IMG/VR virus record: IMGVR_UViG_3300020048_000093
Location: 1 to 64,000 of that record
DNA: 64,000 bases
Origin: a virus
Taxonomy: Duplodnaviria; Caudoviricetes
Direction: 5' to 3' (one strand)
The translations under genes were made by a program, and so were the position numbers. The notes beneath the pieces were generated by a model that was given only the letters and a program-made list of their open reading frames with translations, did not search any database and was not told the origin of the DNA. How positions within the stretch are numbered: position 1 is the first letter of the stretch; every line of letters begins with the position of its first letter. Shown here in pieces: positions 1 through 64,000 of the stretch.

Positions 1-2
1 TC

Positions 3-80
3 GAAGCCGTCAAGAATGATGGCGATGCACTCCGGTACGTGAACATTTCGGTGTTTGAAATTGACATTGTTCTAAAGTAA
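3..80 (+). CDS. 3' end of a DUF4116-like repeat protein (partial, runs off window start)
   Basis: Frame from nt 3 reads EAVKNDGDALRYVNISVFEIDIVLK*, matching the AVKxNGxALxYV repeat of DUF4116 proteins. Confidence 0.55.
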   Translation, partial: EAVKNDGDALRYVNISVFEIDIVLK

Positions 81-112
81 TACCTCCCCCGATTCGTGAA
101 TCGGGGGAACCT

Positions 113-184
113 TGGCATGTAGTTCAGCGGTAGAACAGCGCCCTTTGAAGGCGTATTGCAGTGGTTCAAATCCACTTGTGCCAA
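113..184 (+). tRNA. tRNA-Gln(UUG)
   Basis: Acceptor TGGCATG/TGTGCCA, D arm GTTC..GAAC, anticodon arm GCGCC-CTTTGAA-GGCGT, T arm AGTGG-TTCAAAT-CCACT; CCA not encoded. Confidence 0.92.
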
Positions 185-212
185 ATAATTTTTATAAAAG
201 GAGGTGAAGTCC

Positions 213-407
213 ATGAAAAATCTTTTGGTTTATCTGTTCGGCGTTCTTGCGAAAATGGTCAACTTTATTGTTGATGCGCTCGCTGCTATGTTCCGCCCGA
301 TTACCTGGAAGCCCGTTATGTCCATGCTTGGCGACTCGGTTTCTTTCGTTATCGGGAAGTACATTTTCGACAAACAGCCGTGTTCCGCGACTGGCGGAAC
401 TTCCTAG
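213..407 (+). CDS. Small hydrophobic hypothetical protein (64 aa) between two tRNAs
   Basis: Strong RBS AGGAGGT at 199-205, ATG at 213; hydrophobic N-terminal half. Confidence 0.7.
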   Translation: MKNLLVYLFGVLAKMVNFIVDALAAMFRPITWKPVMSMLGDSVSFVIGKYIFDKQPCSATGGTS

Positions 408-463
408 CTGCTTTTATGATCTGTGAAAATCGGTCGACTAGGCAAGTACGGCCGATTTTCTAT

Positions 464-547
464 GGAAAGATGCGCGAGGGTTGAAGCGGCCTGTTTGCTA
501 AACAAGTGAGGCGAAAGCCTCTGGGGGTTCGAATCCCCCTCTTTCCG
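464..547 (+). tRNA. tRNA-Ser(GCU)
   Basis: Acceptor GGAAAGA/TCTTTCC, discriminator G, loop TTGCTAA, long variable arm GAGGC-GAAA-GCCTC, T arm GGGGG-TTCGAAT-CCCCC. Confidence 0.92.
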
Positions 548-608
548 ATATGAAAAAAGAGCTCGGACTGGATTTTATTAGGAAAATGATCACGGAGGAA
601 GCATAAAA

Positions 609-941
609 ATGGAAAGCACCTTGCTTTTTAATCCGATTGTGTTTGAGCAACGGCTGATCGCAATCGAAGCGCAGAACCGGGAGATACTCGATCTTCTTAG
701 CGCAAAGAAATACGTGACTCAAAAAGACATAGCGAAGAGCCAGGGGGTAGGGGTTCACACCCTGCTACGGGAGCCCTGGAGGATGCCGAACTTTGGATTG
801 GCGGATGAAGGATCACGCCCCAAAAAATGGTACAGGGAAACGGTTCGTACCTGGGATGAGACGCCTTTTGATCTACGGAAAAGCCGGTGGGAGAATATGC
901 CTCCGGAAGAACGAAATAGATACCTGAAGGTAAAGGACTAA
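609..941 (+). CDS. Putative excisionase/AlpA-like DNA-binding protein
   Basis: RBS GGAGG; N-terminal coiled segment then YVTQKDIAKSQGVGVHTL HTH-like motif. Confidence 0.45.
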   Translation: MESTLLFNPIVFEQRLIAIEAQNREILDLLSAKKYVTQKDIAKSQGVGVHTLLREPWRMPNFGLADEGSRPKKWYRETVRTWDETPFDLRKSRWENMPPEERNRYLKVKD

Positions 942-947
942 AAAGGG

Positions 948-1178
948 ATGTTTATTCAAAGCGGAGGAGGGAGACAGGTTTCGATCTGGATGACCGAGAA
1001 GAACATTGCGCTGGTGGACGCGGTAAGCGAAGCGACCAGTCATTCACGGTCGGCGGTGGTTGGCATGGCTATTGAAGCTGGAAACTTCGAAGAATTACTG
1101 GCAGCAAGAGCCAGCGAAGCACAGCAGGAAACAGCAACGGACAGAAACGAAAACACAGAGGAGGGCGTACAGGCATGA
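948..1178 (+). CDS. Putative ribbon-helix-helix DNA-binding protein
   Basis: RQVSIWMTEKNIALVDAVSEATSHSRSAVVGMAIE fits the strand-helix-helix pattern. Confidence 0.55.
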   Translation: MFIQSGGGRQVSIWMTEKNIALVDAVSEATSHSRSAVVGMAIEAGNFEELLAARASEAQQETATDRNENTEEGVQA

Positions 1179-1528
1179 AAAAGGTTCTGCTGGAAAGCTT
1201 ACAGGACGGGGCTGTTATTGACCTGTTCAACGAGGAGCTGCGGAAAGTAATGGCGAATATCGGGGACATCAACACCAAACCCGATGGCGTTCGGTCTATC
1301 AAGATCGAATTGGTTATTAAGCCGGATAAAACCCGGCGTTCGGCAGATACCAGGCTCACGGTTTCATCGAAACTGGCCGGAATCAAGCCGCAGGAATCTT
1401 TCTTGTTTATCGAGAAAGAAGAGGATGGATCCCTTACGGCATACGAAGATATGCCCGGACCGGAACTCGATCTCGCCCCTAAGGCGAATATTTTTCAGAT
1501 GGCTGAAGCAGCCGGAGGTCCTCGGTGA
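1175..1528 (+). CDS. Conserved phage protein (often annotated replication terminator protein)
   Basis: GAVIDLFNEELRKVMANIGDINT..RSIKIELVIKPD..VSSKLA pattern; RBS GAGGAGG; overlaps neighbours by 4 nt. Confidence 0.6.
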   Translation: MKKVLLESLQDGAVIDLFNEELRKVMANIGDINTKPDGVRSIKIELVIKPDKTRRSADTRLTVSSKLAGIKPQESFLFIEKEEDGSLTAYEDMPGPELDLAPKANIFQMAEAAGGPR

Positions 1529-2259
1529 TAAAAGAAGCGATGGAAAAGGTTGAATCCTATGTAAAGGATACCTTTCTGGTAAAAGTTGGCGACAGGGATT
1601 TTTCTTCAAGGGATTTGAAGCCGGTAATCTGGACGCCGCTCGCCACAACTTTGACTGTTCATACCCTCTCGGGGATTACGGATTATGTTGGCCGGAACAT
1701 TGACACGAAACTCATGGAAAAGCAGTTCATTCATGTTCTGGATGTCGCGACCGTGAGCCTGGTATCTTCTTTGGTCGGAGATGATAGGCGGCGCGAGAAA
1801 CTGCTGGAATGTGTCATGGACAAGAGTTTGGAATCGTTCCCCTTCGGGAAGTTCATGGCCCAGGAGGAATTTGCAATCAAATTCCGGTCCCTGATCGAAA
1901 AGCAGGAAGGTGACGACTCGGAATATGTCCTGACATTGACCTCGAAGCTTTCCGGAGGCACTGCGATTGAAACCGCCGATGACGGAATAACCCAAAAAGT
2001 GGAAGTTTCAAGAGGAATAAAATCTTCTTTGAAGACAGAGGAAACCACAAAGGCGATTGTCAAGCTTGCACCTTTCCGGACATTCCGGGAAATACCGCAG
2101 GTAAAAAGCGACTTTTTGCTTCGCATTCGTCTTTCCGGTGACGATGAACCGCAGGTGGCTTTGTTTGAGGCGGACGGTGGAAGCTGGAGGCATGAAGCGA
2201 TTCTTCGGATCGGCGAATACTTCCGCAATAGGTTCCCGAAAATGTTGGTTATTGCCTAA
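1525..2259 (+). CDS. Conserved phage hypothetical protein, usual partner of the preceding gene
   Basis: 244 aa ORF; C-terminal LAPFRTFREIPQVKSDFLLRI..ALFEADGGSW motif. Confidence 0.65.
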   Translation: MIKEAMEKVESYVKDTFLVKVGDRDFSSRDLKPVIWTPLATTLTVHTLSGITDYVGRNIDTKLMEKQFIHVLDVATVSLVSSLVGDDRRREKLLECVMDKSLESFPFGKFMAQEEFAIKFRSLIEKQEGDDSEYVLTLTSKLSGGTAIETADDGITQKVEVSRGIKSSLKTEETTKAIVKLAPFRTFREIPQVKSDFLLRIRLSGDDEPQVALFEADGGSWRHEAILRIGEYFRNRFPKMLVIA

Positions 2260-2295
2260 AAAAAGACCCGCGCCTTGTGAGGAGGCGCGAGTCAC
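2258..2295 (-). terminator. Hairpin with A-run on its 5' side (intrinsic terminator for the - strand, or stabilising stem)
   Basis: AAAAAA GACCCGCGCCT-TGTGAGG-AGGCGCGAGTC. Confidence 0.45.
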
Positions 2296-2348
2296 GAAAG
2301 AGAAGCGATAAGTAAAGAATAGTTGTTTTCTATCAGGGAGTCAATATT

Positions 2349-3359
2349 ATGGCTGATTTACTAAACGGGGCTTTTACAAAGATACCTCTGGACAGCTTCA
2401 AAAACGACGATGAGTGGCGCGAGAGTAGAAAATCATACATTGGCGGATCGGATGCCGGAAAAATACTCGGCATGAGCAGTTACGGTTCGGCCCTGACGGT
2501 TTACTGCGACAAGAAGGGCATGACCTCCTTCGACGGCAACAAGGCAACGAGACGGGGCAAAATACTTGAGCCGGTGGTCCGGGACTATACCCGAGAAGAA
2601 TTACACGTAGGAATCGCGGAATCTCCGTATATGTACGTTTCGAACGAATATCCTTTCATGCTGGCTAATATCGACGGGATATTCGTAACCGATGAACCTG
2701 TGCTTATCGGTAAAACGGAAGTACTGGGGATGGGCGGACACGAAATAAAAACGTCGATGATGGCAACCGGATTTTCTGAAGACGAAGTGCCGGACGAATA
2801 TTACTGTCAGGTGCAGCATTATATGGCTGTCCTGAACCTTGCATGGTTCATTCTTTCGGTCTACATGCTCATGAAAGACGAAGTGAAACATTACTACGTG
2901 CCGAGAAACGACGACTTTATCAAGAATGTTCTTATTCCCGGAGAGAAGGATTTTTGGGAAAACTACTTCATGAAAAACATCATGCCAGCACCGGACGGCA
3001 TCGACAGCGAAGAGGACCTTGTAACCGGAATGTTTTCTCCTGGTGATGGGGTTTTGGTTCTTACTTCGGCTGAAGAAGAGCTCTGCAGGGACTACGAAAA
3101 AAATTCGGCAATCATGAAAGAAGCCGAAGCCTGCAAGAAGGCGGCGGGCGTTGCCTTGAAGCTGAGCATCAATAACCGTGGACACGGAAATGTTGGACTG
3201 GGAAAAGTTTCGGCACAGGCAGGCGAATTCTCAATCTCCTGGAGCAGGTTTATAACCAAACGGGTTGACGGGGACAAGCTGAAGATCGACGGGCTGTACG
3301 AAAAGTACTCGAAAGAATCCGAAAGCGGTCAATTCCGCATAACCAACAAGGGTGCGTGA
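2349..3359 (+). CDS. yqaJ: YqaJ-like viral recombinase / lambda-exonuclease family nuclease
   Basis: W...R..YIGGSDAGKILG, LANIDG, HEIKT, YYCQVQHYMAV motifs. Confidence 0.92.
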   Translation: MADLLNGAFTKIPLDSFKNDDEWRESRKSYIGGSDAGKILGMSSYGSALTVYCDKKGMTSFDGNKATRRGKILEPVVRDYTREELHVGIAESPYMYVSNEYPFMLANIDGIFVTDEPVLIGKTEVLGMGGHEIKTSMMATGFSEDEVPDEYYCQVQHYMAVLNLAWFILSVYMLMKDEVKHYYVPRNDDFIKNVLIPGEKDFWENYFMKNIMPAPDGIDSEEDLVTGMFSPGDGVLVLTSAEEELCRDYEKNSAIMKEAEACKKAAGVALKLSINNRGHGNVGLGKVSAQAGEFSISWSRFITKRVDGDKLKIDGLYEKYSKESESGQFRITNKGA

Positions 3360-3553
3360 TGAAAACAAACTTCGATCCATGCCGGGCGTGCGGAAGCCTC
3401 GATGCCTTTATTAAGGCTGACGGAATGATGGGGTGTCCGTTCAGGGTGTATTGCCCGGACTGCGGGGCTACGACGGTTTACCACATGACCAGGGATCAGG
3501 CTACCGAGGGCTGGAACAAAACAAACAAAAGGAGTGATCAGTATGCTACTTAA
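3356..3553 (+). CDS. Lar-like (restriction alleviation family) zinc-ribbon protein
   Basis: PCRACGS...VYCPDCGATT......ATEGWN pattern. Confidence 0.6.
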   Translation: MMKTNFDPCRACGSLDAFIKADGMMGCPFRVYCPDCGATTVYHMTRDQATEGWNKTNKRSDQYAT

Positions 3554-4805
3554 AAGAATCGAGATACGGAATATCCGGAAAATAAAGCAAGCAGACATCG
3601 AATTTCACGGACCCGGACTGCAAACTATCCAAGGGATGAACAAATCCGGCAAGACAACGCTGGCCCAGGCCATTTCCCTTACGCTGAACGGTCCTAAGTC
3701 GTACACCGAGGGCATGATTACCATTGGGCAAGAAAACGCCGAAGTAATTGCTTATACCGATGATGGCCTGAAAATCCGGACCATTATCAGTGATACGGTA
3801 AAGCAGGAAGTTTCCCGCATAGACGGGGAGCGATACACCAAAGTGACTGGAGGGGTCCGGGAATTCATAAACTCCATCAGGTCGGGACTTGAAACTCCGT
3901 GGTCGCTCAAGGACATGACCGATGAACAGATCATCAATCTGCTGAAAAATCGGTACGGAATCACTGACCAGATCGCCGTGATAGATACTACAATCAAGCA
4001 GAAAGAAACAACCAGAACAGAAATTGGCCGTGATATCAAGAAAATCGGGGATCTTGTTGCTGTGGCGGAGGTCGCCCATGGCAAGCCAATCGACAGCCTG
4101 AAGGAACAGGGAAGGGAAATGCTCAAAGCAATTGAAGACGAGCACCAGCTGTACCGTTCGTTTGCGGATGATGCACGTTCAAAATGTATCATCACCGATA
4201 TGGAAGATATCAAAAACTACTTCGATTACTTGTCGAAGCGAAAAAACATTCTGGTAGATTACCTTAGAACCATGCCTGCATACACACAGGAGGCCGTGGA
4301 TGCATGCGAAGCTCAAGTTTCATCTTGGTATGAGTCCGAGCGCCGCGCAGACGCCTACGATGCCTATAAAGCGAAACTGGACGAGAAAACAAAGCTTGAG
4401 GAAGACTACGCTTCTCGTACGGAAGAGATCGAGCGTCTTCGTGTGGATCGAAAAATAATGTTGGCCAGCATGAAACTCGGGATCAAGGGACTTGAAATCA
4501 CCGAGGATAATCGGCTGCTTAATAACGGAGCGGTCCGGGGGATTACCGATACCAACAAAGTCGGTAACTGGTCAACAGCGGAATCGGTACAGGTGTTTTT
4601 CTCTATCGGAGCCATCTTCGCATCGGAATTCAAGGTGTTGATCGTGGATAACGCCGAAAGCCTTGACGAAAATACCCAGGCAATTATTTCGGACTGGGCC
4701 GCAAAGTCGGGATTTCTGGTAATTCTCCTGAAGGTTGGACAGGTACCGGAAGAGCTGGAAGACGGGATTATCTATCTCAAGGAAGGCGAGGTAATCGTAA
4801 AATGA
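3543..4805 (+). CDS. SMC/Rad50-like AAA (ABC-type) ATPase
   Basis: Walker A GMNKSGKTT, central coiled coil, degenerate signature WSTAE, Walker B LIVDNAESLD; RBS AGGAG before ATG 3543. Confidence 0.85.
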   Translation: MLLKRIEIRNIRKIKQADIEFHGPGLQTIQGMNKSGKTTLAQAISLTLNGPKSYTEGMITIGQENAEVIAYTDDGLKIRTIISDTVKQEVSRIDGERYTKVTGGVREFINSIRSGLETPWSLKDMTDEQIINLLKNRYGITDQIAVIDTTIKQKETTRTEIGRDIKKIGDLVAVAEVAHGKPIDSLKEQGREMLKAIEDEHQLYRSFADDARSKCIITDMEDIKNYFDYLSKRKNILVDYLRTMPAYTQEAVDACEAQVSSWYESERRADAYDAYKAKLDEKTKLEEDYASRTEEIERLRVDRKIMLASMKLGIKGLEITEDNRLLNNGAVRGITDTNKVGNWSTAESVQVFFSIGAIFASEFKVLIVDNAESLDENTQAIISDWAAKSGFLVILLKVGQVPEELEDGIIYLKEGEVIVK

Positions 4806-5374
4806 TCGTAGCATGGGTAGATGTGGAGACAACCGGCCTTGATGAAAAAAAGCACGGGATACATGAGATTGCCTTCATCATTACGAAGGGGGGAGAAGTC
4901 CAGGACAAACGTGTATTTCATTCAAACCCCATGTCGGCTGGCCTCCAGTATGATCCGGAAAGCGCAAAGGCGCATGGAATGAAAGAGTGCGATATTTCTG
5001 TGTATCCATGCGAACGGGAAATGTTTCCGAACATACTCAAGGCATTCGCCTTGCATACAGGGATTGGGGCGGACAAAGAAAAAATGGTATTCGCCGGATA
5101 CAATTGCCCGTTTGACTACAAATTCGTCAAGGAAATGTTTGAACGAAACGACGCCTCGATGGAAGATTGGTTTAACGGGCAGTTCATCGATGTGTATGAA
5201 CTGGTAAAGAAGGGCGGAAGCATGGGCAAGCTGCCTGTTACGGAAAACAAAAAATTGGGAACCATGTGCAAGTCGCTTGGTGTCAATCTGCAAAACGCGC
5301 ACGGTGCTGAAGCCGATATTCTCGCTACGCGGGAATTGGCAATTGTACTTTTCAGAATGGGAGTAAAAGCATGA
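4802..5374 (+). CDS. DEDDh 3'-5' exonuclease (DnaQ-like)
   Basis: ExoI DVETTG, ExoII GYNCPFD, ExoIII AHGAEADI. Confidence 0.92.
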   Translation: MIVAWVDVETTGLDEKKHGIHEIAFIITKGGEVQDKRVFHSNPMSAGLQYDPESAKAHGMKECDISVYPCEREMFPNILKAFALHTGIGADKEKMVFAGYNCPFDYKFVKEMFERNDASMEDWFNGQFIDVYELVKKGGSMGKLPVTENKKLGTMCKSLGVNLQNAHGAEADILATRELAIVLFRMGVKA

Positions 5375-6354
5375 AAACCGATGGATCAAACGCTACCACA
5401 AAACAGCTAGAAAAATCCGACGCCGGAAGCTTGCGGTCGCTTATCGTATCGATGACAAAAGAAATCGAACGGGCATTGCCTAAAGGTGTGACGGCGGACC
5501 GCATGGCCAGAATCGCCATGACTGCCGTATCGAAGAATCCGAAACTGGGGGGCTGCACGCAGCAAACTTTTCTTGGTTCACTTCTGACATCCTGCCAGCT
5601 TGGCCTTGAGGTGAACACTCCTCTTGGCCATGCGTACCTCATACCGAGGATGAACAACAAAACCAAAAGCCTTGAGTGCAATTTCCAGATGGGATATCAG
5701 GGTGTCATCGAACTGTCATACCGGTCCGGAATGTACAAGAAGATCAAAGCGGTTGCTGTTTATGAGGGGGACCAGTTTGACTACGCATATGGTTCCAGCG
5801 AACAGATCATACACGTTCCCTGCGGCAAGACCGAAAAGGTGAAGTACGTCTATGCTATCTACAAGTTGACGAATGGCGGAGAGGACTTCGAGGTCTGGCC
5901 CTGGCAGCAGGTGCTTGACCATGCCCGCAAAAATTCGGAATCCTGGGATAAAGACAAAAGTGATTTTCGGTATGGCTCCGCGTGGCGGGATGATCCTGTC
6001 GCGATGGGAAAGAAAACCGTCCTTCTCGCCTTGCTCAAATACGCTCCGAAAAGCGTAGAGCTCGCAACAGCTGTTACTTCCGATGACCATGTAATAGCCA
6101 TGAGAACGATTCAGGACGGGGAAACAACAATACCATTTACCGAACCGGTACCATATGAATCGGATACTGGATCGGAAGAATCGGTATCGAATACGTCGGA
6201 ATCACATGACGATCCGGAAACAACAGTCTTGGCAAAAGCGGCCGGAAAAGCACCGATAACTATTAAAACGGTACAGCCGGCCGATATGGAAGCGGAACTG
6301 CTCAAGGAAGCGCAAGAATTGGGCATGACATCGGCCCCGGATTTCGGCGCATGA
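5371..6354 (+). CDS. recT: RecT family single-strand annealing recombinase
   Basis: LGLEVNTPLGHAYLIP, FQMGYQGVIELSYRSG, W..DPVAMGKKTVL; acidic C-terminal tail. Confidence 0.95.
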   Translation: MKTDGSNATTKQLEKSDAGSLRSLIVSMTKEIERALPKGVTADRMARIAMTAVSKNPKLGGCTQQTFLGSLLTSCQLGLEVNTPLGHAYLIPRMNNKTKSLECNFQMGYQGVIELSYRSGMYKKIKAVAVYEGDQFDYAYGSSEQIIHVPCGKTEKVKYVYAIYKLTNGGEDFEVWPWQQVLDHARKNSESWDKDKSDFRYGSAWRDDPVAMGKKTVLLALLKYAPKSVELATAVTSDDHVIAMRTIQDGETTIPFTEPVPYESDTGSEESVSNTSESHDDPETTVLAKAAGKAPITIKTVQPADMEAELLKEAQELGMTSAPDFGA

Positions 6355-7190
6355 AGATTACGGCACGGTTCAGGGGGGCGTTCAAAGAGGGATGCGTCTA
6401 TCTGCTTCCTCTGGACAAGAAAGACATCACGCTTATTAAAAAGCTTTTCGACACAAAGAAGTCGCGGGAAACTTATAACAAGAAGGAATTCTTCCTTACG
6501 TCTACTCTGGACCTGCCAAATCAGTCGAAGACCCACAAACAGCTGGGAACAGTTTTCAAGCTCATTGACGTGATATTCCAGTCGATGGAAGGCCGGAAGC
6601 CAACCGGAGACGAAAAGGATGCCTTGTACTATGACCTTTTAGAAGAATACGGGGACAAGGTGCCGACACGGTTTTCCGGAAAACTCCGGACAATACGATT
6701 GTCTGAATCTGATTCGGTTGCTGCCGCCCACTTCATCGACGGGCTTTTGTACCATCTTTGCACAGTAGCTGATATCGAACAGGATTTACAGTCTACGGTT
6801 GTCGAGATTTTATGGGATTGGGCGTCATGGCGTGGACAGCAGGAAGTGGATCCGCTCGATTATTCCGATGCGGACTGCGAAAAGGAAGTAACCGAGAAAA
6901 TATGGCGTGAAAAGCATGTTTATTCGGAAGCCACCGGGATCGGCGGCCGGATGGAAAAAGCGCACATTGTTTCCAGAGGTTCTGATGCTGCCGATATAGA
7001 GGCACCTTGGAATTGGCTCTCACTTACTTCCGAGGAACACGCCGAGCAGCATCAGTATGGTTGGGATTATTTCTTGCAAAAATATCCCCACCTGAAGGGT
7101 AAGATTAACCGTGCCAGGGAAAAGGCAGGAAAGCTGGAGTTGCGGGACGTAACACCAATTGCCAGACTGGCCTTGGAAGCCGCGATTTGA
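6351..7190 (+). CDS. Phage protein with C-terminal HNH-like (DUF968/HNHc-type) domain
   Basis: AHIVSRG...NWLSLTSEEHAEQH..GW..F; located next to recT. Confidence 0.55.
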   Translation: MKITARFRGAFKEGCVYLLPLDKKDITLIKKLFDTKKSRETYNKKEFFLTSTLDLPNQSKTHKQLGTVFKLIDVIFQSMEGRKPTGDEKDALYYDLLEEYGDKVPTRFSGKLRTIRLSESDSVAAAHFIDGLLYHLCTVADIEQDLQSTVVEILWDWASWRGQQEVDPLDYSDADCEKEVTEKIWREKHVYSEATGIGGRMEKAHIVSRGSDAADIEAPWNWLSLTSEEHAEQHQYGWDYFLQKYPHLKGKINRAREKAGKLELRDVTPIARLALEAAI

Positions 7191-7260
7191 GTCAAAGAAT
7201 TCGGCATTACGTTTGACAGAAAACCAATATCCGAATGTTCGGACGAAAGGATGAGATGGT

Positions 7261-8355
7261 ATGGCAAGGCCCGGAAAAGAAGGGATAGAATATTTTCCAC
7301 TAGATACAATGATGGATGACAATTTTGAACTGGTAGAGGCCAAATACGGAGCTGAGGGTTTTCGGGTTATAATAAAAATGTGGCAGAAGATTTATAGGGA
7401 GAATGGATATTTCCTTGAATGGGACGAGCGAGCACGGATACTTTTCTCGAAACGTATCAATGTAGAAATAAACCTTGTTGACACTATCATAACCGACGCG
7501 GTGGAAACGGGATTGTTCGACAGCGAGCTTTTTAAGAAAGGGATATTAACGTCAAGCGGGATCCAGAAACGCTTCTTTGAAGCGGCTAAAAGAAGGATTG
7601 TTTTACCAGTATATGAAAATCTTTTATTGGTTGACTTAACCACCATTGGAATAACTCGTAAGAATTATCAGGAAATAAAACTGTCCAGGTATGTTTTTCC
7701 TGACGAAGGAGAAAGAGATAAAGCCGAGATTATTCCAGAAATAACCCCGCAGGAACCGGTACTGGCAACACAGAAACCGGTATTCAAGTATCAGGTAAAT
7801 GACGGAGCATCTCGACTGTCGAAGTCACAAAAAAGTTGGAATTTGAAGGAATTAGTACCCGCTTCCAGAGTTTCTGTGATACAATTTAGACCAGAGGAAT
7901 TGTCTGGATGCTTGGCTATTATCCAAGCATATAGCGACGAAGAGATTGAAAACGCCTTGGATAACTACAGTAAAATTTTGCAGTCAACGAAGCATGAAAT
8001 AGACGTTAAGTATCAATACCAATCTTTCCAAGGGTTTATCATGAAGGGCGTGGAAAAGTTTGTATCATCTGCTGATCCATGGACGCGATGCTTGAAGAAA
8101 GCTGCCGTCACGGGAAAACAAACTCCCGATAGAGTGACGATGGAGACAACAACATGTCGGTCTTGCGGAGCCGAGAGCAAGAGCACGGGATCATGTGGAT
8201 ACTGCGGATATTATCCGGGCATGGACTGTACGCCGGAAGAACACGCTGCGTGGTTTGCTGACGAACAGGCAGGGAAAAACGAACGTGTTGATGCTCGCGG
8301 AATAATGTTTGGTTTTCTGGAAAACAGGATCTCGGAAAAAGAAGATTCTGGATAG
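7261..8355 (+). CDS. DUF4373 / Lin1244-like replication initiation protein with C-terminal zinc ribbon
   Basis: MARPGKEGIEYFPLD..KYGAEG..IY.ENGY..W and LTSSGIQKRF; CRSCG/CGYCG near the C-terminus. Confidence 0.8.
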   Translation: MARPGKEGIEYFPLDTMMDDNFELVEAKYGAEGFRVIIKMWQKIYRENGYFLEWDERARILFSKRINVEINLVDTIITDAVETGLFDSELFKKGILTSSGIQKRFFEAAKRRIVLPVYENLLLVDLTTIGITRKNYQEIKLSRYVFPDEGERDKAEIIPEITPQEPVLATQKPVFKYQVNDGASRLSKSQKSWNLKELVPASRVSVIQFRPEELSGCLAIIQAYSDEEIENALDNYSKILQSTKHEIDVKYQYQSFQGFIMKGVEKFVSSADPWTRCLKKAAVTGKQTPDRVTMETTTCRSCGAESKSTGSCGYCGYYPGMDCTPEEHAAWFADEQAGKNERVDARGIMFGFLENRISEKEDSG

Positions 8356-8399
8356 TCTGAATAGGCATAAAGAATAAAGTTATTTACCAAGGAGTTACT

Positions 8400-8639
8400 A
8401 TGAAAAAGGTTACATTCAAGCTGAGAAACAGAGTTTTTTGGGTAAGCCAGTCGAGTGGTTTCGAAACATCGAAAGAGGGAATAATAGTACGTGTGATTGC
8501 TGCAGGAGTACAACCTGAAAAATCAGGAAAAACAATGAAACAACCGGGTATGCCGCGTGACCACGAATCATACATTGTCAAGGTCGGGGAAAAGTTATAC
8601 TGGCCGAGGGTTTCACAGCTTGTAAAGGTGCCGAAGTAA
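8400..8639 (+). CDS. Small phage hypothetical protein (SH3-like fold possible)
   Basis: RBS AAGGAG; V.W.SQS.G...KEG.I...SYIV.V...LYWPRVSQL. Confidence 0.7.
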   Translation: MKKVTFKLRNRVFWVSQSSGFETSKEGIIVRVIAAGVQPEKSGKTMKQPGMPRDHESYIVKVGEKLYWPRVSQLVKVPK

Positions 8640-9119
8640 ATGAGTACAGATGTAAATCACGTAATACTAATTGGCCGCCTAACCCGAGATGCAGAACTTA
8701 AATATACCTCGGGCGGCCAGGCGGTCTGCAAATTTGCCATAGCGGTCAACAGACGAAAGAAAAGCGGAGACCAGTGGGTCGAGGAAGCGAGCTTTTTCGA
8801 TATCGTCCTGTGGGGCCGGTCGGGAGAAACGCTTAACCAGTATCTGGTCAAGGGCAAGCAGATAGCCGTTGAAGGCGAGCTTAATCAAAACCGATGGGAG
8901 CAGGACGGACAGGCGCGTTCCAAGATCGAGATTATGGCAAGCAATGTTCAATTGCTCGGCGGTGGAGAGGCCAGGCAGGGCGGCGTGGCAGCACAATCGG
9001 AAGGATCTGGACAACCGTATCAAAAACGGGAACAAAGAGCGCCTGCGAGTACGAGTGGCAATCATACTCCAATACCTACTAACGACCAGCCGGATTTTCC
9101 GGACGACATACCATTCTAG
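8640..9119 (+). CDS. ssb: Single-stranded DNA-binding protein
   Basis: VNHVILIGRLTRDAELKYT OB fold; acidic tail ending DFPDDIPF. Confidence 0.98.
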   Translation: MSTDVNHVILIGRLTRDAELKYTSGGQAVCKFAIAVNRRKKSGDQWVEEASFFDIVLWGRSGETLNQYLVKGKQIAVEGELNQNRWEQDGQARSKIEIMASNVQLLGGGEARQGGVAAQSEGSGQPYQKREQRAPASTSGNHTPIPTNDQPDFPDDIPF

Positions 9120-9146
9120 ACTGAAATAAAACCAGGAGATGTCAAT

Positions 9147-9578
9147 ATGACCGTTGATGCTATTTGTATTCTAATGGTGGCTGTTTTCAGCCTGGGAATA
9201 GCAGGGGGAGTTTATATAAGACTGCAAGGGAATGCGCCGGAATTTAATTTTTGTACTGCTGCACCGGATATTTATCTGTCAGGAGCCATTACCGGTCATG
9301 AGGAGGAAGCAAAAGTGTATTTTGCGGAGGCCGAAGCTGCTCTCTATGAAAAATTCCCAGGCTGCACGGTGTTCAATCCCATGAAGTTACCAAAACTGCC
9401 AAAATGGGAGGATTACATGAAGATATGCCGGCCCAGGGTGGTCCGATCAACGCATATCGTATTCATAATTAACCCACACATAAATAAAAGTCGGGGCGTA
9501 CATGAAGAGATGCGGATTGCAAAAGAAAACGGCCTGGTACTGTACAGGTATGAAAACAAGGAGATTGTGGCTATATGA
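9147..9578 (+). CDS. DUF4406 family protein (nucleoside deoxyribosyltransferase-like) with N-terminal TM helix
   Basis: IYLSGAITG..F.EAE..L...VFNP...WEDYMKIC...SRGVHEEMRIA. Confidence 0.8.
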   Translation: MTVDAICILMVAVFSLGIAGGVYIRLQGNAPEFNFCTAAPDIYLSGAITGHEEEAKVYFAEAEAALYEKFPGCTVFNPMKLPKLPKWEDYMKICRPRVVRSTHIVFIINPHINKSRGVHEEMRIAKENGLVLYRYENKEIVAI

Positions 9579-10048
9579 TGGATAAAAACGAGATATTTCT
9601 GAATGAGATCGTATTACCGAGCAACTGGGAGATAATGGAATCGAGAATAAATGATGCAGGAAAAACAGGCCTCGACCAACGGTTCAAGATTATCGAAGAG
9701 ATTATTGAATTTTATGAAGCAAAGAGACTCTTCGAACTTACTCCCAAAGAAGACCCTTCGCTGGAAGATCGATTAAACGCCATGAGTTTCGAACTGGCTG
9801 ATGTAGTAATTTCAAGCTGTACCCTGCTCAGGATCCTCGGGGTGAAATATATCATGAATCATTTCCTTGCTATAACAGACTTACCGATGTACTGGATACG
9901 ACAGGTCTCGGAAGGATTCCCGCAATATGTAATCTGGAATGCGTTTGATTATGCGGAAAAAAATGGAATAAACCTTGAAGAAGCGATAACGGAAAAGCTG
10001 GAATACAACAAAACTAGAACCGATTGGCCAAAAACAGGAGTAAAGTGA
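9575..10048 (+). CDS. MazG-like NTP pyrophosphohydrolase
   Basis: KIIEEIIEFYEA...ELADVVI...INLEEAITEKLEYNKTR. Confidence 0.75.
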   Translation: MMDKNEIFLNEIVLPSNWEIMESRINDAGKTGLDQRFKIIEEIIEFYEAKRLFELTPKEDPSLEDRLNAMSFELADVVISSCTLLRILGVKYIMNHFLAITDLPMYWIRQVSEGFPQYVIWNAFDYAEKNGINLEEAITEKLEYNKTRTDWPKTGVK

Positions 10049-10239
10049 TGAGCGGAAACAACGCTAAAACAGCAAGAAGGATCGTAAACAAACAACATAA
10101 CAAGATAATCGAGAGTTACGTCACAAAACAACAGGCCGAGATTATGCTTGCTAGTTATACGTTGATGCGAGGCCTGAAGTTTCATAAACGGGTACGGTTG
10201 GCATTCGGCATATTATTTGGGTTGCGGAAATCAAAATGA
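10048..10239 (+). CDS. Hypothetical protein
   Basis: RBS AGGAG; start overlaps upstream stop (TGATG). Confidence 0.6.
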   Translation: MSGNNAKTARRIVNKQHNKIIESYVTKQQAEIMLASYTLMRGLKFHKRVRLAFGILFGLRKSK

Positions 10240-10445
10240 GATACCTACGGAATATCAAAGAGTTTTATTCCGTATGTGGTGAATCAGAAAGGAACTGTCC
10301 GAAGGGATACAAGATTTGCTGCCGTATCTGTAAGATCAAAAAAGATATTTCCCAGTGTTCTGGCGACGATGACCAGGGCTGCGGGGAATGGGAAATCGGA
10401 TATTGCGATAAAGAGATTTTTGATAAAAAACCAGAGGCTTTATAA
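10236..10445 (+). CDS. Cys-rich hypothetical microprotein
   Basis: ATGA overlap; six Cys. Confidence 0.55.
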   Translation: MRYLRNIKEFYSVCGESERNCPKGYKICCRICKIKKDISQCSGDDDQGCGEWEIGYCDKEIFDKKPEAL

Positions 10446-10460
10446 AAGGTGGTTGAGTGA

Positions 10461-10625
10461 ATGAGAACGACAATGGGAACTACTAAGAATACAAAACTGG
10501 AAATCAATGAAAAAGTATCACCGAGAGGTTGTTCGTCGTGTGTGCATTTCAAGAGCCGTATCGGATGCAAGGAGTGCAGAAGATCGCAGGCAGAGCGTGA
10601 ATATCCGTCAGGGAATAAGAAATGA
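10461..10625 (+). CDS. Cys-rich hypothetical microprotein (54 aa, not in ORF track)
   Basis: CSSC..F....CKEC; stop overlaps next ATG. Confidence 0.5.
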   Translation: MRTTMGTTKNTKLEINEKVSPRGCSSCVHFKSRIGCKECRRSQAEREYPSGNKK

Positions 10626-10960
10626 GCAAGTTCAAGTCGGTTCGCGTTGTCGTAGACGGGCAGCGGTTTGATTCACAGAAAGAGGCTGCAAGGGGATTTG
10701 ACCTGAAATTGATGCAAAAGGCCGGCAAGATAAGCGAGCTTCGGTTCCAGGTTCCTTTTGTTCTTCAAGAATCATTCATTCATGACGGAATGAAAGAACA
10801 AGACATCTGCTATGTGGCCGACGCTACATACATGGAAAATGGCAAATTCATCGTAGAAGATACAAAAAGCGATCACACAAGGAAAAACGATCTTTACCGG
10901 GTAAAGCGGAAACTCCTTTTGTTTCGATACCCGGATATTACATTCAGGGAGTATTTATGA
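10622..10960 (+). CDS. DUF1064 family PD-(D/E)xK nuclease
   Basis: SKFKSVRVVVDG..FDSQKEA..L..QVPF..YVAD..Y....VEDTKS. Confidence 0.9.
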   Translation: MSKFKSVRVVVDGQRFDSQKEAARGFDLKLMQKAGKISELRFQVPFVLQESFIHDGMKEQDICYVADATYMENGKFIVEDTKSDHTRKNDLYRVKRKLLLFRYPDITFREYL

Positions 10961-11472
10961 GCGGGATGGGAGCGCATCAGTCTTCTAAAATGAAGAATGA
11001 TGAGTGGCTTACTCCTCCGGAGATAATCCATGCGCTCGGAAACTTTGATCTGGACCCATGTGCTCCCGTCACAAGACCATGGCCTACGGCCAAAAATCAC
11101 TTCACCGTGATTGACAACGGCCTGATGCTTCCGTGGTTTGGTCGTGTTTGGTGCAATCCTCCTTACGGAAGAGAATCCCAGGAGTGGCTTGCCCGGCTCG
11201 CGGGACACGGAAACGGTATCGCGTTGATATTCGCGCGAACCGAGACAGAAATGTTTTTCAGCCAGGTATGGAACAAGGCTCACGCAGTATTTTTTATCAA
11301 AGGAAGGCTTTTCTTTCACTATGTAGATGGGCGTAAAGCCGAAGCGAATAGTGGAGCTCCTTCGTGCCTGGTTGCTTATGGTGCTGCTAATACCAAGGCG
11401 CTTGAAGAGTCAGGAATAAAAGGGATGCTGGTAAGGCTACCAAATGCCATGACAAAAAAGGAATCAACATGA
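10957..11472 (+). CDS. Phage DNA N6-adenine methyltransferase (PF05869 Dam-like)
   Basis: DEWLTP, FDLDPCA, DNGL..W.G.VWCNPPYG, LIFARTET. Confidence 0.93.
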   Translation: MSGMGAHQSSKMKNDEWLTPPEIIHALGNFDLDPCAPVTRPWPTAKNHFTVIDNGLMLPWFGRVWCNPPYGRESQEWLARLAGHGNGIALIFARTETEMFFSQVWNKAHAVFFIKGRLFFHYVDGRKAEANSGAPSCLVAYGAANTKALEESGIKGMLVRLPNAMTKKEST

Positions 11473-11645
11473 TAGATGTCTATGAAGTTCGATGTAAATA
11501 CATCGAGGCCTTGACGGGAGAAATCATGGCCTGTCTCGATGCCCTGTTTTCAGACGACATGACCGACACGGAGTTTTTGCTCGGACAGGCAAGGGTCCGG
11601 GCGATCATCGAACGCGAATACGTGGAAAGGAAGGACAGAAAATGA
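11469..11645 (+). CDS. Hypothetical protein (58 aa, not in ORF track)
   Basis: Fills the gap with 4-nt overlaps at both ends. Confidence 0.55.
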   Translation: MIDVYEVRCKYIEALTGEIMACLDALFSDDMTDTEFLLGQARVRAIIEREYVERKDRK

Positions 11646-12037
11646 AGGAAATGGAATTTACTAACGAAATGATTCACGATGCTGAAAACTGTAAACATTT
11701 TGAAACTTGCCACGAATGCGCTATGCCATATTCACAAATACATACTTGCATTGAAAACCTTTCACGCGCCCTGCAAGCAGAACGCGCAAAGCCGAAAGTA
11801 TGGGACGGCGCGCCGGATGATGCTTGTAAAGCATTTGTTTATTGGGGATTCAATAAAAGAGAAACCGTAGATAGTGGACCGGAATACACCCGCACGCTTC
11901 CCAAAACACGGGCGGACGAAATTGCCGAAGAGACATGGCAGGAGTTTGGAGACCCTGAAACCAAAGAAGATTTTTTACGTTTTTGCAAATCCGCGATCCT
12001 GAAACGTGAAGCGGAACTGAAGGAGGCTGGGGAATGA
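11642..12037 (+). CDS. Hypothetical protein
   Basis: ATGA coupling; CxxC motif. Confidence 0.65.
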   Translation: MKEMEFTNEMIHDAENCKHFETCHECAMPYSQIHTCIENLSRALQAERAKPKVWDGAPDDACKAFVYWGFNKRETVDSGPEYTRTLPKTRADEIAEETWQEFGDPETKEDFLRFCKSAILKREAELKEAGE

Positions 12038-12291
12038 GCGGCTGGATTAGTGTAAAAGAAAAATCCCCAACGGAAAAAATAGACCATGCAGATCACGTGC
12101 ATTGCTGGTGTGCTGTAAAAAGAGTACATAGCAATACATATTTTGTGGAGCATTTGGCGTGGAATCCATATCACCAATGCTGGGATGGTGAAGACGAGGA
12201 TGATGTCAGCCAGTTTGATTCAATGGTCTGGTTTTGGCAACCGCTAGACATTCCAGAACCGCCGACAAATCAGAAGGAGACTGGAGAATGA
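12034..12291 (+). CDS. DUF551-like protein
   Basis: MSGWISVKEKSP ... W(F)WQPLDIPEPP termini. Confidence 0.75.
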   Translation: MSGWISVKEKSPTEKIDHADHVHCWCAVKRVHSNTYFVEHLAWNPYHQCWDGEDEDDVSQFDSMVWFWQPLDIPEPPTNQKETGE

Positions 12292-12545
12292 TAGTGTCGC
12301 AAATCATAAAGAAATACCTAGAAGAAAACGGCTTCGACGGACTTATGGGAGATGAATGCGGATGCTCAAAAGACGCGCTTATTCCGTGCGAGTTTTGTAA
12401 TGGCGACTGCGAACCGGCATATGTCAGAAAATGCATCGGGGAAAAGTGCCTGAACAAATGCGACGCATACGACGAAAAGGGCGGCGGTACAGATTGCTAT
12501 TCGACAAAGCCGCACCCGAAGGATCCAACCAATGACCGCGATTGA
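12288..12545 (+). CDS. Cys-rich hypothetical protein
   Basis: RBS GGAG; GFDGL...ECGC.....PC..C...CEPAY. Confidence 0.65.
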   Translation: MIVSQIIKKYLEENGFDGLMGDECGCSKDALIPCEFCNGDCEPAYVRKCIGEKCLNKCDAYDEKGGGTDCYSTKPHPKDPTNDRD

Positions 12546-12834
12546 GAAAGCACTTGAAGAGATTAGAGAAGATGCCTGTGTTCTCTTTGGTATTCATCAT
12601 ACTGCATTATCTGAGGGATTTGGCCCTGCAAAACGAATAATCAATCGTGTTGATGAAGCCCTCGCCGCGCTTGAAGCCGAAAAACCGGCGGAGGATGCGA
12701 TAAAAGTTGCAGAGTATTTATTCAATATGGAATATCCAAATACACCTATAAAGTGGATGCTTTCATCTGCAAAAGTCATCCAGCAATACGCCGAAGCCTA
12801 CCACGAGCGAAAAATGAAGGAGTCGGGGATATGA
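12532..12834 (+). CDS. Hypothetical protein; C-terminal module shared with 13093..13389
   Basis: ALEAEKPAEDAI...QQYAEAYHERK. Confidence 0.65.
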   Translation: MTAIEKALEEIREDACVLFGIHHTALSEGFGPAKRIINRVDEALAALEAEKPAEDAIKVAEYLFNMEYPNTPIKWMLSSAKVIQQYAEAYHERKMKESGI

Positions 12835-13106
12835 GTGGTGGATATTTCGAGTATGATCAGTATAAGATCGAAGAGATAGCAGACAAGATATTGCGATTGG
12901 TCGAGCGTAATATTCGGACAACCTACAATGGAGAAATTAAATACAGCGATGAAACAATTTCAAAGTTTATCGATGCGGAAAAAACATTGCGTCTTGGTGC
13001 TACAATGGCTCAAAGAATCGACTGGCTTGAATCAGGTGATGATAGCGAGGAGTCTTTTCACGAAAGATGGAAAGAAGAAGTGGAGGAAACAAATGCCCGC
13101 AATTGA
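12831..13106 (+). CDS. Conserved phage hypothetical protein
   Basis: MSGGYFEYDQY...IDWLESGDDSEESF; ATGA coupling. Confidence 0.7.
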   Translation: MSGGYFEYDQYKIEEIADKILRLVERNIRTTYNGEIKYSDETISKFIDAEKTLRLGATMAQRIDWLESGDDSEESFHERWKEEVEETNARN

Positions 13107-13389
13107 TTATCAAGAAGTATTCACGAAAGAAACGGGTTTGCGTTCCGAAAACTTCGATCACCGCCAAGGTATTATGGCATATACGTCTGTGTATGTCGGA
13201 TGGCTGGAAAATAAATTCGCCGCTATTGAAGTCGAGAAACCGTATGATGATGCCATTGATGTAGTTGAACGCATTTATGAACTTTACGGTGACAATTGGA
13301 CAAAAGAATCAATCGAAGTGTTACAGCGGTACACCGAGCGGTATCACGAGCGGAAATGCGCAGAATGCAAGAAAGGAGAATTGAATTGA
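13093..13389 (+). CDS. Hypothetical protein; C-terminal module shared with 12532..12834
   Basis: RBS GGAGG; AIEVEKPYDDAI...QRYTERYHERK. Confidence 0.65.
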   Translation: MPAIDYQEVFTKETGLRSENFDHRQGIMAYTSVYVGWLENKFAAIEVEKPYDDAIDVVERIYELYGDNWTKESIEVLQRYTERYHERKCAECKKGELN

Positions 13390-13679
13390 CTAAAAGTATG
13401 TGGCGCGACAAAGATATTGAAACCCTCGAAAAGCGGCTGGCTATAGCCGAGTCTATGAACCGGTCATACGAAATCACCATCAATAAGCTCAAAAACCCGA
13501 ACAGCCCGATATACATTCCGTCGTCCTGGGAAAAGGCGGCAAAGAAGATAACCGACCAGCGGGACGCCCTGATCGAAATAGTGAACGACATCATCGGGGG
13601 TGAAACGACGTCGGCCATGCTGCTGATACATGCAGCGGAAATCCGGGAAGAGCTGAATCGTATCGAGGCAATGAAATGA
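13386..13679 (+). CDS. Hypothetical coiled-coil protein
   Basis: RBS AAAGGAG with TTG start overlapping the upstream stop. Confidence 0.6.
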   Translation: MTKSMWRDKDIETLEKRLAIAESMNRSYEITINKLKNPNSPIYIPSSWEKAAKKITDQRDALIEIVNDIIGGETTSAMLLIHAAEIREELNRIEAMK

Positions 13680-13849
13680 ACAACCGCTGCCGGCACAAAG
13701 ACTGTATCAAACGGGCCATTTGCCTGGCAATGTTCGATCTAGTGGAATGCTCGGCATATAAGAATACAGGGACCCTTCCAGAAAGCGTGGTCGGTGTCGG
13801 ACCGGTCGACAAACAAAAGAGCCTGTTCAGCAGGCGAGGAGAAAAGTGA
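13676..13849 (+). CDS. Cys-rich microprotein (57 aa, not in ORF track)
   Basis: CRHKDC....C........C; coupled to both neighbours. Confidence 0.5.
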   Translation: MNNRCRHKDCIKRAICLAMFDLVECSAYKNTGTLPESVVGVGPVDKQKSLFSRRGEK

Positions 13850-14211
13850 TGGATCATACGAAAGAGCCGTGGATCAAGGATAATCATACTGGAATACCCA
13901 CCAATATATTTTCAGAGGTGGGTATGCGTGTTGCTCGTTGCGACTTCGATGGCGACCATGAAAGCTTGGAAGCACAAGCCAATGCCCGCCGTATTGTGGC
14001 GTGTGTGAACGCCTGTATAGGTATCGATACTGAAACTCTGGAAGCTCCGGGAAGCCTTGCAGAAATAATCAGAAACAGAAAAAGTCAGTTCGATGAATTG
14101 CTTGCGGCGCTTACCGAAGCGGCAAATGATTATATAAGCCAAAACGGAAGCCGCCCGTCATGGTGGACAAATGATATCGCACAAATAGCAAAAAATGAGG
14201 CTAATAATTGA
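13846..14211 (+). CDS. Conserved phage hypothetical protein
   Basis: HTKEPW ... ANARRIVACVNAC ... DELLAAL. Confidence 0.7.
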   Translation: MMDHTKEPWIKDNHTGIPTNIFSEVGMRVARCDFDGDHESLEAQANARRIVACVNACIGIDTETLEAPGSLAEIIRNRKSQFDELLAALTEAANDYISQNGSRPSWWTNDIAQIAKNEANN

Positions 14212-14483
14212 CCAAAGCCCAACGTATCAACGCCTGCATTCGGGCATGTGCAGGGATACCTGATGATGTGATCTCCGATCCTGGCTATTCCATCAAGGCC
14301 GAGCTCGATACCCTGGACAACCAAATCGAGATGCGAACCAAGGCGGAGCAGGAACGCGACGAACTTCTTGCGGCACTGAAAAAAATATCAGTTCTTTCCG
14401 GTAGTTCAAATCGGTATATTGACGACTACGGAGAGATAGCACGCGACATAATCGCAAAAATAGAGGTGGAAAATGAAATATAA
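14208..14483 (+). CDS. Hypothetical protein sharing modules with 13846..14211
   Basis: AQRINACIRAC ... DELLAAL. Confidence 0.65.
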   Translation: MTKAQRINACIRACAGIPDDVISDPGYSIKAELDTLDNQIEMRTKAEQERDELLAALKKISVLSGSSNRYIDDYGEIARDIIAKIEVENEI

Positions 14484-14643
14484 ATGCAACGAATGCTGCA
14501 AGGTAGGAGAAGTAAATCCTTGTATTTTAGAAGTAAAAGGTGCCGACTTCTCACCGAAATTCTGTCCTTTTGATAGTGAAACTGCGAAAGCTGAATGGAA
14601 AAAAGTAACAAAAGAGACAAAAGGTGAAAAAGATGGACGATAA
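14473..14643 (+). CDS. Cys-rich microprotein (56 aa, not in ORF track)
   Basis: RBS GAGGTGG; CNECC...PC...FCP. Confidence 0.55.
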   Translation: MKYKCNECCKVGEVNPCILEVKGADFSPKFCPFDSETAKAEWKKVTKETKGEKDGR

Positions 14644-14833
14644 GAAGATAAAACTGGCCGTAAAGGTTGCGAAAGAGTTTATCGCACTTGCGGATGAAAT
14701 GGAAAAGACCGAGAAAGCTAGCTTTACCGGATTCAACGGACTAACATACCCATCCCGCAAACACAGAGGAGCAGTTCGCCGCCGTTCGATGGACCTTACT
14801 CGGGCGCTTGCAGACATGAGGTGTCCGAAATGA
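14633..14833 (+). CDS. Hypothetical protein
   Basis: AVRRRSMDLTRALADMR motif; RBS AGGTG. Confidence 0.6.
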   Translation: MDDKKIKLAVKVAKEFIALADEMEKTEKASFTGFNGLTYPSRKHRGAVRRRSMDLTRALADMRCPK

Positions 14834-15273
14834 GGCTTACGAAAGACAATGAGGAACTGCGAAGGATTGAAATAGTCAGGTACCTCGATGGTGAGCCTAA
14901 AACATGTGGAGATATATCTGGACATGACGGAACCATAAGCCCCGACAACATCCCGACATACATACTCCGGCTTATAAAGCGTGGCGTACTTATATCGAAG
15001 CATACACGCGGGCATTACATGGGGTACAAGCTCGACATGCCACTTGCCCAGGCCCTTGTCCTGGTCGAGGCAAAAGGGTACTGCGAAAAAGTTACACGCC
15101 GCATGGAATACCACCTTTCGGAGGCTTATCGGGAAAAGTTGGCTAAAAAGGCATCCGATCGGGAAATGGTCAAGGCCATAAAGAATCACGTTCCGGCCGG
15201 AGACAACCCACCCTGGTGGGGATTGATTACCCGGCGCGAGACAATTGACTGCAAACTGGTAGCAAAAAAATGA
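14830..15273 (+). CDS. Hypothetical protein
   Basis: RBS GAGGTG; ATGA coupling. Confidence 0.6.
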   Translation: MRLTKDNEELRRIEIVRYLDGEPKTCGDISGHDGTISPDNIPTYILRLIKRGVLISKHTRGHYMGYKLDMPLAQALVLVEAKGYCEKVTRRMEYHLSEAYREKLAKKASDREMVKAIKNHVPAGDNPPWWGLITRRETIDCKLVAKK

Positions 15274-15476
15274 GAACACCTATAATTTGTCATCAAGTTT
15301 CATGCGATGAATACCGGTCAGATAAAGGGCATACAGTAAGGCGAGAATACGGGAAAACTCCAAACGGTAATGACTTGCAAGGCAGATGGGTTTATCGAAA
15401 TACGAAGGGAGATATGAAAGATTTTAGCTTATATAGGCACGATTTGGCTTTCCGCAATCATCTTGAACTGAAATAA
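15270..15476 (+). CDS. Hypothetical protein
   Basis: ATGA coupling; RE.GKTPNGN.L.GRWVYR. Confidence 0.6.
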   Translation: MRTPIICHQVSCDEYRSDKGHTVRREYGKTPNGNDLQGRWVYRNTKGDMKDFSLYRHDLAFRNHLELK

Positions 15477-15487
15477 GGAGTGATACG

Positions 15488-15658
15488 ATGATACCGACAT
15501 TCGAGAACGAAGAAGAGGAAAACGCGTTCTACCGGAAAGAAGCAGGGGAGTGCGTGAAATGCGTAAATTATCAGTACGATGACGCCATTTTCGGTGATGA
15601 CTGCAGCGAGTGCAGCCGGTTTTACGGAGATCACTTCGAGGAAAAGGAGACAAAATGA
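15488..15658 (+). CDS. Cys-rich microprotein (56 aa, not in ORF track)
   Basis: RBS AAGGAG; CVKC...CSEC. Confidence 0.6.
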   Translation: MIPTFENEEEENAFYRKEAGECVKCVNYQYDDAIFGDDCSECSRFYGDHFEEKETK

Positions 15659-16029
15659 GGGAGATAAAGTTCCGGGCCGTGCATTACGGAGAATTACTAA
15701 ACAGGGTTTTTACTCCGTTCGATGCCCATAAAATGCTTACCGGACAATTACGGAACGACGACGAAAGCGACTATTTCGACCCGTGCGCAGAATTCGAGCA
15801 ATATACCGGACTACTCGACAAAAACGGGAAAGAGATTTACGAGGGTGACGTAGTAAAAATGGGCGACGGAATCCTAACTGTGTTTTATCAAGCCCCGTCA
15901 TTTGTGATGAAAGAAAAGAAAACTCACAAGCACTGGCACGTGTTTGTCCTTGCAGAATCCGAAAGGCAGTTTTGTGAAGTCATCGGAAACATCCATGACA
16001 ATCCCGAATTACTGGAGAAAACGAAATGA
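15655..16029 (+). CDS. YopX family protein
   Basis: MREIKFRA ... QYTGLLDKNGKEIYEGDVV ... EVIGNIHDNPELL. Confidence 0.95.
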   Translation: MREIKFRAVHYGELLNRVFTPFDAHKMLTGQLRNDDESDYFDPCAEFEQYTGLLDKNGKEIYEGDVVKMGDGILTVFYQAPSFVMKEKKTHKHWHVFVLAESERQFCEVIGNIHDNPELLEKTK

Positions 16030-16199
16030 CTGTAACCTGCGAACACGCTTCAACATGTAACGCGGCAATGTACTGCACCCATGCAAAACCACACGAGCCG
16101 ATTTTACCGTGGAAAGCAAATGCCATTAAGAAAATGTGCGACTACAACCATGCTTGTGACTACACTTGCGAGGTAGTCAAATGTGAGCCGGTAAAATGA
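16026..16199 (+). CDS. Cys/His-rich microprotein (57 aa, not in ORF track)
   Basis: CEH...C.....C.H..PH pattern; ATGA coupling. Confidence 0.55.
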   Translation: MTVTCEHASTCNAAMYCTHAKPHEPILPWKANAIKKMCDYNHACDYTCEVVKCEPVK

Positions 16200-16216
16200 C
16201 ACAATTGTACACAAGG

Positions 16217-16245
16217 TAGACCGTAAAAAGTTAAAGTGGTATAAT
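16217..16245 (+). promoter_or_regulatory. Sigma70-type promoter for the RNA cluster
   Basis: TAGACC-17 nt-TATAAT with extended -10 TGn (TGGTATAAT); predicted start ~16252. Confidence 0.7.
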
Positions 16246-16259
16246 GATTTAAGTGGACA

Positions 16260-16343
16260 GGAAGCGAGGCGCAATGGGCGCAAAGAATGAAGGCGGCAAT
16301 GGATGCCCGGAAATCCACGCGGGTTCGACTCCCGCCGCTTCCA
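16260..16343 (+). ncRNA. Non-canonical tRNA-like RNA
   Basis: Perfect 7-bp acceptor GGAAGCG/CGCTTCC + A; T arm GCGGG-TTCGACT-CCCGC; short D arm GCGC-AATGG-GCGC; no paired anticodon arm at the canonical position; hairpin TGGAT-GCCCGGAA-ATCCA just before the T arm. Confidence 0.65.
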
Positions 16344-16348
16344 TTTTC

Positions 16349-16419
16349 GCCTGGTTAGTTAAACGGTATAACTGCTGACCTGTAATCAGCAATTGCGGGT
16401 TCGACTCCTGCACCCGGCT
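16349..16419 (+). tRNA. tRNA-Thr(UGU) with C33
   Basis: Acceptor GCCTGGT/ACCCGGC (one T-C mismatch), D arm GTTA..TAAC, anticodon arm GCTGA-CCTGTAA-TCAGC, T arm GCGGG-TTCGACT-CCTGC. Confidence 0.85.
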
Positions 16420-16420
16420 C

Positions 16421-16730
16421 GATGCTTCTTAGCAAGGCGCATCAGGACCATTAGCGCGGGCGCACGGGATTGGTCTCCACGTGATCGAAGCGCGGCAAAG
16501 ACCTGGCAACGGGGATGCACCAAGTGGCATGACCACCAGGCAGTATACCGGCGTGCTACACACCGGAACGAACGGAATCGAACGTCCGTTATGGCACGCC
16601 ACCGAAAAGACGACGCGGCGGTCGGTTCTCCGGACACAGGGGAAGGGCAGATCAAGAGGATTCGTGAAAGGGATCCCGCCGTTCAGTCGGACAGATTCCT
16701 TTCGTGTCCCGTCGATTCGGGAAACTGCCC
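16421..16730 (+). ncRNA. Candidate structured non-coding RNA
   Basis: GC-rich gap with no RBS-supported ORF and many complementary segments (GATGC/GCATC, GACCA/TGGTC, CCTGG/CCAGG, GGCGTGC/GCACGCC, AACGGA/TCCGTT, GGACAC/GTGTCC, GGGCAG/CTGCCC). Confidence 0.5.
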
Positions 16731-16756
16731 ATAACATACAGTAGTCGGAGGTTCAT

Positions 16757-16918
16757 ATGACCGAAGCGTGTCCATATTGCTTAAAGCCTATAACATGGAT
16801 GCGCAACATCGAGTTCGAACTGATTATGGTCGAACGCGAAGTTACTGAAGTGATAACTGAGAGCGGACGGAAGATTAAAGGTCAGAAGCCGCATATATGC
16901 CAAAAGGAAGGGGAATAG
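16757..16918 (+). CDS. Zinc-ribbon microprotein (53 aa, not in ORF track)
   Basis: RBS GGAGG; CPYC ... SGRKIKG..PHIC. Confidence 0.65.
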   Translation: MTEACPYCLKPITWMRNIEFELIMVEREVTEVITESGRKIKGQKPHICQKEGE

Positions 16919-17151
16919 TGGGACAACCGGCAAAGCCAGAGCTGCACGAATACATCGATGACCTTTTCCGTCAAGAAGTATTCGGCAGCGTGACCTTCCG
17001 CTTCCAGAAGGGGATTCTTGAGGGGATAAGCGAAAACCTTGAAATAAAGATGCCAGATATCGTTGACGCCTACCGGGCGGGAGATACCCTATTAAAAAAA
17101 AAGGTTCTGATAGTACGCAGGAACCAAATACAAATGGATAAAATCGATTGA
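16918..17151 (+). CDS. Hypothetical protein (DUF2292-like strand motif possible)
   Basis: GTG overlapping upstream stop; FGSVTFRFQKGIL. Confidence 0.5.
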   Translation: MGQPAKPELHEYIDDLFRQEVFGSVTFRFQKGILEGISENLEIKMPDIVDAYRAGDTLLKKKVLIVRRNQIQMDKID

Positions 17152-17438
17152 ATACCTATATTTACGGGTTAATCATAGCGTTGTTTGCTATATTGCTGCT
17201 GATACTTGCGGTAGGGTCGGCATGGATCAATCTGTTTGACGAGGAAGCCATAATGCAATGCAAAAAGTGCGGGGAAAGTGTAAAATACATAAAGAGTCAT
17301 GACAACACAGAAGTGTATACCGTTGAAACAACCATCATACAGGTGGTAAAGAGCAACGGGAGAGAAGTGGGCGGGTATCTGCTCCATGTATGTGAGGCAA
17401 CAGGAAAGTACAATGACACCAACAAAGAAACCGACTAA
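17148..17438 (+). CDS. TM helix fused to zinc-ribbon domain paralogous to 16757..16918
   Basis: N-terminal hydrophobic helix; CKKC ... SNGREVGGYLLHVC; internal RBS GAGGA + ATG at 17253. Confidence 0.6.
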   Translation: MNTYIYGLIIALFAILLLILAVGSAWINLFDEEAIMQCKKCGESVKYIKSHDNTEVYTVETTIIQVVKSNGREVGGYLLHVCEATGKYNDTNKETD

Positions 17439-18267
17439 ACCGAAAAAACCGGCCAGTAAAGCAAAAGCACCAAAGAAGACCGAGACAAAGCCGAAAACGG
17501 CCGAGACAGGCAAACCTGCAAGGAAACCGAGAGGAAAAGCCGTTACAGAGGGGGAAAAGAACACTCTTCCAGACGGAACCATCATAGACCTGGATTCCCT
17601 CGACTACGGGGAGGATGCAAAGCTCACTCTTCAACAAAAAAGGTTTGTGTTTTGGTATACCTACCCGGACAATATAGGCTTTATGTGCCAGGCAAAGGCG
17701 GCGCGATTGGCCGGATATTCCCCAGCACGGGTAGCAAACGCCGGATACAAGCTCATGAGGGTCCCAGAAGTACAAAAGGCAATCAAAATGGTGCTGGACT
17801 TAACGGTAAAGACGGATCTCGTAGAACAATACCATCAAACATTCGAGCGGCTCAAAATACAGGCGCATTACAACATTGCCGATTACTACAAGAAAGAAAC
17901 ACGCTTTCGGAAAGAAACGATTAACGGTAAGGAAGTTGATATACCCTATGATATAGAGGTATTAAAAGACCTTGATGAACTTACACCCTTGCAGCTCAAA
18001 GCTATCGATAATGTCGATTACAGGTCTCAAAAGGGAATTCGGGTGTATGTAATGGGTGATCGGTACAGAGCCATGCAATCCCTTATCGATATGTACAACA
18101 AAGTGTATGGTGACAAGGAAAAAGACGGCTTCGATGTAACCTTGACTGCTGAAATAATCAAGGAACGACTATCGGCAAGAATCGAGATCCGGAAGAAAAA
18201 CGCTGAAGCCTCAAGGAACGCAGAGGGCTATTTTGATGCACCGTCATCATTGCCGCAAGAAGAATAG
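17413..18267 (+). CDS. terS: Terminase small subunit
   Basis: LTLQQKRFV..Y...AKAARLAGYS HTH; immediately upstream of terL; K/P-rich N-terminal extension. Confidence 0.8.
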   Translation: MTPTKKPTKPKKPASKAKAPKKTETKPKTAETGKPARKPRGKAVTEGEKNTLPDGTIIDLDSLDYGEDAKLTLQQKRFVFWYTYPDNIGFMCQAKAARLAGYSPARVANAGYKLMRVPEVQKAIKMVLDLTVKTDLVEQYHQTFERLKIQAHYNIADYYKKETRFRKETINGKEVDIPYDIEVLKDLDELTPLQLKAIDNVDYRSQKGIRVYVMGDRYRAMQSLIDMYNKVYGDKEKDGFDVTLTAEIIKERLSARIEIRKKNAEASRNAEGYFDAPSSLPQEE

Positions 18268-18330
18268 AATCTACCAAAAAACCATTATAATGCTATTATG
18301 TGGCGACGTATGGAGATAAAACGAGGTTAA

Positions 18331-19929
18331 ATGGCAACTAACGGGCCTTTGTGGACACCAGAAGAAAAACTCAACTACATCGGAGCCTTTGTAAACGTCG
18401 ATGATAAGCCACTGGATCTTGATTTCTGGCAAGAGGACTTCATAAAGACAAACTGCAAGTATTCGGTATTACTGAAAAGCAGACGCACGGGGTTTTCGTT
18501 CGCAACCGGCTTGAAGGGTTTTATCAAGGCAATGGACCCTGCCCGTATCAAGTATGTCCGGCAATTTGTATCCTACAATGAGGATGATGCCAAAGAGAAA
18601 ATCAATTATGCCCGTGAGTTTTACAATTCGATCCCGAAAGAATACAAAAAGCCGCTCATATCTGATACCAAAACGCAGATGGAATTCCTGGATGCAAACG
18701 GGAAAACAACCAGCCGACTGATATCCATTGCGTGCCGGCCGCCTCGTGGTAAGGGCGGGGATATCGTATTCGACGAAATGGGCATATTCCCTGCGAATAA
18801 GGCGAAAGTCATCTATACAGCCGGCCTTCCGGTAATAGCCCGTGGCGGATGCATAGAAGTTGGAAGCACGCCTCTTGGTAAAATCGGCATGTTCTATGAC
18901 CTTTGTACGGATAAAACAAAATACAGCGAGTATGCCAGGGTATTTGTCCCGTGGTGGTTCTCATCGGCCTTGTGTAATGACCACAGAAACGCGCCAAAAA
19001 TTGCGTCGTCAATGGATACCGAAGAGCGTGTCGCCTTTTTTGGTCTACCGGCCCTGAAGAGTATCTACAACTCAATGTTTCTTGAAGACTTCCAGCAGGA
19101 ATTCGAATGTTCTTTCGTAGACGGTGCCAGTAGTTATATCACATTTGACCTGATTCACGACAATACTCCGGGCATGCGGTCGAATGATCGTGCAGCAGAG
19201 CTGGGTGAAGAAGATGACGAATCTGACATGGAGATTCATGCCTTCAGGGACGTTGATTCCTTGCTCATAGGCTACGATCCGTCCATACATGGTACTTTGT
19301 ATCTCGGGTATGACGTTGCACGCCGTAGAGACGCGGCTGTGGTGTTTGCCATCGGAGTAACACCAGAAGGAAAGAAGCGCAGCGTGGCAGAAATCGAGAT
19401 GACTAATACGAAGTTTGAAGTCCAGCTCGACGTTATCCGGAAAATTATGAAGCATCTTCCCGTTGTCCGTATCTGCATGGACCAGACCGGCCAGGGTGAA
19501 CCGCTTTGTGAACGGCTGGAAGATGAATTCGGAATAGCACGGGTTGAAGGGATTATTTTCGGGCCGGAGTCAAAAGAGATAATGGCCATCGGTGTTCGGT
19601 CCGGTCTTGAACAGAAAGAGTATTTACTTCAAAATGACCCTAAGTTCCATAAGCAAATTCATTCCATAAAAAGGATTGTTACAATTGCCGGACGTTTCCG
19701 GTATGATGCACAGAGGGACGAGACGGGTCACGCAGATAGTTTTTGGGCATGGGCATTGGCAAGTTACGCGGTTTCATCCATAAAGCAAATCGCAACAAAG
19801 AAAAACGACTTCTACAAACAGTATGCAGACAAGAAGGCCGGGAAAATAGAGAGCGTATCCGATAAAAAGAAGGAAGCCAGACCTCGTTCACAAGCTGCGG
19901 TACTGGCAAGATTCAGGAGGGACCGGTAA
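18331..19929 (+). CDS. terL: Terminase large subunit (Terminase_6 family)
   Basis: LKSRRTGFS P-loop, IVFDEMG Walker B, GSTPLG, nuclease LGYDVARRRD, D.TG, HADSFWA. Confidence 0.95.
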   Translation: MATNGPLWTPEEKLNYIGAFVNVDDKPLDLDFWQEDFIKTNCKYSVLLKSRRTGFSFATGLKGFIKAMDPARIKYVRQFVSYNEDDAKEKINYAREFYNSIPKEYKKPLISDTKTQMEFLDANGKTTSRLISIACRPPRGKGGDIVFDEMGIFPANKAKVIYTAGLPVIARGGCIEVGSTPLGKIGMFYDLCTDKTKYSEYARVFVPWWFSSALCNDHRNAPKIASSMDTEERVAFFGLPALKSIYNSMFLEDFQQEFECSFVDGASSYITFDLIHDNTPGMRSNDRAAELGEEDDESDMEIHAFRDVDSLLIGYDPSIHGTLYLGYDVARRRDAAVVFAIGVTPEGKKRSVAEIEMTNTKFEVQLDVIRKIMKHLPVVRICMDQTGQGEPLCERLEDEFGIARVEGIIFGPESKEIMAIGVRSGLEQKEYLLQNDPKFHKQIHSIKRIVTIAGRFRYDAQRDETGHADSFWAWALASYAVSSIKQIATKKNDFYKQYADKKAGKIESVSDKKKEARPRSQAAVLARFRRDR

Positions 19930-21633
19930 ATGGGGATGATAAATATATCGCAAGATGAACTTGTGGCGCATTTGAGAAAGTCAGGGATAATTAAAAAAGA
20001 GAACAAGTCCATCGTTCCGATGAGGAATGTCACCAAACAAGTTGAAGAAACAAAATCCGTTACAATAAACCCCTTTAACCGGCTCATGCAGCGCGGGGGC
20101 AAGAATGTTATTGAGCCTAACCGAAAGATCACCTATCAGGTATTGCGAACGGTATCGGAAAAGGCATGGATCATAAATCTCATTATCGGGCACCTTATAG
20201 CACAGACTCGCCCCTTCATGAAGGCCTCGACCGACAATAATGTCCGGGGATATCAGGTACGGCTCAAGGACAAAGACCATGCGCCTAATGCCAAAGAGAA
20301 GGAATTGATAAAGACCTATACTGAATTCTTCCAGCGCACTGGTTTTGGAGTGGACCCTGAACGGGAAGACAACCTGGTGAACTATTCCGCGAAGATAATC
20401 CGCGATGCGCTCACGCTTGATCAGGTTACCACCGAAATACAGAGAACGCGCGGAACGCAAGTTTACGCCTTCTGGGCGATTGACCCGGCAACCATCTATA
20501 AATGTTCAGAAGAGGGATACAACGGGGATGACAAAATCAAGTTCATCCAGGAAATTGACCTTGTAACAACCGCTTATTATACCCGTGATGATCTGATATT
20601 TGACTATCAGCACCCACGGTCAGACGTGAATCATTCGGGATACGGTTATTCGGTTGTCGAACAGGCCATAGACCTGATTACCGGTATGATCAACTCATAT
20701 ATTTACAATATGGGGTTTTTCACTGAAGACAAGCTCCCTCGCGGTATGCTTCTGCTTCAGGGTGACGCGGACATGGAAGAGGTGGAGGCCATTGAAGACT
20801 ATCTGGTCAACATTATGTCTGGCGGACCATCATCGAAATGGCGGGTTCCCATCATACCTGCCGGAAGTACTTCAGGGGAAAACGGAAAGAAATTCGAGTG
20901 GGTAAATCTCCAGGGTTCGAATAAGGACATGGAATTCTCACAGTGGATGGAGTTTATCTGGTCAAGCGTCGCGGCCATGTTCGGGGTTGACCTGGAAGAG
21001 CTCGGCATAAAGACCAGCAAAAGTACTTCTGTCATGGGAGACAACACCGGACCGAAGATAGAGGCCTCGAAATCCAGAGGGCTTAGTTCAACGCTGTCTT
21101 TTTGTGAATCTCACTTCCAGAAAATCCTTGACAAGATTGACCCTCGGTTTGATTTTGAGTTTGTCGGATACGAACGCGACGACCCTACGCTCAAAAATGC
21201 GACACGGGAAGCAGACCTACGCACCTTCAAGACAATAGACGAGCTCAGGGCAGAAGATGACAAGAAGCCTTTCAACCAGCCGTGGTCTACCGTACCGTTA
21301 AATCCCTACGTGGTGCAGCTCATTCAATCCGCTCAACAGCAGCAGGACGGGCAAGGTGGTCCGGAAGACGGTATGCCGCCCGAAGGTTCTGAAGAGCAGG
21401 GACGGGAAGGCGACGATCAAGGTGGAGAAGAACAGGACGCATATCGGAAGCTCATGATGGGCGATGAGAATGAATCTGATGACGCAGAAGATGACGGACC
21501 AAACGAATCAAATACCGACAGCGATGCCAGATTGAGGCCTCCGTCCAAAGAAGAGCTTGCTGGCCGTAAGGGAAGTATTTACGACCAATTCAAGAAGTCA
21601 ATCATAGACGACGTTATAGAGATAATAGTTTAG
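19930..21633 (+). CDS. Portal protein (SPO1/Twort-like)
   Basis: Follows terL; YGYS.VE.A, FF....PRGML, KDMEFSQW, SKSRGL; acidic C-terminal tail. Confidence 0.9.
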   Translation: MGMINISQDELVAHLRKSGIIKKENKSIVPMRNVTKQVEETKSVTINPFNRLMQRGGKNVIEPNRKITYQVLRTVSEKAWIINLIIGHLIAQTRPFMKASTDNNVRGYQVRLKDKDHAPNAKEKELIKTYTEFFQRTGFGVDPEREDNLVNYSAKIIRDALTLDQVTTEIQRTRGTQVYAFWAIDPATIYKCSEEGYNGDDKIKFIQEIDLVTTAYYTRDDLIFDYQHPRSDVNHSGYGYSVVEQAIDLITGMINSYIYNMGFFTEDKLPRGMLLLQGDADMEEVEAIEDYLVNIMSGGPSSKWRVPIIPAGSTSGENGKKFEWVNLQGSNKDMEFSQWMEFIWSSVAAMFGVDLEELGIKTSKSTSVMGDNTGPKIEASKSRGLSSTLSFCESHFQKILDKIDPRFDFEFVGYERDDPTLKNATREADLRTFKTIDELRAEDDKKPFNQPWSTVPLNPYVVQLIQSAQQQQDGQGGPEDGMPPEGSEEQGREGDDQGGEEQDAYRKLMMGDENESDDAEDDGPNESNTDSDARLRPPSKEELAGRKGSIYDQFKKSIIDDVIEIIV

Positions 21634-21651
21634 CCAAAACGGGGGTTTTAT

Positions 21652-23121
21652 ATGATTTTGGTACGTGTAAATAAAGCAATGATCGATGCGTTGATGGAAA
21701 AGTCTCGCAAAGGGACGCATTTGGTCCCTGAAAAGAGAATAGTTACCCGTGACGGAAAGACCTTCCAGATGACTGTGTGGGTGGATCCCAGGGACAAAGC
21801 GGCACCGGCGCAGGGTGGTTTTGACTTTGATGAAAAACCCGTTGCAAAGAAGAATACCAAAACAGCTGCGGAAATGAATAAAGAAGTATCTGATAAACGA
21901 AAAAAGGACGCCTCCTATGAATATCGAGCGAAAGGCGATATGGTACAGGTAAGGAAGCCAGGTTCTTCTACATGGGACAATCTTGCACCTACAAAGGATG
22001 CCGTTACAGCAAAAAAGCTTTCGGAAAAAATGAATGATGATGACGCTTCAGAAGCGCAGATCGACGCAGGTGGGGAAGCCGCACGAGCTCAGGATGACTT
22101 CGCCGAACACATGATTGGCAAGGGAAATCTAAAATCTGGTAAACTAAAGGATATATCAGTATTGCTCGATAGGCAATTTGGTGTAGATTTGTTGCCAGAA
22201 GAGGTTTCTGATTATCTCAGCAAACACGGCATCAGTGATAAAGGTCTTTCAGTTGATATAGCCGCTTCGATAAGCAAGAAACTGAGATCAGACCTTGTTG
22301 GCTTGGCAGGTGGCGGACATACGGTACCAAAAGTTACAACGACCGAAAAAGCAAATCGTACGCGAAGTGAGATACTCAAGGAAGCAAGCTTAGCCTTGGA
22401 TGAAGTAAGAAATTTCCACTATCACGGAGACAAATTCAATACAACATACGAGTTGGCACGTGCAATTGGAAACGGTGAGATTGACACTGCATCCGCCTTG
22501 CATGAAGTTCGCGAAGCGTTCTCCATGATGACAAACCGCAAGCTGCACAATGGGAAGTTCCCAGATACTTACGCGATTGCAAACGCTATAGACGAATTGA
22601 AGAAACCAAGCAATGAAACCCTTGAACAGAAAAAGGTTAAAACTTCTGTAGAACCAGAAGTAACCTATGAAAAATATCATCATCACGGAGATGACGATGC
22701 AATGAACTACAAGGAAATGCCAAAGGATACGCCAAAAGAATCCGTCAAAAAAAACGAAAGCCTTCTTTCAAAGCTTGGGATCGGGCCAGTTACGGAAGCT
22801 GAAAATGAAGAATTTGAACAGTTTATGGTTTGGGAAAAGGAAAATAAATATCAAGCAAGGAATAGCAGCAGTCCGTATCAGGCAAGAAAGGACCTAAAAA
22901 AAATACAGGAGCTAATGGAGATACATCCTGTTGTTTTGATTCCTGTGATGGAAAAATTGTATGCGCAGGGGGTGAATTCCGACGCACTTGCGCCTTTCGT
23001 GAGTATAATTAAAAAAACGCGAGAGACAGGTAGTCCTTTTACGGTAGATAAGCCCATGAAATTCGGTATAGAAAAGTCTATCGGCCTGTTCGTCCAGGGT
23101 ATGATTAAGGGCAAAAAATAA
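21652..23121 (+). CDS. Head-region protein with the shared N-terminal LxK[SA]...WVDP tag
   Basis: LMEKSRKGTHLVPEKRIVTRDGKTFQMTVWVDP; remainder not recognisable. Confidence 0.7.
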   Translation: MILVRVNKAMIDALMEKSRKGTHLVPEKRIVTRDGKTFQMTVWVDPRDKAAPAQGGFDFDEKPVAKKNTKTAAEMNKEVSDKRKKDASYEYRAKGDMVQVRKPGSSTWDNLAPTKDAVTAKKLSEKMNDDDASEAQIDAGGEAARAQDDFAEHMIGKGNLKSGKLKDISVLLDRQFGVDLLPEEVSDYLSKHGISDKGLSVDIAASISKKLRSDLVGLAGGGHTVPKVTTTEKANRTRSEILKEASLALDEVRNFHYHGDKFNTTYELARAIGNGEIDTASALHEVREAFSMMTNRKLHNGKFPDTYAIANAIDELKKPSNETLEQKKVKTSVEPEVTYEKYHHHGDDDAMNYKEMPKDTPKESVKKNESLLSKLGIGPVTEAENEEFEQFMVWEKENKYQARNSSSPYQARKDLKKIQELMEIHPVVLIPVMEKLYAQGVNSDALAPFVSIIKKTRETGSPFTVDKPMKFGIEKSIGLFVQGMIKGKK

Positions 23122-23123
23122 GC

Positions 23124-24458
23124 ATGGAATATAAACTCACAGTCCAGAACGTCAACGATACCAACCGGCGACATAAATACCTGGCGGCGGTAGATTCTCT
23201 GGCCAAGGCCATGAAGGTACCGGTGTCGCTCAAGCCAAAGAAGTCCGACAAGGAAGAGAAATTCCCGTATCGTTCCTATCAGGATCTTGTGCAAAAGTGG
23301 GTTTATTACTATGCCGGTATGCTGGACCAGATATATGATACGGCTTGTGAGGTGTTTGACCTTCCAAAGATTCAGACATTCAGCAAGGCTGCGTATTCTG
23401 GAAAGCTCATGTACAAGGGCAAGATTCTATATCAGCCAGACACCGGATTGCCGATAACCAACAAACAGTGGAATGACTTCGTAAAGGCACTGGACCGGTA
23501 TCTTAATCAAGGGCTTGAGAATGCCGGAGACAGAATCGTTCTTGATTCGCAAGCCCTCGGGAAAATCCTTGATCGTATGCTCAAATACCAGTCATGGGGC
23601 GGGATAAAAAACACCAGATTGGAAGACATGCTTTACAAGAAACATAATTTTGACTATTTATCCGATGAAAGAAACTATCGCAAGGTGTTCGGGGTTCCGG
23701 ATTATGAGGCAGACCGACTGACCGTGGCAAAAGAGCATTGCGCCATGTATATTCGGGGTATTGAGGATCAAACCAGGACGGCGATAAAAAAGACTTTCAT
23801 AGCCGGAATAAAGGAGCGGAAGTCAAAAAGTGCCGTCTCCCAGGATTTGTTCGACAAGTTCGGATCATTGAATAAGGACTGGCAGCGGATAGTTGAAACG
23901 GAAACAAACGACAATTTGAACACCGGAATACTGTTATCAGAACGAACGGTAATGAAAGAAGGCGATAAGCTCTATTTCCAGCGCATTGAAATGAAGGATG
24001 AAATAACTTGCGATCACTGCAACCGGATAAACGGCATGGTGGTGTTATGGTCAGATACGGCTCTTGAAGACGAAAGAATTCAAGACCAATATGCTGACGT
24101 AGCGATATGGGAAGGAAAGACCCGCGTGGGACATGGATCGAAAGACGAATGGGTAGCGGCCGGCAGTCAGCATCCCTGGTGCAGGGGGCTATGGACAAAG
24201 TGGAATCAACCGGAAGAAGGCGAGACAATCAGCCTGCATGACGCGGCCATAGCAAAGATGAAAAGCCGTGAAGCAGCATGGGGAGCAGCGGTAAAACAGG
24301 CAACTTCCGAATTCAACAATAGCGGTACTAAGAACCCGGACGATACGACGGCCGGCTTCCGTGAACGGATCAACGAGCTTTACAATGCTTCGGGCGAAAA
24401 CGATAAGGGCAAGTGGGCGAAGGACTGGTTCAAGAATAACTGGCAAGGAGACGAATGA
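23124..24458 (+). CDS. Phage head morphogenesis (MuF/gpF-like minor capsid) protein
   Basis: KDWQRIVETET, CDHC...NG, HPWCRG; position after portal. Confidence 0.8.
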   Translation: MEYKLTVQNVNDTNRRHKYLAAVDSLAKAMKVPVSLKPKKSDKEEKFPYRSYQDLVQKWVYYYAGMLDQIYDTACEVFDLPKIQTFSKAAYSGKLMYKGKILYQPDTGLPITNKQWNDFVKALDRYLNQGLENAGDRIVLDSQALGKILDRMLKYQSWGGIKNTRLEDMLYKKHNFDYLSDERNYRKVFGVPDYEADRLTVAKEHCAMYIRGIEDQTRTAIKKTFIAGIKERKSKSAVSQDLFDKFGSLNKDWQRIVETETNDNLNTGILLSERTVMKEGDKLYFQRIEMKDEITCDHCNRINGMVVLWSDTALEDERIQDQYADVAIWEGKTRVGHGSKDEWVAAGSQHPWCRGLWTKWNQPEEGETISLHDAAIAKMKSREAAWGAAVKQATSEFNNSGTKNPDDTTAGFRERINELYNASGENDKGKWAKDWFKNNWQGDE

Positions 24459-27400
24459 TGAATGCATTCCAAAGACTAATGATACCGGTTCAAGATATGC
24501 TAGAAAAGGCTCGGCGATATAACCCGAAACTGGTACAGAGAACAATAACCGTTACGAATAAAGACGGAACAACATACACCAAGCGGGCATGGGTAGACCC
24601 TACCGAAAAGGACGCTGAAAAGCCGAAGAATGTACAGTTCGATCTTTTCGGAGGCGACGATGCCCCTATTCTCGCCGTTTCGGTGGAAAAAAAGGCCGAT
24701 AGCGGCACGGTGAATAACCGGACAGATACAGGAGAGGAATCGAACGATATCAAGAGCGTTCGGCAGCGTGTTTTCAATTCCATGAAAAGAGAAGGGTATA
24801 CTCAAAAAGAGGCGGATTACAGTACTGAATTCAAGAAACGGGTGTCAGATACTCTCAAAAAGAAAGCAGAAATCAGTGCCCGAAACAGGGAAAAAACCAA
24901 TGTTTTGCCCGTAAAAGGCCCAGAAACTACCCGTAAACAGGTGGAATTACCTGAAATTGAGGGCGAAAAACAAGCCGTTTACGATACCGTACATGAAACC
25001 CCGCCAAGCAACCGTGGTGATTTGGACGTTTCAATAGTTGATACCGACTTCAGGGATTATGGATCATGGTCCGGAAAAGGAAAGAACCTCAATCCAGCTG
25101 CACGAGGAAAGCTCAATCAAGAGGTTGCGGAATTACTTTTGAAAAGCCGGGATTCTCTCACAGAAGAGGACAAGGGAAAGATTCAGAAATATTCAGGCTT
25201 CGGCGGGGTGAAGGCAGCCGACGAGCGCGGGGTGCTTTATGACTTTTACACCTCTCCGCCTGTCGCAAAGATGGCATGGAAGATGCTGGACAAGATAGTT
25301 CCAGTCCAAGCAGGGGAATCGGTGCTTGAACCCTCGTGCGGATCGGGAGTGTTCTTTGACGTTACTCCTGCCGGCGTGGAGAAAACCGGCGTCGAGTTGG
25401 ATACCAGGACGGCCGCAGTTGCCTCTATCCTTCAGGAAGGCGCAAACATACATACCGGATCATTCGAGCAATTCAATATGCACAACACCAAGCGGTTTTC
25501 ACGGGTTATAGGCAATGCGCCTTTCGGGGACCGGTCGGTTACAACCTCATTCATGGATATGCCGGAAGAAAAAAGCCTTGATAAGTATTTTATATCTCGG
25601 TCAATTGACGCTCTTGTGGACGGCGGGTCAATGGGGCTTATTGTGCATCCGGGTGTGCTCGATGGGAAAAGCAACAGGGATTGGCGAGCCGAACTCCAAA
25701 AGAAGGGTCAGTTCATGGGAGCGGTACGGTTGCCGAACGGATCATTTAAGCATACACAGACCGGCGTGCAGCCGGATATGCTTTTTTTCCGCAAGTATCC
25801 CGAAGAGGTCCAGAAGCGACTCGATCAGCTCGATGAGTCCGGCCTGAAGGAAGCGGGTTTCTGGCACGAGGGATGGGCGGAAGGAACCTACTACGATGAA
25901 AACAAGACCCATATCCTCGGGGAGCTAAATGAGGGAGGTGGAAACTGGGGATCGGACGTTGTTGAAGGGGACCTTTCACTATCAGATATGGACAAGGCAA
26001 TAGCGACATTCAATCCAGAACCGGACAAAACAACCGCTGATTTGGACAAACTAAACAGCATGACGACAAAACTGGCCGGCGAAAATAAAAAAGTGGAATC
26101 CATGCTTACCGAATCAGAGGCCGAGGCGGTTGCCTGTAAAACACTTTCCGTTGGCATGACAAAGAGCATTGACGGAAAAGTCTACCGGCTCAATGAAAAC
26201 CATCGTTGGGAACTGGTAAAGGGAGCCGACGAAACAACTTCTGAAAAGCTGGAAAAAGTGAAAGCCATTGCCGAGAAGGTGAAGGCGATCCGGGAAGCGA
26301 TGCATAATGACGAACCGGTAGATGATCTCCAGAGGGAGGCCCGTACTCTGCTCCAGGACTATAAAGATGAGCATGGGACAAACCCGATGGATGACAAGGA
26401 TGTAAAGCGCCTGCTTACGGCCCATGCCTCACTTTCCGGAGTGTACGAGGGCCTGGTCGATATAGATGATGATATTCTCAACAAACAGAATGTATACGCC
26501 AAAGAGATTGATATTGTGGACGGCCATAATCCGGCCGTCACGGCCCTTCTTACCCTGCAGAAAAACATGCTGGAAGCAACACCTGCAAACATACAGAGTT
26601 ACTTTCCAAACGATATCGACGCGCTTATGAAGGAATTACAGGACAACAAAGACTGCTTCCTGACACCTGACGGAAGCTGGGAGCTGCGGGAAGACTTCAT
26701 TGCCGGTGACGCGTGGGTAAAAATTGATGCCCTGAAAGCCGCAATCGAGGAACACGATGGAGATAAATGGGTCAATGAGCGGGCAAAGTGGCAAGCGGGA
26801 ATTACCGATCTGGAAGCGGCAGTTGGCTGGACAAGCATCGAAGAAGCCGAATTTACGCCTCAATCTTCATGGATTCCTGAAGAAATCATAAATAAATGGG
26901 CCAAAGACCCGGACGGAATGGCTATTCAATATGCCCTGTCAGACAAGGTTCTTTCCCGGAACGAAGAGGGAAAGTGGGGCGTCAAGGGAACGAAAGACAA
27001 ATATATCCGTCCCAAAAACTGGCGGGATGAGGGTGAAACGATAGAAGCTGGAACTTGGTACCCATTGAATGACGAAATCGCTTATTTTCTCAATCTGCAA
27101 AAACAGCGATCAAAGAATATCGATACCGAAACGTATGACACCAACGCACGGGAAAACTTCAAGAACTGGGTAGCAAACAATCCGAATGTTCGGATGGAGC
27201 TCGAAGCACTGTTTAACCGTAAGTTCAATTGTGATATCGGTACGCCTACTAAAACCTATGCGGTAAAGATAGACGGTTGGAATCCGTCCGTTATCTTGGG
27301 CGGGCATCAGTGGCAGACGATCCACCACCTCTATCGCGCCGGGAAGGGTATTACGGCTCTAGGTACTGGCTTTGGCAAGACACTGGCTTCGGTTGGCCTT

Positions 27401-30190
27401 ATGGCCCTGCTTCGACAAGAAGGCAAGGTGAAGCGCCCTATGGTGCAGGTCCCTAACAATAAGGTCAAAGACTGGGTAAAGACGTTTGCAAAGGCCATGC
27501 CGGGCCTCAAAGTCGGATCCGTTGATCCTGAATCTGAAGGATACGGCAATCAAGTCAAGCGCTATAAAATGTACCAGGATCTTGCAAATGGCGATTACGA
27601 TGTAATAATCCTGCCTGAATCGTCGGCAACCGAAATTCAATTGAGTGAGGAAGAGGACGCCAGGATAACTTCGGACGTTGTATCTGCTCAGATTATGGAC
27701 AAGACTGCGGGGAAGAGTGACCGGAAGGTGGCAACCGCGAAAGAATCGGCTCTTGGAAAGATGCAGAACGGAAAAACAAACAAAACCATTTCGTTTGAGG
27801 ATCTTGGATGCGATGCGCTTTTCGTAGATGAGGCCCATAACTACAAAAATTTGTTCAGCAGCACGCTGTCCAGGGAAACAGGAATGAATGACGGTCGCCG
27901 TTCAGATCGCGCCATGAGTCTGTTCAAGAAAAGTGAGTTTATACGACATTCACATGATGGAAAAAACGTGTTCCTTTGCACGGCAACACCGCTTACGAAT
28001 TCGCCTCTCGAATACTACAATATGCTCATGCACGTAGCACCGGAAATGCTTACAAAGCTGTCGATAAACAATATCGATGACTTTATCAGGAATTTCGCCG
28101 ATATCGAAACGGGCATGAAGTGCGACTGGGGATCGGGAAAAGCCAAAGAAGGCCGGATACTGAAGGGATTCAAGAATCTCCGGTCCCTGCAAGATATGTT
28201 TTTCAAGTATACCGATCTTCAGAACGATTCAACAAAAATCGGTCTGGCAAAGCCGTCCGCAAACAATGTTCCCAATGTGATACCAATGCAGAAGGAGCAA
28301 ACGGAAGAATTGCGTGATATATCGGCCCAGCTTGAAGAATTCAAAAACGCAAGCAAAGACGAAAAGGCCGCAAAATATGAAGGAGAGAATTATCTTACCT
28401 TCTATTCCAGGATGCGGACCGCTTCACTCGATCTTGAGCTCTATGATCCGGTAAAGTACAAGGGGTGGAAAAACCCGAAGCTCGAAAAGCTTGCCCAGAA
28501 CGCAATGGACAGCTTTACAGCGACTTCAGGGGGGCAGGTGATATTCTGCGACCGGGTATTGTCCGGGGACGGCTCCATGAACATGCACGATAAGATCAAG
28601 GCCGAATTAGTTGCCAAAGGATTCAAGGAATCTGAAATTGTCGTAGTAAACGGGACAACAAAGACCGGAGGGGCAAAAAGTGATTCTGCCCTTGAGCACC
28701 TGGTATCCGAAGCGATAGACGGCTTCAATACGGGAAAGTACAAGGTTATAATCGGGACGACGCCTACGCTCGGGGAGGGTGTTAACCTTCAGAAAAATAG
28801 TGCAGCCCTCCATCATTTTGATATTCCATACCGTCCCTCAGACTTCATTCAGCGAAACGGTCGTATCGACCGTCAGGGAAACAAGCAGGGGGATGTTGCG
28901 CTGCACACGTACCTTTCGGCCGGCACAATCGACAATTACTCGGTCAATCTGGTCCAGAACAAGGCAAACTGGATCGACCAGCTCTTGAAAACGAAGTCGA
29001 ACGTGTTCATGAACCCGAATGATGACTCGTATGTTGATCCGGACGAATTGCTATTGGCCCTCACGGAAGAATGGGGAGACAAGGATAAGGCCGTAGATCG
29101 AAGAGCCGAAATGAACAAAATCAAGGCAGACAAGATTCAGGAAGCCAATCAAAACAAGGTTCATGACATGATGGGGGCATTGAGCCAGATGCGCGGTTCA
29201 ATAAATGGATATCAGGGGGACAAGGGAACGGTACAATATCAGAACCGGGTCAGGAAAATTCAAAGCATCGAAGATTCTCTCCGTAACAATACCGAATTCA
29301 AGAATCTCGATTTGCTTACAGAAAACCCTCCCGATTTTATCTATGACAAGAAAAAGAGGCGAGCATACCAGAAAGGCGATAAATTCATGCTCACGGATGG
29401 AATTTTTGAGGTGAAATCGATAAACCATAAAAATCAGAAAATGGTACTCGTGGGTCTTGATGGGGCAACCAGCACAGAATGGTCGGCCAGTGATGGTTTG
29501 TATGGAAACTATTCGTACAAAGGAAAGGCCAACGACGAAGAGATAAAGAAACTCCAGACGCTTTACTCCCAAAATGAATATGCCGAACAAACACCGGAAT
29601 TCAAGAAGGATAATTACAAACGGTATATGTCGTTTGTTAAAATCAGACCACAAGATTTAATTTTCGAGGCACGCGAGGATACTGAGGGAAAAATCCGTAT
29701 AGGACGGGTAAGCAGCTATACGCAGCGGGATCGGACACCGAGCTCGCTCATCAATCCGTATGAACCGGAAGGACGTTCCCGTATCGAAGCATACTTGAAG
29801 GGAAACGATCATGAAAACATGGATGCCTCTGCCGCGAGTGACCCGGTATTCAAAGAACTGGGGCTATCGGAAGGAATAAAAACGGCAGTAATAGCCGATT
29901 ATCATGCCAAACCGGAGTCGAAGTTTATCGATGCAGAAGTTGGTAGTACCTGGGTTAGTGCCAAATCGATAGCGGAGAAGATGAACGTTGCTCTTGGTAA
30001 TTCCGAAAATGACAAGGTACGGGAGTATGATATAAAGAACGTAGCAGAGATGCACCCTGACTACGAGACTGATTATGAACGAATCGGGCGTGATTATGAT
30101 TGGCGAATACGTCGTAAATCGGTAGAAAAGGCAATAAAATCTGGCTATCTAAAACCGCAAAAACTGCTTATAATGGGCATAAAGAGGTGA
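24455..30190 (+). CDS. DarB-like N6-adenine methyltransferase / SNF2 helicase fusion
   Basis: MTase motifs VLEPSCGSG and IGNAPF; helicase motifs GTGFGKT, FVDEAHNYKN, TATPLTN, GEGVNLQ, QRNGRIDRQGN; N-terminal shared tag. Confidence 0.9.
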   Translation: MMNAFQRLMIPVQDMLEKARRYNPKLVQRTITVTNKDGTTYTKRAWVDPTEKDAEKPKNVQFDLFGGDDAPILAVSVEKKADSGTVNNRTDTGEESNDIKSVRQRVFNSMKREGYTQKEADYSTEFKKRVSDTLKKKAEISARNREKTNVLPVKGPETTRKQVELPEIEGEKQAVYDTVHETPPSNRGDLDVSIVDTDFRDYGSWSGKGKNLNPAARGKLNQEVAELLLKSRDSLTEEDKGKIQKYSGFGGVKAADERGVLYDFYTSPPVAKMAWKMLDKIVPVQAGESVLEPSCGSGVFFDVTPAGVEKTGVELDTRTAAVASILQEGANIHTGSFEQFNMHNTKRFSRVIGNAPFGDRSVTTSFMDMPEEKSLDKYFISRSIDALVDGGSMGLIVHPGVLDGKSNRDWRAELQKKGQFMGAVRLPNGSFKHTQTGVQPDMLFFRKYPEEVQKRLDQLDESGLKEAGFWHEGWAEGTYYDENKTHILGELNEGGGNWGSDVVEGDLSLSDMDKAIATFNPEPDKTTADLDKLNSMTTKLAGENKKVESMLTESEAEAVACKTLSVGMTKSIDGKVYRLNENHRWELVKGADETTSEKLEKVKAIAEKVKAIREAMHNDEPVDDLQREARTLLQDYKDEHGTNPMDDKDVKRLLTAHASLSGVYEGLVDIDDDILNKQNVYAKEIDIVDGHNPAVTALLTLQKNMLEATPANIQSYFPNDIDALMKELQDNKDCFLTPDGSWELREDFIAGDAWVKIDALKAAIEEHDGDKWVNERAKWQAGITDLEAAVGWTSIEEAEFTPQSSWIPEEIINKWAKDPDGMAIQYALSDKVLSRNEEGKWGVKGTKDKYIRPKNWRDEGETIEAGTWYPLNDEIAYFLNLQKQRSKNIDTETYDTNARENFKNWVANNPNVRMELEALFNRKFNCDIGTPTKTYAVKIDGWNPSVILGGHQWQTIHHLYRAGKGITALGTGFGKTLASVGLMALLRQEGKVKRPMVQVPNNKVKDWVKTFAKAMPGLKVGSVDPESEGYGNQVKRYKMYQDLANGDYDVIILPESSATEIQLSEEEDARITSDVVSAQIMDKTAGKSDRKVATAKESALGKMQNGKTNKTISFEDLGCDALFVDEAHNYKNLFSSTLSRETGMNDGRRSDRAMSLFKKSEFIRHSHDGKNVFLCTATPLTNSPLEYYNMLMHVAPEMLTKLSINNIDDFIRNFADIETGMKCDWGSGKAKEGRILKGFKNLRSLQDMFFKYTDLQNDSTKIGLAKPSANNVPNVIPMQKEQTEELRDISAQLEEFKNASKDEKAAKYEGENYLTFYSRMRTASLDLELYDPVKYKGWKNPKLEKLAQNAMDSFTATSGGQVIFCDRVLSGDGSMNMHDKIKAELVAKGFKESEIVVVNGTTKTGGAKSDSALEHLVSEAIDGFNTGKYKVIIGTTPTLGEGVNLQKNSAALHHFDIPYRPSDFIQRNGRIDRQGNKQGDVALHTYLSAGTIDNYSVNLVQNKANWIDQLLKTKSNVFMNPNDDSYVDPDELLLALTEEWGDKDKAVDRRAEMNKIKADKIQEANQNKVHDMMGALSQMRGSINGYQGDKGTVQYQNRVRKIQSIEDSLRNNTEFKNLDLLTENPPDFIYDKKKRRAYQKGDKFMLTDGIFEVKSINHKNQKMVLVGLDGATSTEWSASDGLYGNYSYKGKANDEEIKKLQTLYSQNEYAEQTPEFKKDNYKRYMSFVKIRPQDLIFEAREDTEGKIRIGRVSSYTQRDRTPSSLINPYEPEGRSRIEAYLKGNDHENMDASAASDPVFKELGLSEGIKTAVIADYHAKPESKFIDAEVGSTWVSAKSIAEKMNVALGNSENDKVREYDIKNVAEMHPDYETDYERIGRDYDWRIRRKSVEKAIKSGYLKPQKLLIMGIKR

Positions 30191-30193
30191 ATT

Positions 30194-30577
30194 ATGTTTT
30201 ATGACAATGAATTTGTTGATACATTGGAGAAAAGCCTCAAGATTCCGGCAGGGATACCCTATTTATACCAGATGGCGAAAACCATCGGGGACATGCTGGA
30301 AACAAACAAAATGATATACAAATCTTTCGGCGTATACTGGTGGGCAATGAAAGAGGCACTACAGGCCTATTGTCCAAACAGGAACGCATGGTTCATGGGA
30401 ACTTACACGGATCACCTCATGAAAGAACGGGCGTGGCATGGTTCTTTGTTCCGATCCGTTCTTGCAGCGGTATACTATCATAGCCAGCAGGACACCTATA
30501 CCAGTGACCATTACTGGGAAGACAGCGATGGAATCGAGCACGATTACACGCTTTTCGATGAAGACGCGGGATGCTGA
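30194..30577 (+). CDS. Conserved phage head-region hypothetical protein
   Basis: RBS GAGGTG; TLEKSLKIPAG, YKSFGVYWWAMKEAL. Confidence 0.7.
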   Translation: MFYDNEFVDTLEKSLKIPAGIPYLYQMAKTIGDMLETNKMIYKSFGVYWWAMKEALQAYCPNRNAWFMGTYTDHLMKERAWHGSLFRSVLAAVYYHSQQDTYTSDHYWEDSDGIEHDYTLFDEDAGC

Positions 30578-30603
30578 AGTCAATAATTTTCGGGGGTGGG
30601 AAT

Positions 30604-31935
30604 ATGCAAGGATTGATAGTAAAGGGTAAAAAACCCGTCGCGCAGCCGGTGCTGGGTATTCCCGTTACCCATGAAATGGTAAAAGCATTGAATACGGGAA
30701 AGCTTGTCCAGAAGAAAATACAGGTGACAAATAAGTCTGGAAAAACCTTCCAGGTAAACAAGTGGGTAAAGCCGGATCAAGGCGGTTCATCCGGAAAACC
30801 CAAAAAAGACCCTGAAGACGTTCGAGGTTCGAAGCACGGATACGGTATGCACAATATCCAGAACGGGGACAAAATATCGTTCAAATCGAATGGAAAAACA
30901 ATGATGGGTACGGTAGTTGACGATTCCAGCCTTGACGGATTGGTCGTAAAAGATGCCGTGGGAGATAAGTTTCCAGTGGCGTGGAAGGAAATAACCGGAT
31001 TCAGGTCGAGTACAGGATCAAAGGTCCCTCGGGACAAAGATGGATCCGGTAAAGGCGGGGGAGGTAAGGGTGGCGGCCGGGATGATGATGGAAATGTCAC
31101 AGAGAATAGCCCGGATTTTATTAGCCCTGAAAAGTTCAATGCAGCAGAATGGAAAGTCCAGCATGATGATCCAAACGCAACGGAGGAAAGCGTGCTTGAG
31201 AGTTTTGGCAAAGATACCAATGAAATAAAAAAGGCCATATCAACGACTCAGGCTAGACTGAAGCGTCTTGAACAAACCATTCATACGCATAGGCTAGCAG
31301 GAGAGGGAGAAAATGCGGTTTATGATGATGAGCGCACGCAAAAGCATGTAGAAATTATTAAAAAGATTTTAACGCCAGAAAAAATACGGGGAGCCATGCC
31401 TGAAGAGGGTAAAAGACCAACCTTCACAATGCTAGGAGGCCGTGGCGGTTCGGGTAAGTCATGGTTTGATGGACAGGTTTATCATTCGGATAAAGCAATA
31501 GTTCTGGATGCCGATGAGATTAAGGGCATGCTTCCGGAATATGAGGGATATAATGCTGAACAGGTTCACGAAGAGTCAAGTGATATTCTTGAACGTATTC
31601 TTGCAATGGCAAAAGAACAAGGCTTGAATGTAGTTCTTGATGCAACCATGAAAACAGAAAAATCAGCTATGAGGAAAATCGAAGCTTTCAAAGGTTCTGG
31701 ATATCGAATCGAGGCCCACTATATGCACCTCCCTCGTCAGGAAGCAGCAAAGCGGGCAGTATCAAGATTTATGGGAAAGACTAAACGGTATGTACCTATC
31801 GGTGTTGTTTTGTCGAATACCGGAAACGAAGCAACATTTGAAGCCGTCAAGAAACATGCTGACGCCTGGAGCTTCCGAGACAACAATGTTGAGAGGGGTC
31901 AGGAACCGAAACTTATTTCGGAATACAAGGCTTGA
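30604..31935 (+). CDS. Zeta-toxin family P-loop kinase with N-terminal shared tag
   Basis: MLGGRGGSGKS Walker A, VLDADEIKGMLPEY, VHEESS, NVVLDATM; RBS GGGGGTGG before ATG 30604. Confidence 0.88.
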   Translation: MQGLIVKGKKPVAQPVLGIPVTHEMVKALNTGKLVQKKIQVTNKSGKTFQVNKWVKPDQGGSSGKPKKDPEDVRGSKHGYGMHNIQNGDKISFKSNGKTMMGTVVDDSSLDGLVVKDAVGDKFPVAWKEITGFRSSTGSKVPRDKDGSGKGGGGKGGGRDDDGNVTENSPDFISPEKFNAAEWKVQHDDPNATEESVLESFGKDTNEIKKAISTTQARLKRLEQTIHTHRLAGEGENAVYDDERTQKHVEIIKKILTPEKIRGAMPEEGKRPTFTMLGGRGGSGKSWFDGQVYHSDKAIVLDADEIKGMLPEYEGYNAEQVHEESSDILERILAMAKEQGLNVVLDATMKTEKSAMRKIEAFKGSGYRIEAHYMHLPRQEAAKRAVSRFMGKTKRYVPIGVVLSNTGNEATFEAVKKHADAWSFRDNNVERGQEPKLISEYKA

Positions 31936-31960
31936 TAAAGCTATCGTATAGTATTATAGT
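31932..31960 (+). promoter_or_regulatory. Sigma70-type promoter for the small gene after zeta toxin
   Basis: TTGATA (31932-37)-17 nt-TATAGT (31955-60). Confidence 0.6.
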
Positions 31961-31976
31961 TCAATAGGAGGCAATT

Positions 31977-32132
31977 ATGGACATTCTTAAAGTAGATCCA
32001 GATTATGATTGTGCAGATACAGATAGTCGATTTGAAGATATGCCGAAAGTCTTCCAGGATTTATCGAAAGAGCTTTTCGAGAAGGCCAAAAAAAAGCCTG
32101 AAGAAAACAACAAAGATAGTGAAGAAAAATAA
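31977..32132 (+). CDS. Small charged protein (51 aa), candidate antitoxin/immunity protein (not in ORF track)
   Basis: Consensus RBS AGGAGG at 31966-71; MDILKVDPDYDCADTDSRFEDMPKVFQDLSKELFEKAKKKPEENNKDSEEK*. Confidence 0.7.
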   Translation: MDILKVDPDYDCADTDSRFEDMPKVFQDLSKELFEKAKKKPEENNKDSEEK

Positions 32133-32135
32133 ATC

Positions 32136-32163
32136 AAAAGGGTCCCTTCGGGGGCCTTTTTTA
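32136..32163 (+). terminator. Intrinsic terminator (possibly bidirectional)
   Basis: AAAAG GGTCCC-TTCG-GGGGCC TTTTTT. Confidence 0.85.
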
Positions 32164-32258
32164 TTTGGTAATGATGTATAGATCATGCATGGCAAGGTAT
32201 TGTATAATAAATGCAAGTTGCTTCATCATATCCAGTAAATGAAGGCGGGCAAGCCAGA

Positions 32259-34385
32259 ATGTATTTTATCCTTCCAGTTCTAGAAAAAGCTCGAAAAAAT
32301 CTCAAGCTCATTCCCAAAACAGTGACCGTTACCCGCGAAGGGACGACATACGAGACTACAGTATGGGTTTTGCCTACTAAAAAACTCACTCTAAACAACG
32401 ATACTCAGTTTGATCTGTTTGCTGATGCCGATATTCAGGAGAAAAGCCTGAAGGCGAGATTGCTCAAGAATATACGAGAAGGTACAAACGTGACCTTTCT
32501 CGAAAACGGTAAAATTATTTCAGGCATGGTTGTCTATTCCGGTTATGAATATAGCAAGATTGTATCAAAAAAGATCGCATACCGAGTTGATAATGACGAT
32601 ATCAAGTCAATCGTTCCGGAAAAAAGGCCCGAAGAGATAGCAAAAATCATAAAAGCCGTGACCCCTGAAACACGGACCGCAACGGAGGCACAGTTATTTG
32701 GAGCCGATCTGAAAGAAGACTTACCTGAAGTTTATCACTATGAACCTACCAGGGTGGAAGAGGAGCCATACAGCTCAGATAATCGAATCTGCTGGGATTT
32801 CCGTGATGTAATTCCGGTTCAAATTGGTTTGATATCCGAAAAGGACATACTTACTAAAGAACCGCCGAGCTGGATTCCGTTAATTGATTCCGATGAACGA
32901 TTCCGATCGGTAGGAAACAGGGTAGAAGCAGTAAAAATAGGCGATAATGATTACCTCATAAGGGGCGGAGCCGGAACTGTTAATTATGCCAGGGTAAATC
33001 TCGATGTATTGGCTGCAACACAGGATTATTACCTTAAAAGGGCAAAGGCCTTGGCGCATAATAAGTTTGAAGAGACAAAGGCCAAACGAAGAGACAACGG
33101 GTCGAGCGATGCCTATGTGAAAAAACACCCGGTAAGGGTCGTGGGTGAGAATCGCGCCATGTTCACAACACTCGAAATGTCAACGAGTTTTATGGGATTA
33201 AGAGGCAATGCACGATTTAAACCAATCAAGGCCGCCATAGACGATATGAAGCAGAAATTATCCGACATGAACATCCAGCTCGAAGAAAACTACACCTCAT
33301 ACAATAAAGGGCAGCAGACTGCTTACGGTAATTCGGGGACAAAGACAGACCTGCTCGATAAATACGGCGTCCTGGTGAAGAGACAGAATGGGGATGCGAT
33401 AACGAAAAAAGAAATAGGTGATATCAGTACCGCACTGGAATCAATATTTTCTGTATTTGGCAATCGGGCAAGCATGGCAAAATCCTTCGGGTTGAAAATA
33501 AGCCATTCCGGTACGGTCCTGATGCACGCACGAAAGGCGTCTGGTATATTTTTTCCTGCCTTCAATGCGATTGGCGTTACCATGCAGGGCGGACCGCGCG
33601 GCTTCGGGTTTACTTTGTCTCACGAATGGGCGCACTTCATGGACAATTACCTCGGTACAAAATCCGGCCGACATAACTATGCTTCAGACGACTGGGCCTC
33701 GCTGCCGGGACAAATTGCCAGCATTTTCCGGAAAAGCATGGCATTGCCTCAGAAATCAGACTACCAAAACCGTACCTGTGAATGTTTCGCGCGGGCGATG
33801 GAACAGTATTTTTCCTACAAAACAGGGGAACAGGATGCGCTTATAGCAGGGGCAAGCAAGGGGAACCAGGTACCAAAGGGTGAATTCGAGAAAAATCTGG
33901 TCCCATTGATTGACCGATTCTTCCAGGAAAACAATGAATTGCTGAAATCACTCACCTTCAGCGGATTCCCGCTCCAGGGGCGAACGAAGATCCATGGCAT
34001 GGATATCAGCATCGAGAACAGGAAAGGAAGCGTCCGAAGCGGGGTTTCGGACAACGGGCATGAATGGCATACGAAAATGCACTTTGCGTATGGATATATC
34101 CGGGGAACGGTAGGCAAGGACAAGGATCATCTTGATTGTTACATTGGCCCAAACAAGAAGTCGGAAAAGGTATTCATTGTACATCAGAACAATCCGGAAA
34201 CAGGCGCATACGACGAGGATAAAGTAATGCTTGGGTTTGATGATGCTGAACAGGCGAAAAAGGCGTATCTCGGGCAATATGATAGTCCGGCATTTTTTGG
34301 TAGTATGGATGCAACGGATATCGAAGCTTTCAAGGGAAAGATTTTCCAGAGAAAACAGCACGGAAAAAAACTGATAATCAGATAA
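32259..34385 (+). CDS. Polyvalent protein: shared N-terminal tag + LPD1-like zincin domain + inorganic pyrophosphatase-like domain
   Basis: VLEKARKNLKLIPKTVTVTREGTTYETTVWVLP; LSHEWAHFMD...ECFARAME; ISIENRKGSVRSG..W..KM...YGYI..T.G.DKDHLDCYIG...DEDKVMLGF. Confidence 0.85.
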   Translation: MYFILPVLEKARKNLKLIPKTVTVTREGTTYETTVWVLPTKKLTLNNDTQFDLFADADIQEKSLKARLLKNIREGTNVTFLENGKIISGMVVYSGYEYSKIVSKKIAYRVDNDDIKSIVPEKRPEEIAKIIKAVTPETRTATEAQLFGADLKEDLPEVYHYEPTRVEEEPYSSDNRICWDFRDVIPVQIGLISEKDILTKEPPSWIPLIDSDERFRSVGNRVEAVKIGDNDYLIRGGAGTVNYARVNLDVLAATQDYYLKRAKALAHNKFEETKAKRRDNGSSDAYVKKHPVRVVGENRAMFTTLEMSTSFMGLRGNARFKPIKAAIDDMKQKLSDMNIQLEENYTSYNKGQQTAYGNSGTKTDLLDKYGVLVKRQNGDAITKKEIGDISTALESIFSVFGNRASMAKSFGLKISHSGTVLMHARKASGIFFPAFNAIGVTMQGGPRGFGFTLSHEWAHFMDNYLGTKSGRHNYASDDWASLPGQIASIFRKSMALPQKSDYQNRTCECFARAMEQYFSYKTGEQDALIAGASKGNQVPKGEFEKNLVPLIDRFFQENNELLKSLTFSGFPLQGRTKIHGMDISIENRKGSVRSGVSDNGHEWHTKMHFAYGYIRGTVGKDKDHLDCYIGPNKKSEKVFIVHQNNPETGAYDEDKVMLGFDDAEQAKKAYLGQYDSPAFFGSMDATDIEAFKGKIFQRKQHGKKLIIR

Positions 34386-34395
34386 CGGAGGAAGC

Positions 34396-34719
34396 ATGGC
34401 GGAACTAAAACAATTGGCGGGCGTACTGAATGTCCAGATTTATAAAGGAAATACACGGGACATCGAGCTTGATTGGAATATAAACCTGGTTGGGTATACC
34501 TTTATGGCAAAAATTGTTAATGCGACGACTGGAGCGTTGATTGTCGCGGTTCCTGTTATAGTCGTTGACTTGGCAGCCGGCCAAATAACTCTGAAAATTA
34601 CCGATGCCGTAGCACTGGCGACACCCATAGGGGTACACAAGCTCTTGTTGGACTGGGTGGACCCTGATACGCTTATAAGAACCGTGACGGCCGGAACGTA
34701 TGAAGTGAGTTATGCCTAA
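34396..34719 (+). CDS. BppU-N-like Ig-fold structural protein
   Basis: LNVQIYKGNT..I......NLVGYT...GQITL.I......YDL-like strand pattern. Confidence 0.55.
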   Translation: MAELKQLAGVLNVQIYKGNTRDIELDWNINLVGYTFMAKIVNATTGALIVAVPVIVVDLAAGQITLKITDAVALATPIGVHKLLLDWVDPDTLIRTVTAGTYEVSYA

Positions 34720-34994
34720 TGGGAGATATCAATGTAATAGCCGGGAATTCCGACAGAATCATCATCCAGGCACGTCAGTACGAACTGGACACCGAAGGCG
34801 TCAGGGTTGAGATTGTCGAGCAAAGACAGGTAGTGGCCATTCGGAATGTCACAAAAATAGCCGTAGAAGCGGTCTTCAAGGGATTTAAAGGTGATCCAGG
34901 CATATCACCGAAAGTGCTCTATGGCATAGAAGAGGAGCCGGTGAATGCGGAAGATGCGCCGGAAGGCGCTGTTTATTATCAATACCTGCCATAA
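34719..34994 (+). CDS. Short fibre-like structural protein with minimal collagen triplets
   Basis: GFKGDPG; C-terminal EGAVYYQY. Confidence 0.45.
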   Translation: MGDINVIAGNSDRIIIQARQYELDTEGVRVEIVEQRQVVAIRNVTKIAVEAVFKGFKGDPGISPKVLYGIEEEPVNAEDAPEGAVYYQYLP

Positions 34995-35031
34995 CTATGG
35001 CAATATCATATTATTCTAAGGAGAAAGATTT

Positions 35032-35445
35032 ATGGGTAATACAATTGATCGAAGGATGAGTTATGCTGCGGTAAATGCCGAGGCCGATGCCTTGGCCATT
35101 TTGGCGAACACTGGATATATCCGAATTTATGACGGCACACGTCCGACGAATGCCGACACGGCGGTTGGCGCACAAGTGCTTCTGGCTGAATTGCGGTTTG
35201 GGGAGACGGCCTTTGGTGCAGCCGTAAACGGCGTTCTGACGGCGAACGCAATAACAGCGGACTCATCGGCGAACGCCGGAGGAACTGCATCATGGGCGCG
35301 TATTTTGAAGTCTGACGGTACGACGGCTTTGTGGGATGACGAAGTTGGCACCGCGACTTCGAATATCATATTGAACTCCGTCACCATAGGACTGGGCGCG
35401 AATGTTTCTATCTCGGCGCTGACACACACGGTTCCGAGGTCGTAA
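35032..35445 (+). CDS. Conserved phage structural protein
   Basis: RBS AAGGAG; G.IRIYDGTRP..AD.A....LLAEL...GTASWARI...DG. Confidence 0.7.
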   Translation: MGNTIDRRMSYAAVNAEADALAILANTGYIRIYDGTRPTNADTAVGAQVLLAELRFGETAFGAAVNGVLTANAITADSSANAGGTASWARILKSDGTTALWDDEVGTATSNIILNSVTIGLGANVSISALTHTVPRS

Positions 35446-35759
35446 TGAATATAGGCGACAAACTCGATCCGGTAGCAATCGGACACACGGCAATCGATAT
35501 AAAAGGCCTCTTGATCGAAGCCGGGTATGTTATGCCACAGGGATCCATAGCAAAACTCCCGAGACTTCCCGGAGAGGTCGAAGCGCGTATAACCGAAATG
35601 AAGGCAGCGCAGGAAAAATTCGAGACTCTGGATGAGACAAAGGCATTCCATTGTGCACACTGTAGCACAAATAATTCCGGAGCATGGCGGAAGGAAACGG
35701 CAACAGGACAGGAATTTCTGGTTTGTGGTGAATGTCACACAGTAACGGAGGTGCGATAA
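35445..35759 (+). CDS. Hypothetical protein with C-terminal zinc ribbon
   Basis: CAHC ... CGEC; coupled start. Confidence 0.65.
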   Translation: MNIGDKLDPVAIGHTAIDIKGLLIEAGYVMPQGSIAKLPRLPGEVEARITEMKAAQEKFETLDETKAFHCAHCSTNNSGAWRKETATGQEFLVCGECHTVTEVR

Positions 35760-36128
35760 ATGGCCGCTAAACTTGAACATGCAACACTCGTGACAACGGC
35801 TGCAACGGCAGACCAGGTAATACTTACTGTCACGCTCTCTGCTCCATTTCTTGTAAAGCTCATGGCTCTTGGTGCCGCGTTCACTACGTACTCCGCAACG
35901 GAAGCTGCCGTAGGGCTCGGTCGCATCCAGACGTATGTCGCGGCAGCATGGGGACAGAGGTTCGAGCAGCGTTTCCAGAATACCGACCTCGACAATAATG
36001 CTGGGATGTCCATCCTCCCTCTCGGGTCCGGAATCACCTTCGCCACGGGCGAGAATCTCAGGGCGATCTGCACCCCGGCCGGTACGACCTCCACCCGGTG
36101 GCCGGCGTCGTTCTGGGGCGAAGCGTAA
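35760..36128 (+). CDS. Small beta-rich protein, paralog 1
   Basis: RBS GGAGGT; colinear similarity to 36129..36503. Confidence 0.75.
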   Translation: MAAKLEHATLVTTAATADQVILTVTLSAPFLVKLMALGAAFTTYSATEAAVGLGRIQTYVAAAWGQRFEQRFQNTDLDNNAGMSILPLGSGITFATGENLRAICTPAGTTSTRWPASFWGEA

Positions 36129-36503
36129 ATGGCAGCGTACCTCGGTCACTCCATGCTGGTGACGACATCCGTCGCCGGCGAGCAGGTTATTCATTCCCTG
36201 ACCGTGGCAGGTTCCCCGCTCAACATGAAATTCCTGTCGATCGGGGCCGCCTACACCACGTACAACGCCACGGAAGCGTACCTCGGTTTCGCCCGGTTCC
36301 AGTTCGATATCGGTTCTGGATGGGAGACGAAGGACCGAAGCCCCGCATTCGTGAACACTGACTTGGACAACAACAATCCGCTCATCATCCGGCCGCTCGG
36401 CGCAGGGCAGTCCTTGCCCGTCGGTCAAAGCATCCGTGGTATTTGCACGCCGACGACGGCAACGAGTATCCGCTGGTCCTGCTGCATATGGGGAGAACAA
36501 TAA
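36129..36503 (+). CDS. Small beta-rich protein, paralog 2
   Basis: Shares LVTT, QVI, GAA.TTY.ATEA, NTDLDNN, PLG.G, R.ICTP, RW...WGE with paralog 1. Confidence 0.75.
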   Translation: MAAYLGHSMLVTTSVAGEQVIHSLTVAGSPLNMKFLSIGAAYTTYNATEAYLGFARFQFDIGSGWETKDRSPAFVNTDLDNNNPLIIRPLGAGQSLPVGQSIRGICTPTTATSIRWSCCIWGEQ

Positions 36504-36853
36504 TGCTCGTGAAGCTTGAAGAGGTGTGGCGTGACAGACTTGCACTCGACGCGATGCAGCGTGAAATCACCCGCCAGCGCATCTTCGGCTGGCGCCCGTG
36601 GGAGATACTTCTTCCACCTGAGCTGCTCTATCCGATGCTGGAAGAAGTGTCGTCCGGCATGGTTACGTCCTGGAGTCCTACCGTTTGTGGCGCAGGCGTG
36701 CAGGTCGGAAATCAGGGTGAACTTGCAATCCGCTTTGTTCGCACGGGTGAGAAAGAATCCCCTGTAATGGTCAAATCAATGCCCTATCAGCCCTTCAACA
36801 AGGACGCCATTACTCCAATCGAGGTAAACAATGGGCATCAGATTCGAGGCTAA
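36503..36853 (+). CDS. Hypothetical protein
   Basis: TAATG coupling; fills the gap between paralogs. Confidence 0.55.
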   Translation: MLVKLEEVWRDRLALDAMQREITRQRIFGWRPWEILLPPELLYPMLEEVSSGMVTSWSPTVCGAGVQVGNQGELAIRFVRTGEKESPVMVKSMPYQPFNKDAITPIEVNNGHQIRG

Positions 36854-37265
36854 CTACCAGCGAATTGCTGGTATCGCCCCGCTCATCGTAAACGATAATG
36901 ATCCTCTGACACGCTGGTTCCGCGTACATGAGTGGCAGGTCGATCCTGGCTTTACCGGGAAGCTCCTCATGGTCATGCTCAATGTCGAGACGCAGTTCCC
37001 GATTCCTCCTACGGCTGATTATGGCTGGATGCGCGTCTCGGCTGCGCTTGACGCAGGCGAAGTGAAGTGGCAGACGAAGTGGGAAAGCCGCTTCATAGGT
37101 GCTGCACTCACTGCAAAGCAGTTCACCCCGCGTCTCCAGATCATTCCTGTGGGGTCCGGTATTACATTTACTGCAGGTCAAGGCCTCATGACCCAAGCCC
37201 TCTCCTCCACGACCACCGCGCATCGCTGGTGGTCCTGCTACGTTATTGATGCGGGGGTAGTATGA
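36831..37265 (+). CDS. Small beta-rich protein, paralog 3
   Basis: IIPVGSGITFTAGQGL...RWWSC matches the C-terminal half of paralogs 1 and 2. Confidence 0.7.
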   Translation: MGIRFEANYQRIAGIAPLIVNDNDPLTRWFRVHEWQVDPGFTGKLLMVMLNVETQFPIPPTADYGWMRVSAALDAGEVKWQTKWESRFIGAALTAKQFTPRLQIIPVGSGITFTAGQGLMTQALSSTTTAHRWWSCYVIDAGVV

Positions 37266-38119
37266 ATGTAGAATATGGCGAGAAGATATTTGATGACACT
37301 GCAATGATGGGGGACAACACCAACCGTGTTGATGACATAATGGCTGTCCCGTCCGTCGGAAAAGAATCAATTGTCCGGTACAAGGTTCCCGTGGAGCGCA
37401 ATGCACACGTACAGTGCATGGCACTTAATTGTGACTATGGCGCTCTCCTCTTGCAGGGTGCCTATACCACGGCGCAGGATGGAGCGCAGGTGCAGGTCCG
37501 CTTTGGAGGAGCAGTCAAGTTCGAGCAGAAATTTAACTGGACGGGCTTGCAGGGATACATCGGCGGAGCAGATGACTACAATGCAGAAAATGAGGTTATG
37601 TTTTCCTGTCATAATCAAGCGATCAATGCAGGCACGGTCATTGACTTCTATATCACTGGAAAGTCGAATGTGCGAAGGATGATAAACGGAGATCTCTACG
37701 GCGTCCTTGATGACGGTACAGTGGTCCGTGTTGGCATAAAACAAGCTGTTGACAACACCGTTGCCACTTCTGTCCCGTTGTACACTGTCCCTGCCGGGCG
37801 GATTCTCTATATCAGCCAGATGGTTGTCACCACTCGGCATATCGACATATACGCCGGGAAAGGATATTTCACATACAATGGACTCGCAGTCATGGCCTTC
37901 GACGTTGCGCAGACAGAACTCGGCGGCGTCTATGGGCTTGTGTTCCCCTTCTATGACCTCCCGCTCAAGGAGAGCGCGTCCATCGGCTTCCGCCTCGACT
38001 CCTTCGCGTGTGGGAATGAAGTTGTCACAGGTACAGTGTATTCTGATGAGCATCCGCTTATTGACCCTGCGGCCGTGGCCGCAGCCGTCTGGACCAGAGC
38101 AGGCAGAACGCTTACATGA
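37262..38119 (+). CDS. Two-domain beta-rich structural protein
   Basis: YKVP.E and LYTVPAGRILYI motifs typical of small virion beta-sandwich domains; C-terminal AAAVWTRAGRTLT. Confidence 0.65.
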   Translation: MNVEYGEKIFDDTAMMGDNTNRVDDIMAVPSVGKESIVRYKVPVERNAHVQCMALNCDYGALLLQGAYTTAQDGAQVQVRFGGAVKFEQKFNWTGLQGYIGGADDYNAENEVMFSCHNQAINAGTVIDFYITGKSNVRRMINGDLYGVLDDGTVVRVGIKQAVDNTVATSVPLYTVPAGRILYISQMVVTTRHIDIYAGKGYFTYNGLAVMAFDVAQTELGGVYGLVFPFYDLPLKESASIGFRLDSFACGNEVVTGTVYSDEHPLIDPAAVAAAVWTRAGRTLT

Positions 38120-39279
38120 TCGTAGAGGATATAGTCGATAAGATATGGTCACATCCATCCCGAACCGTCGATGCAGGCTCTCCTGCTGCTTCCGATGGAT
38201 CGATAGTCGATGATGTTGCCTATGCAGTCTGGACGTATATCACTCGCACCACAGAAGGCGGCGTATCCGCTATCACCGGTATTGCTTCAGGTACGCAATC
38301 ACTCCAGTCCGGAAACGCGTCAGGCGAGGTTCTGGCAGCACCAATCACAGGAACCGCATCTGGCGTCCAAAAGGCGCAAACAGGCACCGGAACGGGCAGC
38401 GTCGTCGCTCCAGCGGTGTCTGGAACATCTACCGGTACGCAGGCAAAACAGACAGGAACCGGAATGGGAACCGTCGTGTCGGCGGGAATTTCCGGGACAG
38501 GCCAGGGAACGCAAGTCGGGCAAGAAGGATCAGGATCGGGCACGGTTGGCGTTGCTCCGGTAAGCGGTACAGCATCCGGTACACAGTCCTCACAAAGCGG
38601 GACGGGTTCAGGAGCTCAAACTTTCGCCGGAATAAGTTCGGGAACACAAGCAAGGCAGACTGGAGCGGCCCTGGGACAACAGGCATTTGCAGGGGCTTCA
38701 TCAGGATCCCAGATAAAACAGACAGGCGTTGCTTCTGGAATGGTGGTGGCGGGTGTTTTTGGTGCAGTTTCTGGTTCGCAAGTACGTCAAACAGGAGTTG
38801 GATCAGGAGCCATAGCAATCCCTTCTGTTGCAGGGTCCGCATCCGGACAACAGGCGCGTCAATCAGGTTCAGGGAGCGGCCTTCAGTCCTTTTCGGCAAA
38901 CGTAACCGGAACACAGATCAGACAGACCGGAACCGCAACGGCACTGTTGACGTTAACAGGGATTGCCTCTGGTATCCAAACAAGACAGATAGGGTCCGCT
39001 GCAGGACAAAACTCTCATGAAGCTTATTCGAGTGGAACACAAACACCTCAGCACGGAGGCGGGATAGGCTCTCAATCGTATCAAGGAATATCAGTTGGAT
39101 CACAGACACGACAAACAGGAACAGGTTACGGATTGTCTGATCTGGATATTCCTGTTCGAATACAAGTCGAAGGGCAATGGAAGAAAATGAAGGCGATTTG
39201 TGTTAAGGTTGATGGGCAATGGAAACGAGTCAGGGGCATACATATACGTGTGTCTGGAACATGGAAAAACGTATTATAG
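38116..39279 (+). CDS. Gly/Ser/Thr/Gln-repeat fibre protein
   Basis: About 13 repeats of 21-24 aa; C-terminal triple [IV]xVxGxWK motif. Confidence 0.8.
   Translation: MIVEDIVDKIWSHPSRTVDAGSPAASDGSIVDDVAYAVWTYITRTTEGGVSAITGIASGTQSLQSGNASGEVLAAPITGTASGVQKAQTGTGTGSVVAPAVSGTSTGTQAKQTGTGMGTVVSAGISGTGQGTQVGQEGSGSGTVGVAPVSGTASGTQSSQSGTGSGAQTFAGISSGTQARQTGAALGQQAFAGASSGSQIKQTGVASGMVVAGVFGAVSGSQVRQTGVGSGAIAIPSVAGSASGQQARQSGSGSGLQSFSANVTGTQIRQTGTATALLTLTGIASGIQTRQIGSAAGQNSHEAYSSGTQTPQHGGGIGSQSYQGISVGSQTRQTGTGYGLSDLDIPVRIQVEGQWKKMKAICVKVDGQWKRVRGIHIRVSGTWKNVL
38272..39132 (+). repeat. Tandem coding repeats, consensus xxGxxSGxQxxQxGxGxG
   Basis: e.g. VSGTASGTQSSQSGTGSG, FAGISSGTQARQTGAALG, VAGSASGQQARQSGSGSG. 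Confidence 0.85.
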
Positions 39280-39288
39280 GAGCGTAAC

Positions 39289-42200
39289 ATGAGTTTTTTT
39301 ATGATTGAAGATTATTCGTATAATGATAGTGACCTGGCAAATTTGAGAAAATCAGGCGCTCTTAACCTTGAGGTGGGCGGGTATACCGAACTTTCCATGA
39401 GAGAATATTTTGCCATGCAAAAATCATTGAAGGTGGCAAATGAGTATATCCGGATGCAAAAAGGCATTAAAATACCGGCAGGCGGGCGATGGATCACTGT
39501 TCACCCGAACGGAGGAGACGAAAAAGGGACTCCACTGCTCATTCAGGAGACGGGAGAAAAAGGAACCGCGCACGTTATCGCTGGGGCCGGGGGAAAGCTC
39601 AATGGCCTGAAGCTCAACAAGATAAAAAGCAAAGAAGAGTATAAGGAAAAATCTGAACAGCGAAACGAGGAAAAGAAAAAGAAGAAACTCGAAGACCGCC
39701 TGGCAGAACAGGAAACTGTGTCACAGATGAGCTCTGAAAAGCGCAAGGAATATAAAGAAGGAAAGAAGGCCGCAAAAATAAACGCCAAAGAAACAGAGAG
39801 TAACGACAAAAAAGCACGAGCCGAGGCCGAACAAGAATTCGTAAACCACATGGCCGGCGTGATGGGTTGGGAGCAAGAAGAGATAGAAGAGGACTTTGCA
39901 GAACGCAGAAAAGCGATTTATCAGCAGCTTGAGGATTGCGATGACAAGGCACTTGAAAAAAAGCTGGGTAAAGAACTTGAACATATAAACAAAGCCGAGG
40001 AACGCGCAATTAAAAGTCAGCGTTCGAATTTTCTATCGGCATCAAAAGAAGCTATCAAACAGATTCAGCGGGAACTTCTTGTAGACTCCGAAATGAGGCA
40101 ACAGGTTGAAGCAGGGCTTGGTGGTTCATCCGGAGCCGAAGACGTTATACGTAAAGAAAACGCAGGAAACAGCAAAGGGTTCCAGGCCGAATACCGGGAC
40201 AATGCCGAGAAAAAAGGCGGCCTGGATAACAAAGCTCTTGAGACTGAAAAGAGAGAGGCCTTTGAGAAGCGCATGACTGAAATAGCACAAGAAAACCCGA
40301 ACCTTGCTGCCATGATCTCCGGTGGCATAAAAACCAACAAGGCCATTAACGATATAAAGAAAGACGTGTATACCAAAGAAGAGACCCCGATTACTCCAAT
40401 TTCAGAGGTAGATAAGAAAACCGAGTTACTAAAAAACTATCTTGAAATGAAAAAGAAGCTAGCCGATATTGATAAAAAGAACGAGCCAGGGGTCCAGATA
40501 AACCTTGAAGGAACTCCAGAAGAGGCCGAGGACTCTGTTGACGGGCTTGTTTATGGAAAGGGAGTTTCAATCGACTATGCCGAACTGCTAGACAATGAGC
40601 TTGAGGATGAAGCCGAACAGATAAAGACCGAACGACAGGCCGCCGTTCATTCGTCACTACTCGATACCATCGACAAAAATCCCGGAGGATCCGCGAAATG
40701 GATAGCGAACGGGAATTATTCCGGTTTCAGTTCAATCGCCCTTGCTGCCATGAAAACCGAAGGGATTGATCGTGATGCCGTGGATATTTTAGGCGTTGGC
40801 GCAAGCTCGAAGCTGGTTGCCATGATGGCCCGGCGCTCGATGACCAAAGAAGACTACCAGGACTTCTCCTATGGTATGCAGAAATATCACGAAGAGGTAA
40901 ACGAATCCATAGCAAAGGATGCGGTAGAAAAAGGGAAAGACCTTATAGCGCGGGCGGAATCTATCAAAGCGGAAATCGACGCCAATCCCGACGATCTGGC
41001 CGTGGCAAAAGAGCTGAATGAATCTCGGCTTTCCTATCTTGACGAGGCCAATAGGGTAGTCGGCCAGGCACTCGGGTCGCTTGAATCATCGGCAGCTATG
41101 GTTTTGGCTCTGAAGGATGGCAAGGACCCTGAATCGCTCGAAGTGAACCTCGGCGCTGTCTCGAACGAGGACGCGATCGTCAAGATGCACGCCCTTGGGC
41201 TCGAAAAGGGAGATTTTACCATCAACGCTGCCGGAGAAAACAAAGTCGTTACCATTACCGGAGTGGATAAACTGGTCAAGCCGGTTGATGCAGAAGAATT
41301 GCGTATCGAACAGGAAGTATCGGCAATCAAGGCCGGCGCAATGGACGAGGACGGGTGGCTTCCGGCCGGCCTGGTGGAACGAACCTCTGAAAGTTATGAG
41401 GATCCGGGTCCTGATGCGCAGTTACCGGTGGGCGATGTCGATAATCAGTCTCTTGGATTTGATGAAAACGGCGAAGTTAATGCAAAAGGGTATCACGATA
41501 CCGAAGAAGCTGCTCACAGGACGCTTGGAGAAATGCCTGAGGGGTCGATGGCATACAAGCCAATCAGCGATCTTACCTCATCTGAACAAACCGATCTACG
41601 GCGCTATTGGGAGAACAATATCTACAAGGGGAGCATGTCGGAAGCGACAGCCGGACAGGACTTTGCAGAAGGAAAAGGAATCTCACGTCAAGCGGCATGG
41701 TCAAAATTCCTGAAGGGAGAGAACGGAGGGAGCGAATCGGCAACCATGGCCGCAATTCAAAATGACCTGATTACCAATCACTCGACTGAAGATATGTTCG
41801 GAGAAAAAGACCTTCCGCCATTGGCAAGGGTAACTCCCGGTAAATATGAAACATATCGTGCCAATGTAACTGGCGCAAGAGAGTTGTTTGATGCAATTGC
41901 CGAATTGAATAATCCTGATACGGTAATCGACGCCAAAGAAGCTAAAAAAGAAAGCGATAAACTTGAAGCTGCATTGCCGAAAAAACTGGACGAATTGTAT
42001 TCCGCACAAATGAAGGATCATTACCTGAAGTTTATGTCAGGTCACACGGAGGATGAATTCAAGGCAGGAGAAACAAGACAGGAGCGTAGTCCGTGGGGAG
42101 AGTATGTTCGGATGCACGGGGACGTTGGAAAGGCACAAGAGGCCGTACAAGACCGCATACGGGGAGATTTCAACGATAAATTCATCAAGAATTATGGAAG

Positions 42201-44226
42201 AGTTACCGGGAAACGATTAAAAACACGTTCTGAGAAGATTCGGAATTCGCAGGATCATGTTCTCGGTATGCTCCACAAGGACGTTCGGGATTCCTATACG
42301 CAACGATACCAGAAGGAAATGGGCGAAGCGGGTGGAGAGCTTGCCAATCGGAATAACGGTAAATTTGCAGCCGGTTCATGGAAAGACAAGCTCAATGGTT
42401 ATCTGGAAGAAAAAAAGAAAGCTGATGCCCAGCAGGTTGATATGTTCGCGGACCCAGAGGATATCAAACAAGATGACGGGACGGAAATAAAGTCTATCGG
42501 AAAGCGTGCCGAGACGCAGCTTGCATCGATGTTGCCGCAGCTTGCACAAAATCAACTTCGAGGTCAGCACTTTAAGGTCAATACCATGACTTCAAAGGGC
42601 GAGCGGCAGCGGGCGATTAAAATGCTGGAATCGGCAAAGCGTATCAATCTGTCGTTCGGAACGGGAAAGGGAAAAACCATTATCTCAATCGGGGCTTTTA
42701 CAGACCTGAAAGCGCAAGGCAAGGCTAAAAGGGCAATTTTCGCAGTTCCCTCTGTCGTCCAAAGCCAATTTGGCAATGAGGTCAATGTGTTCTGTGAACC
42801 GGGAAAATTCAAGGTTCAGTCAAATCCCTCGCTCTCTCGGGACGAACGGATTGAAGCCATGAAAGAAGGCAAGAATGATATGGTGGTTTTCACTCACCAG
42901 TCGCTGCGGGATGATCTGGTTCACCTTATGGCCAAAAACAACAATAAAACCCCAGAAGCCATGAAAGAGCACTTCAATTCGCTTGGAGCAAAGGAGCGTA
43001 AGGAATTGCTCGGGGAAACGCTCAAAAAAGAAGGTATCAATTTTGATATGATGACTGTTGATGAGGCGCACTACACAACGAACCGGAAGGGAAAGGAAGA
43101 CACCACCCTGTCGAACGTCCTGGATGCCCTTAATCAGAACGTAACGTACTTCATGAACCAAACTGCTACTCCGGTCAAGAATGACGCGTCAGAGGCCTTT
43201 GACATGCTGCACAAGGTAGCTCCGGAAAAGTTTACTGACCGGAATGAGTTTATAAAGCGGTATGGGGTCGATGCGAGCTTCTCGAAAAAATCTCTTCAAC
43301 GGCTTATAAACAGGTACAATTATGCCAGTCAGACCGTAACCGGGACAAAGCGAATCGACAACAAGGAAACCGTCAAAATGGTTGGTTCTCAGGCAGCCGA
43401 GTATGATAAAGTCGAAACTATGTTCAGAAGGGCAAGCAAGGCGGATAGAGCAGGAACGGCCGACGTGGAAGCCATGAAATTTCTTTCTCCGAATTCCTTC
43501 AAGAATGTTCCCGAAGAGAAGCATGAAGAAATTGCCAAACGCCTGCAGCAAGCTTCTGGAACGATCAAGGAAGAGGCGTTGAACCGGGTAGTGAATCAAT
43601 ACGATTGGAAGAATAATGCAAAAGTCGCACGAACACTTGAGCTGGTAGAAGCAAAGAAGTACACCGAGGACAATGCGAAAACAGCAAGCAAGGCAGGAGG
43701 ACAGAAGCCGGGAGTCATATTTGCCCACAATATCCAGACGGTCGAGAACCTGAGACAGGCCATGACCGAAAAGGGGATGCGGGTGGGAATTATTCAGGGG
43801 AGCATGAGCGGTCAAGAAAAGGAAAAGGTAAAAGTGGGATTCAATCCTTCTGATCCAAAAGATCGTATTTTTGATGTGCTTCTCTGTTCCGACGCCGGGG
43901 CAACTGGTTTGAATCTGCAAAATGCCGGGTATCTTATGAATTTCGACCTTCCTCAAACATCCTGGGTGAAGCAGCAGCGCGAGGGTCGTATAGACCGCAT
44001 GGGCCAGGCTCACTCTGAAATAGAATACCATGATATCGTGACTGATACGGACCACGAAAAAAAGAAGTGGGAACGTATTCAACGGAAAAAGGCGCTGGGA
44101 GCAATATTCGAAGAGGATCCAGGCGTACTCGATGATACTGGTTTGGCCGCTACTATCGCCAATGTCAAAAAAGAACGGTACAATACCGGTACTGAACAAA
44201 CACGCGATGAAAAGAGGGCGGCATGA
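39289..44226 (+). CDS. Large SNF2-family helicase/ATPase (polyvalent-protein type)
   Basis: GTGKGKT, TVDEAH, TATPVKN, SDAGATGLNLQ, QQREGRIDRMGQ; long charged N-terminal region starting with RWITVHPNG. Confidence 0.88.
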   Translation: MSFFMIEDYSYNDSDLANLRKSGALNLEVGGYTELSMREYFAMQKSLKVANEYIRMQKGIKIPAGGRWITVHPNGGDEKGTPLLIQETGEKGTAHVIAGAGGKLNGLKLNKIKSKEEYKEKSEQRNEEKKKKKLEDRLAEQETVSQMSSEKRKEYKEGKKAAKINAKETESNDKKARAEAEQEFVNHMAGVMGWEQEEIEEDFAERRKAIYQQLEDCDDKALEKKLGKELEHINKAEERAIKSQRSNFLSASKEAIKQIQRELLVDSEMRQQVEAGLGGSSGAEDVIRKENAGNSKGFQAEYRDNAEKKGGLDNKALETEKREAFEKRMTEIAQENPNLAAMISGGIKTNKAINDIKKDVYTKEETPITPISEVDKKTELLKNYLEMKKKLADIDKKNEPGVQINLEGTPEEAEDSVDGLVYGKGVSIDYAELLDNELEDEAEQIKTERQAAVHSSLLDTIDKNPGGSAKWIANGNYSGFSSIALAAMKTEGIDRDAVDILGVGASSKLVAMMARRSMTKEDYQDFSYGMQKYHEEVNESIAKDAVEKGKDLIARAESIKAEIDANPDDLAVAKELNESRLSYLDEANRVVGQALGSLESSAAMVLALKDGKDPESLEVNLGAVSNEDAIVKMHALGLEKGDFTINAAGENKVVTITGVDKLVKPVDAEELRIEQEVSAIKAGAMDEDGWLPAGLVERTSESYEDPGPDAQLPVGDVDNQSLGFDENGEVNAKGYHDTEEAAHRTLGEMPEGSMAYKPISDLTSSEQTDLRRYWENNIYKGSMSEATAGQDFAEGKGISRQAAWSKFLKGENGGSESATMAAIQNDLITNHSTEDMFGEKDLPPLARVTPGKYETYRANVTGARELFDAIAELNNPDTVIDAKEAKKESDKLEAALPKKLDELYSAQMKDHYLKFMSGHTEDEFKAGETRQERSPWGEYVRMHGDVGKAQEAVQDRIRGDFNDKFIKNYGRVTGKRLKTRSEKIRNSQDHVLGMLHKDVRDSYTQRYQKEMGEAGGELANRNNGKFAAGSWKDKLNGYLEEKKKADAQQVDMFADPEDIKQDDGTEIKSIGKRAETQLASMLPQLAQNQLRGQHFKVNTMTSKGERQRAIKMLESAKRINLSFGTGKGKTIISIGAFTDLKAQGKAKRAIFAVPSVVQSQFGNEVNVFCEPGKFKVQSNPSLSRDERIEAMKEGKNDMVVFTHQSLRDDLVHLMAKNNNKTPEAMKEHFNSLGAKERKELLGETLKKEGINFDMMTVDEAHYTTNRKGKEDTTLSNVLDALNQNVTYFMNQTATPVKNDASEAFDMLHKVAPEKFTDRNEFIKRYGVDASFSKKSLQRLINRYNYASQTVTGTKRIDNKETVKMVGSQAAEYDKVETMFRRASKADRAGTADVEAMKFLSPNSFKNVPEEKHEEIAKRLQQASGTIKEEALNRVVNQYDWKNNAKVARTLELVEAKKYTEDNAKTASKAGGQKPGVIFAHNIQTVENLRQAMTEKGMRVGIIQGSMSGQEKEKVKVGFNPSDPKDRIFDVLLCSDAGATGLNLQNAGYLMNFDLPQTSWVKQQREGRIDRMGQAHSEIEYHDIVTDTDHEKKKWERIQRKKALGAIFEEDPGVLDDTGLAATIANVKKERYNTGTEQTRDEKRAA

Positions 44227-44444
44227 CAGACCATACAACCAACCTTTGCACCCTGTTGGCAAAGATCGAGAAACGAAAAGATGAAACCGTATTGGCAGGA
44301 CAGAAAATTGAACTTGCCATAAACCGGGCGCATAATGGTACGCAGGCCAATGTAGAGCGGTTGCGGCATAAGGCACAAGGCGGGGATCAAGCTGCCGAAA
44401 CGGCCTATCTATCCCTGCTCCGTGCAAGAAAGCGAATCTCTTGA
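44223..44444 (+). CDS. Small helical hypothetical protein
   Basis: ATGA coupling, RBS GAGGG. Confidence 0.6.
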   Translation: MTDHTTNLCTLLAKIEKRKDETVLAGQKIELAINRAHNGTQANVERLRHKAQGGDQAAETAYLSLLRARKRIS

Positions 44445-44470
44445 CATAACACAGGAATACCAACTACACT
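44441..44470 (+). promoter_or_regulatory. Sigma70-type promoter upstream of the capsid operon
   Basis: TTGACA (44441-46)-18 nt-TACACT (44465-70). Confidence 0.5.
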
Positions 44471-44516
44471 ATATGTACAGTTCGTTTATAGAAATACGTG
44501 ACGCTAAATAATATTT

Positions 44517-44560
44517 GGGTCACATGCCCTTAATCGGGTGTGTGGCCCTTTTTCTTTTTT
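44517..44560 (+). terminator. Strong intrinsic terminator directly upstream of the protease gene
   Basis: 13-bp stem GGGTCACATGCCC/GGGTGTGTGGCCC (with G-U pairs) followed by TTTTTCTTTTTT. Confidence 0.85.
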
Positions 44561-44578
44561 CGGTTCAACAGGAGACGC

Positions 44579-46027
44579 ATGAAAGATATTGCACTTGACG
44601 ACAGAATATACCTCGAACTTCGACTGTCTAAAGCCATAGAGACCGATGCCCATGGCAATTGGATTATAGAGGCCGAAGCATCGAATGAGAATCTTGACTT
44701 TGACGGACAGGTAGTTCTTCAGCGTGCATTATCAGGATCTAAGGATTATTTTCTCGCCAATGGCGTTATTTCTTACGATCATCGACATCTGCGAGCAGAC
44801 CCCGAAGACCCGAATTGGTCGCCTGAAAAATATATCATCGGCGAACCGATTGGTGTCACTACGCGTGGCGGCAGTACATTCGTAAAAGCAAAGCTGTATA
44901 AGTCAAACGAAGTCGCTCGGGAAATTGTAAAGAAGCTGCAGGATGGTTCTACCAGGATGAAAACGTCAGTCGGCGGTAAACGTCCTGAAGTTGTTTCGTC
45001 ATGGGACCAGAAGCTCGGTCGGGCGGTCGAAAAGGTGGTCCGGGTGCTTTGGGACGAACTGGCAATAACCTTCAAGCCGGTCAATCAAACGCTCGAACCA
45101 GTGGCATTATCAAGCGCCGCGTTCGTAAAATCCCTTGAAGCCGGCTTTGGAACCGATTCGGCAACGATGACTGGCGGACGGGCAATGATTCCTTCTGATC
45201 TGAAGACCGACGAAAGCAAGAAGGACATTTATGCACTGGCCATGGGCCTTACCTACAAAGATGTTCAGGATGAAAAACAGGCGACACAATTTCTTATAAA
45301 TCGAGGCTGCACGCCTGAAAAGGCCAAGGCGGTCATTCGATATGTAATTTCACAGAAAGATCCGATTAAGGAGGAAATTTCAATGGATGCAAATCTAATC
45401 AAGTCATTCGAAGAGTCAATTTTGACACTCGAAAAGAGCATGAAGAAACCCGCGAAGGGTGCTGTTGAACCTGATGGCGACGAAGACATGGGGAAGGGTT
45501 TTACCGAATTCCCGCCCAAAGACGCTATTGAAGGAAACGACGAACCCGATCCCGACGAGGAACTGGATGAAGACGGAAACCCCATTCAGAAACCAGCCAA
45601 ACGTGTTGAGAAATCGCTGTATAACGAGTTGAAGGACACCAGTTCCGACTTTCTCGATGTGACTCCGTTTCTCGATAACCTGGCGAAAAGTATTTCCCGC
45701 CGCATGAGCGCGATGGAAAAACAGGTAACTGAAATGGTCTCTTTCCAGAAATCCATGGGTGGTGCCCTTGTGGCTACCGGGAATCTGGTAAAAAGTCTTG
45801 GTGATGGTCCGATGCCTCGTCAGGCAACCGTGAACAAGCAGGAACGCTCGTTTACTGGATCTGATGGAAAAGTAACAACCATGACCAAATCGCAGATGCG
45901 GGATCAGGTACAGAAGGGTTTTGAAGCGGGTAAAATCTCGCTCCAGGATATGAGCAAAATGGAAGACAGAATCAACAAGGGAATCGCAATCAGCGAACCC
46001 GACATGATCTTCCTCAAGTCACTGTAA
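44579..46027 (+). CDS. Prohead protease fused to scaffold domain
   Basis: EAS.ENLDFDGQVV, SYDH, IGEP, TSVGG, ELAIT..PVN; RBS AGGAG before ATG 44579. Confidence 0.88.
   Translation: MKDIALDDRIYLELRLSKAIETDAHGNWIIEAEASNENLDFDGQVVLQRALSGSKDYFLANGVISYDHRHLRADPEDPNWSPEKYIIGEPIGVTTRGGSTFVKAKLYKSNEVAREIVKKLQDGSTRMKTSVGGKRPEVVSSWDQKLGRAVEKVVRVLWDELAITFKPVNQTLEPVALSSAAFVKSLEAGFGTDSATMTGGRAMIPSDLKTDESKKDIYALAMGLTYKDVQDEKQATQFLINRGCTPEKAKAVIRYVISQKDPIKEEISMDANLIKSFEESILTLEKSMKKPAKGAVEPDGDEDMGKGFTEFPPKDAIEGNDEPDPDEELDEDGNPIQKPAKRVEKSLYNELKDTSSDFLDVTPFLDNLAKSISRRMSAMEKQVTEMVSFQKSMGGALVATGNLVKSLGDGPMPRQATVNKQERSFTGSDGKVTTMTKSQMRDQVQKGFEAGKISLQDMSKMEDRINKGIAISEPDMIFLKSL
45383..46027 (+). CDS. Putative nested in-frame scaffold protein
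   Basis: Internal RBS AAGGAGGA at 45368-75, ATG 45383 in frame; acidic/helical with repeated LxKS. Confidence 0.6.
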   Translation: MDANLIKSFEESILTLEKSMKKPAKGAVEPDGDEDMGKGFTEFPPKDAIEGNDEPDPDEELDEDGNPIQKPAKRVEKSLYNELKDTSSDFLDVTPFLDNLAKSISRRMSAMEKQVTEMVSFQKSMGGALVATGNLVKSLGDGPMPRQATVNKQERSFTGSDGKVTTMTKSQMRDQVQKGFEAGKISLQDMSKMEDRINKGIAISEPDMIFLKSL

Positions 46028-46040
46028 GGAGGGAAAACAT

Positions 46041-47456
46041 ATGGATTTCCTACAACCGTCAAGCACGGGCGAAACAATGTTTGGCTCCGTTTCCGAAGGC
46101 GAGCTTCAGAAAGCTCTCTCTGCGGGATACGAAACCAACTCGGCTTCCATGACCGGGGGCCGTGCCCTCATTCCGGAAGATATTGAAATGAGCATGGTAA
46201 ACGCCATGGCTGCCAAGAAAGAGGACTTCAAACTCACCAACCTCTTGAAGACCCAGAAAGTAAATTCGACCGTGCACGAATATACTCGGCGTAACGACGC
46301 AGGCGATCATGGAAACATTTTCGTCAGCGAAGGTGGATCCGCTGGTGCCGGAAGCCAGACGCTCGAACGCGTTACCCGCCCTATGAAATACATGCAGAAC
46401 TACCGGGAAGTTACCTTGCAGATGCAGGTGGCACGGACACTCGAAGATGCAATGGCATCCGAAAAGCTTGCCGGAACACTTACCATCCTGAAGGGTCTCG
46501 AACAGGGAATGTTCCATGCGGATAGCGCGATTGTACCCGTACAGTTCGATTCGGTTCTCAAGCAGGTTAAATCAAACACTGCGAGACGCAACCTCATCGA
46601 TCTTCGCGGTAAGAAGATGACAGATACGGCCGGCGAAGACTCGATTACGGAAATTGCACGCCAGGTATTTGAGAACGGCGGAAGCCTCTCTCATACCTTC
46701 ATGCCCTCCATGATCGCCCAGGACTTCCAGCTGCTTGCCAGGAACCGCCTCCGCTTCGGTGCCGAAGACACCAAGGCAGCGATGGTAGCGATGGAATATC
46801 CGACAACCTTCTCCAGTCCCATAAAGATTGCGGGTAAAGATGCCGGTGCTGATAAAATGTTCCGCGTGAAGGGCGTTATTACCGCTTCCGGAGACGTCAC
46901 GCTCAGGCCTGATGCACCTACGTTTGCAAAAGCCGCACAGGCATTAACCGCTTCCCAGGGCCGAGGCTTTGATGCAACCACCGCAGGAACGTATTACTAC
47001 ACGGTTTTTGCCATTAACGAATTCGGTATTTCTGCCGGAGCAACAGCAACCTCCCAGGCAGTAACCACGGGCCAGGAAGTTCAGCTTACCATTACCCCTG
47101 GAGCGAAGAGAGGAACCGGATATATTATCTGCCGCTCGAAAGTAGGGGCATCAGATGGTACCGATTGCCGCGAGATGGTTCGTTGTGCGGATTCCGGTTC
47201 GGCTACTACCGTTTACAAAGACCAGAACGAAGACCTCCCCGGAACAGGCGAGATTCTGTACCTGTCCTACGATGCCGTTGAAATGACAGCACAGTTCGAC
47301 CAGTTCTTGCCGCTGATGAAGTTCGATCTCTTCCCGACGCGGGCAGCGGTCACTCCGTTCCTCATCGTTCTGTTCGGTACTCCCGATATCAAAGTGCCCT
47401 GGTATCATGGTGTCGTGAAGAACGTCGGCTACACGAGCGACGGCTTCTTTAACTAA
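46041..47456 (+). CDS. Major capsid protein (SPO1/Twort-like HK97 fold)
   Basis: RBS AAGGAGG; ELQKALSAGY, STVHEYTR, E..MFHADS..VP..FD; follows protease. Confidence 0.92.
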   Translation: MDFLQPSSTGETMFGSVSEGELQKALSAGYETNSASMTGGRALIPEDIEMSMVNAMAAKKEDFKLTNLLKTQKVNSTVHEYTRRNDAGDHGNIFVSEGGSAGAGSQTLERVTRPMKYMQNYREVTLQMQVARTLEDAMASEKLAGTLTILKGLEQGMFHADSAIVPVQFDSVLKQVKSNTARRNLIDLRGKKMTDTAGEDSITEIARQVFENGGSLSHTFMPSMIAQDFQLLARNRLRFGAEDTKAAMVAMEYPTTFSSPIKIAGKDAGADKMFRVKGVITASGDVTLRPDAPTFAKAAQALTASQGRGFDATTAGTYYYTVFAINEFGISAGATATSQAVTTGQEVQLTITPGAKRGTGYIICRSKVGASDGTDCREMVRCADSGSATTVYKDQNEDLPGTGEILYLSYDAVEMTAQFDQFLPLMKFDLFPTRAAVTPFLIVLFGTPDIKVPWYHGVVKNVGYTSDGFFN

Positions 47457-47463
47457 GCTGATG

Positions 47464-47490
47464 GCCCGGCGAGAAATTGCCGGGCTTTTA
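47464..47490 (+). terminator. Intrinsic terminator after major capsid gene
   Basis: GCCCGGC-GAGAAATT-GCCGGGC TTTT. Confidence 0.75.
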
Positions 47491-47509
47491 TGCAAACAGG
47501 AGATTTCGA

Positions 47510-47704
47510 ATGGGAACGCTTAATGATACTATGTGCCGGGCATGTCCCGCACTCAAAGACCTTGCAGAACGACTTGCTCTGATGACCACGCTGGTCAATG
47601 AACTGCGGGCAGATCACAATGCACACTGCGCGATGGGATCGGGAACACATACCGCTGCCGACGCTACCAATGTTGTAACCAGCCCCGCCATGGCTGTTCT
47701 GTAA
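47510..47704 (+). CDS. Small head-associated protein
   Basis: RBS AGGAG; TLVNELRADHNAH motif; position after capsid gene. Confidence 0.55.
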   Translation: MGTLNDTMCRACPALKDLAERLALMTTLVNELRADHNAHCAMGSGTHTAADATNVVTSPAMAVL

Positions 47705-47714
47705 AGGTACATAC

Positions 47715-48827
47715 ATGATAAACGCCGTTGTAAACAATCATGACATTTTGCTAACTCTGACTGACGCTTCGACCTTACCCGGATTTTTAGGGTATCGACT
47801 GGAACGTAAAACAGAAACCGGTGCATGGTTTGTCTGGAACGGCGTTTTTTTTGCCTCAAGCGGGTATGCTCCTCTGCCGGGAATTCGCTTTTCCGATTAC
47901 GATATGGCAGATGGTCTTTATCAGTACCGATACGCCATAGACACGGGCGTTTTATCCGAATATCAGTATTCCGACTGGGTGAATATCAATGCCGGCCGTG
48001 TTGGATGGTCTTTTGAAAACTATACTCCGCCAGAAGGTCTTTTTGGCGAGGTTTTGACCGCCGACGACCTCCGATATACCTATCTTTGGGGCATCGACTT
48101 CCGTGCTTCAAATGGTGATATTTTCACCGATGCACAAGTAAGAACGAAAATAAACTCGGCAATTGATGAAATTGCACGGGCATTAAAGATAACAATCAAG
48201 AAAACACGAGTACACTGTCAGCCAGGTGCGGAACTAGTTGAGGGAATCGACTATGACGAGGCAGAAGATCCTTACGCATATAGACATGATAAGTGGCGAC
48301 GCTCTGGGCGTATTGCCTTGCGAAAACGGCCTATTATTTCAATATCTCGCTTTGATCTATACAGCATATCAGACCAGAAAATCCTTGATCTTATGACCTG
48401 GATAAGTGCGGATCACCGAAAGGGAATTATTAACTTTTTCCCGAAAGCAGGGGCCGATGGACAGTTTCGGATTGCTCCGGCTTCTATGTCGATGGGGATA
48501 TCACTGATAGGAGGTGATTATCCGCATGGGTACAAGATCGATTACGTCGCTGGATATGAAAACGCGAGCAAGGTTCCTTCAGACTTGCGTGATGTGATAG
48601 GTAAAGCTGCGGCATGTAAGTTGCTGAATATAATTGGAGATGGATTGATAGCCGGTTTTTCATCATCTTCATTATCAATGGATGGAGTTTCGGAAAGTTT
48701 TTCTTCTACACAATCGGCAACCAATGCGTATTTCGGCGCACGTATCCAGGTATATCTAAAGGATATTGAGTCTTATTTAAAGGAAAATCGGACAAAATTC
48801 GGCTCTTTCGTAATAGGAAGCATATAA
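47715..48827 (+). CDS. Head completion/adaptor protein with N-terminal FN3-like domain
   Basis: GYRLER..., YQYRY; LTADDLR..YLWG, GFSS.SLSMDGVSES.SSTQSA. Confidence 0.7.
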   Translation: MINAVVNNHDILLTLTDASTLPGFLGYRLERKTETGAWFVWNGVFFASSGYAPLPGIRFSDYDMADGLYQYRYAIDTGVLSEYQYSDWVNINAGRVGWSFENYTPPEGLFGEVLTADDLRYTYLWGIDFRASNGDIFTDAQVRTKINSAIDEIARALKITIKKTRVHCQPGAELVEGIDYDEAEDPYAYRHDKWRRSGRIALRKRPIISISRFDLYSISDQKILDLMTWISADHRKGIINFFPKAGADGQFRIAPASMSMGISLIGGDYPHGYKIDYVAGYENASKVPSDLRDVIGKAAACKLLNIIGDGLIAGFSSSSLSMDGVSESFSSTQSATNAYFGARIQVYLKDIESYLKENRTKFGSFVIGSI

Positions 48828-49432
48828 TGTCCGGAACCACAGTAGAGCTTATCAAGGCCAAAGACTACAGCAAGCTTGTACCTGAAAAAATCACCAGGGC
48901 CGATGGGTCCATCGCAACATACTGGGTATCGCCCGAGGATCGGAACGAAGGAAAACTGAAGGGTCAGCAGAATTTATTTGACGACGCACCAAAGACCGGT
49001 GGCCGTGGTTATTTCGATGAGCTCGACAAGGGCGCTGAAGACCTTCAGATAAAACCTTTGGTAAATAAAGTTGCCGCGTATGACCCTGAGCTCGCAAAGC
49101 GACTGGAAGCAAAATATAAAAACTATCATTTTGACCGGGACACGAAAGAAAAGGACATAGAAATAGACTTTCAGACGGCATGGTGCCTGAAGCGTATGGC
49201 GGATCGTCCGGGGGAAGCTAAGGACTTTCAGGCAGAGTATCATGAGAAGACGGACAAGATGGTATCCATGTTGAACAACCGGAAAAACGCCATGCTGAAG
49301 ATCAAGAAGGGGTCATCCGTGAGAGTTGGGCACGAAAATGGGATAATAGACGGATTTTCCAAACGAGGCTTCCCTATGGTACGCGTAGGGGCAATATCAC
49401 GTCCTTTATTCCATGAGGAACTTACGTTATGA
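48827..49432 (+). CDS. Hypothetical protein with the shared N-terminal tag
   Basis: ELIKAKDYSKLVPEKITRADGSIATYWVSP...QQNLFD. Confidence 0.7.
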   Translation: MSGTTVELIKAKDYSKLVPEKITRADGSIATYWVSPEDRNEGKLKGQQNLFDDAPKTGGRGYFDELDKGAEDLQIKPLVNKVAAYDPELAKRLEAKYKNYHFDRDTKEKDIEIDFQTAWCLKRMADRPGEAKDFQAEYHEKTDKMVSMLNNRKNAMLKIKKGSSVRVGHENGIIDGFSKRGFPMVRVGAISRPLFHEELTL

Positions 49433-50574
49433 GCAAAGGCCAAGGATTAGGGAAGAATTCACCGATAAATCTTAGTCTCGGAAAAGAAAACTACGAAGCA
49501 CTTATTGAGCGTCATGGGCAATGGGTTCGGTGGCTTCAGGCAATAAAATGCACCTGTACGACACTCAATAATCGCCCTGCTATCAATTGTGCGCTATGCG
49601 GGGGTGAAGGATACCAATATCGATTCCAGAAAACAATCGACGAGGTACTTTCCTTGTTCGTCACGGATGGTCTGATTGAATTACCTGCAAAGTTTAATGA
49701 TGTCGTAATACATGATATCCGCGATTATATGGGATTGGAGTATACTGAGACTGGGCGGTTTGGGCGGTTTGTACGGATATCCGGTCCGAGACAGCCGGGA
49801 AAAGGCGAGCGGATAGATTTATCCGTAACAAGATCGATAGTGAAAGCCTTTGAGACTCAATCGGTAAAATACAATGGACTCGGTTCGTTTATTGTTGATG
49901 GTCTTACCCTTGCCGGCGCAGAGGGCGTAGCGAATAACCGGGTCACAAGCGCCGATATAGTATCGATAGGATCGCTTGAAAACGAAACTATCAGTGTAAC
50001 ATACCCTGTTTCGGCAACAAAACGCGCCATTGCATTTGCCGAAGTATTCGATGACCCGGAAGAAACCGACGTGTTGATTGCCAGGAACATCGAATATGTA
50101 GATCCTTTTTTCTTTGTAGTTACCGGACAGCAAGTGCATGAATCTGATGCGAAATTCCTAGAAAGCATCCAGGGCGATGCAAGCATGAGTTTTCCCGAAT
50201 GTTATAAGGTTGGAGAAGGTGATGTCGTAACACTTTTGGCAGCCAACCAGGTAGGAAAAAAGTCAATTTCAAGAGGGACCGGGGATTACGATACCTTGCC
50301 TGAATTTTACGTAGAATCGATAACTCAAATCGAAGATGCCTCACAGACGTATCTTTCGGGAACAGATTATGTCTTGTGGGGAACAAACAAAATTCGCTGG
50401 ATTACCGACAACCGGCCGGCAGCAGGGACTAATTACTTTGTATTTTATGAATTCAATCCAACATATCGAGTAGTAAAAGACTATCCGAACGTTCGGTCAA
50501 GCGAAAACCAAAACCTGCCGCGTCGAGTGGCATTGAAGCTACTTTCAACCTTTGCGGACAGGAAGCTGATATGA
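49429..50574 (+). CDS. Neck / head-closure protein
   Basis: W.....CTC......P..NC..C.G.G motif; C-terminal Ig-like segment. Confidence 0.65.
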   Translation: MSKGQGLGKNSPINLSLGKENYEALIERHGQWVRWLQAIKCTCTTLNNRPAINCALCGGEGYQYRFQKTIDEVLSLFVTDGLIELPAKFNDVVIHDIRDYMGLEYTETGRFGRFVRISGPRQPGKGERIDLSVTRSIVKAFETQSVKYNGLGSFIVDGLTLAGAEGVANNRVTSADIVSIGSLENETISVTYPVSATKRAIAFAEVFDDPEETDVLIARNIEYVDPFFFVVTGQQVHESDAKFLESIQGDASMSFPECYKVGEGDVVTLLAANQVGKKSISRGTGDYDTLPEFYVESITQIEDASQTYLSGTDYVLWGTNKIRWITDNRPAAGTNYFVFYEFNPTYRVVKDYPNVRSSENQNLPRRVALKLLSTFADRKLI

Positions 50575-51413
50575 TACAGATGACGATCATGCCGAAAGAT
50601 GATTATCTCGCCATGCTGAACGCCAGGATGAAATTTATTGGATCAGGAAGTATGCCTGCAACTTCCAGCGCCTTCAAGGCGGCGGCAAGTGTTGTTGCTA
50701 CGGTCTGGAAGGGTTACGCGACAGGAACAGCTATTCCGGGAAGTGAAAAACCGATAAAAAGTGCATCGTATGCTGCCGGGGTAAAAGTACTTCAAGGTGG
50801 GCCTTTTGAATACACAATTTACAATGATTCCAAAATGGCGCAATCCATAGAGGACGGAACACCTGAGCTCGATATGAAAACAACACATCCATACGGCCCT
50901 AAAAGCCGGGTGGCGAACAAGGGGACAAAATCGCACCCAAGATGGGTACCGTATTTGATTATTCCAATACGTTGGGGGACTCCTGGTTCAGGAGGACACT
51001 TCAGGAACATTATTCCGGAGCAGGTATATGCGATGCTTCGGGCACAAATGAAGGCAGGGGAATTCGTCCGAACTTCTGTAAAGAAGACGACTCATCTCGA
51101 AGCAAACTTCGCAGGAGAAGGTGTTCCTCGTGCCGAATATCAGGGAGAAAACGGACAAGATGGCTGGGGGTCTGTTCTGAATGGAATAGGCGGAAACATG
51201 GAAGGAATGTCTGTCATGAATAATGACTCTGGAAAGAAAAAAAGTTCCGGATATATGACATTCAGGATTATTTCTGCAGAATCACCGGTTGGATCATGGA
51301 TCAAACCTGCGGTTCCTGCCAGAAATATTTCACGCCTTGTTGCTGAAAACACACGGGATATTGTTACAGAAATGATACAATCAGGAATATTAAAGGACAT
51401 TGGTAAGATATGA
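50571..51413 (+). CDS. Putative tail completion protein
   Basis: Position; IEDGTPELDMK, YLIIP, TFRIIS..S...SWI.P. Confidence 0.55.
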   Translation: MIQMTIMPKDDYLAMLNARMKFIGSGSMPATSSAFKAAASVVATVWKGYATGTAIPGSEKPIKSASYAAGVKVLQGGPFEYTIYNDSKMAQSIEDGTPELDMKTTHPYGPKSRVANKGTKSHPRWVPYLIIPIRWGTPGSGGHFRNIIPEQVYAMLRAQMKAGEFVRTSVKKTTHLEANFAGEGVPRAEYQGENGQDGWGSVLNGIGGNMEGMSVMNNDSGKKKSSGYMTFRIISAESPVGSWIKPAVPARNISRLVAENTRDIVTEMIQSGILKDIGKI

Positions 51414-52123
51414 TAGTAATACTCAACAAGGGTACAATGATTGAAGACGTTCTCATATCAGAATTCAAGCAATACCTTGAGGAGATTCATTTCAGCGAAT
51501 TATACCCGGTTATTGGAAGCGTTCGAATAACGAATGAACATCCTTTTGCACTTCTGCTCAATCAGCAGTCAAATGGCGTATCATTTACCGGGCAGCTTTT
51601 TCCCTGCATAACCGTTGTTTCCGGAAGTGACGAGAAAGTCGGACCACTCACCGAATACCATGATCGAACCGATTTCAGTCTTGTTTCCAGTGATGTATCA
51701 CTGATAAAGGAAGCCGGGTATCAGATTTCCCAGGGATCGATTGACTGGCTCAATGCGTATTTTGTTGACCATGAGACCATTTACGGTCAAACTGCGGTAG
51801 GGCAACGCAGGGATCATATAACAGTCGAAATATGGTCAGAAAACATACAGTTAAAAAATGAACTGTATAATATCGTTGAAATGTTTCTATGCGGCCCCAA
51901 AAGAGATTTGCTTTCAACAAAGCATAGCATTACCGTTACCGATGATACGGTTCGGGGCCAGCGAAGCGGAAACTACAATCTCGATTTTGGTCAGCTTTTA
52001 TATGGCGGGCAGATTTCTTTTGAGGCGGACTATTTAATCGAGCAATCGGTACTCGATACGGATATTATAGATACGAATAATGATGTTATACTGGAGGTAG
52101 TAAATCATGTCAGAACCGGCTAA
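51410..52123 (+). CDS. Putative tail terminator protein
   Basis: Position before sheath; FPCITVV, I.VEIWSEN. Confidence 0.55.
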   Translation: MIVILNKGTMIEDVLISEFKQYLEEIHFSELYPVIGSVRITNEHPFALLLNQQSNGVSFTGQLFPCITVVSGSDEKVGPLTEYHDRTDFSLVSSDVSLIKEAGYQISQGSIDWLNAYFVDHETIYGQTAVGQRRDHITVEIWSENIQLKNELYNIVEMFLCGPKRDLLSTKHSITVTDDTVRGQRSGNYNLDFGQLLYGGQISFEADYLIEQSVLDTDIIDTNNDVILEVVNHVRTG

Positions 52124-52295
52124 AACGAGTGTACCTGAGGATCGTAAAATGGGTGTGACGCAATTCCTGGGGACCCATCCACAGGAAATGAACGGGATAG
52201 GCGAGTTGGTAAAATCGCTCTATGCAGGAAAGATTTTGACGGAAATAGAATGGGCAAAGGAAATCGATACCCTTCTGTCTCGCAAGCTTAAATAA
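52107..52295 (+). CDS. Small hypothetical protein upstream of sheath
   Basis: RBS GGAGG; short conserved-type gene before sheath in myoviruses. Confidence 0.6.
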   Translation: MSEPAKTSVPEDRKMGVTQFLGTHPQEMNGIGELVKSLYAGKILTEIEWAKEIDTLLSRKLK

Positions 52296-52306
52296 GGAGA
52301 GAAACA

Positions 52307-54037
52307 ATGGGAGTAAGACCTGCTATTTTTGAATCGGCCGGCAAGCGGTCGGAACACCTGATTCCTGGAGCGTATTCACGGAATAATACAGTGAGCGCTG
52401 CTTCTGGTGGTGTATCATCTTCGAACGGTGTCGTTATGGGCCAGTCAATCGGAGGAAAGCCGAATGTAATTTATTGGTTCTCGTCCGTAGCCGAGGCAGC
52501 TGATGTTCTTGTTAGTGGCCCGCTTCTTGAGGCTGTAGCGCACGCATTCAACCCCGGAGGTGGTTATACCCCACAGAAGATCGGTGCCATGCGCGTAAAC
52601 CCCGGCACGCAGTCTGTTCGGTCGCTCAAAGCGTCTGCCGTGGAGATTCTTTCCGTAAAAAGCTGGGCATTCGGAGTCCATGCAAACCAGCTCAAAATGT
52701 GGCTGAAGAACGGAACCTTAGCCAATTCGAAGCGAGTTGATTTTTCCTACAAGGGAAGCGACACGATAACGGACAATATAATCCTGGACTCTTTTTCCCT
52801 GATATATACCGGACTTGGCTCTGCCTGTTCGGTAACAATCACAAAGACGGGAATTACGACGACCTGTACGGGGGCTGCGGGTGACGACCAGAACATTAGC
52901 TTCGCCTCGTTTGCAACCATCGGGGAGCTTGTTTCCAAATTCAACGATACTTCGGTGTATACGGCTATTTTGCTCGATACGTCTTCATCGGCAGTAACGA
53001 CAAATCTTGATACCGTATCCGGTGTTGCCATAAAGGCCGGTGTTACCACCTTCAGAAGCAACATGTATGCTCTCAAGCTGGCTTTGGAAGCTTCGCCGTA
53101 TGTAGACTCCGTGACATTTAACGATACCCAGGCCAACCGTATAGTGCCTGACGTTGACGCCGGGTATATCTACTTCAGCGGTGCCGTTGACGGAGCATAC
53201 ACCGTAACGGAATGGGCTGCCTCTCTTACCGCAATGGAAACCGAAGATGTACAGATGATTGCTACGCACTCTACGGACAATGCGGTGCATACACTCATCA
53301 AAAACCATTGCGTAGCCATGTCGAGCGTGACTAATCGCAGAGAACGGTCATTCCTTCTGGGTGGAGCGATTGGGGAAAGCGTCGATAATGCAATTGTCGC
53401 GGCGAAAGCGTTTGGTACGCACAACGGATCGTATTGCTATCCGCACATCACCACTAATAATCCGATGACCGGAGTCGTAGAAACCGTAAGTGCGGCCATT
53501 TTTGCATGTAAACTCCTGGGCATGGAAGCGAGTGTCGCTGTAAACGAACCGCTTACCTGGAAGAGCGTCGATGTTCTTGCTTGGGGCAAGACGCTTTCCG
53601 TTACCGATACGGGCAAGCTGATCCAGGGTGGTGTACTAGCCGGTGGAATCACCGACGACAACCGGATTGCAGTAATTCGAGCCGTTACAACCAACCAGAG
53701 CGACGACCTGCAGCTGTGCGAGCGGTCGATGGTTCGCGAGGCCAATTATATGGCCCGCGACCTTCGCGTCCGCATGACAAAAATGGTCGGGCGACCGGAT
53801 GTACCCACATCGGGTGGATCCGAAGAATCCATTTTCATCATGGCTACGAAAGATTGGGCCGGAAGCGGACTGATTTATCCGAATGATAACGGGGATTTTT
53901 ACTGGGGTCTGAGCATTGTGAAAAACGGCGATCAGACTTTCATCCGGTACAATGTATATTTGACCGCACCGAAGAATTTCTTCTTCATTACGGCCAACAA
54001 CTACGTGTATTCATCCATTCAGTCCGTGGCGATATAA
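52307..54037 (+). CDS. Tail sheath protein
   Basis: F..AG....IPGAYSR, V.G.S.GG.P, EP.T.K, R.V..VTT. Confidence 0.92.
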   Translation: MGVRPAIFESAGKRSEHLIPGAYSRNNTVSAASGGVSSSNGVVMGQSIGGKPNVIYWFSSVAEAADVLVSGPLLEAVAHAFNPGGGYTPQKIGAMRVNPGTQSVRSLKASAVEILSVKSWAFGVHANQLKMWLKNGTLANSKRVDFSYKGSDTITDNIILDSFSLIYTGLGSACSVTITKTGITTTCTGAAGDDQNISFASFATIGELVSKFNDTSVYTAILLDTSSSAVTTNLDTVSGVAIKAGVTTFRSNMYALKLALEASPYVDSVTFNDTQANRIVPDVDAGYIYFSGAVDGAYTVTEWAASLTAMETEDVQMIATHSTDNAVHTLIKNHCVAMSSVTNRRERSFLLGGAIGESVDNAIVAAKAFGTHNGSYCYPHITTNNPMTGVVETVSAAIFACKLLGMEASVAVNEPLTWKSVDVLAWGKTLSVTDTGKLIQGGVLAGGITDDNRIAVIRAVTTNQSDDLQLCERSMVREANYMARDLRVRMTKMVGRPDVPTSGGSEESIFIMATKDWAGSGLIYPNDNGDFYWGLSIVKNGDQTFIRYNVYLTAPKNFFFITANNYVYSSIQSVAI

Positions 54038-54049
54038 GGAGCTTGTAAT

Positions 54050-54538
54050 ATGGGATTACCCAACGTAAAAGAAAAAATCATAGCAACCGGTGCCGATCTT
54101 CAGATTCGCATAGGTATCGACACGACAACACCCGAGGAGATTATCGGACTGGCAACCGGAATGAATTCCACAGAAAGCTTTCAGAACCAGGACGCCGTAG
54201 TCATTGGTAACTTGGGTCCGGTTTCGATTGACGCACAGGGATACAATTGTTCGATAACAGTCAATTCATTCGTTCCTGCAAAAGGCACGTTTAATGGGAC
54301 GCTTCAGTACGACGGAAGCGGGACCACAACCCTTGCAGAGAACAAGCCGTCGAGAGCCGATCTTATGTCTTCCGGAAAACCGAAATGCTTTGCATATCTT
54401 GACTTCTTCAACAAGAAGGAAAATAAGGTTATTGCGGCATTCAAGGGTGTAGTCGTTGATTCGTTCGGCATTCAGATCGAGGGAAATACGTATGTTCGCT
54501 CGAACATGCAACTTCGGGCACTGGAACAGACCATATGA
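54050..54538 (+). CDS. Tail tube protein
   Basis: Follows sheath; IIGLA.G..STE.F......IG; RBS AAGGAG. Confidence 0.85.
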   Translation: MGLPNVKEKIIATGADLQIRIGIDTTTPEEIIGLATGMNSTESFQNQDAVVIGNLGPVSIDAQGYNCSITVNSFVPAKGTFNGTLQYDGSGTTTLAENKPSRADLMSSGKPKCFAYLDFFNKKENKVIAAFKGVVVDSFGIQIEGNTYVRSNMQLRALEQTI

Positions 54539-55062
54539 GCGATCATTTCGAATTCGAGATTGTCGATCCGCCGAAAGTTGAAGAGAAAAAACCAACCGAG
54601 GCGGAAAAAGCATCCCTTTTCGAGAGCATCTTGATGGGTAAGGATATCACCACTAAAGTTACTACCTCACGGGGTGACTTTGTGGTGAAGTATCCAACCG
54701 GGAAGGACCTAGGGACAATAGACCGCATAAAGGCCATGCGCCGAAACGGGATCAGTGCCGATTCATTCGACGCCTTGGCCGGGTATACATCAACCGTTTA
54801 TGCAACACTCGATGTCGTCGTAATAAAGGGTCCTGAATGGTTTGAAAAAGCCAAAAAGGATAAGCCGAATTTCAGTTTCGAGGGGGTGCCGGACGACGAG
54901 TTGATAAACGAACTCTACAGTCGGGCACTTGATTTTCGCAACAATGTGCAAGGTCGAATTAAATCGGAAAGAGAAGATACAAAAGAAGCTTCCTTTGCCG
55001 GTCCTAAAGAAACTGTGGATGATGGAGCATTTTCGGGTATTGCCCACGGACCAACGACTTGA
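54535..55062 (+). CDS. Tail assembly chaperone
   Basis: Between tube and tape measure; SRG.F..KYP..KD, ATLDVV...P.WF. Confidence 0.75.
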   Translation: MSDHFEFEIVDPPKVEEKKPTEAEKASLFESILMGKDITTKVTTSRGDFVVKYPTGKDLGTIDRIKAMRRNGISADSFDALAGYTSTVYATLDVVVIKGPEWFEKAKKDKPNFSFEGVPDDELINELYSRALDFRNNVQGRIKSEREDTKEASFAGPKETVDDGAFSGIAHGPTT

Positions 55063-55231
55063 TTTGATAAGCGACCGTCAGATTGACATGTTTTTCGAGT
55101 ATGCAATGAGTTACACAGACGAAGCAGCACGCTGGGCATATCAGAAAGAAGACGAAAAGCATGATTTCGATGAAGAGCAGTTACGCGAAATCGGGTATAC
55201 CGAAGAAGAAATTGCGGAGATAAATAAGTGA
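55019..55231 (+). CDS. Second tail assembly chaperone segment (overlapping +1 frame; possibly frameshift fusion)
   Basis: LWMMEHFRVLPTD motif in a frame open from 54929 that overlaps the upstream chaperone. Confidence 0.6.
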   Translation: MMEHFRVLPTDQRLDLISDRQIDMFFEYAMSYTDEAARWAYQKEDEKHDFDEEQLREIGYTEEEIAEINK

Positions 55232-57426
55232 CGAACGTAGGAATAAAACTAAGTCTTGACTCTGCCGAAGCGGTAGCCAGCGCGAATGAAATGGCCCGTG
55301 CCTTCAAGGGAATGTCGTCCGCTATGGCTTCCGCTGCCGAAGGCGGAGATCCGCAAAAGGCCCGTGAATATGCTCAAGCCATGAAATCCATTCAAAACCT
55401 TCAGGATCCAAACGGAGGTCCCGGGGGAAGGGTCGGGCAGCAAGGACGTATGCAGAACGGAGCTCTGAGCGTCGTAAACTCCATGCCAGGGTATGTAAAT
55501 ACACTGGGTCGTGGAGACCTGGCGGGTGCTTCAATTTCTGCTTCCAGGGATATCAGTGGAGGAGTTCGCGGTGCCGGACGGGATGTTTTATCCGATGACA
55601 AGAACTCCGGATTAGGCAAAGCTTTAATGGGCGTTGGTATTGGCGGCGCAGTAATAGCCGGCTTGGCCGCAGGCGCAAACGCCATTGCAGAACAGTGGGA
55701 AAAGGTTCGAGAAGCTTCGATGGGACTCACGGCATCCCTTGAAAATGTTGCCGGAGGCGCAGAAGAAAACGGAAAGAAAATCATACACGCATTCGCGTCG
55801 GCGGCAGAAGCGGCAAACAAATGGGGATATTCATCCGAAGAAGGCGTGGCAAATGCAAAAGCTCTGTCAAAATATGGACTAACCGAGAAAAGCGGTGTGT
55901 ATTCTGCGTCAGAAAACGTTTTCAAGTTTGCCAGGACAACCGATGTAGATCGTTCGCTGCTGGAGCAGGTGAAGGGCGGGGCATCCAGGTATGGGAAAGG
56001 CGCAAATGCTCTTGAGTATACCTTCGGTGGTTTGCAATCGGCCGGAATGCAAAAGGGTCAATATGCTGAATATCTTCAAATACTGTCAAAGATGTTTGAA
56101 GATTCCCTTTCCCGAGGTGTAGTTAAAGGATACGACAAACTTTCCGGTAACATGGCCTTGATGAATAAAATAGGCGGTGGAAATAATCCTTTATGGCAGG
56201 GAGAGCAGGGATACTCTCGATTCCAGTCTATGAACAATGGCGTTGTAAACGCAACAAACCTATCATCACTCACGGACGTAATGACATACAAGGCCGCGAA
56301 GTCATTGCTTGGAAAAGGCGCAAGCATTACTGATACCATGATGATGATGGAGGGCGGAATAACGCCTGAATTAATGAAGAAACAGGCCGGCCAGATTTTT
56401 TCAAATCTTGGGCACGATCAAACAACCGTAAACGGTGCTCTAAAAAATATGTACGGATTGAATTGGACCGGAGCCGAGACTGTTCGTCAGTTTATGGAAA
56501 AGGGTGATTACGCCGGAGCTACGGCTTTAATAAAAGACCCTGGAAAATTCGAATCCGACGATTTACGAGCTCTAAGACTCCAAGAAAAGGTCTCTACCGA
56601 TGTAGCAGTTATTGGTTCTACCTTCGCTGGATACAAAACCGATCTTATGTCGAAGCTTGAAAGCATGACAAGCACCCTGGTATATGCGATAAAAGGCGAT
56701 ATACGAAGCGACTTGCGACCAGGTGAAATATTATCTGGAGTATTTGGAAGAGTAGAACAGTCGGGAAGGCAAAAGGGGTTTGCTACCGATTATCTTTCGG
56801 AAAAGGCTGCGTCTGTTTTTTCTGGATCGCTTTCTAAAGGTTCTGATACAGAGGAATACATAAGAATGTCGGCGTTGGGAAAGAAACTCAAGGGGCTGAC
56901 TTCTGAGCAAAGAGAGTATGCAAATTGGCACAACCTGTTCAATCCATCTGGAGATACAAGCGATTGGCGTTCATGGGCCTCTGCCGGAGAAAAAGGATTA
57001 TTGACTCTTGAAGGTATGAAAAATATTCCTTCTGCACCAAAAATACACGAACCAGACAATCCTCTTTATGTTGGTAAAAAAGGGTCATATGTAGATCATG
57101 GCGGATACGTAGATACCTACATGAAAGAAGCCCTTGATTATAAATTTACCTCACAAAAGCAAAAGGATGCTTTTAACAGTTCTGACGAAGCAAAGACGTT
57201 CATGAATCTCCTGAAGAACGACCGGTCAAATGGAGTTGATTCTTCAGAGTATAAATATCTGATCGAGGCGTTTAGGGAAATGCTACAAAATTATCAAGTA
57301 AAAGATTCGAATGGTTCGATAATTGGCATGGGATCAGCATTACAGGCAAATACTGATGCGATAAAAGCTTTGATTCCAAAGATGGATACGCTCACTATTG
57401 TTCGTGATGACGGGTATTCAGCGTGA
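55228..57426 (+). CDS. Tape measure protein
   Basis: Position; N-terminal VGIKLSLD; Ala/Gly-rich helical sequence. Confidence 0.85.
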   Translation: MTNVGIKLSLDSAEAVASANEMARAFKGMSSAMASAAEGGDPQKAREYAQAMKSIQNLQDPNGGPGGRVGQQGRMQNGALSVVNSMPGYVNTLGRGDLAGASISASRDISGGVRGAGRDVLSDDKNSGLGKALMGVGIGGAVIAGLAAGANAIAEQWEKVREASMGLTASLENVAGGAEENGKKIIHAFASAAEAANKWGYSSEEGVANAKALSKYGLTEKSGVYSASENVFKFARTTDVDRSLLEQVKGGASRYGKGANALEYTFGGLQSAGMQKGQYAEYLQILSKMFEDSLSRGVVKGYDKLSGNMALMNKIGGGNNPLWQGEQGYSRFQSMNNGVVNATNLSSLTDVMTYKAAKSLLGKGASITDTMMMMEGGITPELMKKQAGQIFSNLGHDQTTVNGALKNMYGLNWTGAETVRQFMEKGDYAGATALIKDPGKFESDDLRALRLQEKVSTDVAVIGSTFAGYKTDLMSKLESMTSTLVYAIKGDIRSDLRPGEILSGVFGRVEQSGRQKGFATDYLSEKAASVFSGSLSKGSDTEEYIRMSALGKKLKGLTSEQREYANWHNLFNPSGDTSDWRSWASAGEKGLLTLEGMKNIPSAPKIHEPDNPLYVGKKGSYVDHGGYVDTYMKEALDYKFTSQKQKDAFNSSDEAKTFMNLLKNDRSNGVDSSEYKYLIEAFREMLQNYQVKDSNGSIIGMGSALQANTDAIKALIPKMDTLTIVRDDGYSA

Positions 57427-58811
57427 GGACTGTATATCAGAACCCCAGGCCGGCAATAGCCATATATCGGCCCGAATACGACAATGCCGTGTTCAGGCAA
57501 AATCTTGTGGTTGCGTATGATCCATATGCTACCGGTCCGGGAACGGTTTCTACTGGCCTGCTGGCGTACACATTTAACGAGACAGTAAAAGGGATAGGAG
57601 GGTCATTCAGTTTCGAAGTAACCCCTGAAATGGATAACAAAGGATCCACCTGGTATGAAAAGATAAACAAAATGGATCTCGTATACATACAAGAAGCAGG
57701 CGAGATACGGTATGTCGGAGTCATACACAAAAAAAGATATTCATCCAGGATGACCGATAAGGGACCCGTCAGAACAATCTCATTTGATGGAGATTCGATA
57801 GGAGAAATGCTTAATCGCTTCCAGCTAATATTTGATTACAAGTTATTCCCAACAATAGACGCAGAAACGGCCGGTCTAAAACTGGCAGATGCGATAAATG
57901 AAAAGGAAATAACGATAAAAGAGCTGTTTACCTCAATATATACCGCATTCATGGACATAACTGAGCAATACCACAATACCAATTCCGGTGTCAGAACTGT
58001 ACTAGATGAATTTATATCGCTTGATAGGTGCGAGGATTCAAATGTTACGTATCTTATGCAGAATTCTTTTTATCAGCAGAATGTAAATACCATGATAGGA
58101 ATGTGGCAAAACTACTTGCCATCTCCCGTGTATGAAATATTCGGAAGGTACAATAACAAAGTAAATAAACTGGAAATAATTGCAAGGGAGTGCCCGTTTG
58201 GAGATGATGAGTTTCTTGCACTGGATCAATATACAATCGACCCTGTGCAGGTTATTGATTACGACCTGTCGGAAAGCGATGACGAGGTATACACGGCATT
58301 TTATTCATATCTCGTAGGCGACCAGTTTGATAAATCGTTTTACATGGCTGCAGACGGACTTGAAGGAAAGATGGTTTTGACAGACAGCGATAAATTCAAG
58401 ATGTATGGGTTCAGACCGCTTGAGGCCACATTTCGCTTCTATTCTAAATCTAACTTCAAAGAAGATGCGAATATACTTGCCGATATGCACAAAAAATACA
58501 ATGAAAAACTATGTAAGTGGTATAAAAATATCGACAACATGCTCGTTGGAACTATTACCATAAAAACGGACTGGTCCGGTAAAAGCTATCCAGTGGTAGG
58601 ATGCAGACTGGGATGGATTGGAGCTCAGTTTTACATTCAGGACATAGCACACTCATGGGCGTACGGGACCAGCCCGTCAATGAAAATCACAGTTATCAGA
58701 GGGTATCAATACGCAGGTTCTAAAACCGGAAAAATACGCAACGTCGGACAAGCATTAAAGGAATTCGAGAAACAGCAGCCGGAAAAAACAACCACACCAA
58801 GGAACGCATGA
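57423..58811 (+). CDS. Baseplate hub protein
   Basis: After TMP; G.FSF.V, GCRLG.....FYI..I.HSW.YG.....ITV.RG. Confidence 0.7.
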   Translation: MRTVYQNPRPAIAIYRPEYDNAVFRQNLVVAYDPYATGPGTVSTGLLAYTFNETVKGIGGSFSFEVTPEMDNKGSTWYEKINKMDLVYIQEAGEIRYVGVIHKKRYSSRMTDKGPVRTISFDGDSIGEMLNRFQLIFDYKLFPTIDAETAGLKLADAINEKEITIKELFTSIYTAFMDITEQYHNTNSGVRTVLDEFISLDRCEDSNVTYLMQNSFYQQNVNTMIGMWQNYLPSPVYEIFGRYNNKVNKLEIIARECPFGDDEFLALDQYTIDPVQVIDYDLSESDDEVYTAFYSYLVGDQFDKSFYMAADGLEGKMVLTDSDKFKMYGFRPLEATFRFYSKSNFKEDANILADMHKKYNEKLCKWYKNIDNMLVGTITIKTDWSGKSYPVVGCRLGWIGAQFYIQDIAHSWAYGTSPSMKITVIRGYQYAGSKTGKIRNVGQALKEFEKQQPEKTTTPRNA

Positions 58812-59569
58812 TAATCACACAAGTTGTAAGGAACAATAAAAAGGTCACAAATAATCTTGACGGACGATCCATAACAGAGTCGCTTTCCCATAGATATGGC
58901 ATCTGGGCAATCGTAAGCGCTGTTCATTCTGACAGTGTTTCGGTAGACGTTACCCTGGAAACGGGTTTTGCGGTCAAATACATTCCTGTTGCGAGCCGAG
59001 AGTGGTTTAATGATTCGGGAGAGAATGTTTCAGGCGAACGCGATCTGCCTACAGTAGGTTCGCGAGTTTTTATCTTTATGCCTGATAAACGCATTGAAAC
59101 AGGGTTTGTACTTTGTTCTGGATATAACCCTCTTTCTGCAAAGGGCGAGGCTGCCTTATCAGAATCCGGAAAAGAAAACGAGCGTCTTCAAATCCTTCCG
59201 GGTAACTGGAAACGGGTATATGATTACGTCACGGGAGATTTTACCGAAACCTCACCGGACGAGTTGATTAAACTGACCGTAAAACCGGCAGGTACTGTAG
59301 AGATTTTAGCGTTTGACACGAAGATTACGGCAGCAAAAGACGATTCGTTGACCATTGAGGCTTTTGACTGTACAATAATCATAAAAGACGGCGACGTAAG
59401 CCTGGTGGGTAAAAAGGTAACATTGTCGGGAACCGACGTGGTTTTAACGGGCGGAAAACTGACTACATCCGGAAGCGCATCACCTAGCGGTTCTGGGCCA
59501 TATTGTGGAATTCCAGTGTGCCCATTTACAGGAGCACCTCATGTCGGAAACATTGTAATGGGGACATAA
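58808..59569 (+). CDS. Baseplate central spike (gpV/gp138-like)
   Basis: N-terminal OB fold with LPTVGSRVFI; beta-repeat; C-terminal CGIP.CPFTGAPH metal site. Confidence 0.75.
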   Translation: MIITQVVRNNKKVTNNLDGRSITESLSHRYGIWAIVSAVHSDSVSVDVTLETGFAVKYIPVASREWFNDSGENVSGERDLPTVGSRVFIFMPDKRIETGFVLCSGYNPLSAKGEAALSESGKENERLQILPGNWKRVYDYVTGDFTETSPDELIKLTVKPAGTVEILAFDTKITAAKDDSLTIEAFDCTIIIKDGDVSLVGKKVTLSGTDVVLTGGKLTTSGSASPSGSGPYCGIPVCPFTGAPHVGNIVMGT

Positions 59570-59570
59570 A

Positions 59571-59831
59571 ATGGCAATGGATAAAACCTTACTAGGAACG
59601 GCAATTGCAAATATAATTACGGATTCTACCGCCAGCTCCGAGGATAAGGCAAAGGTAAAAGCTTTGTGGTCTGACATTGCCGGGGCAATAATTGATCATA
59701 TCAAGACAAATGCAATCGTAACCACTCCCATATCGACTATTGTCGCTGGATCAGCAGCGGTAACTACAGCTCCGGGAGCGGCGGTTGTAACCGGATCCGG
59801 TTCCGGAACAGGAACGGGAACAATATCGTGA
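59571..59831 (+). CDS. Small spike-associated baseplate protein
   Basis: AIIDHIKTNA.V ... GTGTGTIS. Confidence 0.6.
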   Translation: MAMDKTLLGTAIANIITDSTASSEDKAKVKALWSDIAGAIIDHIKTNAIVTTPISTIVAGSAAVTTAPGAAVVTGSGSGTGTGTIS

Positions 59832-61489
59832 GTTACAATATGGTTCAAAAAGATATTTGGAAAAAATCATATTTGATTGAAATTCTGTCTGGTGACACGT
59901 TGTTTGACGCGTTTACATTTTCATTGCCTCCAGAATCGGAAGAGTTTGTCCAATCCCAAAGAAAAACAGAAACGAAAACATTCGGCGGATTATGGGTAGA
60001 TGACTACGGTACTGATGCGGTAAAAATCAACCTGTCAGGTACTACCGGAAACAGGGAGATGAAGAAAATATATCGCCCAGGGGTAAGGACCGGAAGCGAT
60101 ATGTTTTTAACCGGTGAAGAAGAAATTGCATACATAAGAGACAATATTGTAAATTACAAAAACAGATACAAAAATGATTCCGGAAGCCTCAGGATGATGC
60201 TGTATGATCTGTCAAAGATAAGTGATTCATACAAGATGGAAAGCGGTGCATTTTCTACTGGATCAAATAGCTGGGAAGTTTTTCTCGGAGATTTCAAATA
60301 TTCTCGCACAAAAGATAGACCATTTGTTTTCACCTATTCGATAGAATTTACCGGAATACCGTACACCAAAAAATCTACTCAATACGCACCGGCAAGAAAT
60401 GAACCAGAGAAAATAATATCTACGGCAGAACGTATAAAGACAAATCTGGACAAGCTTACCGAAAGTTATTTGTTTGCACAGGGAGTGTTGAAAACAATAC
60501 AGGACGCAAAGGCAAAGGTTACAGCATTTGTTGACGAATATAACCGCTATCTTTCATTGATAAATGGAATAGGTGACACGTGGGAGTCGATAACAAAGGA
60601 AATAACAGGAATACGAACATTCCTTCTGGATCAGACGCAACGAGTGTATGATTTATCGTTAAATGCCTGGACTGGCGGGATAAAAAACATAGGTAATTCA
60701 GTTAATGCAATAGCTGCGGAGTGCGTGGCCCTGTGGGAGTCACCAGACACACTTCCGGAACAATGGAAAACGAATGAGCAAAAGTATTATGATTCTACCG
60801 ACCTTGTATTGCAGGAACTACAGGATGACTTCGCCTACCTAACGGCATCATCAAAATCGGCAGACACACCAGAACTCATACCAGTTCTCGACGAAGAGGG
60901 GAATCGATCCATTGAGGTTGTGTACGGAAATTTTGAAGTGGTCGTAGACAGCACAATGACGCTTGAAACAATCGCACAAAAGTACCTGGGAGATTCCGGT
61001 CTGGCTATTTTGATAGCCGCTTACAATGGCGTTTCCTCAATAACCGATCTGGCACCAGGGGACACAATAAAAATCCCGGTAGTTCTTGACAAGTATTATA
61101 ATTCTGAAAATCTTATTTACACTCCTTCTGAAGAAACCGACCAGCTTGGAAAAGACATTGCTTTGTCAGACAAGGAAATGCAGGTATCGGTAACAGGTGA
61201 TTTTCTTCTGTCTTCAGGAACTGGCAATCTTTCACAGGCCATAACCATGCGGCTGCAAGAAAATGTTGACAATCGTATTAAATGGTCTACATATGGAATA
61301 AAGAACACCATAGCCGATCCAGTTGCGAGTATTTCATATCTCATCGCATCTATAAATGCAACCGTTACAGATGATCCGAGAGTATCAAACATTGAAAATC
61401 TGAGGATGAAAGGAATCGGTGATAAAATATCGGTTGCTTTCGACTATACCTCGGCATCCGGTAAAGAATCATATTCAGGAGTTGTGTAA
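59828..61489 (+). CDS. Baseplate protein: tube-initiator-like N-terminus + LysM + gp25-like C-terminus
   Basis: TFGGLWVDDYG..INLSGTTG; TLETIAQKYLGD...IAAYN..L.PG.TIKIP; GDF.L.SG..NL.QAI..RL..YG..DPRV. Confidence 0.7.
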   Translation: MSYNMVQKDIWKKSYLIEILSGDTLFDAFTFSLPPESEEFVQSQRKTETKTFGGLWVDDYGTDAVKINLSGTTGNREMKKIYRPGVRTGSDMFLTGEEEIAYIRDNIVNYKNRYKNDSGSLRMMLYDLSKISDSYKMESGAFSTGSNSWEVFLGDFKYSRTKDRPFVFTYSIEFTGIPYTKKSTQYAPARNEPEKIISTAERIKTNLDKLTESYLFAQGVLKTIQDAKAKVTAFVDEYNRYLSLINGIGDTWESITKEITGIRTFLLDQTQRVYDLSLNAWTGGIKNIGNSVNAIAAECVALWESPDTLPEQWKTNEQKYYDSTDLVLQELQDDFAYLTASSKSADTPELIPVLDEEGNRSIEVVYGNFEVVVDSTMTLETIAQKYLGDSGLAILIAAYNGVSSITDLAPGDTIKIPVVLDKYYNSENLIYTPSEETDQLGKDIALSDKEMQVSVTGDFLLSSGTGNLSQAITMRLQENVDNRIKWSTYGIKNTIADPVASISYLIASINATVTDDPRVSNIENLRMKGIGDKISVAFDYTSASGKESYSGVV

Positions 61490-62565
61490 TGGAAATAAGA
61501 AGCTTTACGACTATATTCAATACCATGAAGAATTGGATAATCACCAAGCAGGACAAGTTGACTGATTTTAACAACGGAAGTGTTATTTCTTCACTTGTTG
61601 AAGCGATTGCCCGTGAAATTGCACAGATTTATATTCGGTGCAGGGTCGGGTACGATCAGTTTCTTAGCGCTATACCTTACTCGGTATTCAAATTTTACGC
61701 GAAACAAGGTGGTTATGCCGTAGGGTCGGTTGTTTTTTCACGGACCGCCTCGGCGTTGTCAGCTACGCAAATACCAGCCGGGACCATAGTAGCTGCTGAT
61801 ACTTTTTTCTACACCACAACAGCAAACGGATCAATAGCTTCCGGGCAAATAGCATCGGCTCCGATACCGGTGATATCCTCAAAAATAGGATTTGACTATA
61901 ATGTTGACAGCGGGCAGATATCAAAAATAATTTCTATATTGCCTTCGGATATTACTTCCGTCACCAATACTCTTAAATTTACCGGTGGATTTGACACAGA
62001 GACTGATTTTGATTTTACCGCTCGATTTCAGGATTATATAAAAGGATTATCACATACAAATATTTACGGAATCATGACAGCTGGAAAAAAATCATCGTAT
62101 GTGCGATCAGTTTCACTCATCGAACACTTTCCTCCCGTGGACGACATTTTTAATGTTACCGTGTATGTCGATGATGGAACTGGATACACTAGCCCTGAAG
62201 CAATAACAGACGTTACAAATATATTGGAGGGAGATGGAAGTCCTGAAAACCCTGGATATAAAGCGTGCGGAATCAATTTCAGAGTTCTTGCCCCGACAGT
62301 CGTCCTGGTTGATCTTGAATTTACCCTGTACACAAGAAATACAGATGAGATGGTGGCGAAGTATGACGCTGAAAAAACAGTACGTGAGTATATAAACAAT
62401 CTTCTTATCGGAGACGATGTTATTCTTTCGACGCTTGTGGTTACACTGAGAAACACCTTCTATATTTATGATGTAGATATTGCAAGCCCGTCAGGAAATA
62501 TTACAATAGGTTCGTCGCAGCTTGCCAGATTTGGAAGCGCGGCAATAACTGTGGTATCGGAGTAA
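61489..62565 (+). CDS. Baseplate J-like wedge protein
   Basis: TDFNNGSVISSLVEA.A, IPAGT.V, GGFD.ETD..F..RF. Confidence 0.9.
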   Translation: MEIRSFTTIFNTMKNWIITKQDKLTDFNNGSVISSLVEAIAREIAQIYIRCRVGYDQFLSAIPYSVFKFYAKQGGYAVGSVVFSRTASALSATQIPAGTIVAADTFFYTTTANGSIASGQIASAPIPVISSKIGFDYNVDSGQISKIISILPSDITSVTNTLKFTGGFDTETDFDFTARFQDYIKGLSHTNIYGIMTAGKKSSYVRSVSLIEHFPPVDDIFNVTVYVDDGTGYTSPEAITDVTNILEGDGSPENPGYKACGINFRVLAPTVVLVDLEFTLYTRNTDEMVAKYDAEKTVREYINNLLIGDDVILSTLVVTLRNTFYIYDVDIASPSGNITIGSSQLARFGSAAITVVSE

Positions 62566-62567
62566 TC

Positions 62568-63596
62568 ATGGGCGCTGGAAACAACCTAATCAGGAATACG
62601 GCAAGAGGCATACGAAAAGATGACAAAACATTCCAGGCGATCATTTCTGATGATCTGGGATTCGGTGCTACGGCGAACGAACTTGACGCAGTTGTTTCGT
62701 ATTGTGATATGTATACAAAAATCGACAAGGTAGAAAATCAGACCGAAACAAGCCTTGAGAGTTCCGTAAGGTTTTTCACGGGACTTAAAAAGAACTTCGA
62801 AGAAACAGACGCCAGTTACTTGAAGCGTTTTATGGCATGGACACACAGAAGCGGAGATACGGTATGGGGAACAAAACATAATATCAAACACATTTTTAAT
62901 GTTTATTTTCCTTCTGCGGAAGTTTTTGTATCAGAAAATACCGATGGTATAAATCTGATGGTAAACGGTGATTTTGAGGATCCTGCCGGAGTCGAATGGG
63001 TAATGGTGAACACCTTGATTACAAATTCCGCCAGGTTCGCAAATGAAAGCGGAGCTTCTATAGGTACGGAAGGGTCATTGAAGCAAACCGTCAGTTTGTC
63101 CGCTGGATCGTACTTTCTCCATTTTTTCATGCTCGGCCAATTGCGTGTCACGATCAAAGATACCGGTTTGAATAAATACTGGAATTTCACTTCGTTTTCA
63201 TGGCAAAGCGCTATATCGTCGAAAGGATTTGTGAGCTCTACCTGGGACATACAGGATATGTTTTTTATACTTGCCCATACAGCAGATATAGAAATATCCA
63301 TCGAAAGCGATACCGGGTCGTTTGTAGACTATTTCAGGCTCAATAAAAAAGAAAAGCATCCGTCATTCACGCTGCTTGTTTGTTTTTCGTCCGCGAGCCT
63401 TGGTGAATCGCTTTTTGCTTCGTCCGGGAATGCCGATCCTATTGACGGCCAAAATTATGATGCGATGAGTTATTACGACAGCGCATTCCTGAGCGGAGTG
63501 TCTGGATCTGCGAGAAGCATTTACGACAGCTTGCTTAATGAAGTAAAACCATGCGGGGTCATGGCTACTCTTGAACTGATAGAACGAAGCATATAG
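62568..63596 (+). CDS. Baseplate wedge (gpI-like) protein with inserted carbohydrate-binding-like domain
   Basis: ETDASY..R..; NLMVNGDFED...W; C-terminal L...KPCGV. Confidence 0.65.
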   Translation: MGAGNNLIRNTARGIRKDDKTFQAIISDDLGFGATANELDAVVSYCDMYTKIDKVENQTETSLESSVRFFTGLKKNFEETDASYLKRFMAWTHRSGDTVWGTKHNIKHIFNVYFPSAEVFVSENTDGINLMVNGDFEDPAGVEWVMVNTLITNSARFANESGASIGTEGSLKQTVSLSAGSYFLHFFMLGQLRVTIKDTGLNKYWNFTSFSWQSAISSKGFVSSTWDIQDMFFILAHTADIEISIESDTGSFVDYFRLNKKEKHPSFTLLVCFSSASLGESLFASSGNADPIDGQNYDAMSYYDSAFLSGVSGSARSIYDSLLNEVKPCGVMATLELIERSI

Positions 63597-63606
63597 GAGG
63601 AACATT

Positions 63607-64000
63607 ATGGCCTTTAAGACAACTAAAATACTGGAAAATGAAATTGCAAAGCAGGTTGATTTTCAATACGCCAACAGAAGCGGAATAGAAAACCTGTCGA
63701 GTTTTATCAGGTATGTATTCAAGACACCGAATAGCGTGGTAATGGGCGGAAAGGTACTTCAAGCTTCCCCGGTAAGCATGAATGTGTTAATTGACCCTCT
63801 CCTTGCTTTTTCGTCAACTGTAATCGCTTTTTCCGATTCGATTTCTGGACCATTTGCCATTGAAGCTTCGAATACCCAAGACAGGATCGATATTGTCCAG
63901 GTTAAGGGCGAGTATGTCGGTTTTGATACCCAACAGAGAGCTTTTAATGATCCGGCAACCATGACAAAAACCTATTCCGATGTTGATACAAAGGAAAAAA
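63607..64000 (+). CDS. Putative tail fibre / baseplate fibre protein (5' part, runs off window end)
   Basis: RBS AGGAGG; MAFKTTKILENEIAKQVDF...RIDIVQVK; position after wedge genes. Confidence 0.6.
   Translation, partial: MAFKTTKILENEIAKQVDFQYANRSGIENLSSFIRYVFKTPNSVVMGGKVLQASPVSMNVLIDPLLAFSSTVIAFSDSISGPFAIEASNTQDRIDIVQVKGEYVGFDTQQRAFNDPATMTKTYSDVDTKEK

What the first reader, a model, noticed from the sequence alone, without database searches (positions are those of the whole stretch)
21652..49432. Modular capsid-loading tag shared by five unrelated proteins: a programmable injected-effector system
Seen: five proteins with unrelated bodies begin with the same signature. 21652: LMEKS-RKGTH-LVPEKRIVTRDGKTFQMTVWVDP. 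24455 (methylase-helicase): MLEKA-RRYNPK-LVQRTITVTNKDGTTYTKRAWVDP. 30604 (zeta toxin): MVKA-LNTGK-LVQKKIQVTNKSGKTFQVNKWVKP. 32259 (LPD1-pyrophosphatase): VLEKA-RKNLK-LIPKTVTVTREGTTYETTVWVLP. 48827: ELIKA-KDYSK-LVPEKITRADGSIATYWVSP. Consensus: hydrophobic strand, [LM]-x-K-[AS], then a beta-hairpin L[VI]..T..G..WVxP. Four of the five lie between portal and prohead protease. Known: T4 internal proteins and P1 DarB use N-terminal capsid-targeting sequences, T4's being removed by the prohead protease; MuF toxins sit in the same genomic slot. Inference: a portable tag directs diverse enzymes into the head, is clipped at K/[SA], and the cargo is co-ejected with DNA. I do not recall this tag being defined as a family.
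Basis: partly seen in the sequence, partly recalled or inferred. Interest (0 to 1): 0.9.

Follow-up and report, generated by a model that had tools for sequence, protein, structure and literature searches.

The report
Shared head-cargo tag in a phage
Five otherwise unrelated proteins of this uncultured phage start with the same ~50-residue module, which very likely carries a head-protease cutting site and marks enzymes that are packed into the capsid and delivered with the DNA; the principle is known from phages T4 and P1, but this tag has not been described as a family.

Summary
Five proteins share a homologous N-terminal module: a hydrophobic strand, then L-x-K-[AS], then a basic beta-hairpin ending W-V-x-P. 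Four of the five also have a Q-F-D-L-F-like motif. There are exactly five copies in the 77.7-kb genome. A profile built from any four recovers the fifth (E 1e-14 to 8e-5; next best 0.3). The protein bodies are unrelated.

The module has no match in Pfam, NCBIfam or PDB sequences. A profile search finds 209 protein clusters. About 62% carry it at the N-terminus; the rest carry it at module boundaries inside fused polyvalent proteins. Cargo includes InPase, LPD1, MuF_C, ART, RelA/SpoT, zeta, RadC and a DarB-type methylase-helicase.

All nine relatives with a capsid protein at least 53% identical carry 1-7 tags in the same portal-to-protease slot. The cargo is shuffled, split or fused between them.

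The invariant K-[AS] fits a motif that also lies at the N-termini of the capsid protein, portal, MuF and protease. It occurs 8 times in the scaffold half (0.9 expected) and matches the proven HK97 K103/S104 site. Cleavage there would remove only the leading strand and leave the hairpin on the cargo.

Packaging, cleavage and ejection are all inferred; no virion data exist. I class it as a new variant of the capsid-targeting, polyvalent-protein theme. Other readers of this scan flagged the same stretch.

The parts
21652..21831 (+). Tag 1 on a 489-aa protein of unknown body (gene 21652-23121). Predicted cut after K17 (nt 21702|21703). Hairpin ends at 21789. Q-G-G-F-D-F-D variant motif at 21811-21831.
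24455..24649 (+). Tag 2 on the DarB-like N6-methylase + SNF2 helicase (gene 24455-30190, 1911 aa). Predicted cut after K18 (24508|24509). Hairpin ends at 24601. Q-F-D-L-F at 24635-24649.
30604..30774 (+). Tag 3 on the zeta-toxin-type kinase (gene 30604-31935; a longer ORF starts at 30571). Predicted cut after K27 (30684|30685). No Q-F-D-L-F motif.
32259..32420 (+). Tag 4 on the 708-aa protein ending in an InPase domain (gene 32259-34385; a longer ORF starts at 32211). Predicted cut after K10 (32288|32289). Hairpin ends at 32375. Q-F-D-L-F at 32406-32420.
48827..48979 (+). Tag 5 on a 201-aa protein (gene 48827-49432) after the capsid gene. Predicted cut after K10 (48856|48857). Q-Q-N-L-F at 48965-48979. 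The gene is missing in relatives G001 and G006, so it is accessory.
44540..46027 (+). Prohead protease (N half) fused to a scaffold (C half). The scaffold half holds 8 [LIVMF]-x-K-[SA] sites against 0.9 expected.
46041..47456 (+). Major capsid protein. L22-x-K24-A25-L26 is invariant in four capsid proteins down to 27% identity, which predicts a 24-residue propeptide.
19930..21633 (+). Portal protein, the upstream border of the cargo slot. The motif lies at residues 15-18.
23124..24458 (+). MuF / SPP1 gp7-like minor head protein. The motif at residues 26-29 is conserved in G001.
30194..30577 (+). Ulx-like protein. P1 Ulx aids DarB loading. Here it stays next to the tagged proteins even in relatives that lack DarB.
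39289..44226 (+). 1645-aa SNF2-type helicase conserved in all relatives. It has no tag, but has K|S motifs at residues 19-22 and 43-46. It marks the downstream border of the variable cargo slot.

Best explanation
The shared module is a composite address label for head cargo.

1. Its first 10-27 residues are a hydrophobic strand ending in L-x-K|[AS]. They act as a propeptide that the prohead protease (fused to the scaffold) recognises. This holds the protein in the assembling prohead until the bond after the invariant K is cut.
2. The next ~30 residues form a strongly basic two-stranded hairpin ending W-V-x-P. It stays on the mature cargo and keeps it with the acidic scaffold and later the DNA, so the enzyme leaves the head with the genome.
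3. Each cargo module has its own label. Relatives carry the same modules as separate tagged genes or fused into polyproteins with internal labels, which the same protease would cut apart.

Shown: homology of the module, its distribution, the split and fused forms, and the motif statistics. Inferred: binding, cleavage, packaging and ejection.
For: Homology and copy number.

Distribution. 209 clusters among 1.84 billion representatives. 98 of 158 instances start within the first 40 residues and 46 lie beyond residue 100. Up to 3 copies occur per protein.

Cargo. The Pfam domains on tag-bearing proteins are the hallmark phage-type polyvalent domains: InPase 12/40, DUF5661 11, LPD1 5, MuF_C 4, ART-PolyVal 3, RelA_SpoT 2, plus zeta, RadC, SAM lyase and methylase+SNF2. 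The 178 cargo modules fall into 75 BLAST clusters.

Context.
- All eight IMG/VR records with a capsid protein >=53% identical carry 1-7 tags.
- Where I fetched the DNA, the tags lie between portal and the conserved helicase, or just after the capsid gene.
- A ninth relative, on a contig of a Spirochaetia-class genome, has the same layout.
- A distant phage (capsid 28% identical) has three tags beside its portal.

Split and fused forms.
- The window's InPase protein equals residues 571-1281 of one ORF in G004, with the tag at residue 577.
- G005 splits it into two genes, each with its own N-terminal tag.
- G005's zeta protein has 200 extra residues in front of the tag.

Cleavage site.
- K is one of only three invariant residues among 27 tags.
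- [LIVMF]-x-K-[SA] lies in the first 45 residues of 6/6 untagged head proteins and 0/16 other proteins.
- It occurs 8 times in the scaffold half against 0.92 expected (shuffle p<=5e-5).
- It is invariant in capsid proteins down to 27% identity.
- It recurs in cultured Bordetella phage PHB04: capsid, 7 copies in the scaffold, and the N-termini of the DarB-like protein, helicase and HD protein.
- The proven HK97 capsid cleavage site K103/S104 reads F-N-K|S-L (PMC10275583).
- The protease is supported by phrog_1028 (E 1.6e-18) and by T4 gp21 as the top fold hit.

Precedent. The first 30 residues of P1 DarB suffice to load a reporter into heads (PMC9024508). P1 DarA-Hdf sit on the inner capsid wall and touch DNA (PMC12810830).

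Hairpin. Net charge is +5.3 over about 32 residues. The model gives a helix plus hairpin with pLDDT 81-86 in the hairpin.
Against: - No virion proteome or N-terminal sequence exists for this phage or any close relative, so packaging and cleavage are untested.
- The untagged helicase, Ulx, MuF and portal, the cargo proteins of relatives with ~45% identical capsids, and PHB04 have only the short hydrophobic peptide plus K|[SA]. The hairpin may therefore be dispensable for loading.
- The hairpin and the Q-F-D-L-F motif would survive cleavage, which fits a role after injection at least as well.
- The motif statistics were computed after the pattern had been seen (post hoc).
- The tag model is only moderately confident overall (pLDDT 68), and the K-[AS] sits in a predicted helix.
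- P1 DarB's N-terminus does not match the tag profile.
Confidence: 0.5

Rival explanations
1. Loading and cleavage depend only on the short hydrophobic propeptide ending in K|[SA]. The conserved hairpin, with the Q-x-D-L-F motif behind it, is a host-directed localisation module that works after injection. It would bind DNA and/or the host sliding clamp, so that each effector acts at DNA or the replisome.
For: The hairpin and motif lie downstream of the predicted cut and would be retained. The hairpin is strongly basic. Its weak fold neighbours are RNA-binding hairpins of ribosomal protein S7, at E~0.5, which is not significant. Q-x-[DSGN]-[LMIF]-F occurs within 45 residues after the hairpin in 35/158 instances, against 2% of random windows. 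It is often doubled, and resembles the bacterial clamp-binding consensus Q-L-[SD]-L-F, which I know from memory. Relatives without the hairpin still have the propeptide.
Against: Only about a quarter of tags carry the motif, and tag 3 lacks it. A DNA or clamp address makes little sense for a zeta kinase that acts on a cell-wall precursor, or for a pyrophosphatase. The module is restricted to one capsid lineage, which a general host-targeting domain need not be. No binding test was made.
Confidence: 0.25
2. The module is mainly a processing cassette: a recognition element that lets the prohead protease cut polyvalent polyproteins into units. Its N-terminal copies are what is left when modules became separate genes. 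It does not itself address anything to the capsid.
For: Internal copies sit exactly at module boundaries, and the same modules occur split or fused among relatives. The K is invariant. Further motif sites lie at other domain borders, for example just before the InPase domain, where G005 splits the gene. No zincin MPTase, the processing peptidase proposed for polyvalent proteins, was hit in these proteins.
Against: A four-residue site is enough elsewhere in the same proteins and in the scaffold, so a conserved 30-residue hairpin is not needed for cutting. Most copies (62%) are N-terminal, where nothing needs separating.
Confidence: 0.15
3. The shared stretch has no function of its own. It would be a recombination scar or linker inherited with a cassette-shuffling mechanism.
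For: Cargo is visibly shuffled between relatives at these points.
Against: The DNA is only 47-60% identical while the protein motif is kept. The same residues are invariant across 27 diverse copies and 209 clusters. That is purifying selection on the peptide, and the sequences are too diverged to drive homologous recombination.
Confidence: 0.05

Closest known systems
Phage T4 capsid-targeting sequence of internal proteins (IPIII, Alt)
   Same: A short N-terminal peptide on several unrelated internal head proteins, ending at a prohead-protease site and removed on maturation. It is portable to foreign proteins (as summarised in PMC9024508).
   Different: The T4 signal is about 10 residues and is cut after Glu by gp21. 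Here the predicted cut is after Lys, as in HK97. A conserved 30-residue basic hairpin follows and would be retained. The module is also used internally in polyproteins. No sequence comparison with T4 was run.
Phage P1 Dar system (DarB N-terminal 30-residue signal, Ulx, DarA/Hdf)
   Same: The window has a DarB-like methylase-helicase followed by an Ulx-like gene beside the portal. The tag sits where P1 DarB has its experimentally sufficient packaging signal.
   Different: P1 DarB's N-terminus does not match the tag profile. The P1 authors found no consensus signal among Dar proteins, whereas here 4-7 proteins per phage share one. No DarA/Hdf homologue was detected.
Polyvalent proteins of phages and conjugative elements (Iyer et al. 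2017, PMC5512222)
   Same: The same cargo repertoire (InPase, LPD1, MuF-C/PBECR, ART, RelA/SpoT, methylase-SNF2 dyad), the same neighbourhood of portal and terminase genes, and the same proposed delivery with the DNA.
   Different: That work proposes zincin metallopeptidase domains for processing and names no common N-terminal address. Here a repeated module with a prohead-protease-type site marks each unit, and no MPTase was hit. Whether the module equals one of the LPDs not deposited in Pfam could not be checked.
HK97 prohead protease and its K103/S104 capsid cleavage site
   Same: The motif [LIVMF]-x-K|[SA] fits the proven HK97 site. Three further copies lie in the HK97 scaffolding domain. 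In the window the protease is likewise joined to scaffolding function.
   Different: The window protease has no Pfam or PDB sequence match. Its weak model resembles T4 gp21 only at Foldseek E 0.03. Specificity is inferred from motif distribution.
MuF polymorphic toxins and encapsulin cargo-loading peptides
   Same: Diverse enzymes are brought into an HK97-fold shell by a shared portable element. MuF toxins occupy the same genomic slot.
   Different: Here the cargo is not fused to MuF, which is a separate gene at 23124-24458. The element is N-terminal and structured rather than a C-terminal peptide. Binding to the shell is not shown.

Membership tests
T4-type capsid-targeting sequence (functional class) | N-terminal position on several unrelated internal head proteins encoded among head genes | tested here: met
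   Five proteins in the window; 62% of 158 instances start within the first 40 residues.
T4-type capsid-targeting sequence (functional class) | Ends at a site cut by the prohead protease | tested here: inconclusive
   The motif distribution and its conservation fit a protease site. No cleavage data exist.
T4-type capsid-targeting sequence (functional class) | Necessary and sufficient to load a foreign protein into heads | not testable with these tools
   Needs a tag-reporter packaging assay.
P1 DarB packaging signal | Sequence similarity to the first 30 residues of P1 DarB | tested here: not met
   The tag profiles score -1 to -4 bits on P1 DarB residues 1-80.
P1 Dar system | DarB-type methylase-helicase with an adjacent Ulx beside head genes | tested here: met
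   phrog_11801/10089 and phrog_1629 hits. The same arrangement occurs in PHB04 and in relatives.
Polyvalent proteins (Iyer 2017) | Disparate enzymatic domains in proteins encoded next to the portal-terminase packaging genes | tested here: met
Polyvalent proteins (Iyer 2017) | Zincin-like MPTase domain as the processing peptidase | tested here: not met
   No MPTase family among the Pfam hits of the window proteins or of 40 tag-bearing proteins.
LPD1-LPD40 domains | The tag corresponds to a named LPD | tested here: inconclusive
   The tag has no Pfam hit at E<=10, so it is none of the LPDs held in Pfam. The remaining LPD alignments are on an FTP site that is not held.
HK97-type prohead protease substrate | Scissile Lys followed by Ser/Ala, with a hydrophobic residue two positions before | tested here: met
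   The pattern is present in all five tags and in the capsid protein. HK97 reads F-N-K|S. This is a pattern match only.
Bacterial sliding-clamp-binding motif | Q-L-[SD]-L-F-like pentapeptide in a disordered linker | tested here: inconclusive
   Q-F-D-L-F occurs twice and Q-Q-N-L-F once in the window. The motif is about 11-fold enriched after tags. No binding test was made.
MuF polymorphic toxins | Toxin or enzyme domain fused to the C-terminus of a MuF domain | tested here: not met
   MuF is a separate 444-aa gene, and no tagged protein of the window has a MuF N-domain.

The most novel reading that the evidence does not exclude
The ~50-residue module is a self-contained, transferable loading-and-release label. 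Any protein that carries it, at the N-terminus or between modules of a polyprotein, is drawn into the prohead through the protease-scaffold and freed by a cut after the invariant Lys. It then rides out with the DNA on its retained basic hairpin, and the Q-x-D-L-F motif steers some cargo to the host clamp. This would be the first sequence-defined, multi-client capsid address in a phage lineage, and a natural design for programmable protein delivery.
Probability: 0.3. Interest if true: 0.8.

Novelty: new variant of a known kind. Interest (0 to 1): 0.6.

Why it matters
How phages choose which proteins go into the head is known in detail for very few cases (T4 internal proteins, P1 DarB). The P1 authors looked for a signal common to several cargo proteins and did not find one.

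Here a single recognisable module is shared by 4-7 cargo units per genome across a whole lineage. It comes with natural split and fused variants and a predicted cutting site. That turns 'which phage proteins are injected?' into a question that sequence can answer, at least for this lineage. It suggests that the prohead protease, not a dedicated metallopeptidase, processes polyvalent proteins here. It also offers a compact tag to test for loading foreign proteins into capsids.

Tried and rejected
- Complex prediction of the Ulx-like protein (29-row alignment) with the tag (27 rows): no answer, score 0.01 against a mark of 0.32, controls not run. This is not evidence either way.
Context rests on ten related records fetched by other routes.
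- The search for related loci with the tag alone in viral contigs, and with P0013 in genome contigs, found nothing confirmable.
- megablast and tblastn of the region, tag 2 and the tag-1 protein against 50,697 phage records found no match.
- Foldseek of the tag model against PDB gave nothing at E<=0.001; the top rows, ribosomal S7 hairpins at E~0.5, are not significant.
- The tag profile against PDB sequences gave no hit at E<=1.
- The ESM Atlas search for the tag-1 protein body gave no usable hit.
- The protease model is poor (pLDDT 56), so its match to T4 gp21 (E 0.03) is only supportive.
- I looked for virion proteomics of PHB04, Mecenats66, Goe3 and Thurquoise and found none in the papers held.
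- Felix O1 uses another protease type and an unprocessed coat, so it is not informative.
- I considered and rejected a recent duplication within the genome, because the DNA identity is only 47-60%.

Full report
**What is there**

The window is the first 64 kb of a 77,744-bp virus record with 46% G+C. Its late region reads, in order:

| Gene | Coordinates | Note |
|---|---|---|
| Small terminase | 17386 | |
| Large terminase | 18331 | |
| Portal | 19930 | |
| 489-aa protein, body unknown | 21652 | tagged |
| MuF / SPP1-gp7-like protein | 23124 | |
| 1911-aa DarB-like N6-methylase + SNF2 helicase | 24455 | tagged |
| Ulx-like protein | 30194 | |
| Zeta-type kinase | 30604 | tagged |
| 708-aa protein ending in an InPase domain | 32259 | tagged |
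| Block of small genes | | |
| 1645-aa SNF2 helicase | 39289 | |
| Protease fused to a scaffold | 44540 | |
| Major capsid protein | 46041 | |
| 370-aa protein | 47715 | |
| 201-aa protein | 48827 | tagged |
| Tail genes, including a sheath | 52307 | |

**Is the shared signature real?**

Yes.
- The five N-termini align over about 50 residues with K, L, G, W, V and P invariant.
- A profile finds exactly five matches in all six frames of the whole genome.
- When each copy is left out, the other four recover it at E 1.1e-12, 1.9e-14, 2.3e-10, 1.8e-12 and 7.6e-5. The best unrelated frame scores 0.3 or worse.
- Behind the tag the proteins are unrelated by BLASTP.
- The tag-coding DNA is only 47-60% identical, so the copies are old and kept by selection on the peptide.

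**Is it a known domain?**

The tags have no Pfam hit at E<=10 and no NCBIfam hit. The profile has no match among PDB sequences. Several PHROG families contain it as a small part of larger profiles, among them phrog_1917 'virion structural protein' and phrog_25452, 23829, 27103 and 26588.

The AlphaFold model from 27 aligned tags shows a short helix over L-E-K-A, then a two-stranded hairpin with pLDDT 81-86. The rest is uncertain. Foldseek finds nothing significant.

**Where else does it occur?**

A profile search of 1.84 billion representative proteins gives 209 hits at E<=1e-3 and 33 at E<=1e-10.
- Position: of 158 instances, 98 start within the first 40 residues, 14 between 41 and 100, and 46 further in. 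Some proteins carry two or three copies.
- Cargo: the Pfam domains on 40 of these proteins are the signature set of phage-type polyvalent proteins. They are InPase 12, DUF5661 11, LPD1 5, MuF_C 4, ART-PolyVal 3, RelA_SpoT 2 and DUF6582 2, plus zeta, RadC, cupin, SAM lyase and methylase+SNF2.
- Diversity: split at the tags, 148 proteins give 178 cargo modules in 75 BLAST clusters.

**Link to one head type**

I fetched 80 IMG/VR loci with related capsid proteins and searched 45 whole records with a 27-row tag profile.
- All eight records whose capsid protein is at least 53% identical to the window's have 1-7 tags.
- None of 37 records at 26-46% identity has one at E<=1e-3.
- A separate distant phage (portal 29%, capsid 28% identical) has three tagged proteins beside its portal.

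In 301 genomes of the bacterial class that holds a MAG with a 79%-identical capsid gene, only four have a tag. I read the context of one of them. It is a related phage region with the same gene order. So in what could be searched, the module is not seen outside this kind of head-gene neighbourhood.

**Natural experiments among relatives**

The backbone is conserved: terminase, portal, MuF, Ulx, large helicase, protease-scaffold, capsid. The stretch between portal and helicase varies.
- The DarB-like gene is present in some relatives and absent in G001, G006 and G008.
- G001 has instead a 1500-aa protein with three tags.
- The window's InPase protein is residues 571-1281 of a single ORF in G004, with the tag at residue 577.
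- G005 splits the same protein into two genes, each with its own N-terminal tag.
- G005's zeta protein has 200 extra residues in front of the tag.
- The tag-5 protein is missing in G001 and G006.

So each cargo unit carries its own label, whether it stands alone or is fused.

**The cutting site**

The pattern [LIVMF]-x-K-[SA] behaves as a maturation site should.
- It lies within the first 45 residues of all six untagged head proteins (portal, MuF, Ulx, helicase, protease, capsid) and of none of 16 other proteins.
- It occurs 8 times in the scaffold half of the protease protein, against 0.92 expected from shuffles (p<=5e-5).
- In the capsid protein L22, K24, A25 and L26 are invariant across four sequences down to 27% identity.
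- The sites in MuF, protease and helicase are conserved in G001.
- Cultured Bordetella phage PHB04 has the same gene order. There the pattern marks the capsid N-terminus, seven places in the scaffold, and the very N-termini of the DarB-like protein, the helicase, an HD hydrolase and another small protein.
- The experimentally known HK97 capsid cleavage, K103/S104, reads F-N-K|S-L, and three more copies lie in the HK97 scaffolding domain (PMC10275583).
- In the tags, the K is one of only three invariant residues among 27 diverse copies.

The protease assignment rests on phrog_1028 (E 1.6e-18). A weak structural model also has T4 gp21 as its top PDB neighbour. These statistics were made after the pattern had been noticed, by me and in earlier notes of this scan, and no cleavage has been measured.

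**What follows for the mechanism**

A cut after the K would remove only 10-27 residues, namely the hydrophobic strand. The hairpin, with mean net charge +5.3 over about 32 residues, would remain on the mature protein. So would a Q-x-[DSGN]-[LMIF]-F motif 6-24 residues further on. That motif is present in 35/158 instances against 2% of random windows, and is often doubled.

Relatives with ~45% identical capsids, and PHB04, lack the hairpin. Their big cargo proteins still start with a few hydrophobic residues and K|[SA]. The most widely conserved feature is therefore a T4-like cleavable N-terminal peptide. The hairpin is a lineage-specific addition whose job could be any of three:
- retention in the head, by binding the very acidic scaffold stretch or the DNA;
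- co-ejection with the DNA;
- targeting in the host.

I rank the composite 'address plus release plus retention' reading first (0.5), a post-injection role for the hairpin and motif second (0.25), a pure processing cassette third (0.15), and a functionless scar last (0.05).

**Comparison with what is known**

- Effectors packed in heads and injected, with just this domain repertoire and gene neighbourhood, are the 'polyvalent proteins' of Iyer et al. (PMC5512222). That paper proposes zincin metallopeptidases for processing and names no common N-terminal address. No such peptidase was hit here.
- T4 internal proteins and P1 DarB have proven N-terminal capsid-targeting signals. For P1 the authors state that BLAST shows no consensus among Dar proteins (PMC9024508).
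- The window's DarB homologue carries the tag where P1 DarB has its signal, but the two sequences do not match.
- P1 DarA-Hdf bind the inner capsid wall and the DNA (PMC12810830), a precedent for the retention step.
- Whether the module equals one of the LPD domains that never reached Pfam cannot be checked with the material held.

**Verdict**

The finding is a new, sequence-defined variant of a known principle, restricted to an uncultured lineage probably infecting spirochaetes. The host hint is weak. All functional steps still await virion proteomics or a reconstituted procapsid assay.

Noticed in passing
window 45116-45205 and 46098-46187: Residues 193-222 of the protease-scaffold protein repeat residues 20-49 of the capsid protein, including the K|[SA] site and the stretch that would become the mature capsid N-terminus (about 59% identity). 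The pair is conserved in all relatives. The protease may enter the shell by mimicking the capsid N-arm.
   Followed up: partly
window 24635-24649, 32406-32420, 48965-48979 (variant at 21811-31): A Q-F-D-L-F-like motif lies in an acidic linker 6-24 residues after the hairpin. It is about 11-fold enriched after tags in other genomes and often doubled. It resembles the bacterial sliding-clamp-binding pentapeptide. No binding test was made.
   Followed up: partly
L014 (Bordetella phage PHB04, NC_047861): This cultured phage has the same portal-DarB-Ulx-helicase-protease-capsid order and no hairpin tag. Four cargo-slot proteins start with 4-7 hydrophobic residues followed by K|A, and its scaffold has seven such sites. 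It is a tractable system for testing the cleavage motif.
   Followed up: partly
L125:5722-6606 (Bacillus phage vB_BsuM-Goe3 gp045): This 294-aa 'virion structural protein' (phrog_1917), encoded right after the large terminase, holds a tag-like K-S + hairpin at residues 93-139 (about 22 bits). It is the only homologue seen in a cultured phage. The virion label comes from the family annotation, not from data that I could find.
   Followed up: partly
window about 33939-33950 (residues 577-580 of the ORF from 32211): A further L-L-K-S site sits exactly at the border between the N-terminal body and the InPase domain. This is the point where relative G005 splits the gene and where G001's homologue ends.
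   Followed up: partly
G003 (L099/L100) and G006 (L105): The MuF-like gene is 776 aa instead of about 430. About 350 residues are inserted between positions equivalent to residue 353 on both sides; their nature was not examined.
   Followed up: no
L108; P0192: A capsid gene 79% identical lies on a 3.3-kb contig of a Rectinemataceae MAG, and an Ulx homologue is in a Spirochaetia MAG. This is a weak hint that the host is a spirochaete.
   Followed up: partly
window 30850-30900 and 32480-32530 (approximate): Behind the tag and linker, the zeta and InPase proteins and many relatives share a short G-x-x-V-x-F stretch (BLASTP E 0.02 between the two). It may be a second small common domain.
   Followed up: no
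window: C-terminal ends of the genes 21652-23121, 24455-30190, 19930-21633 and 44540-46027: The same K|[SA] pattern also lies 2-21 residues before the C-termini of the tag-1 protein, the DarB-like protein, the portal and the protease-scaffold. This suggests C-terminal trimming as well.
   Followed up: no
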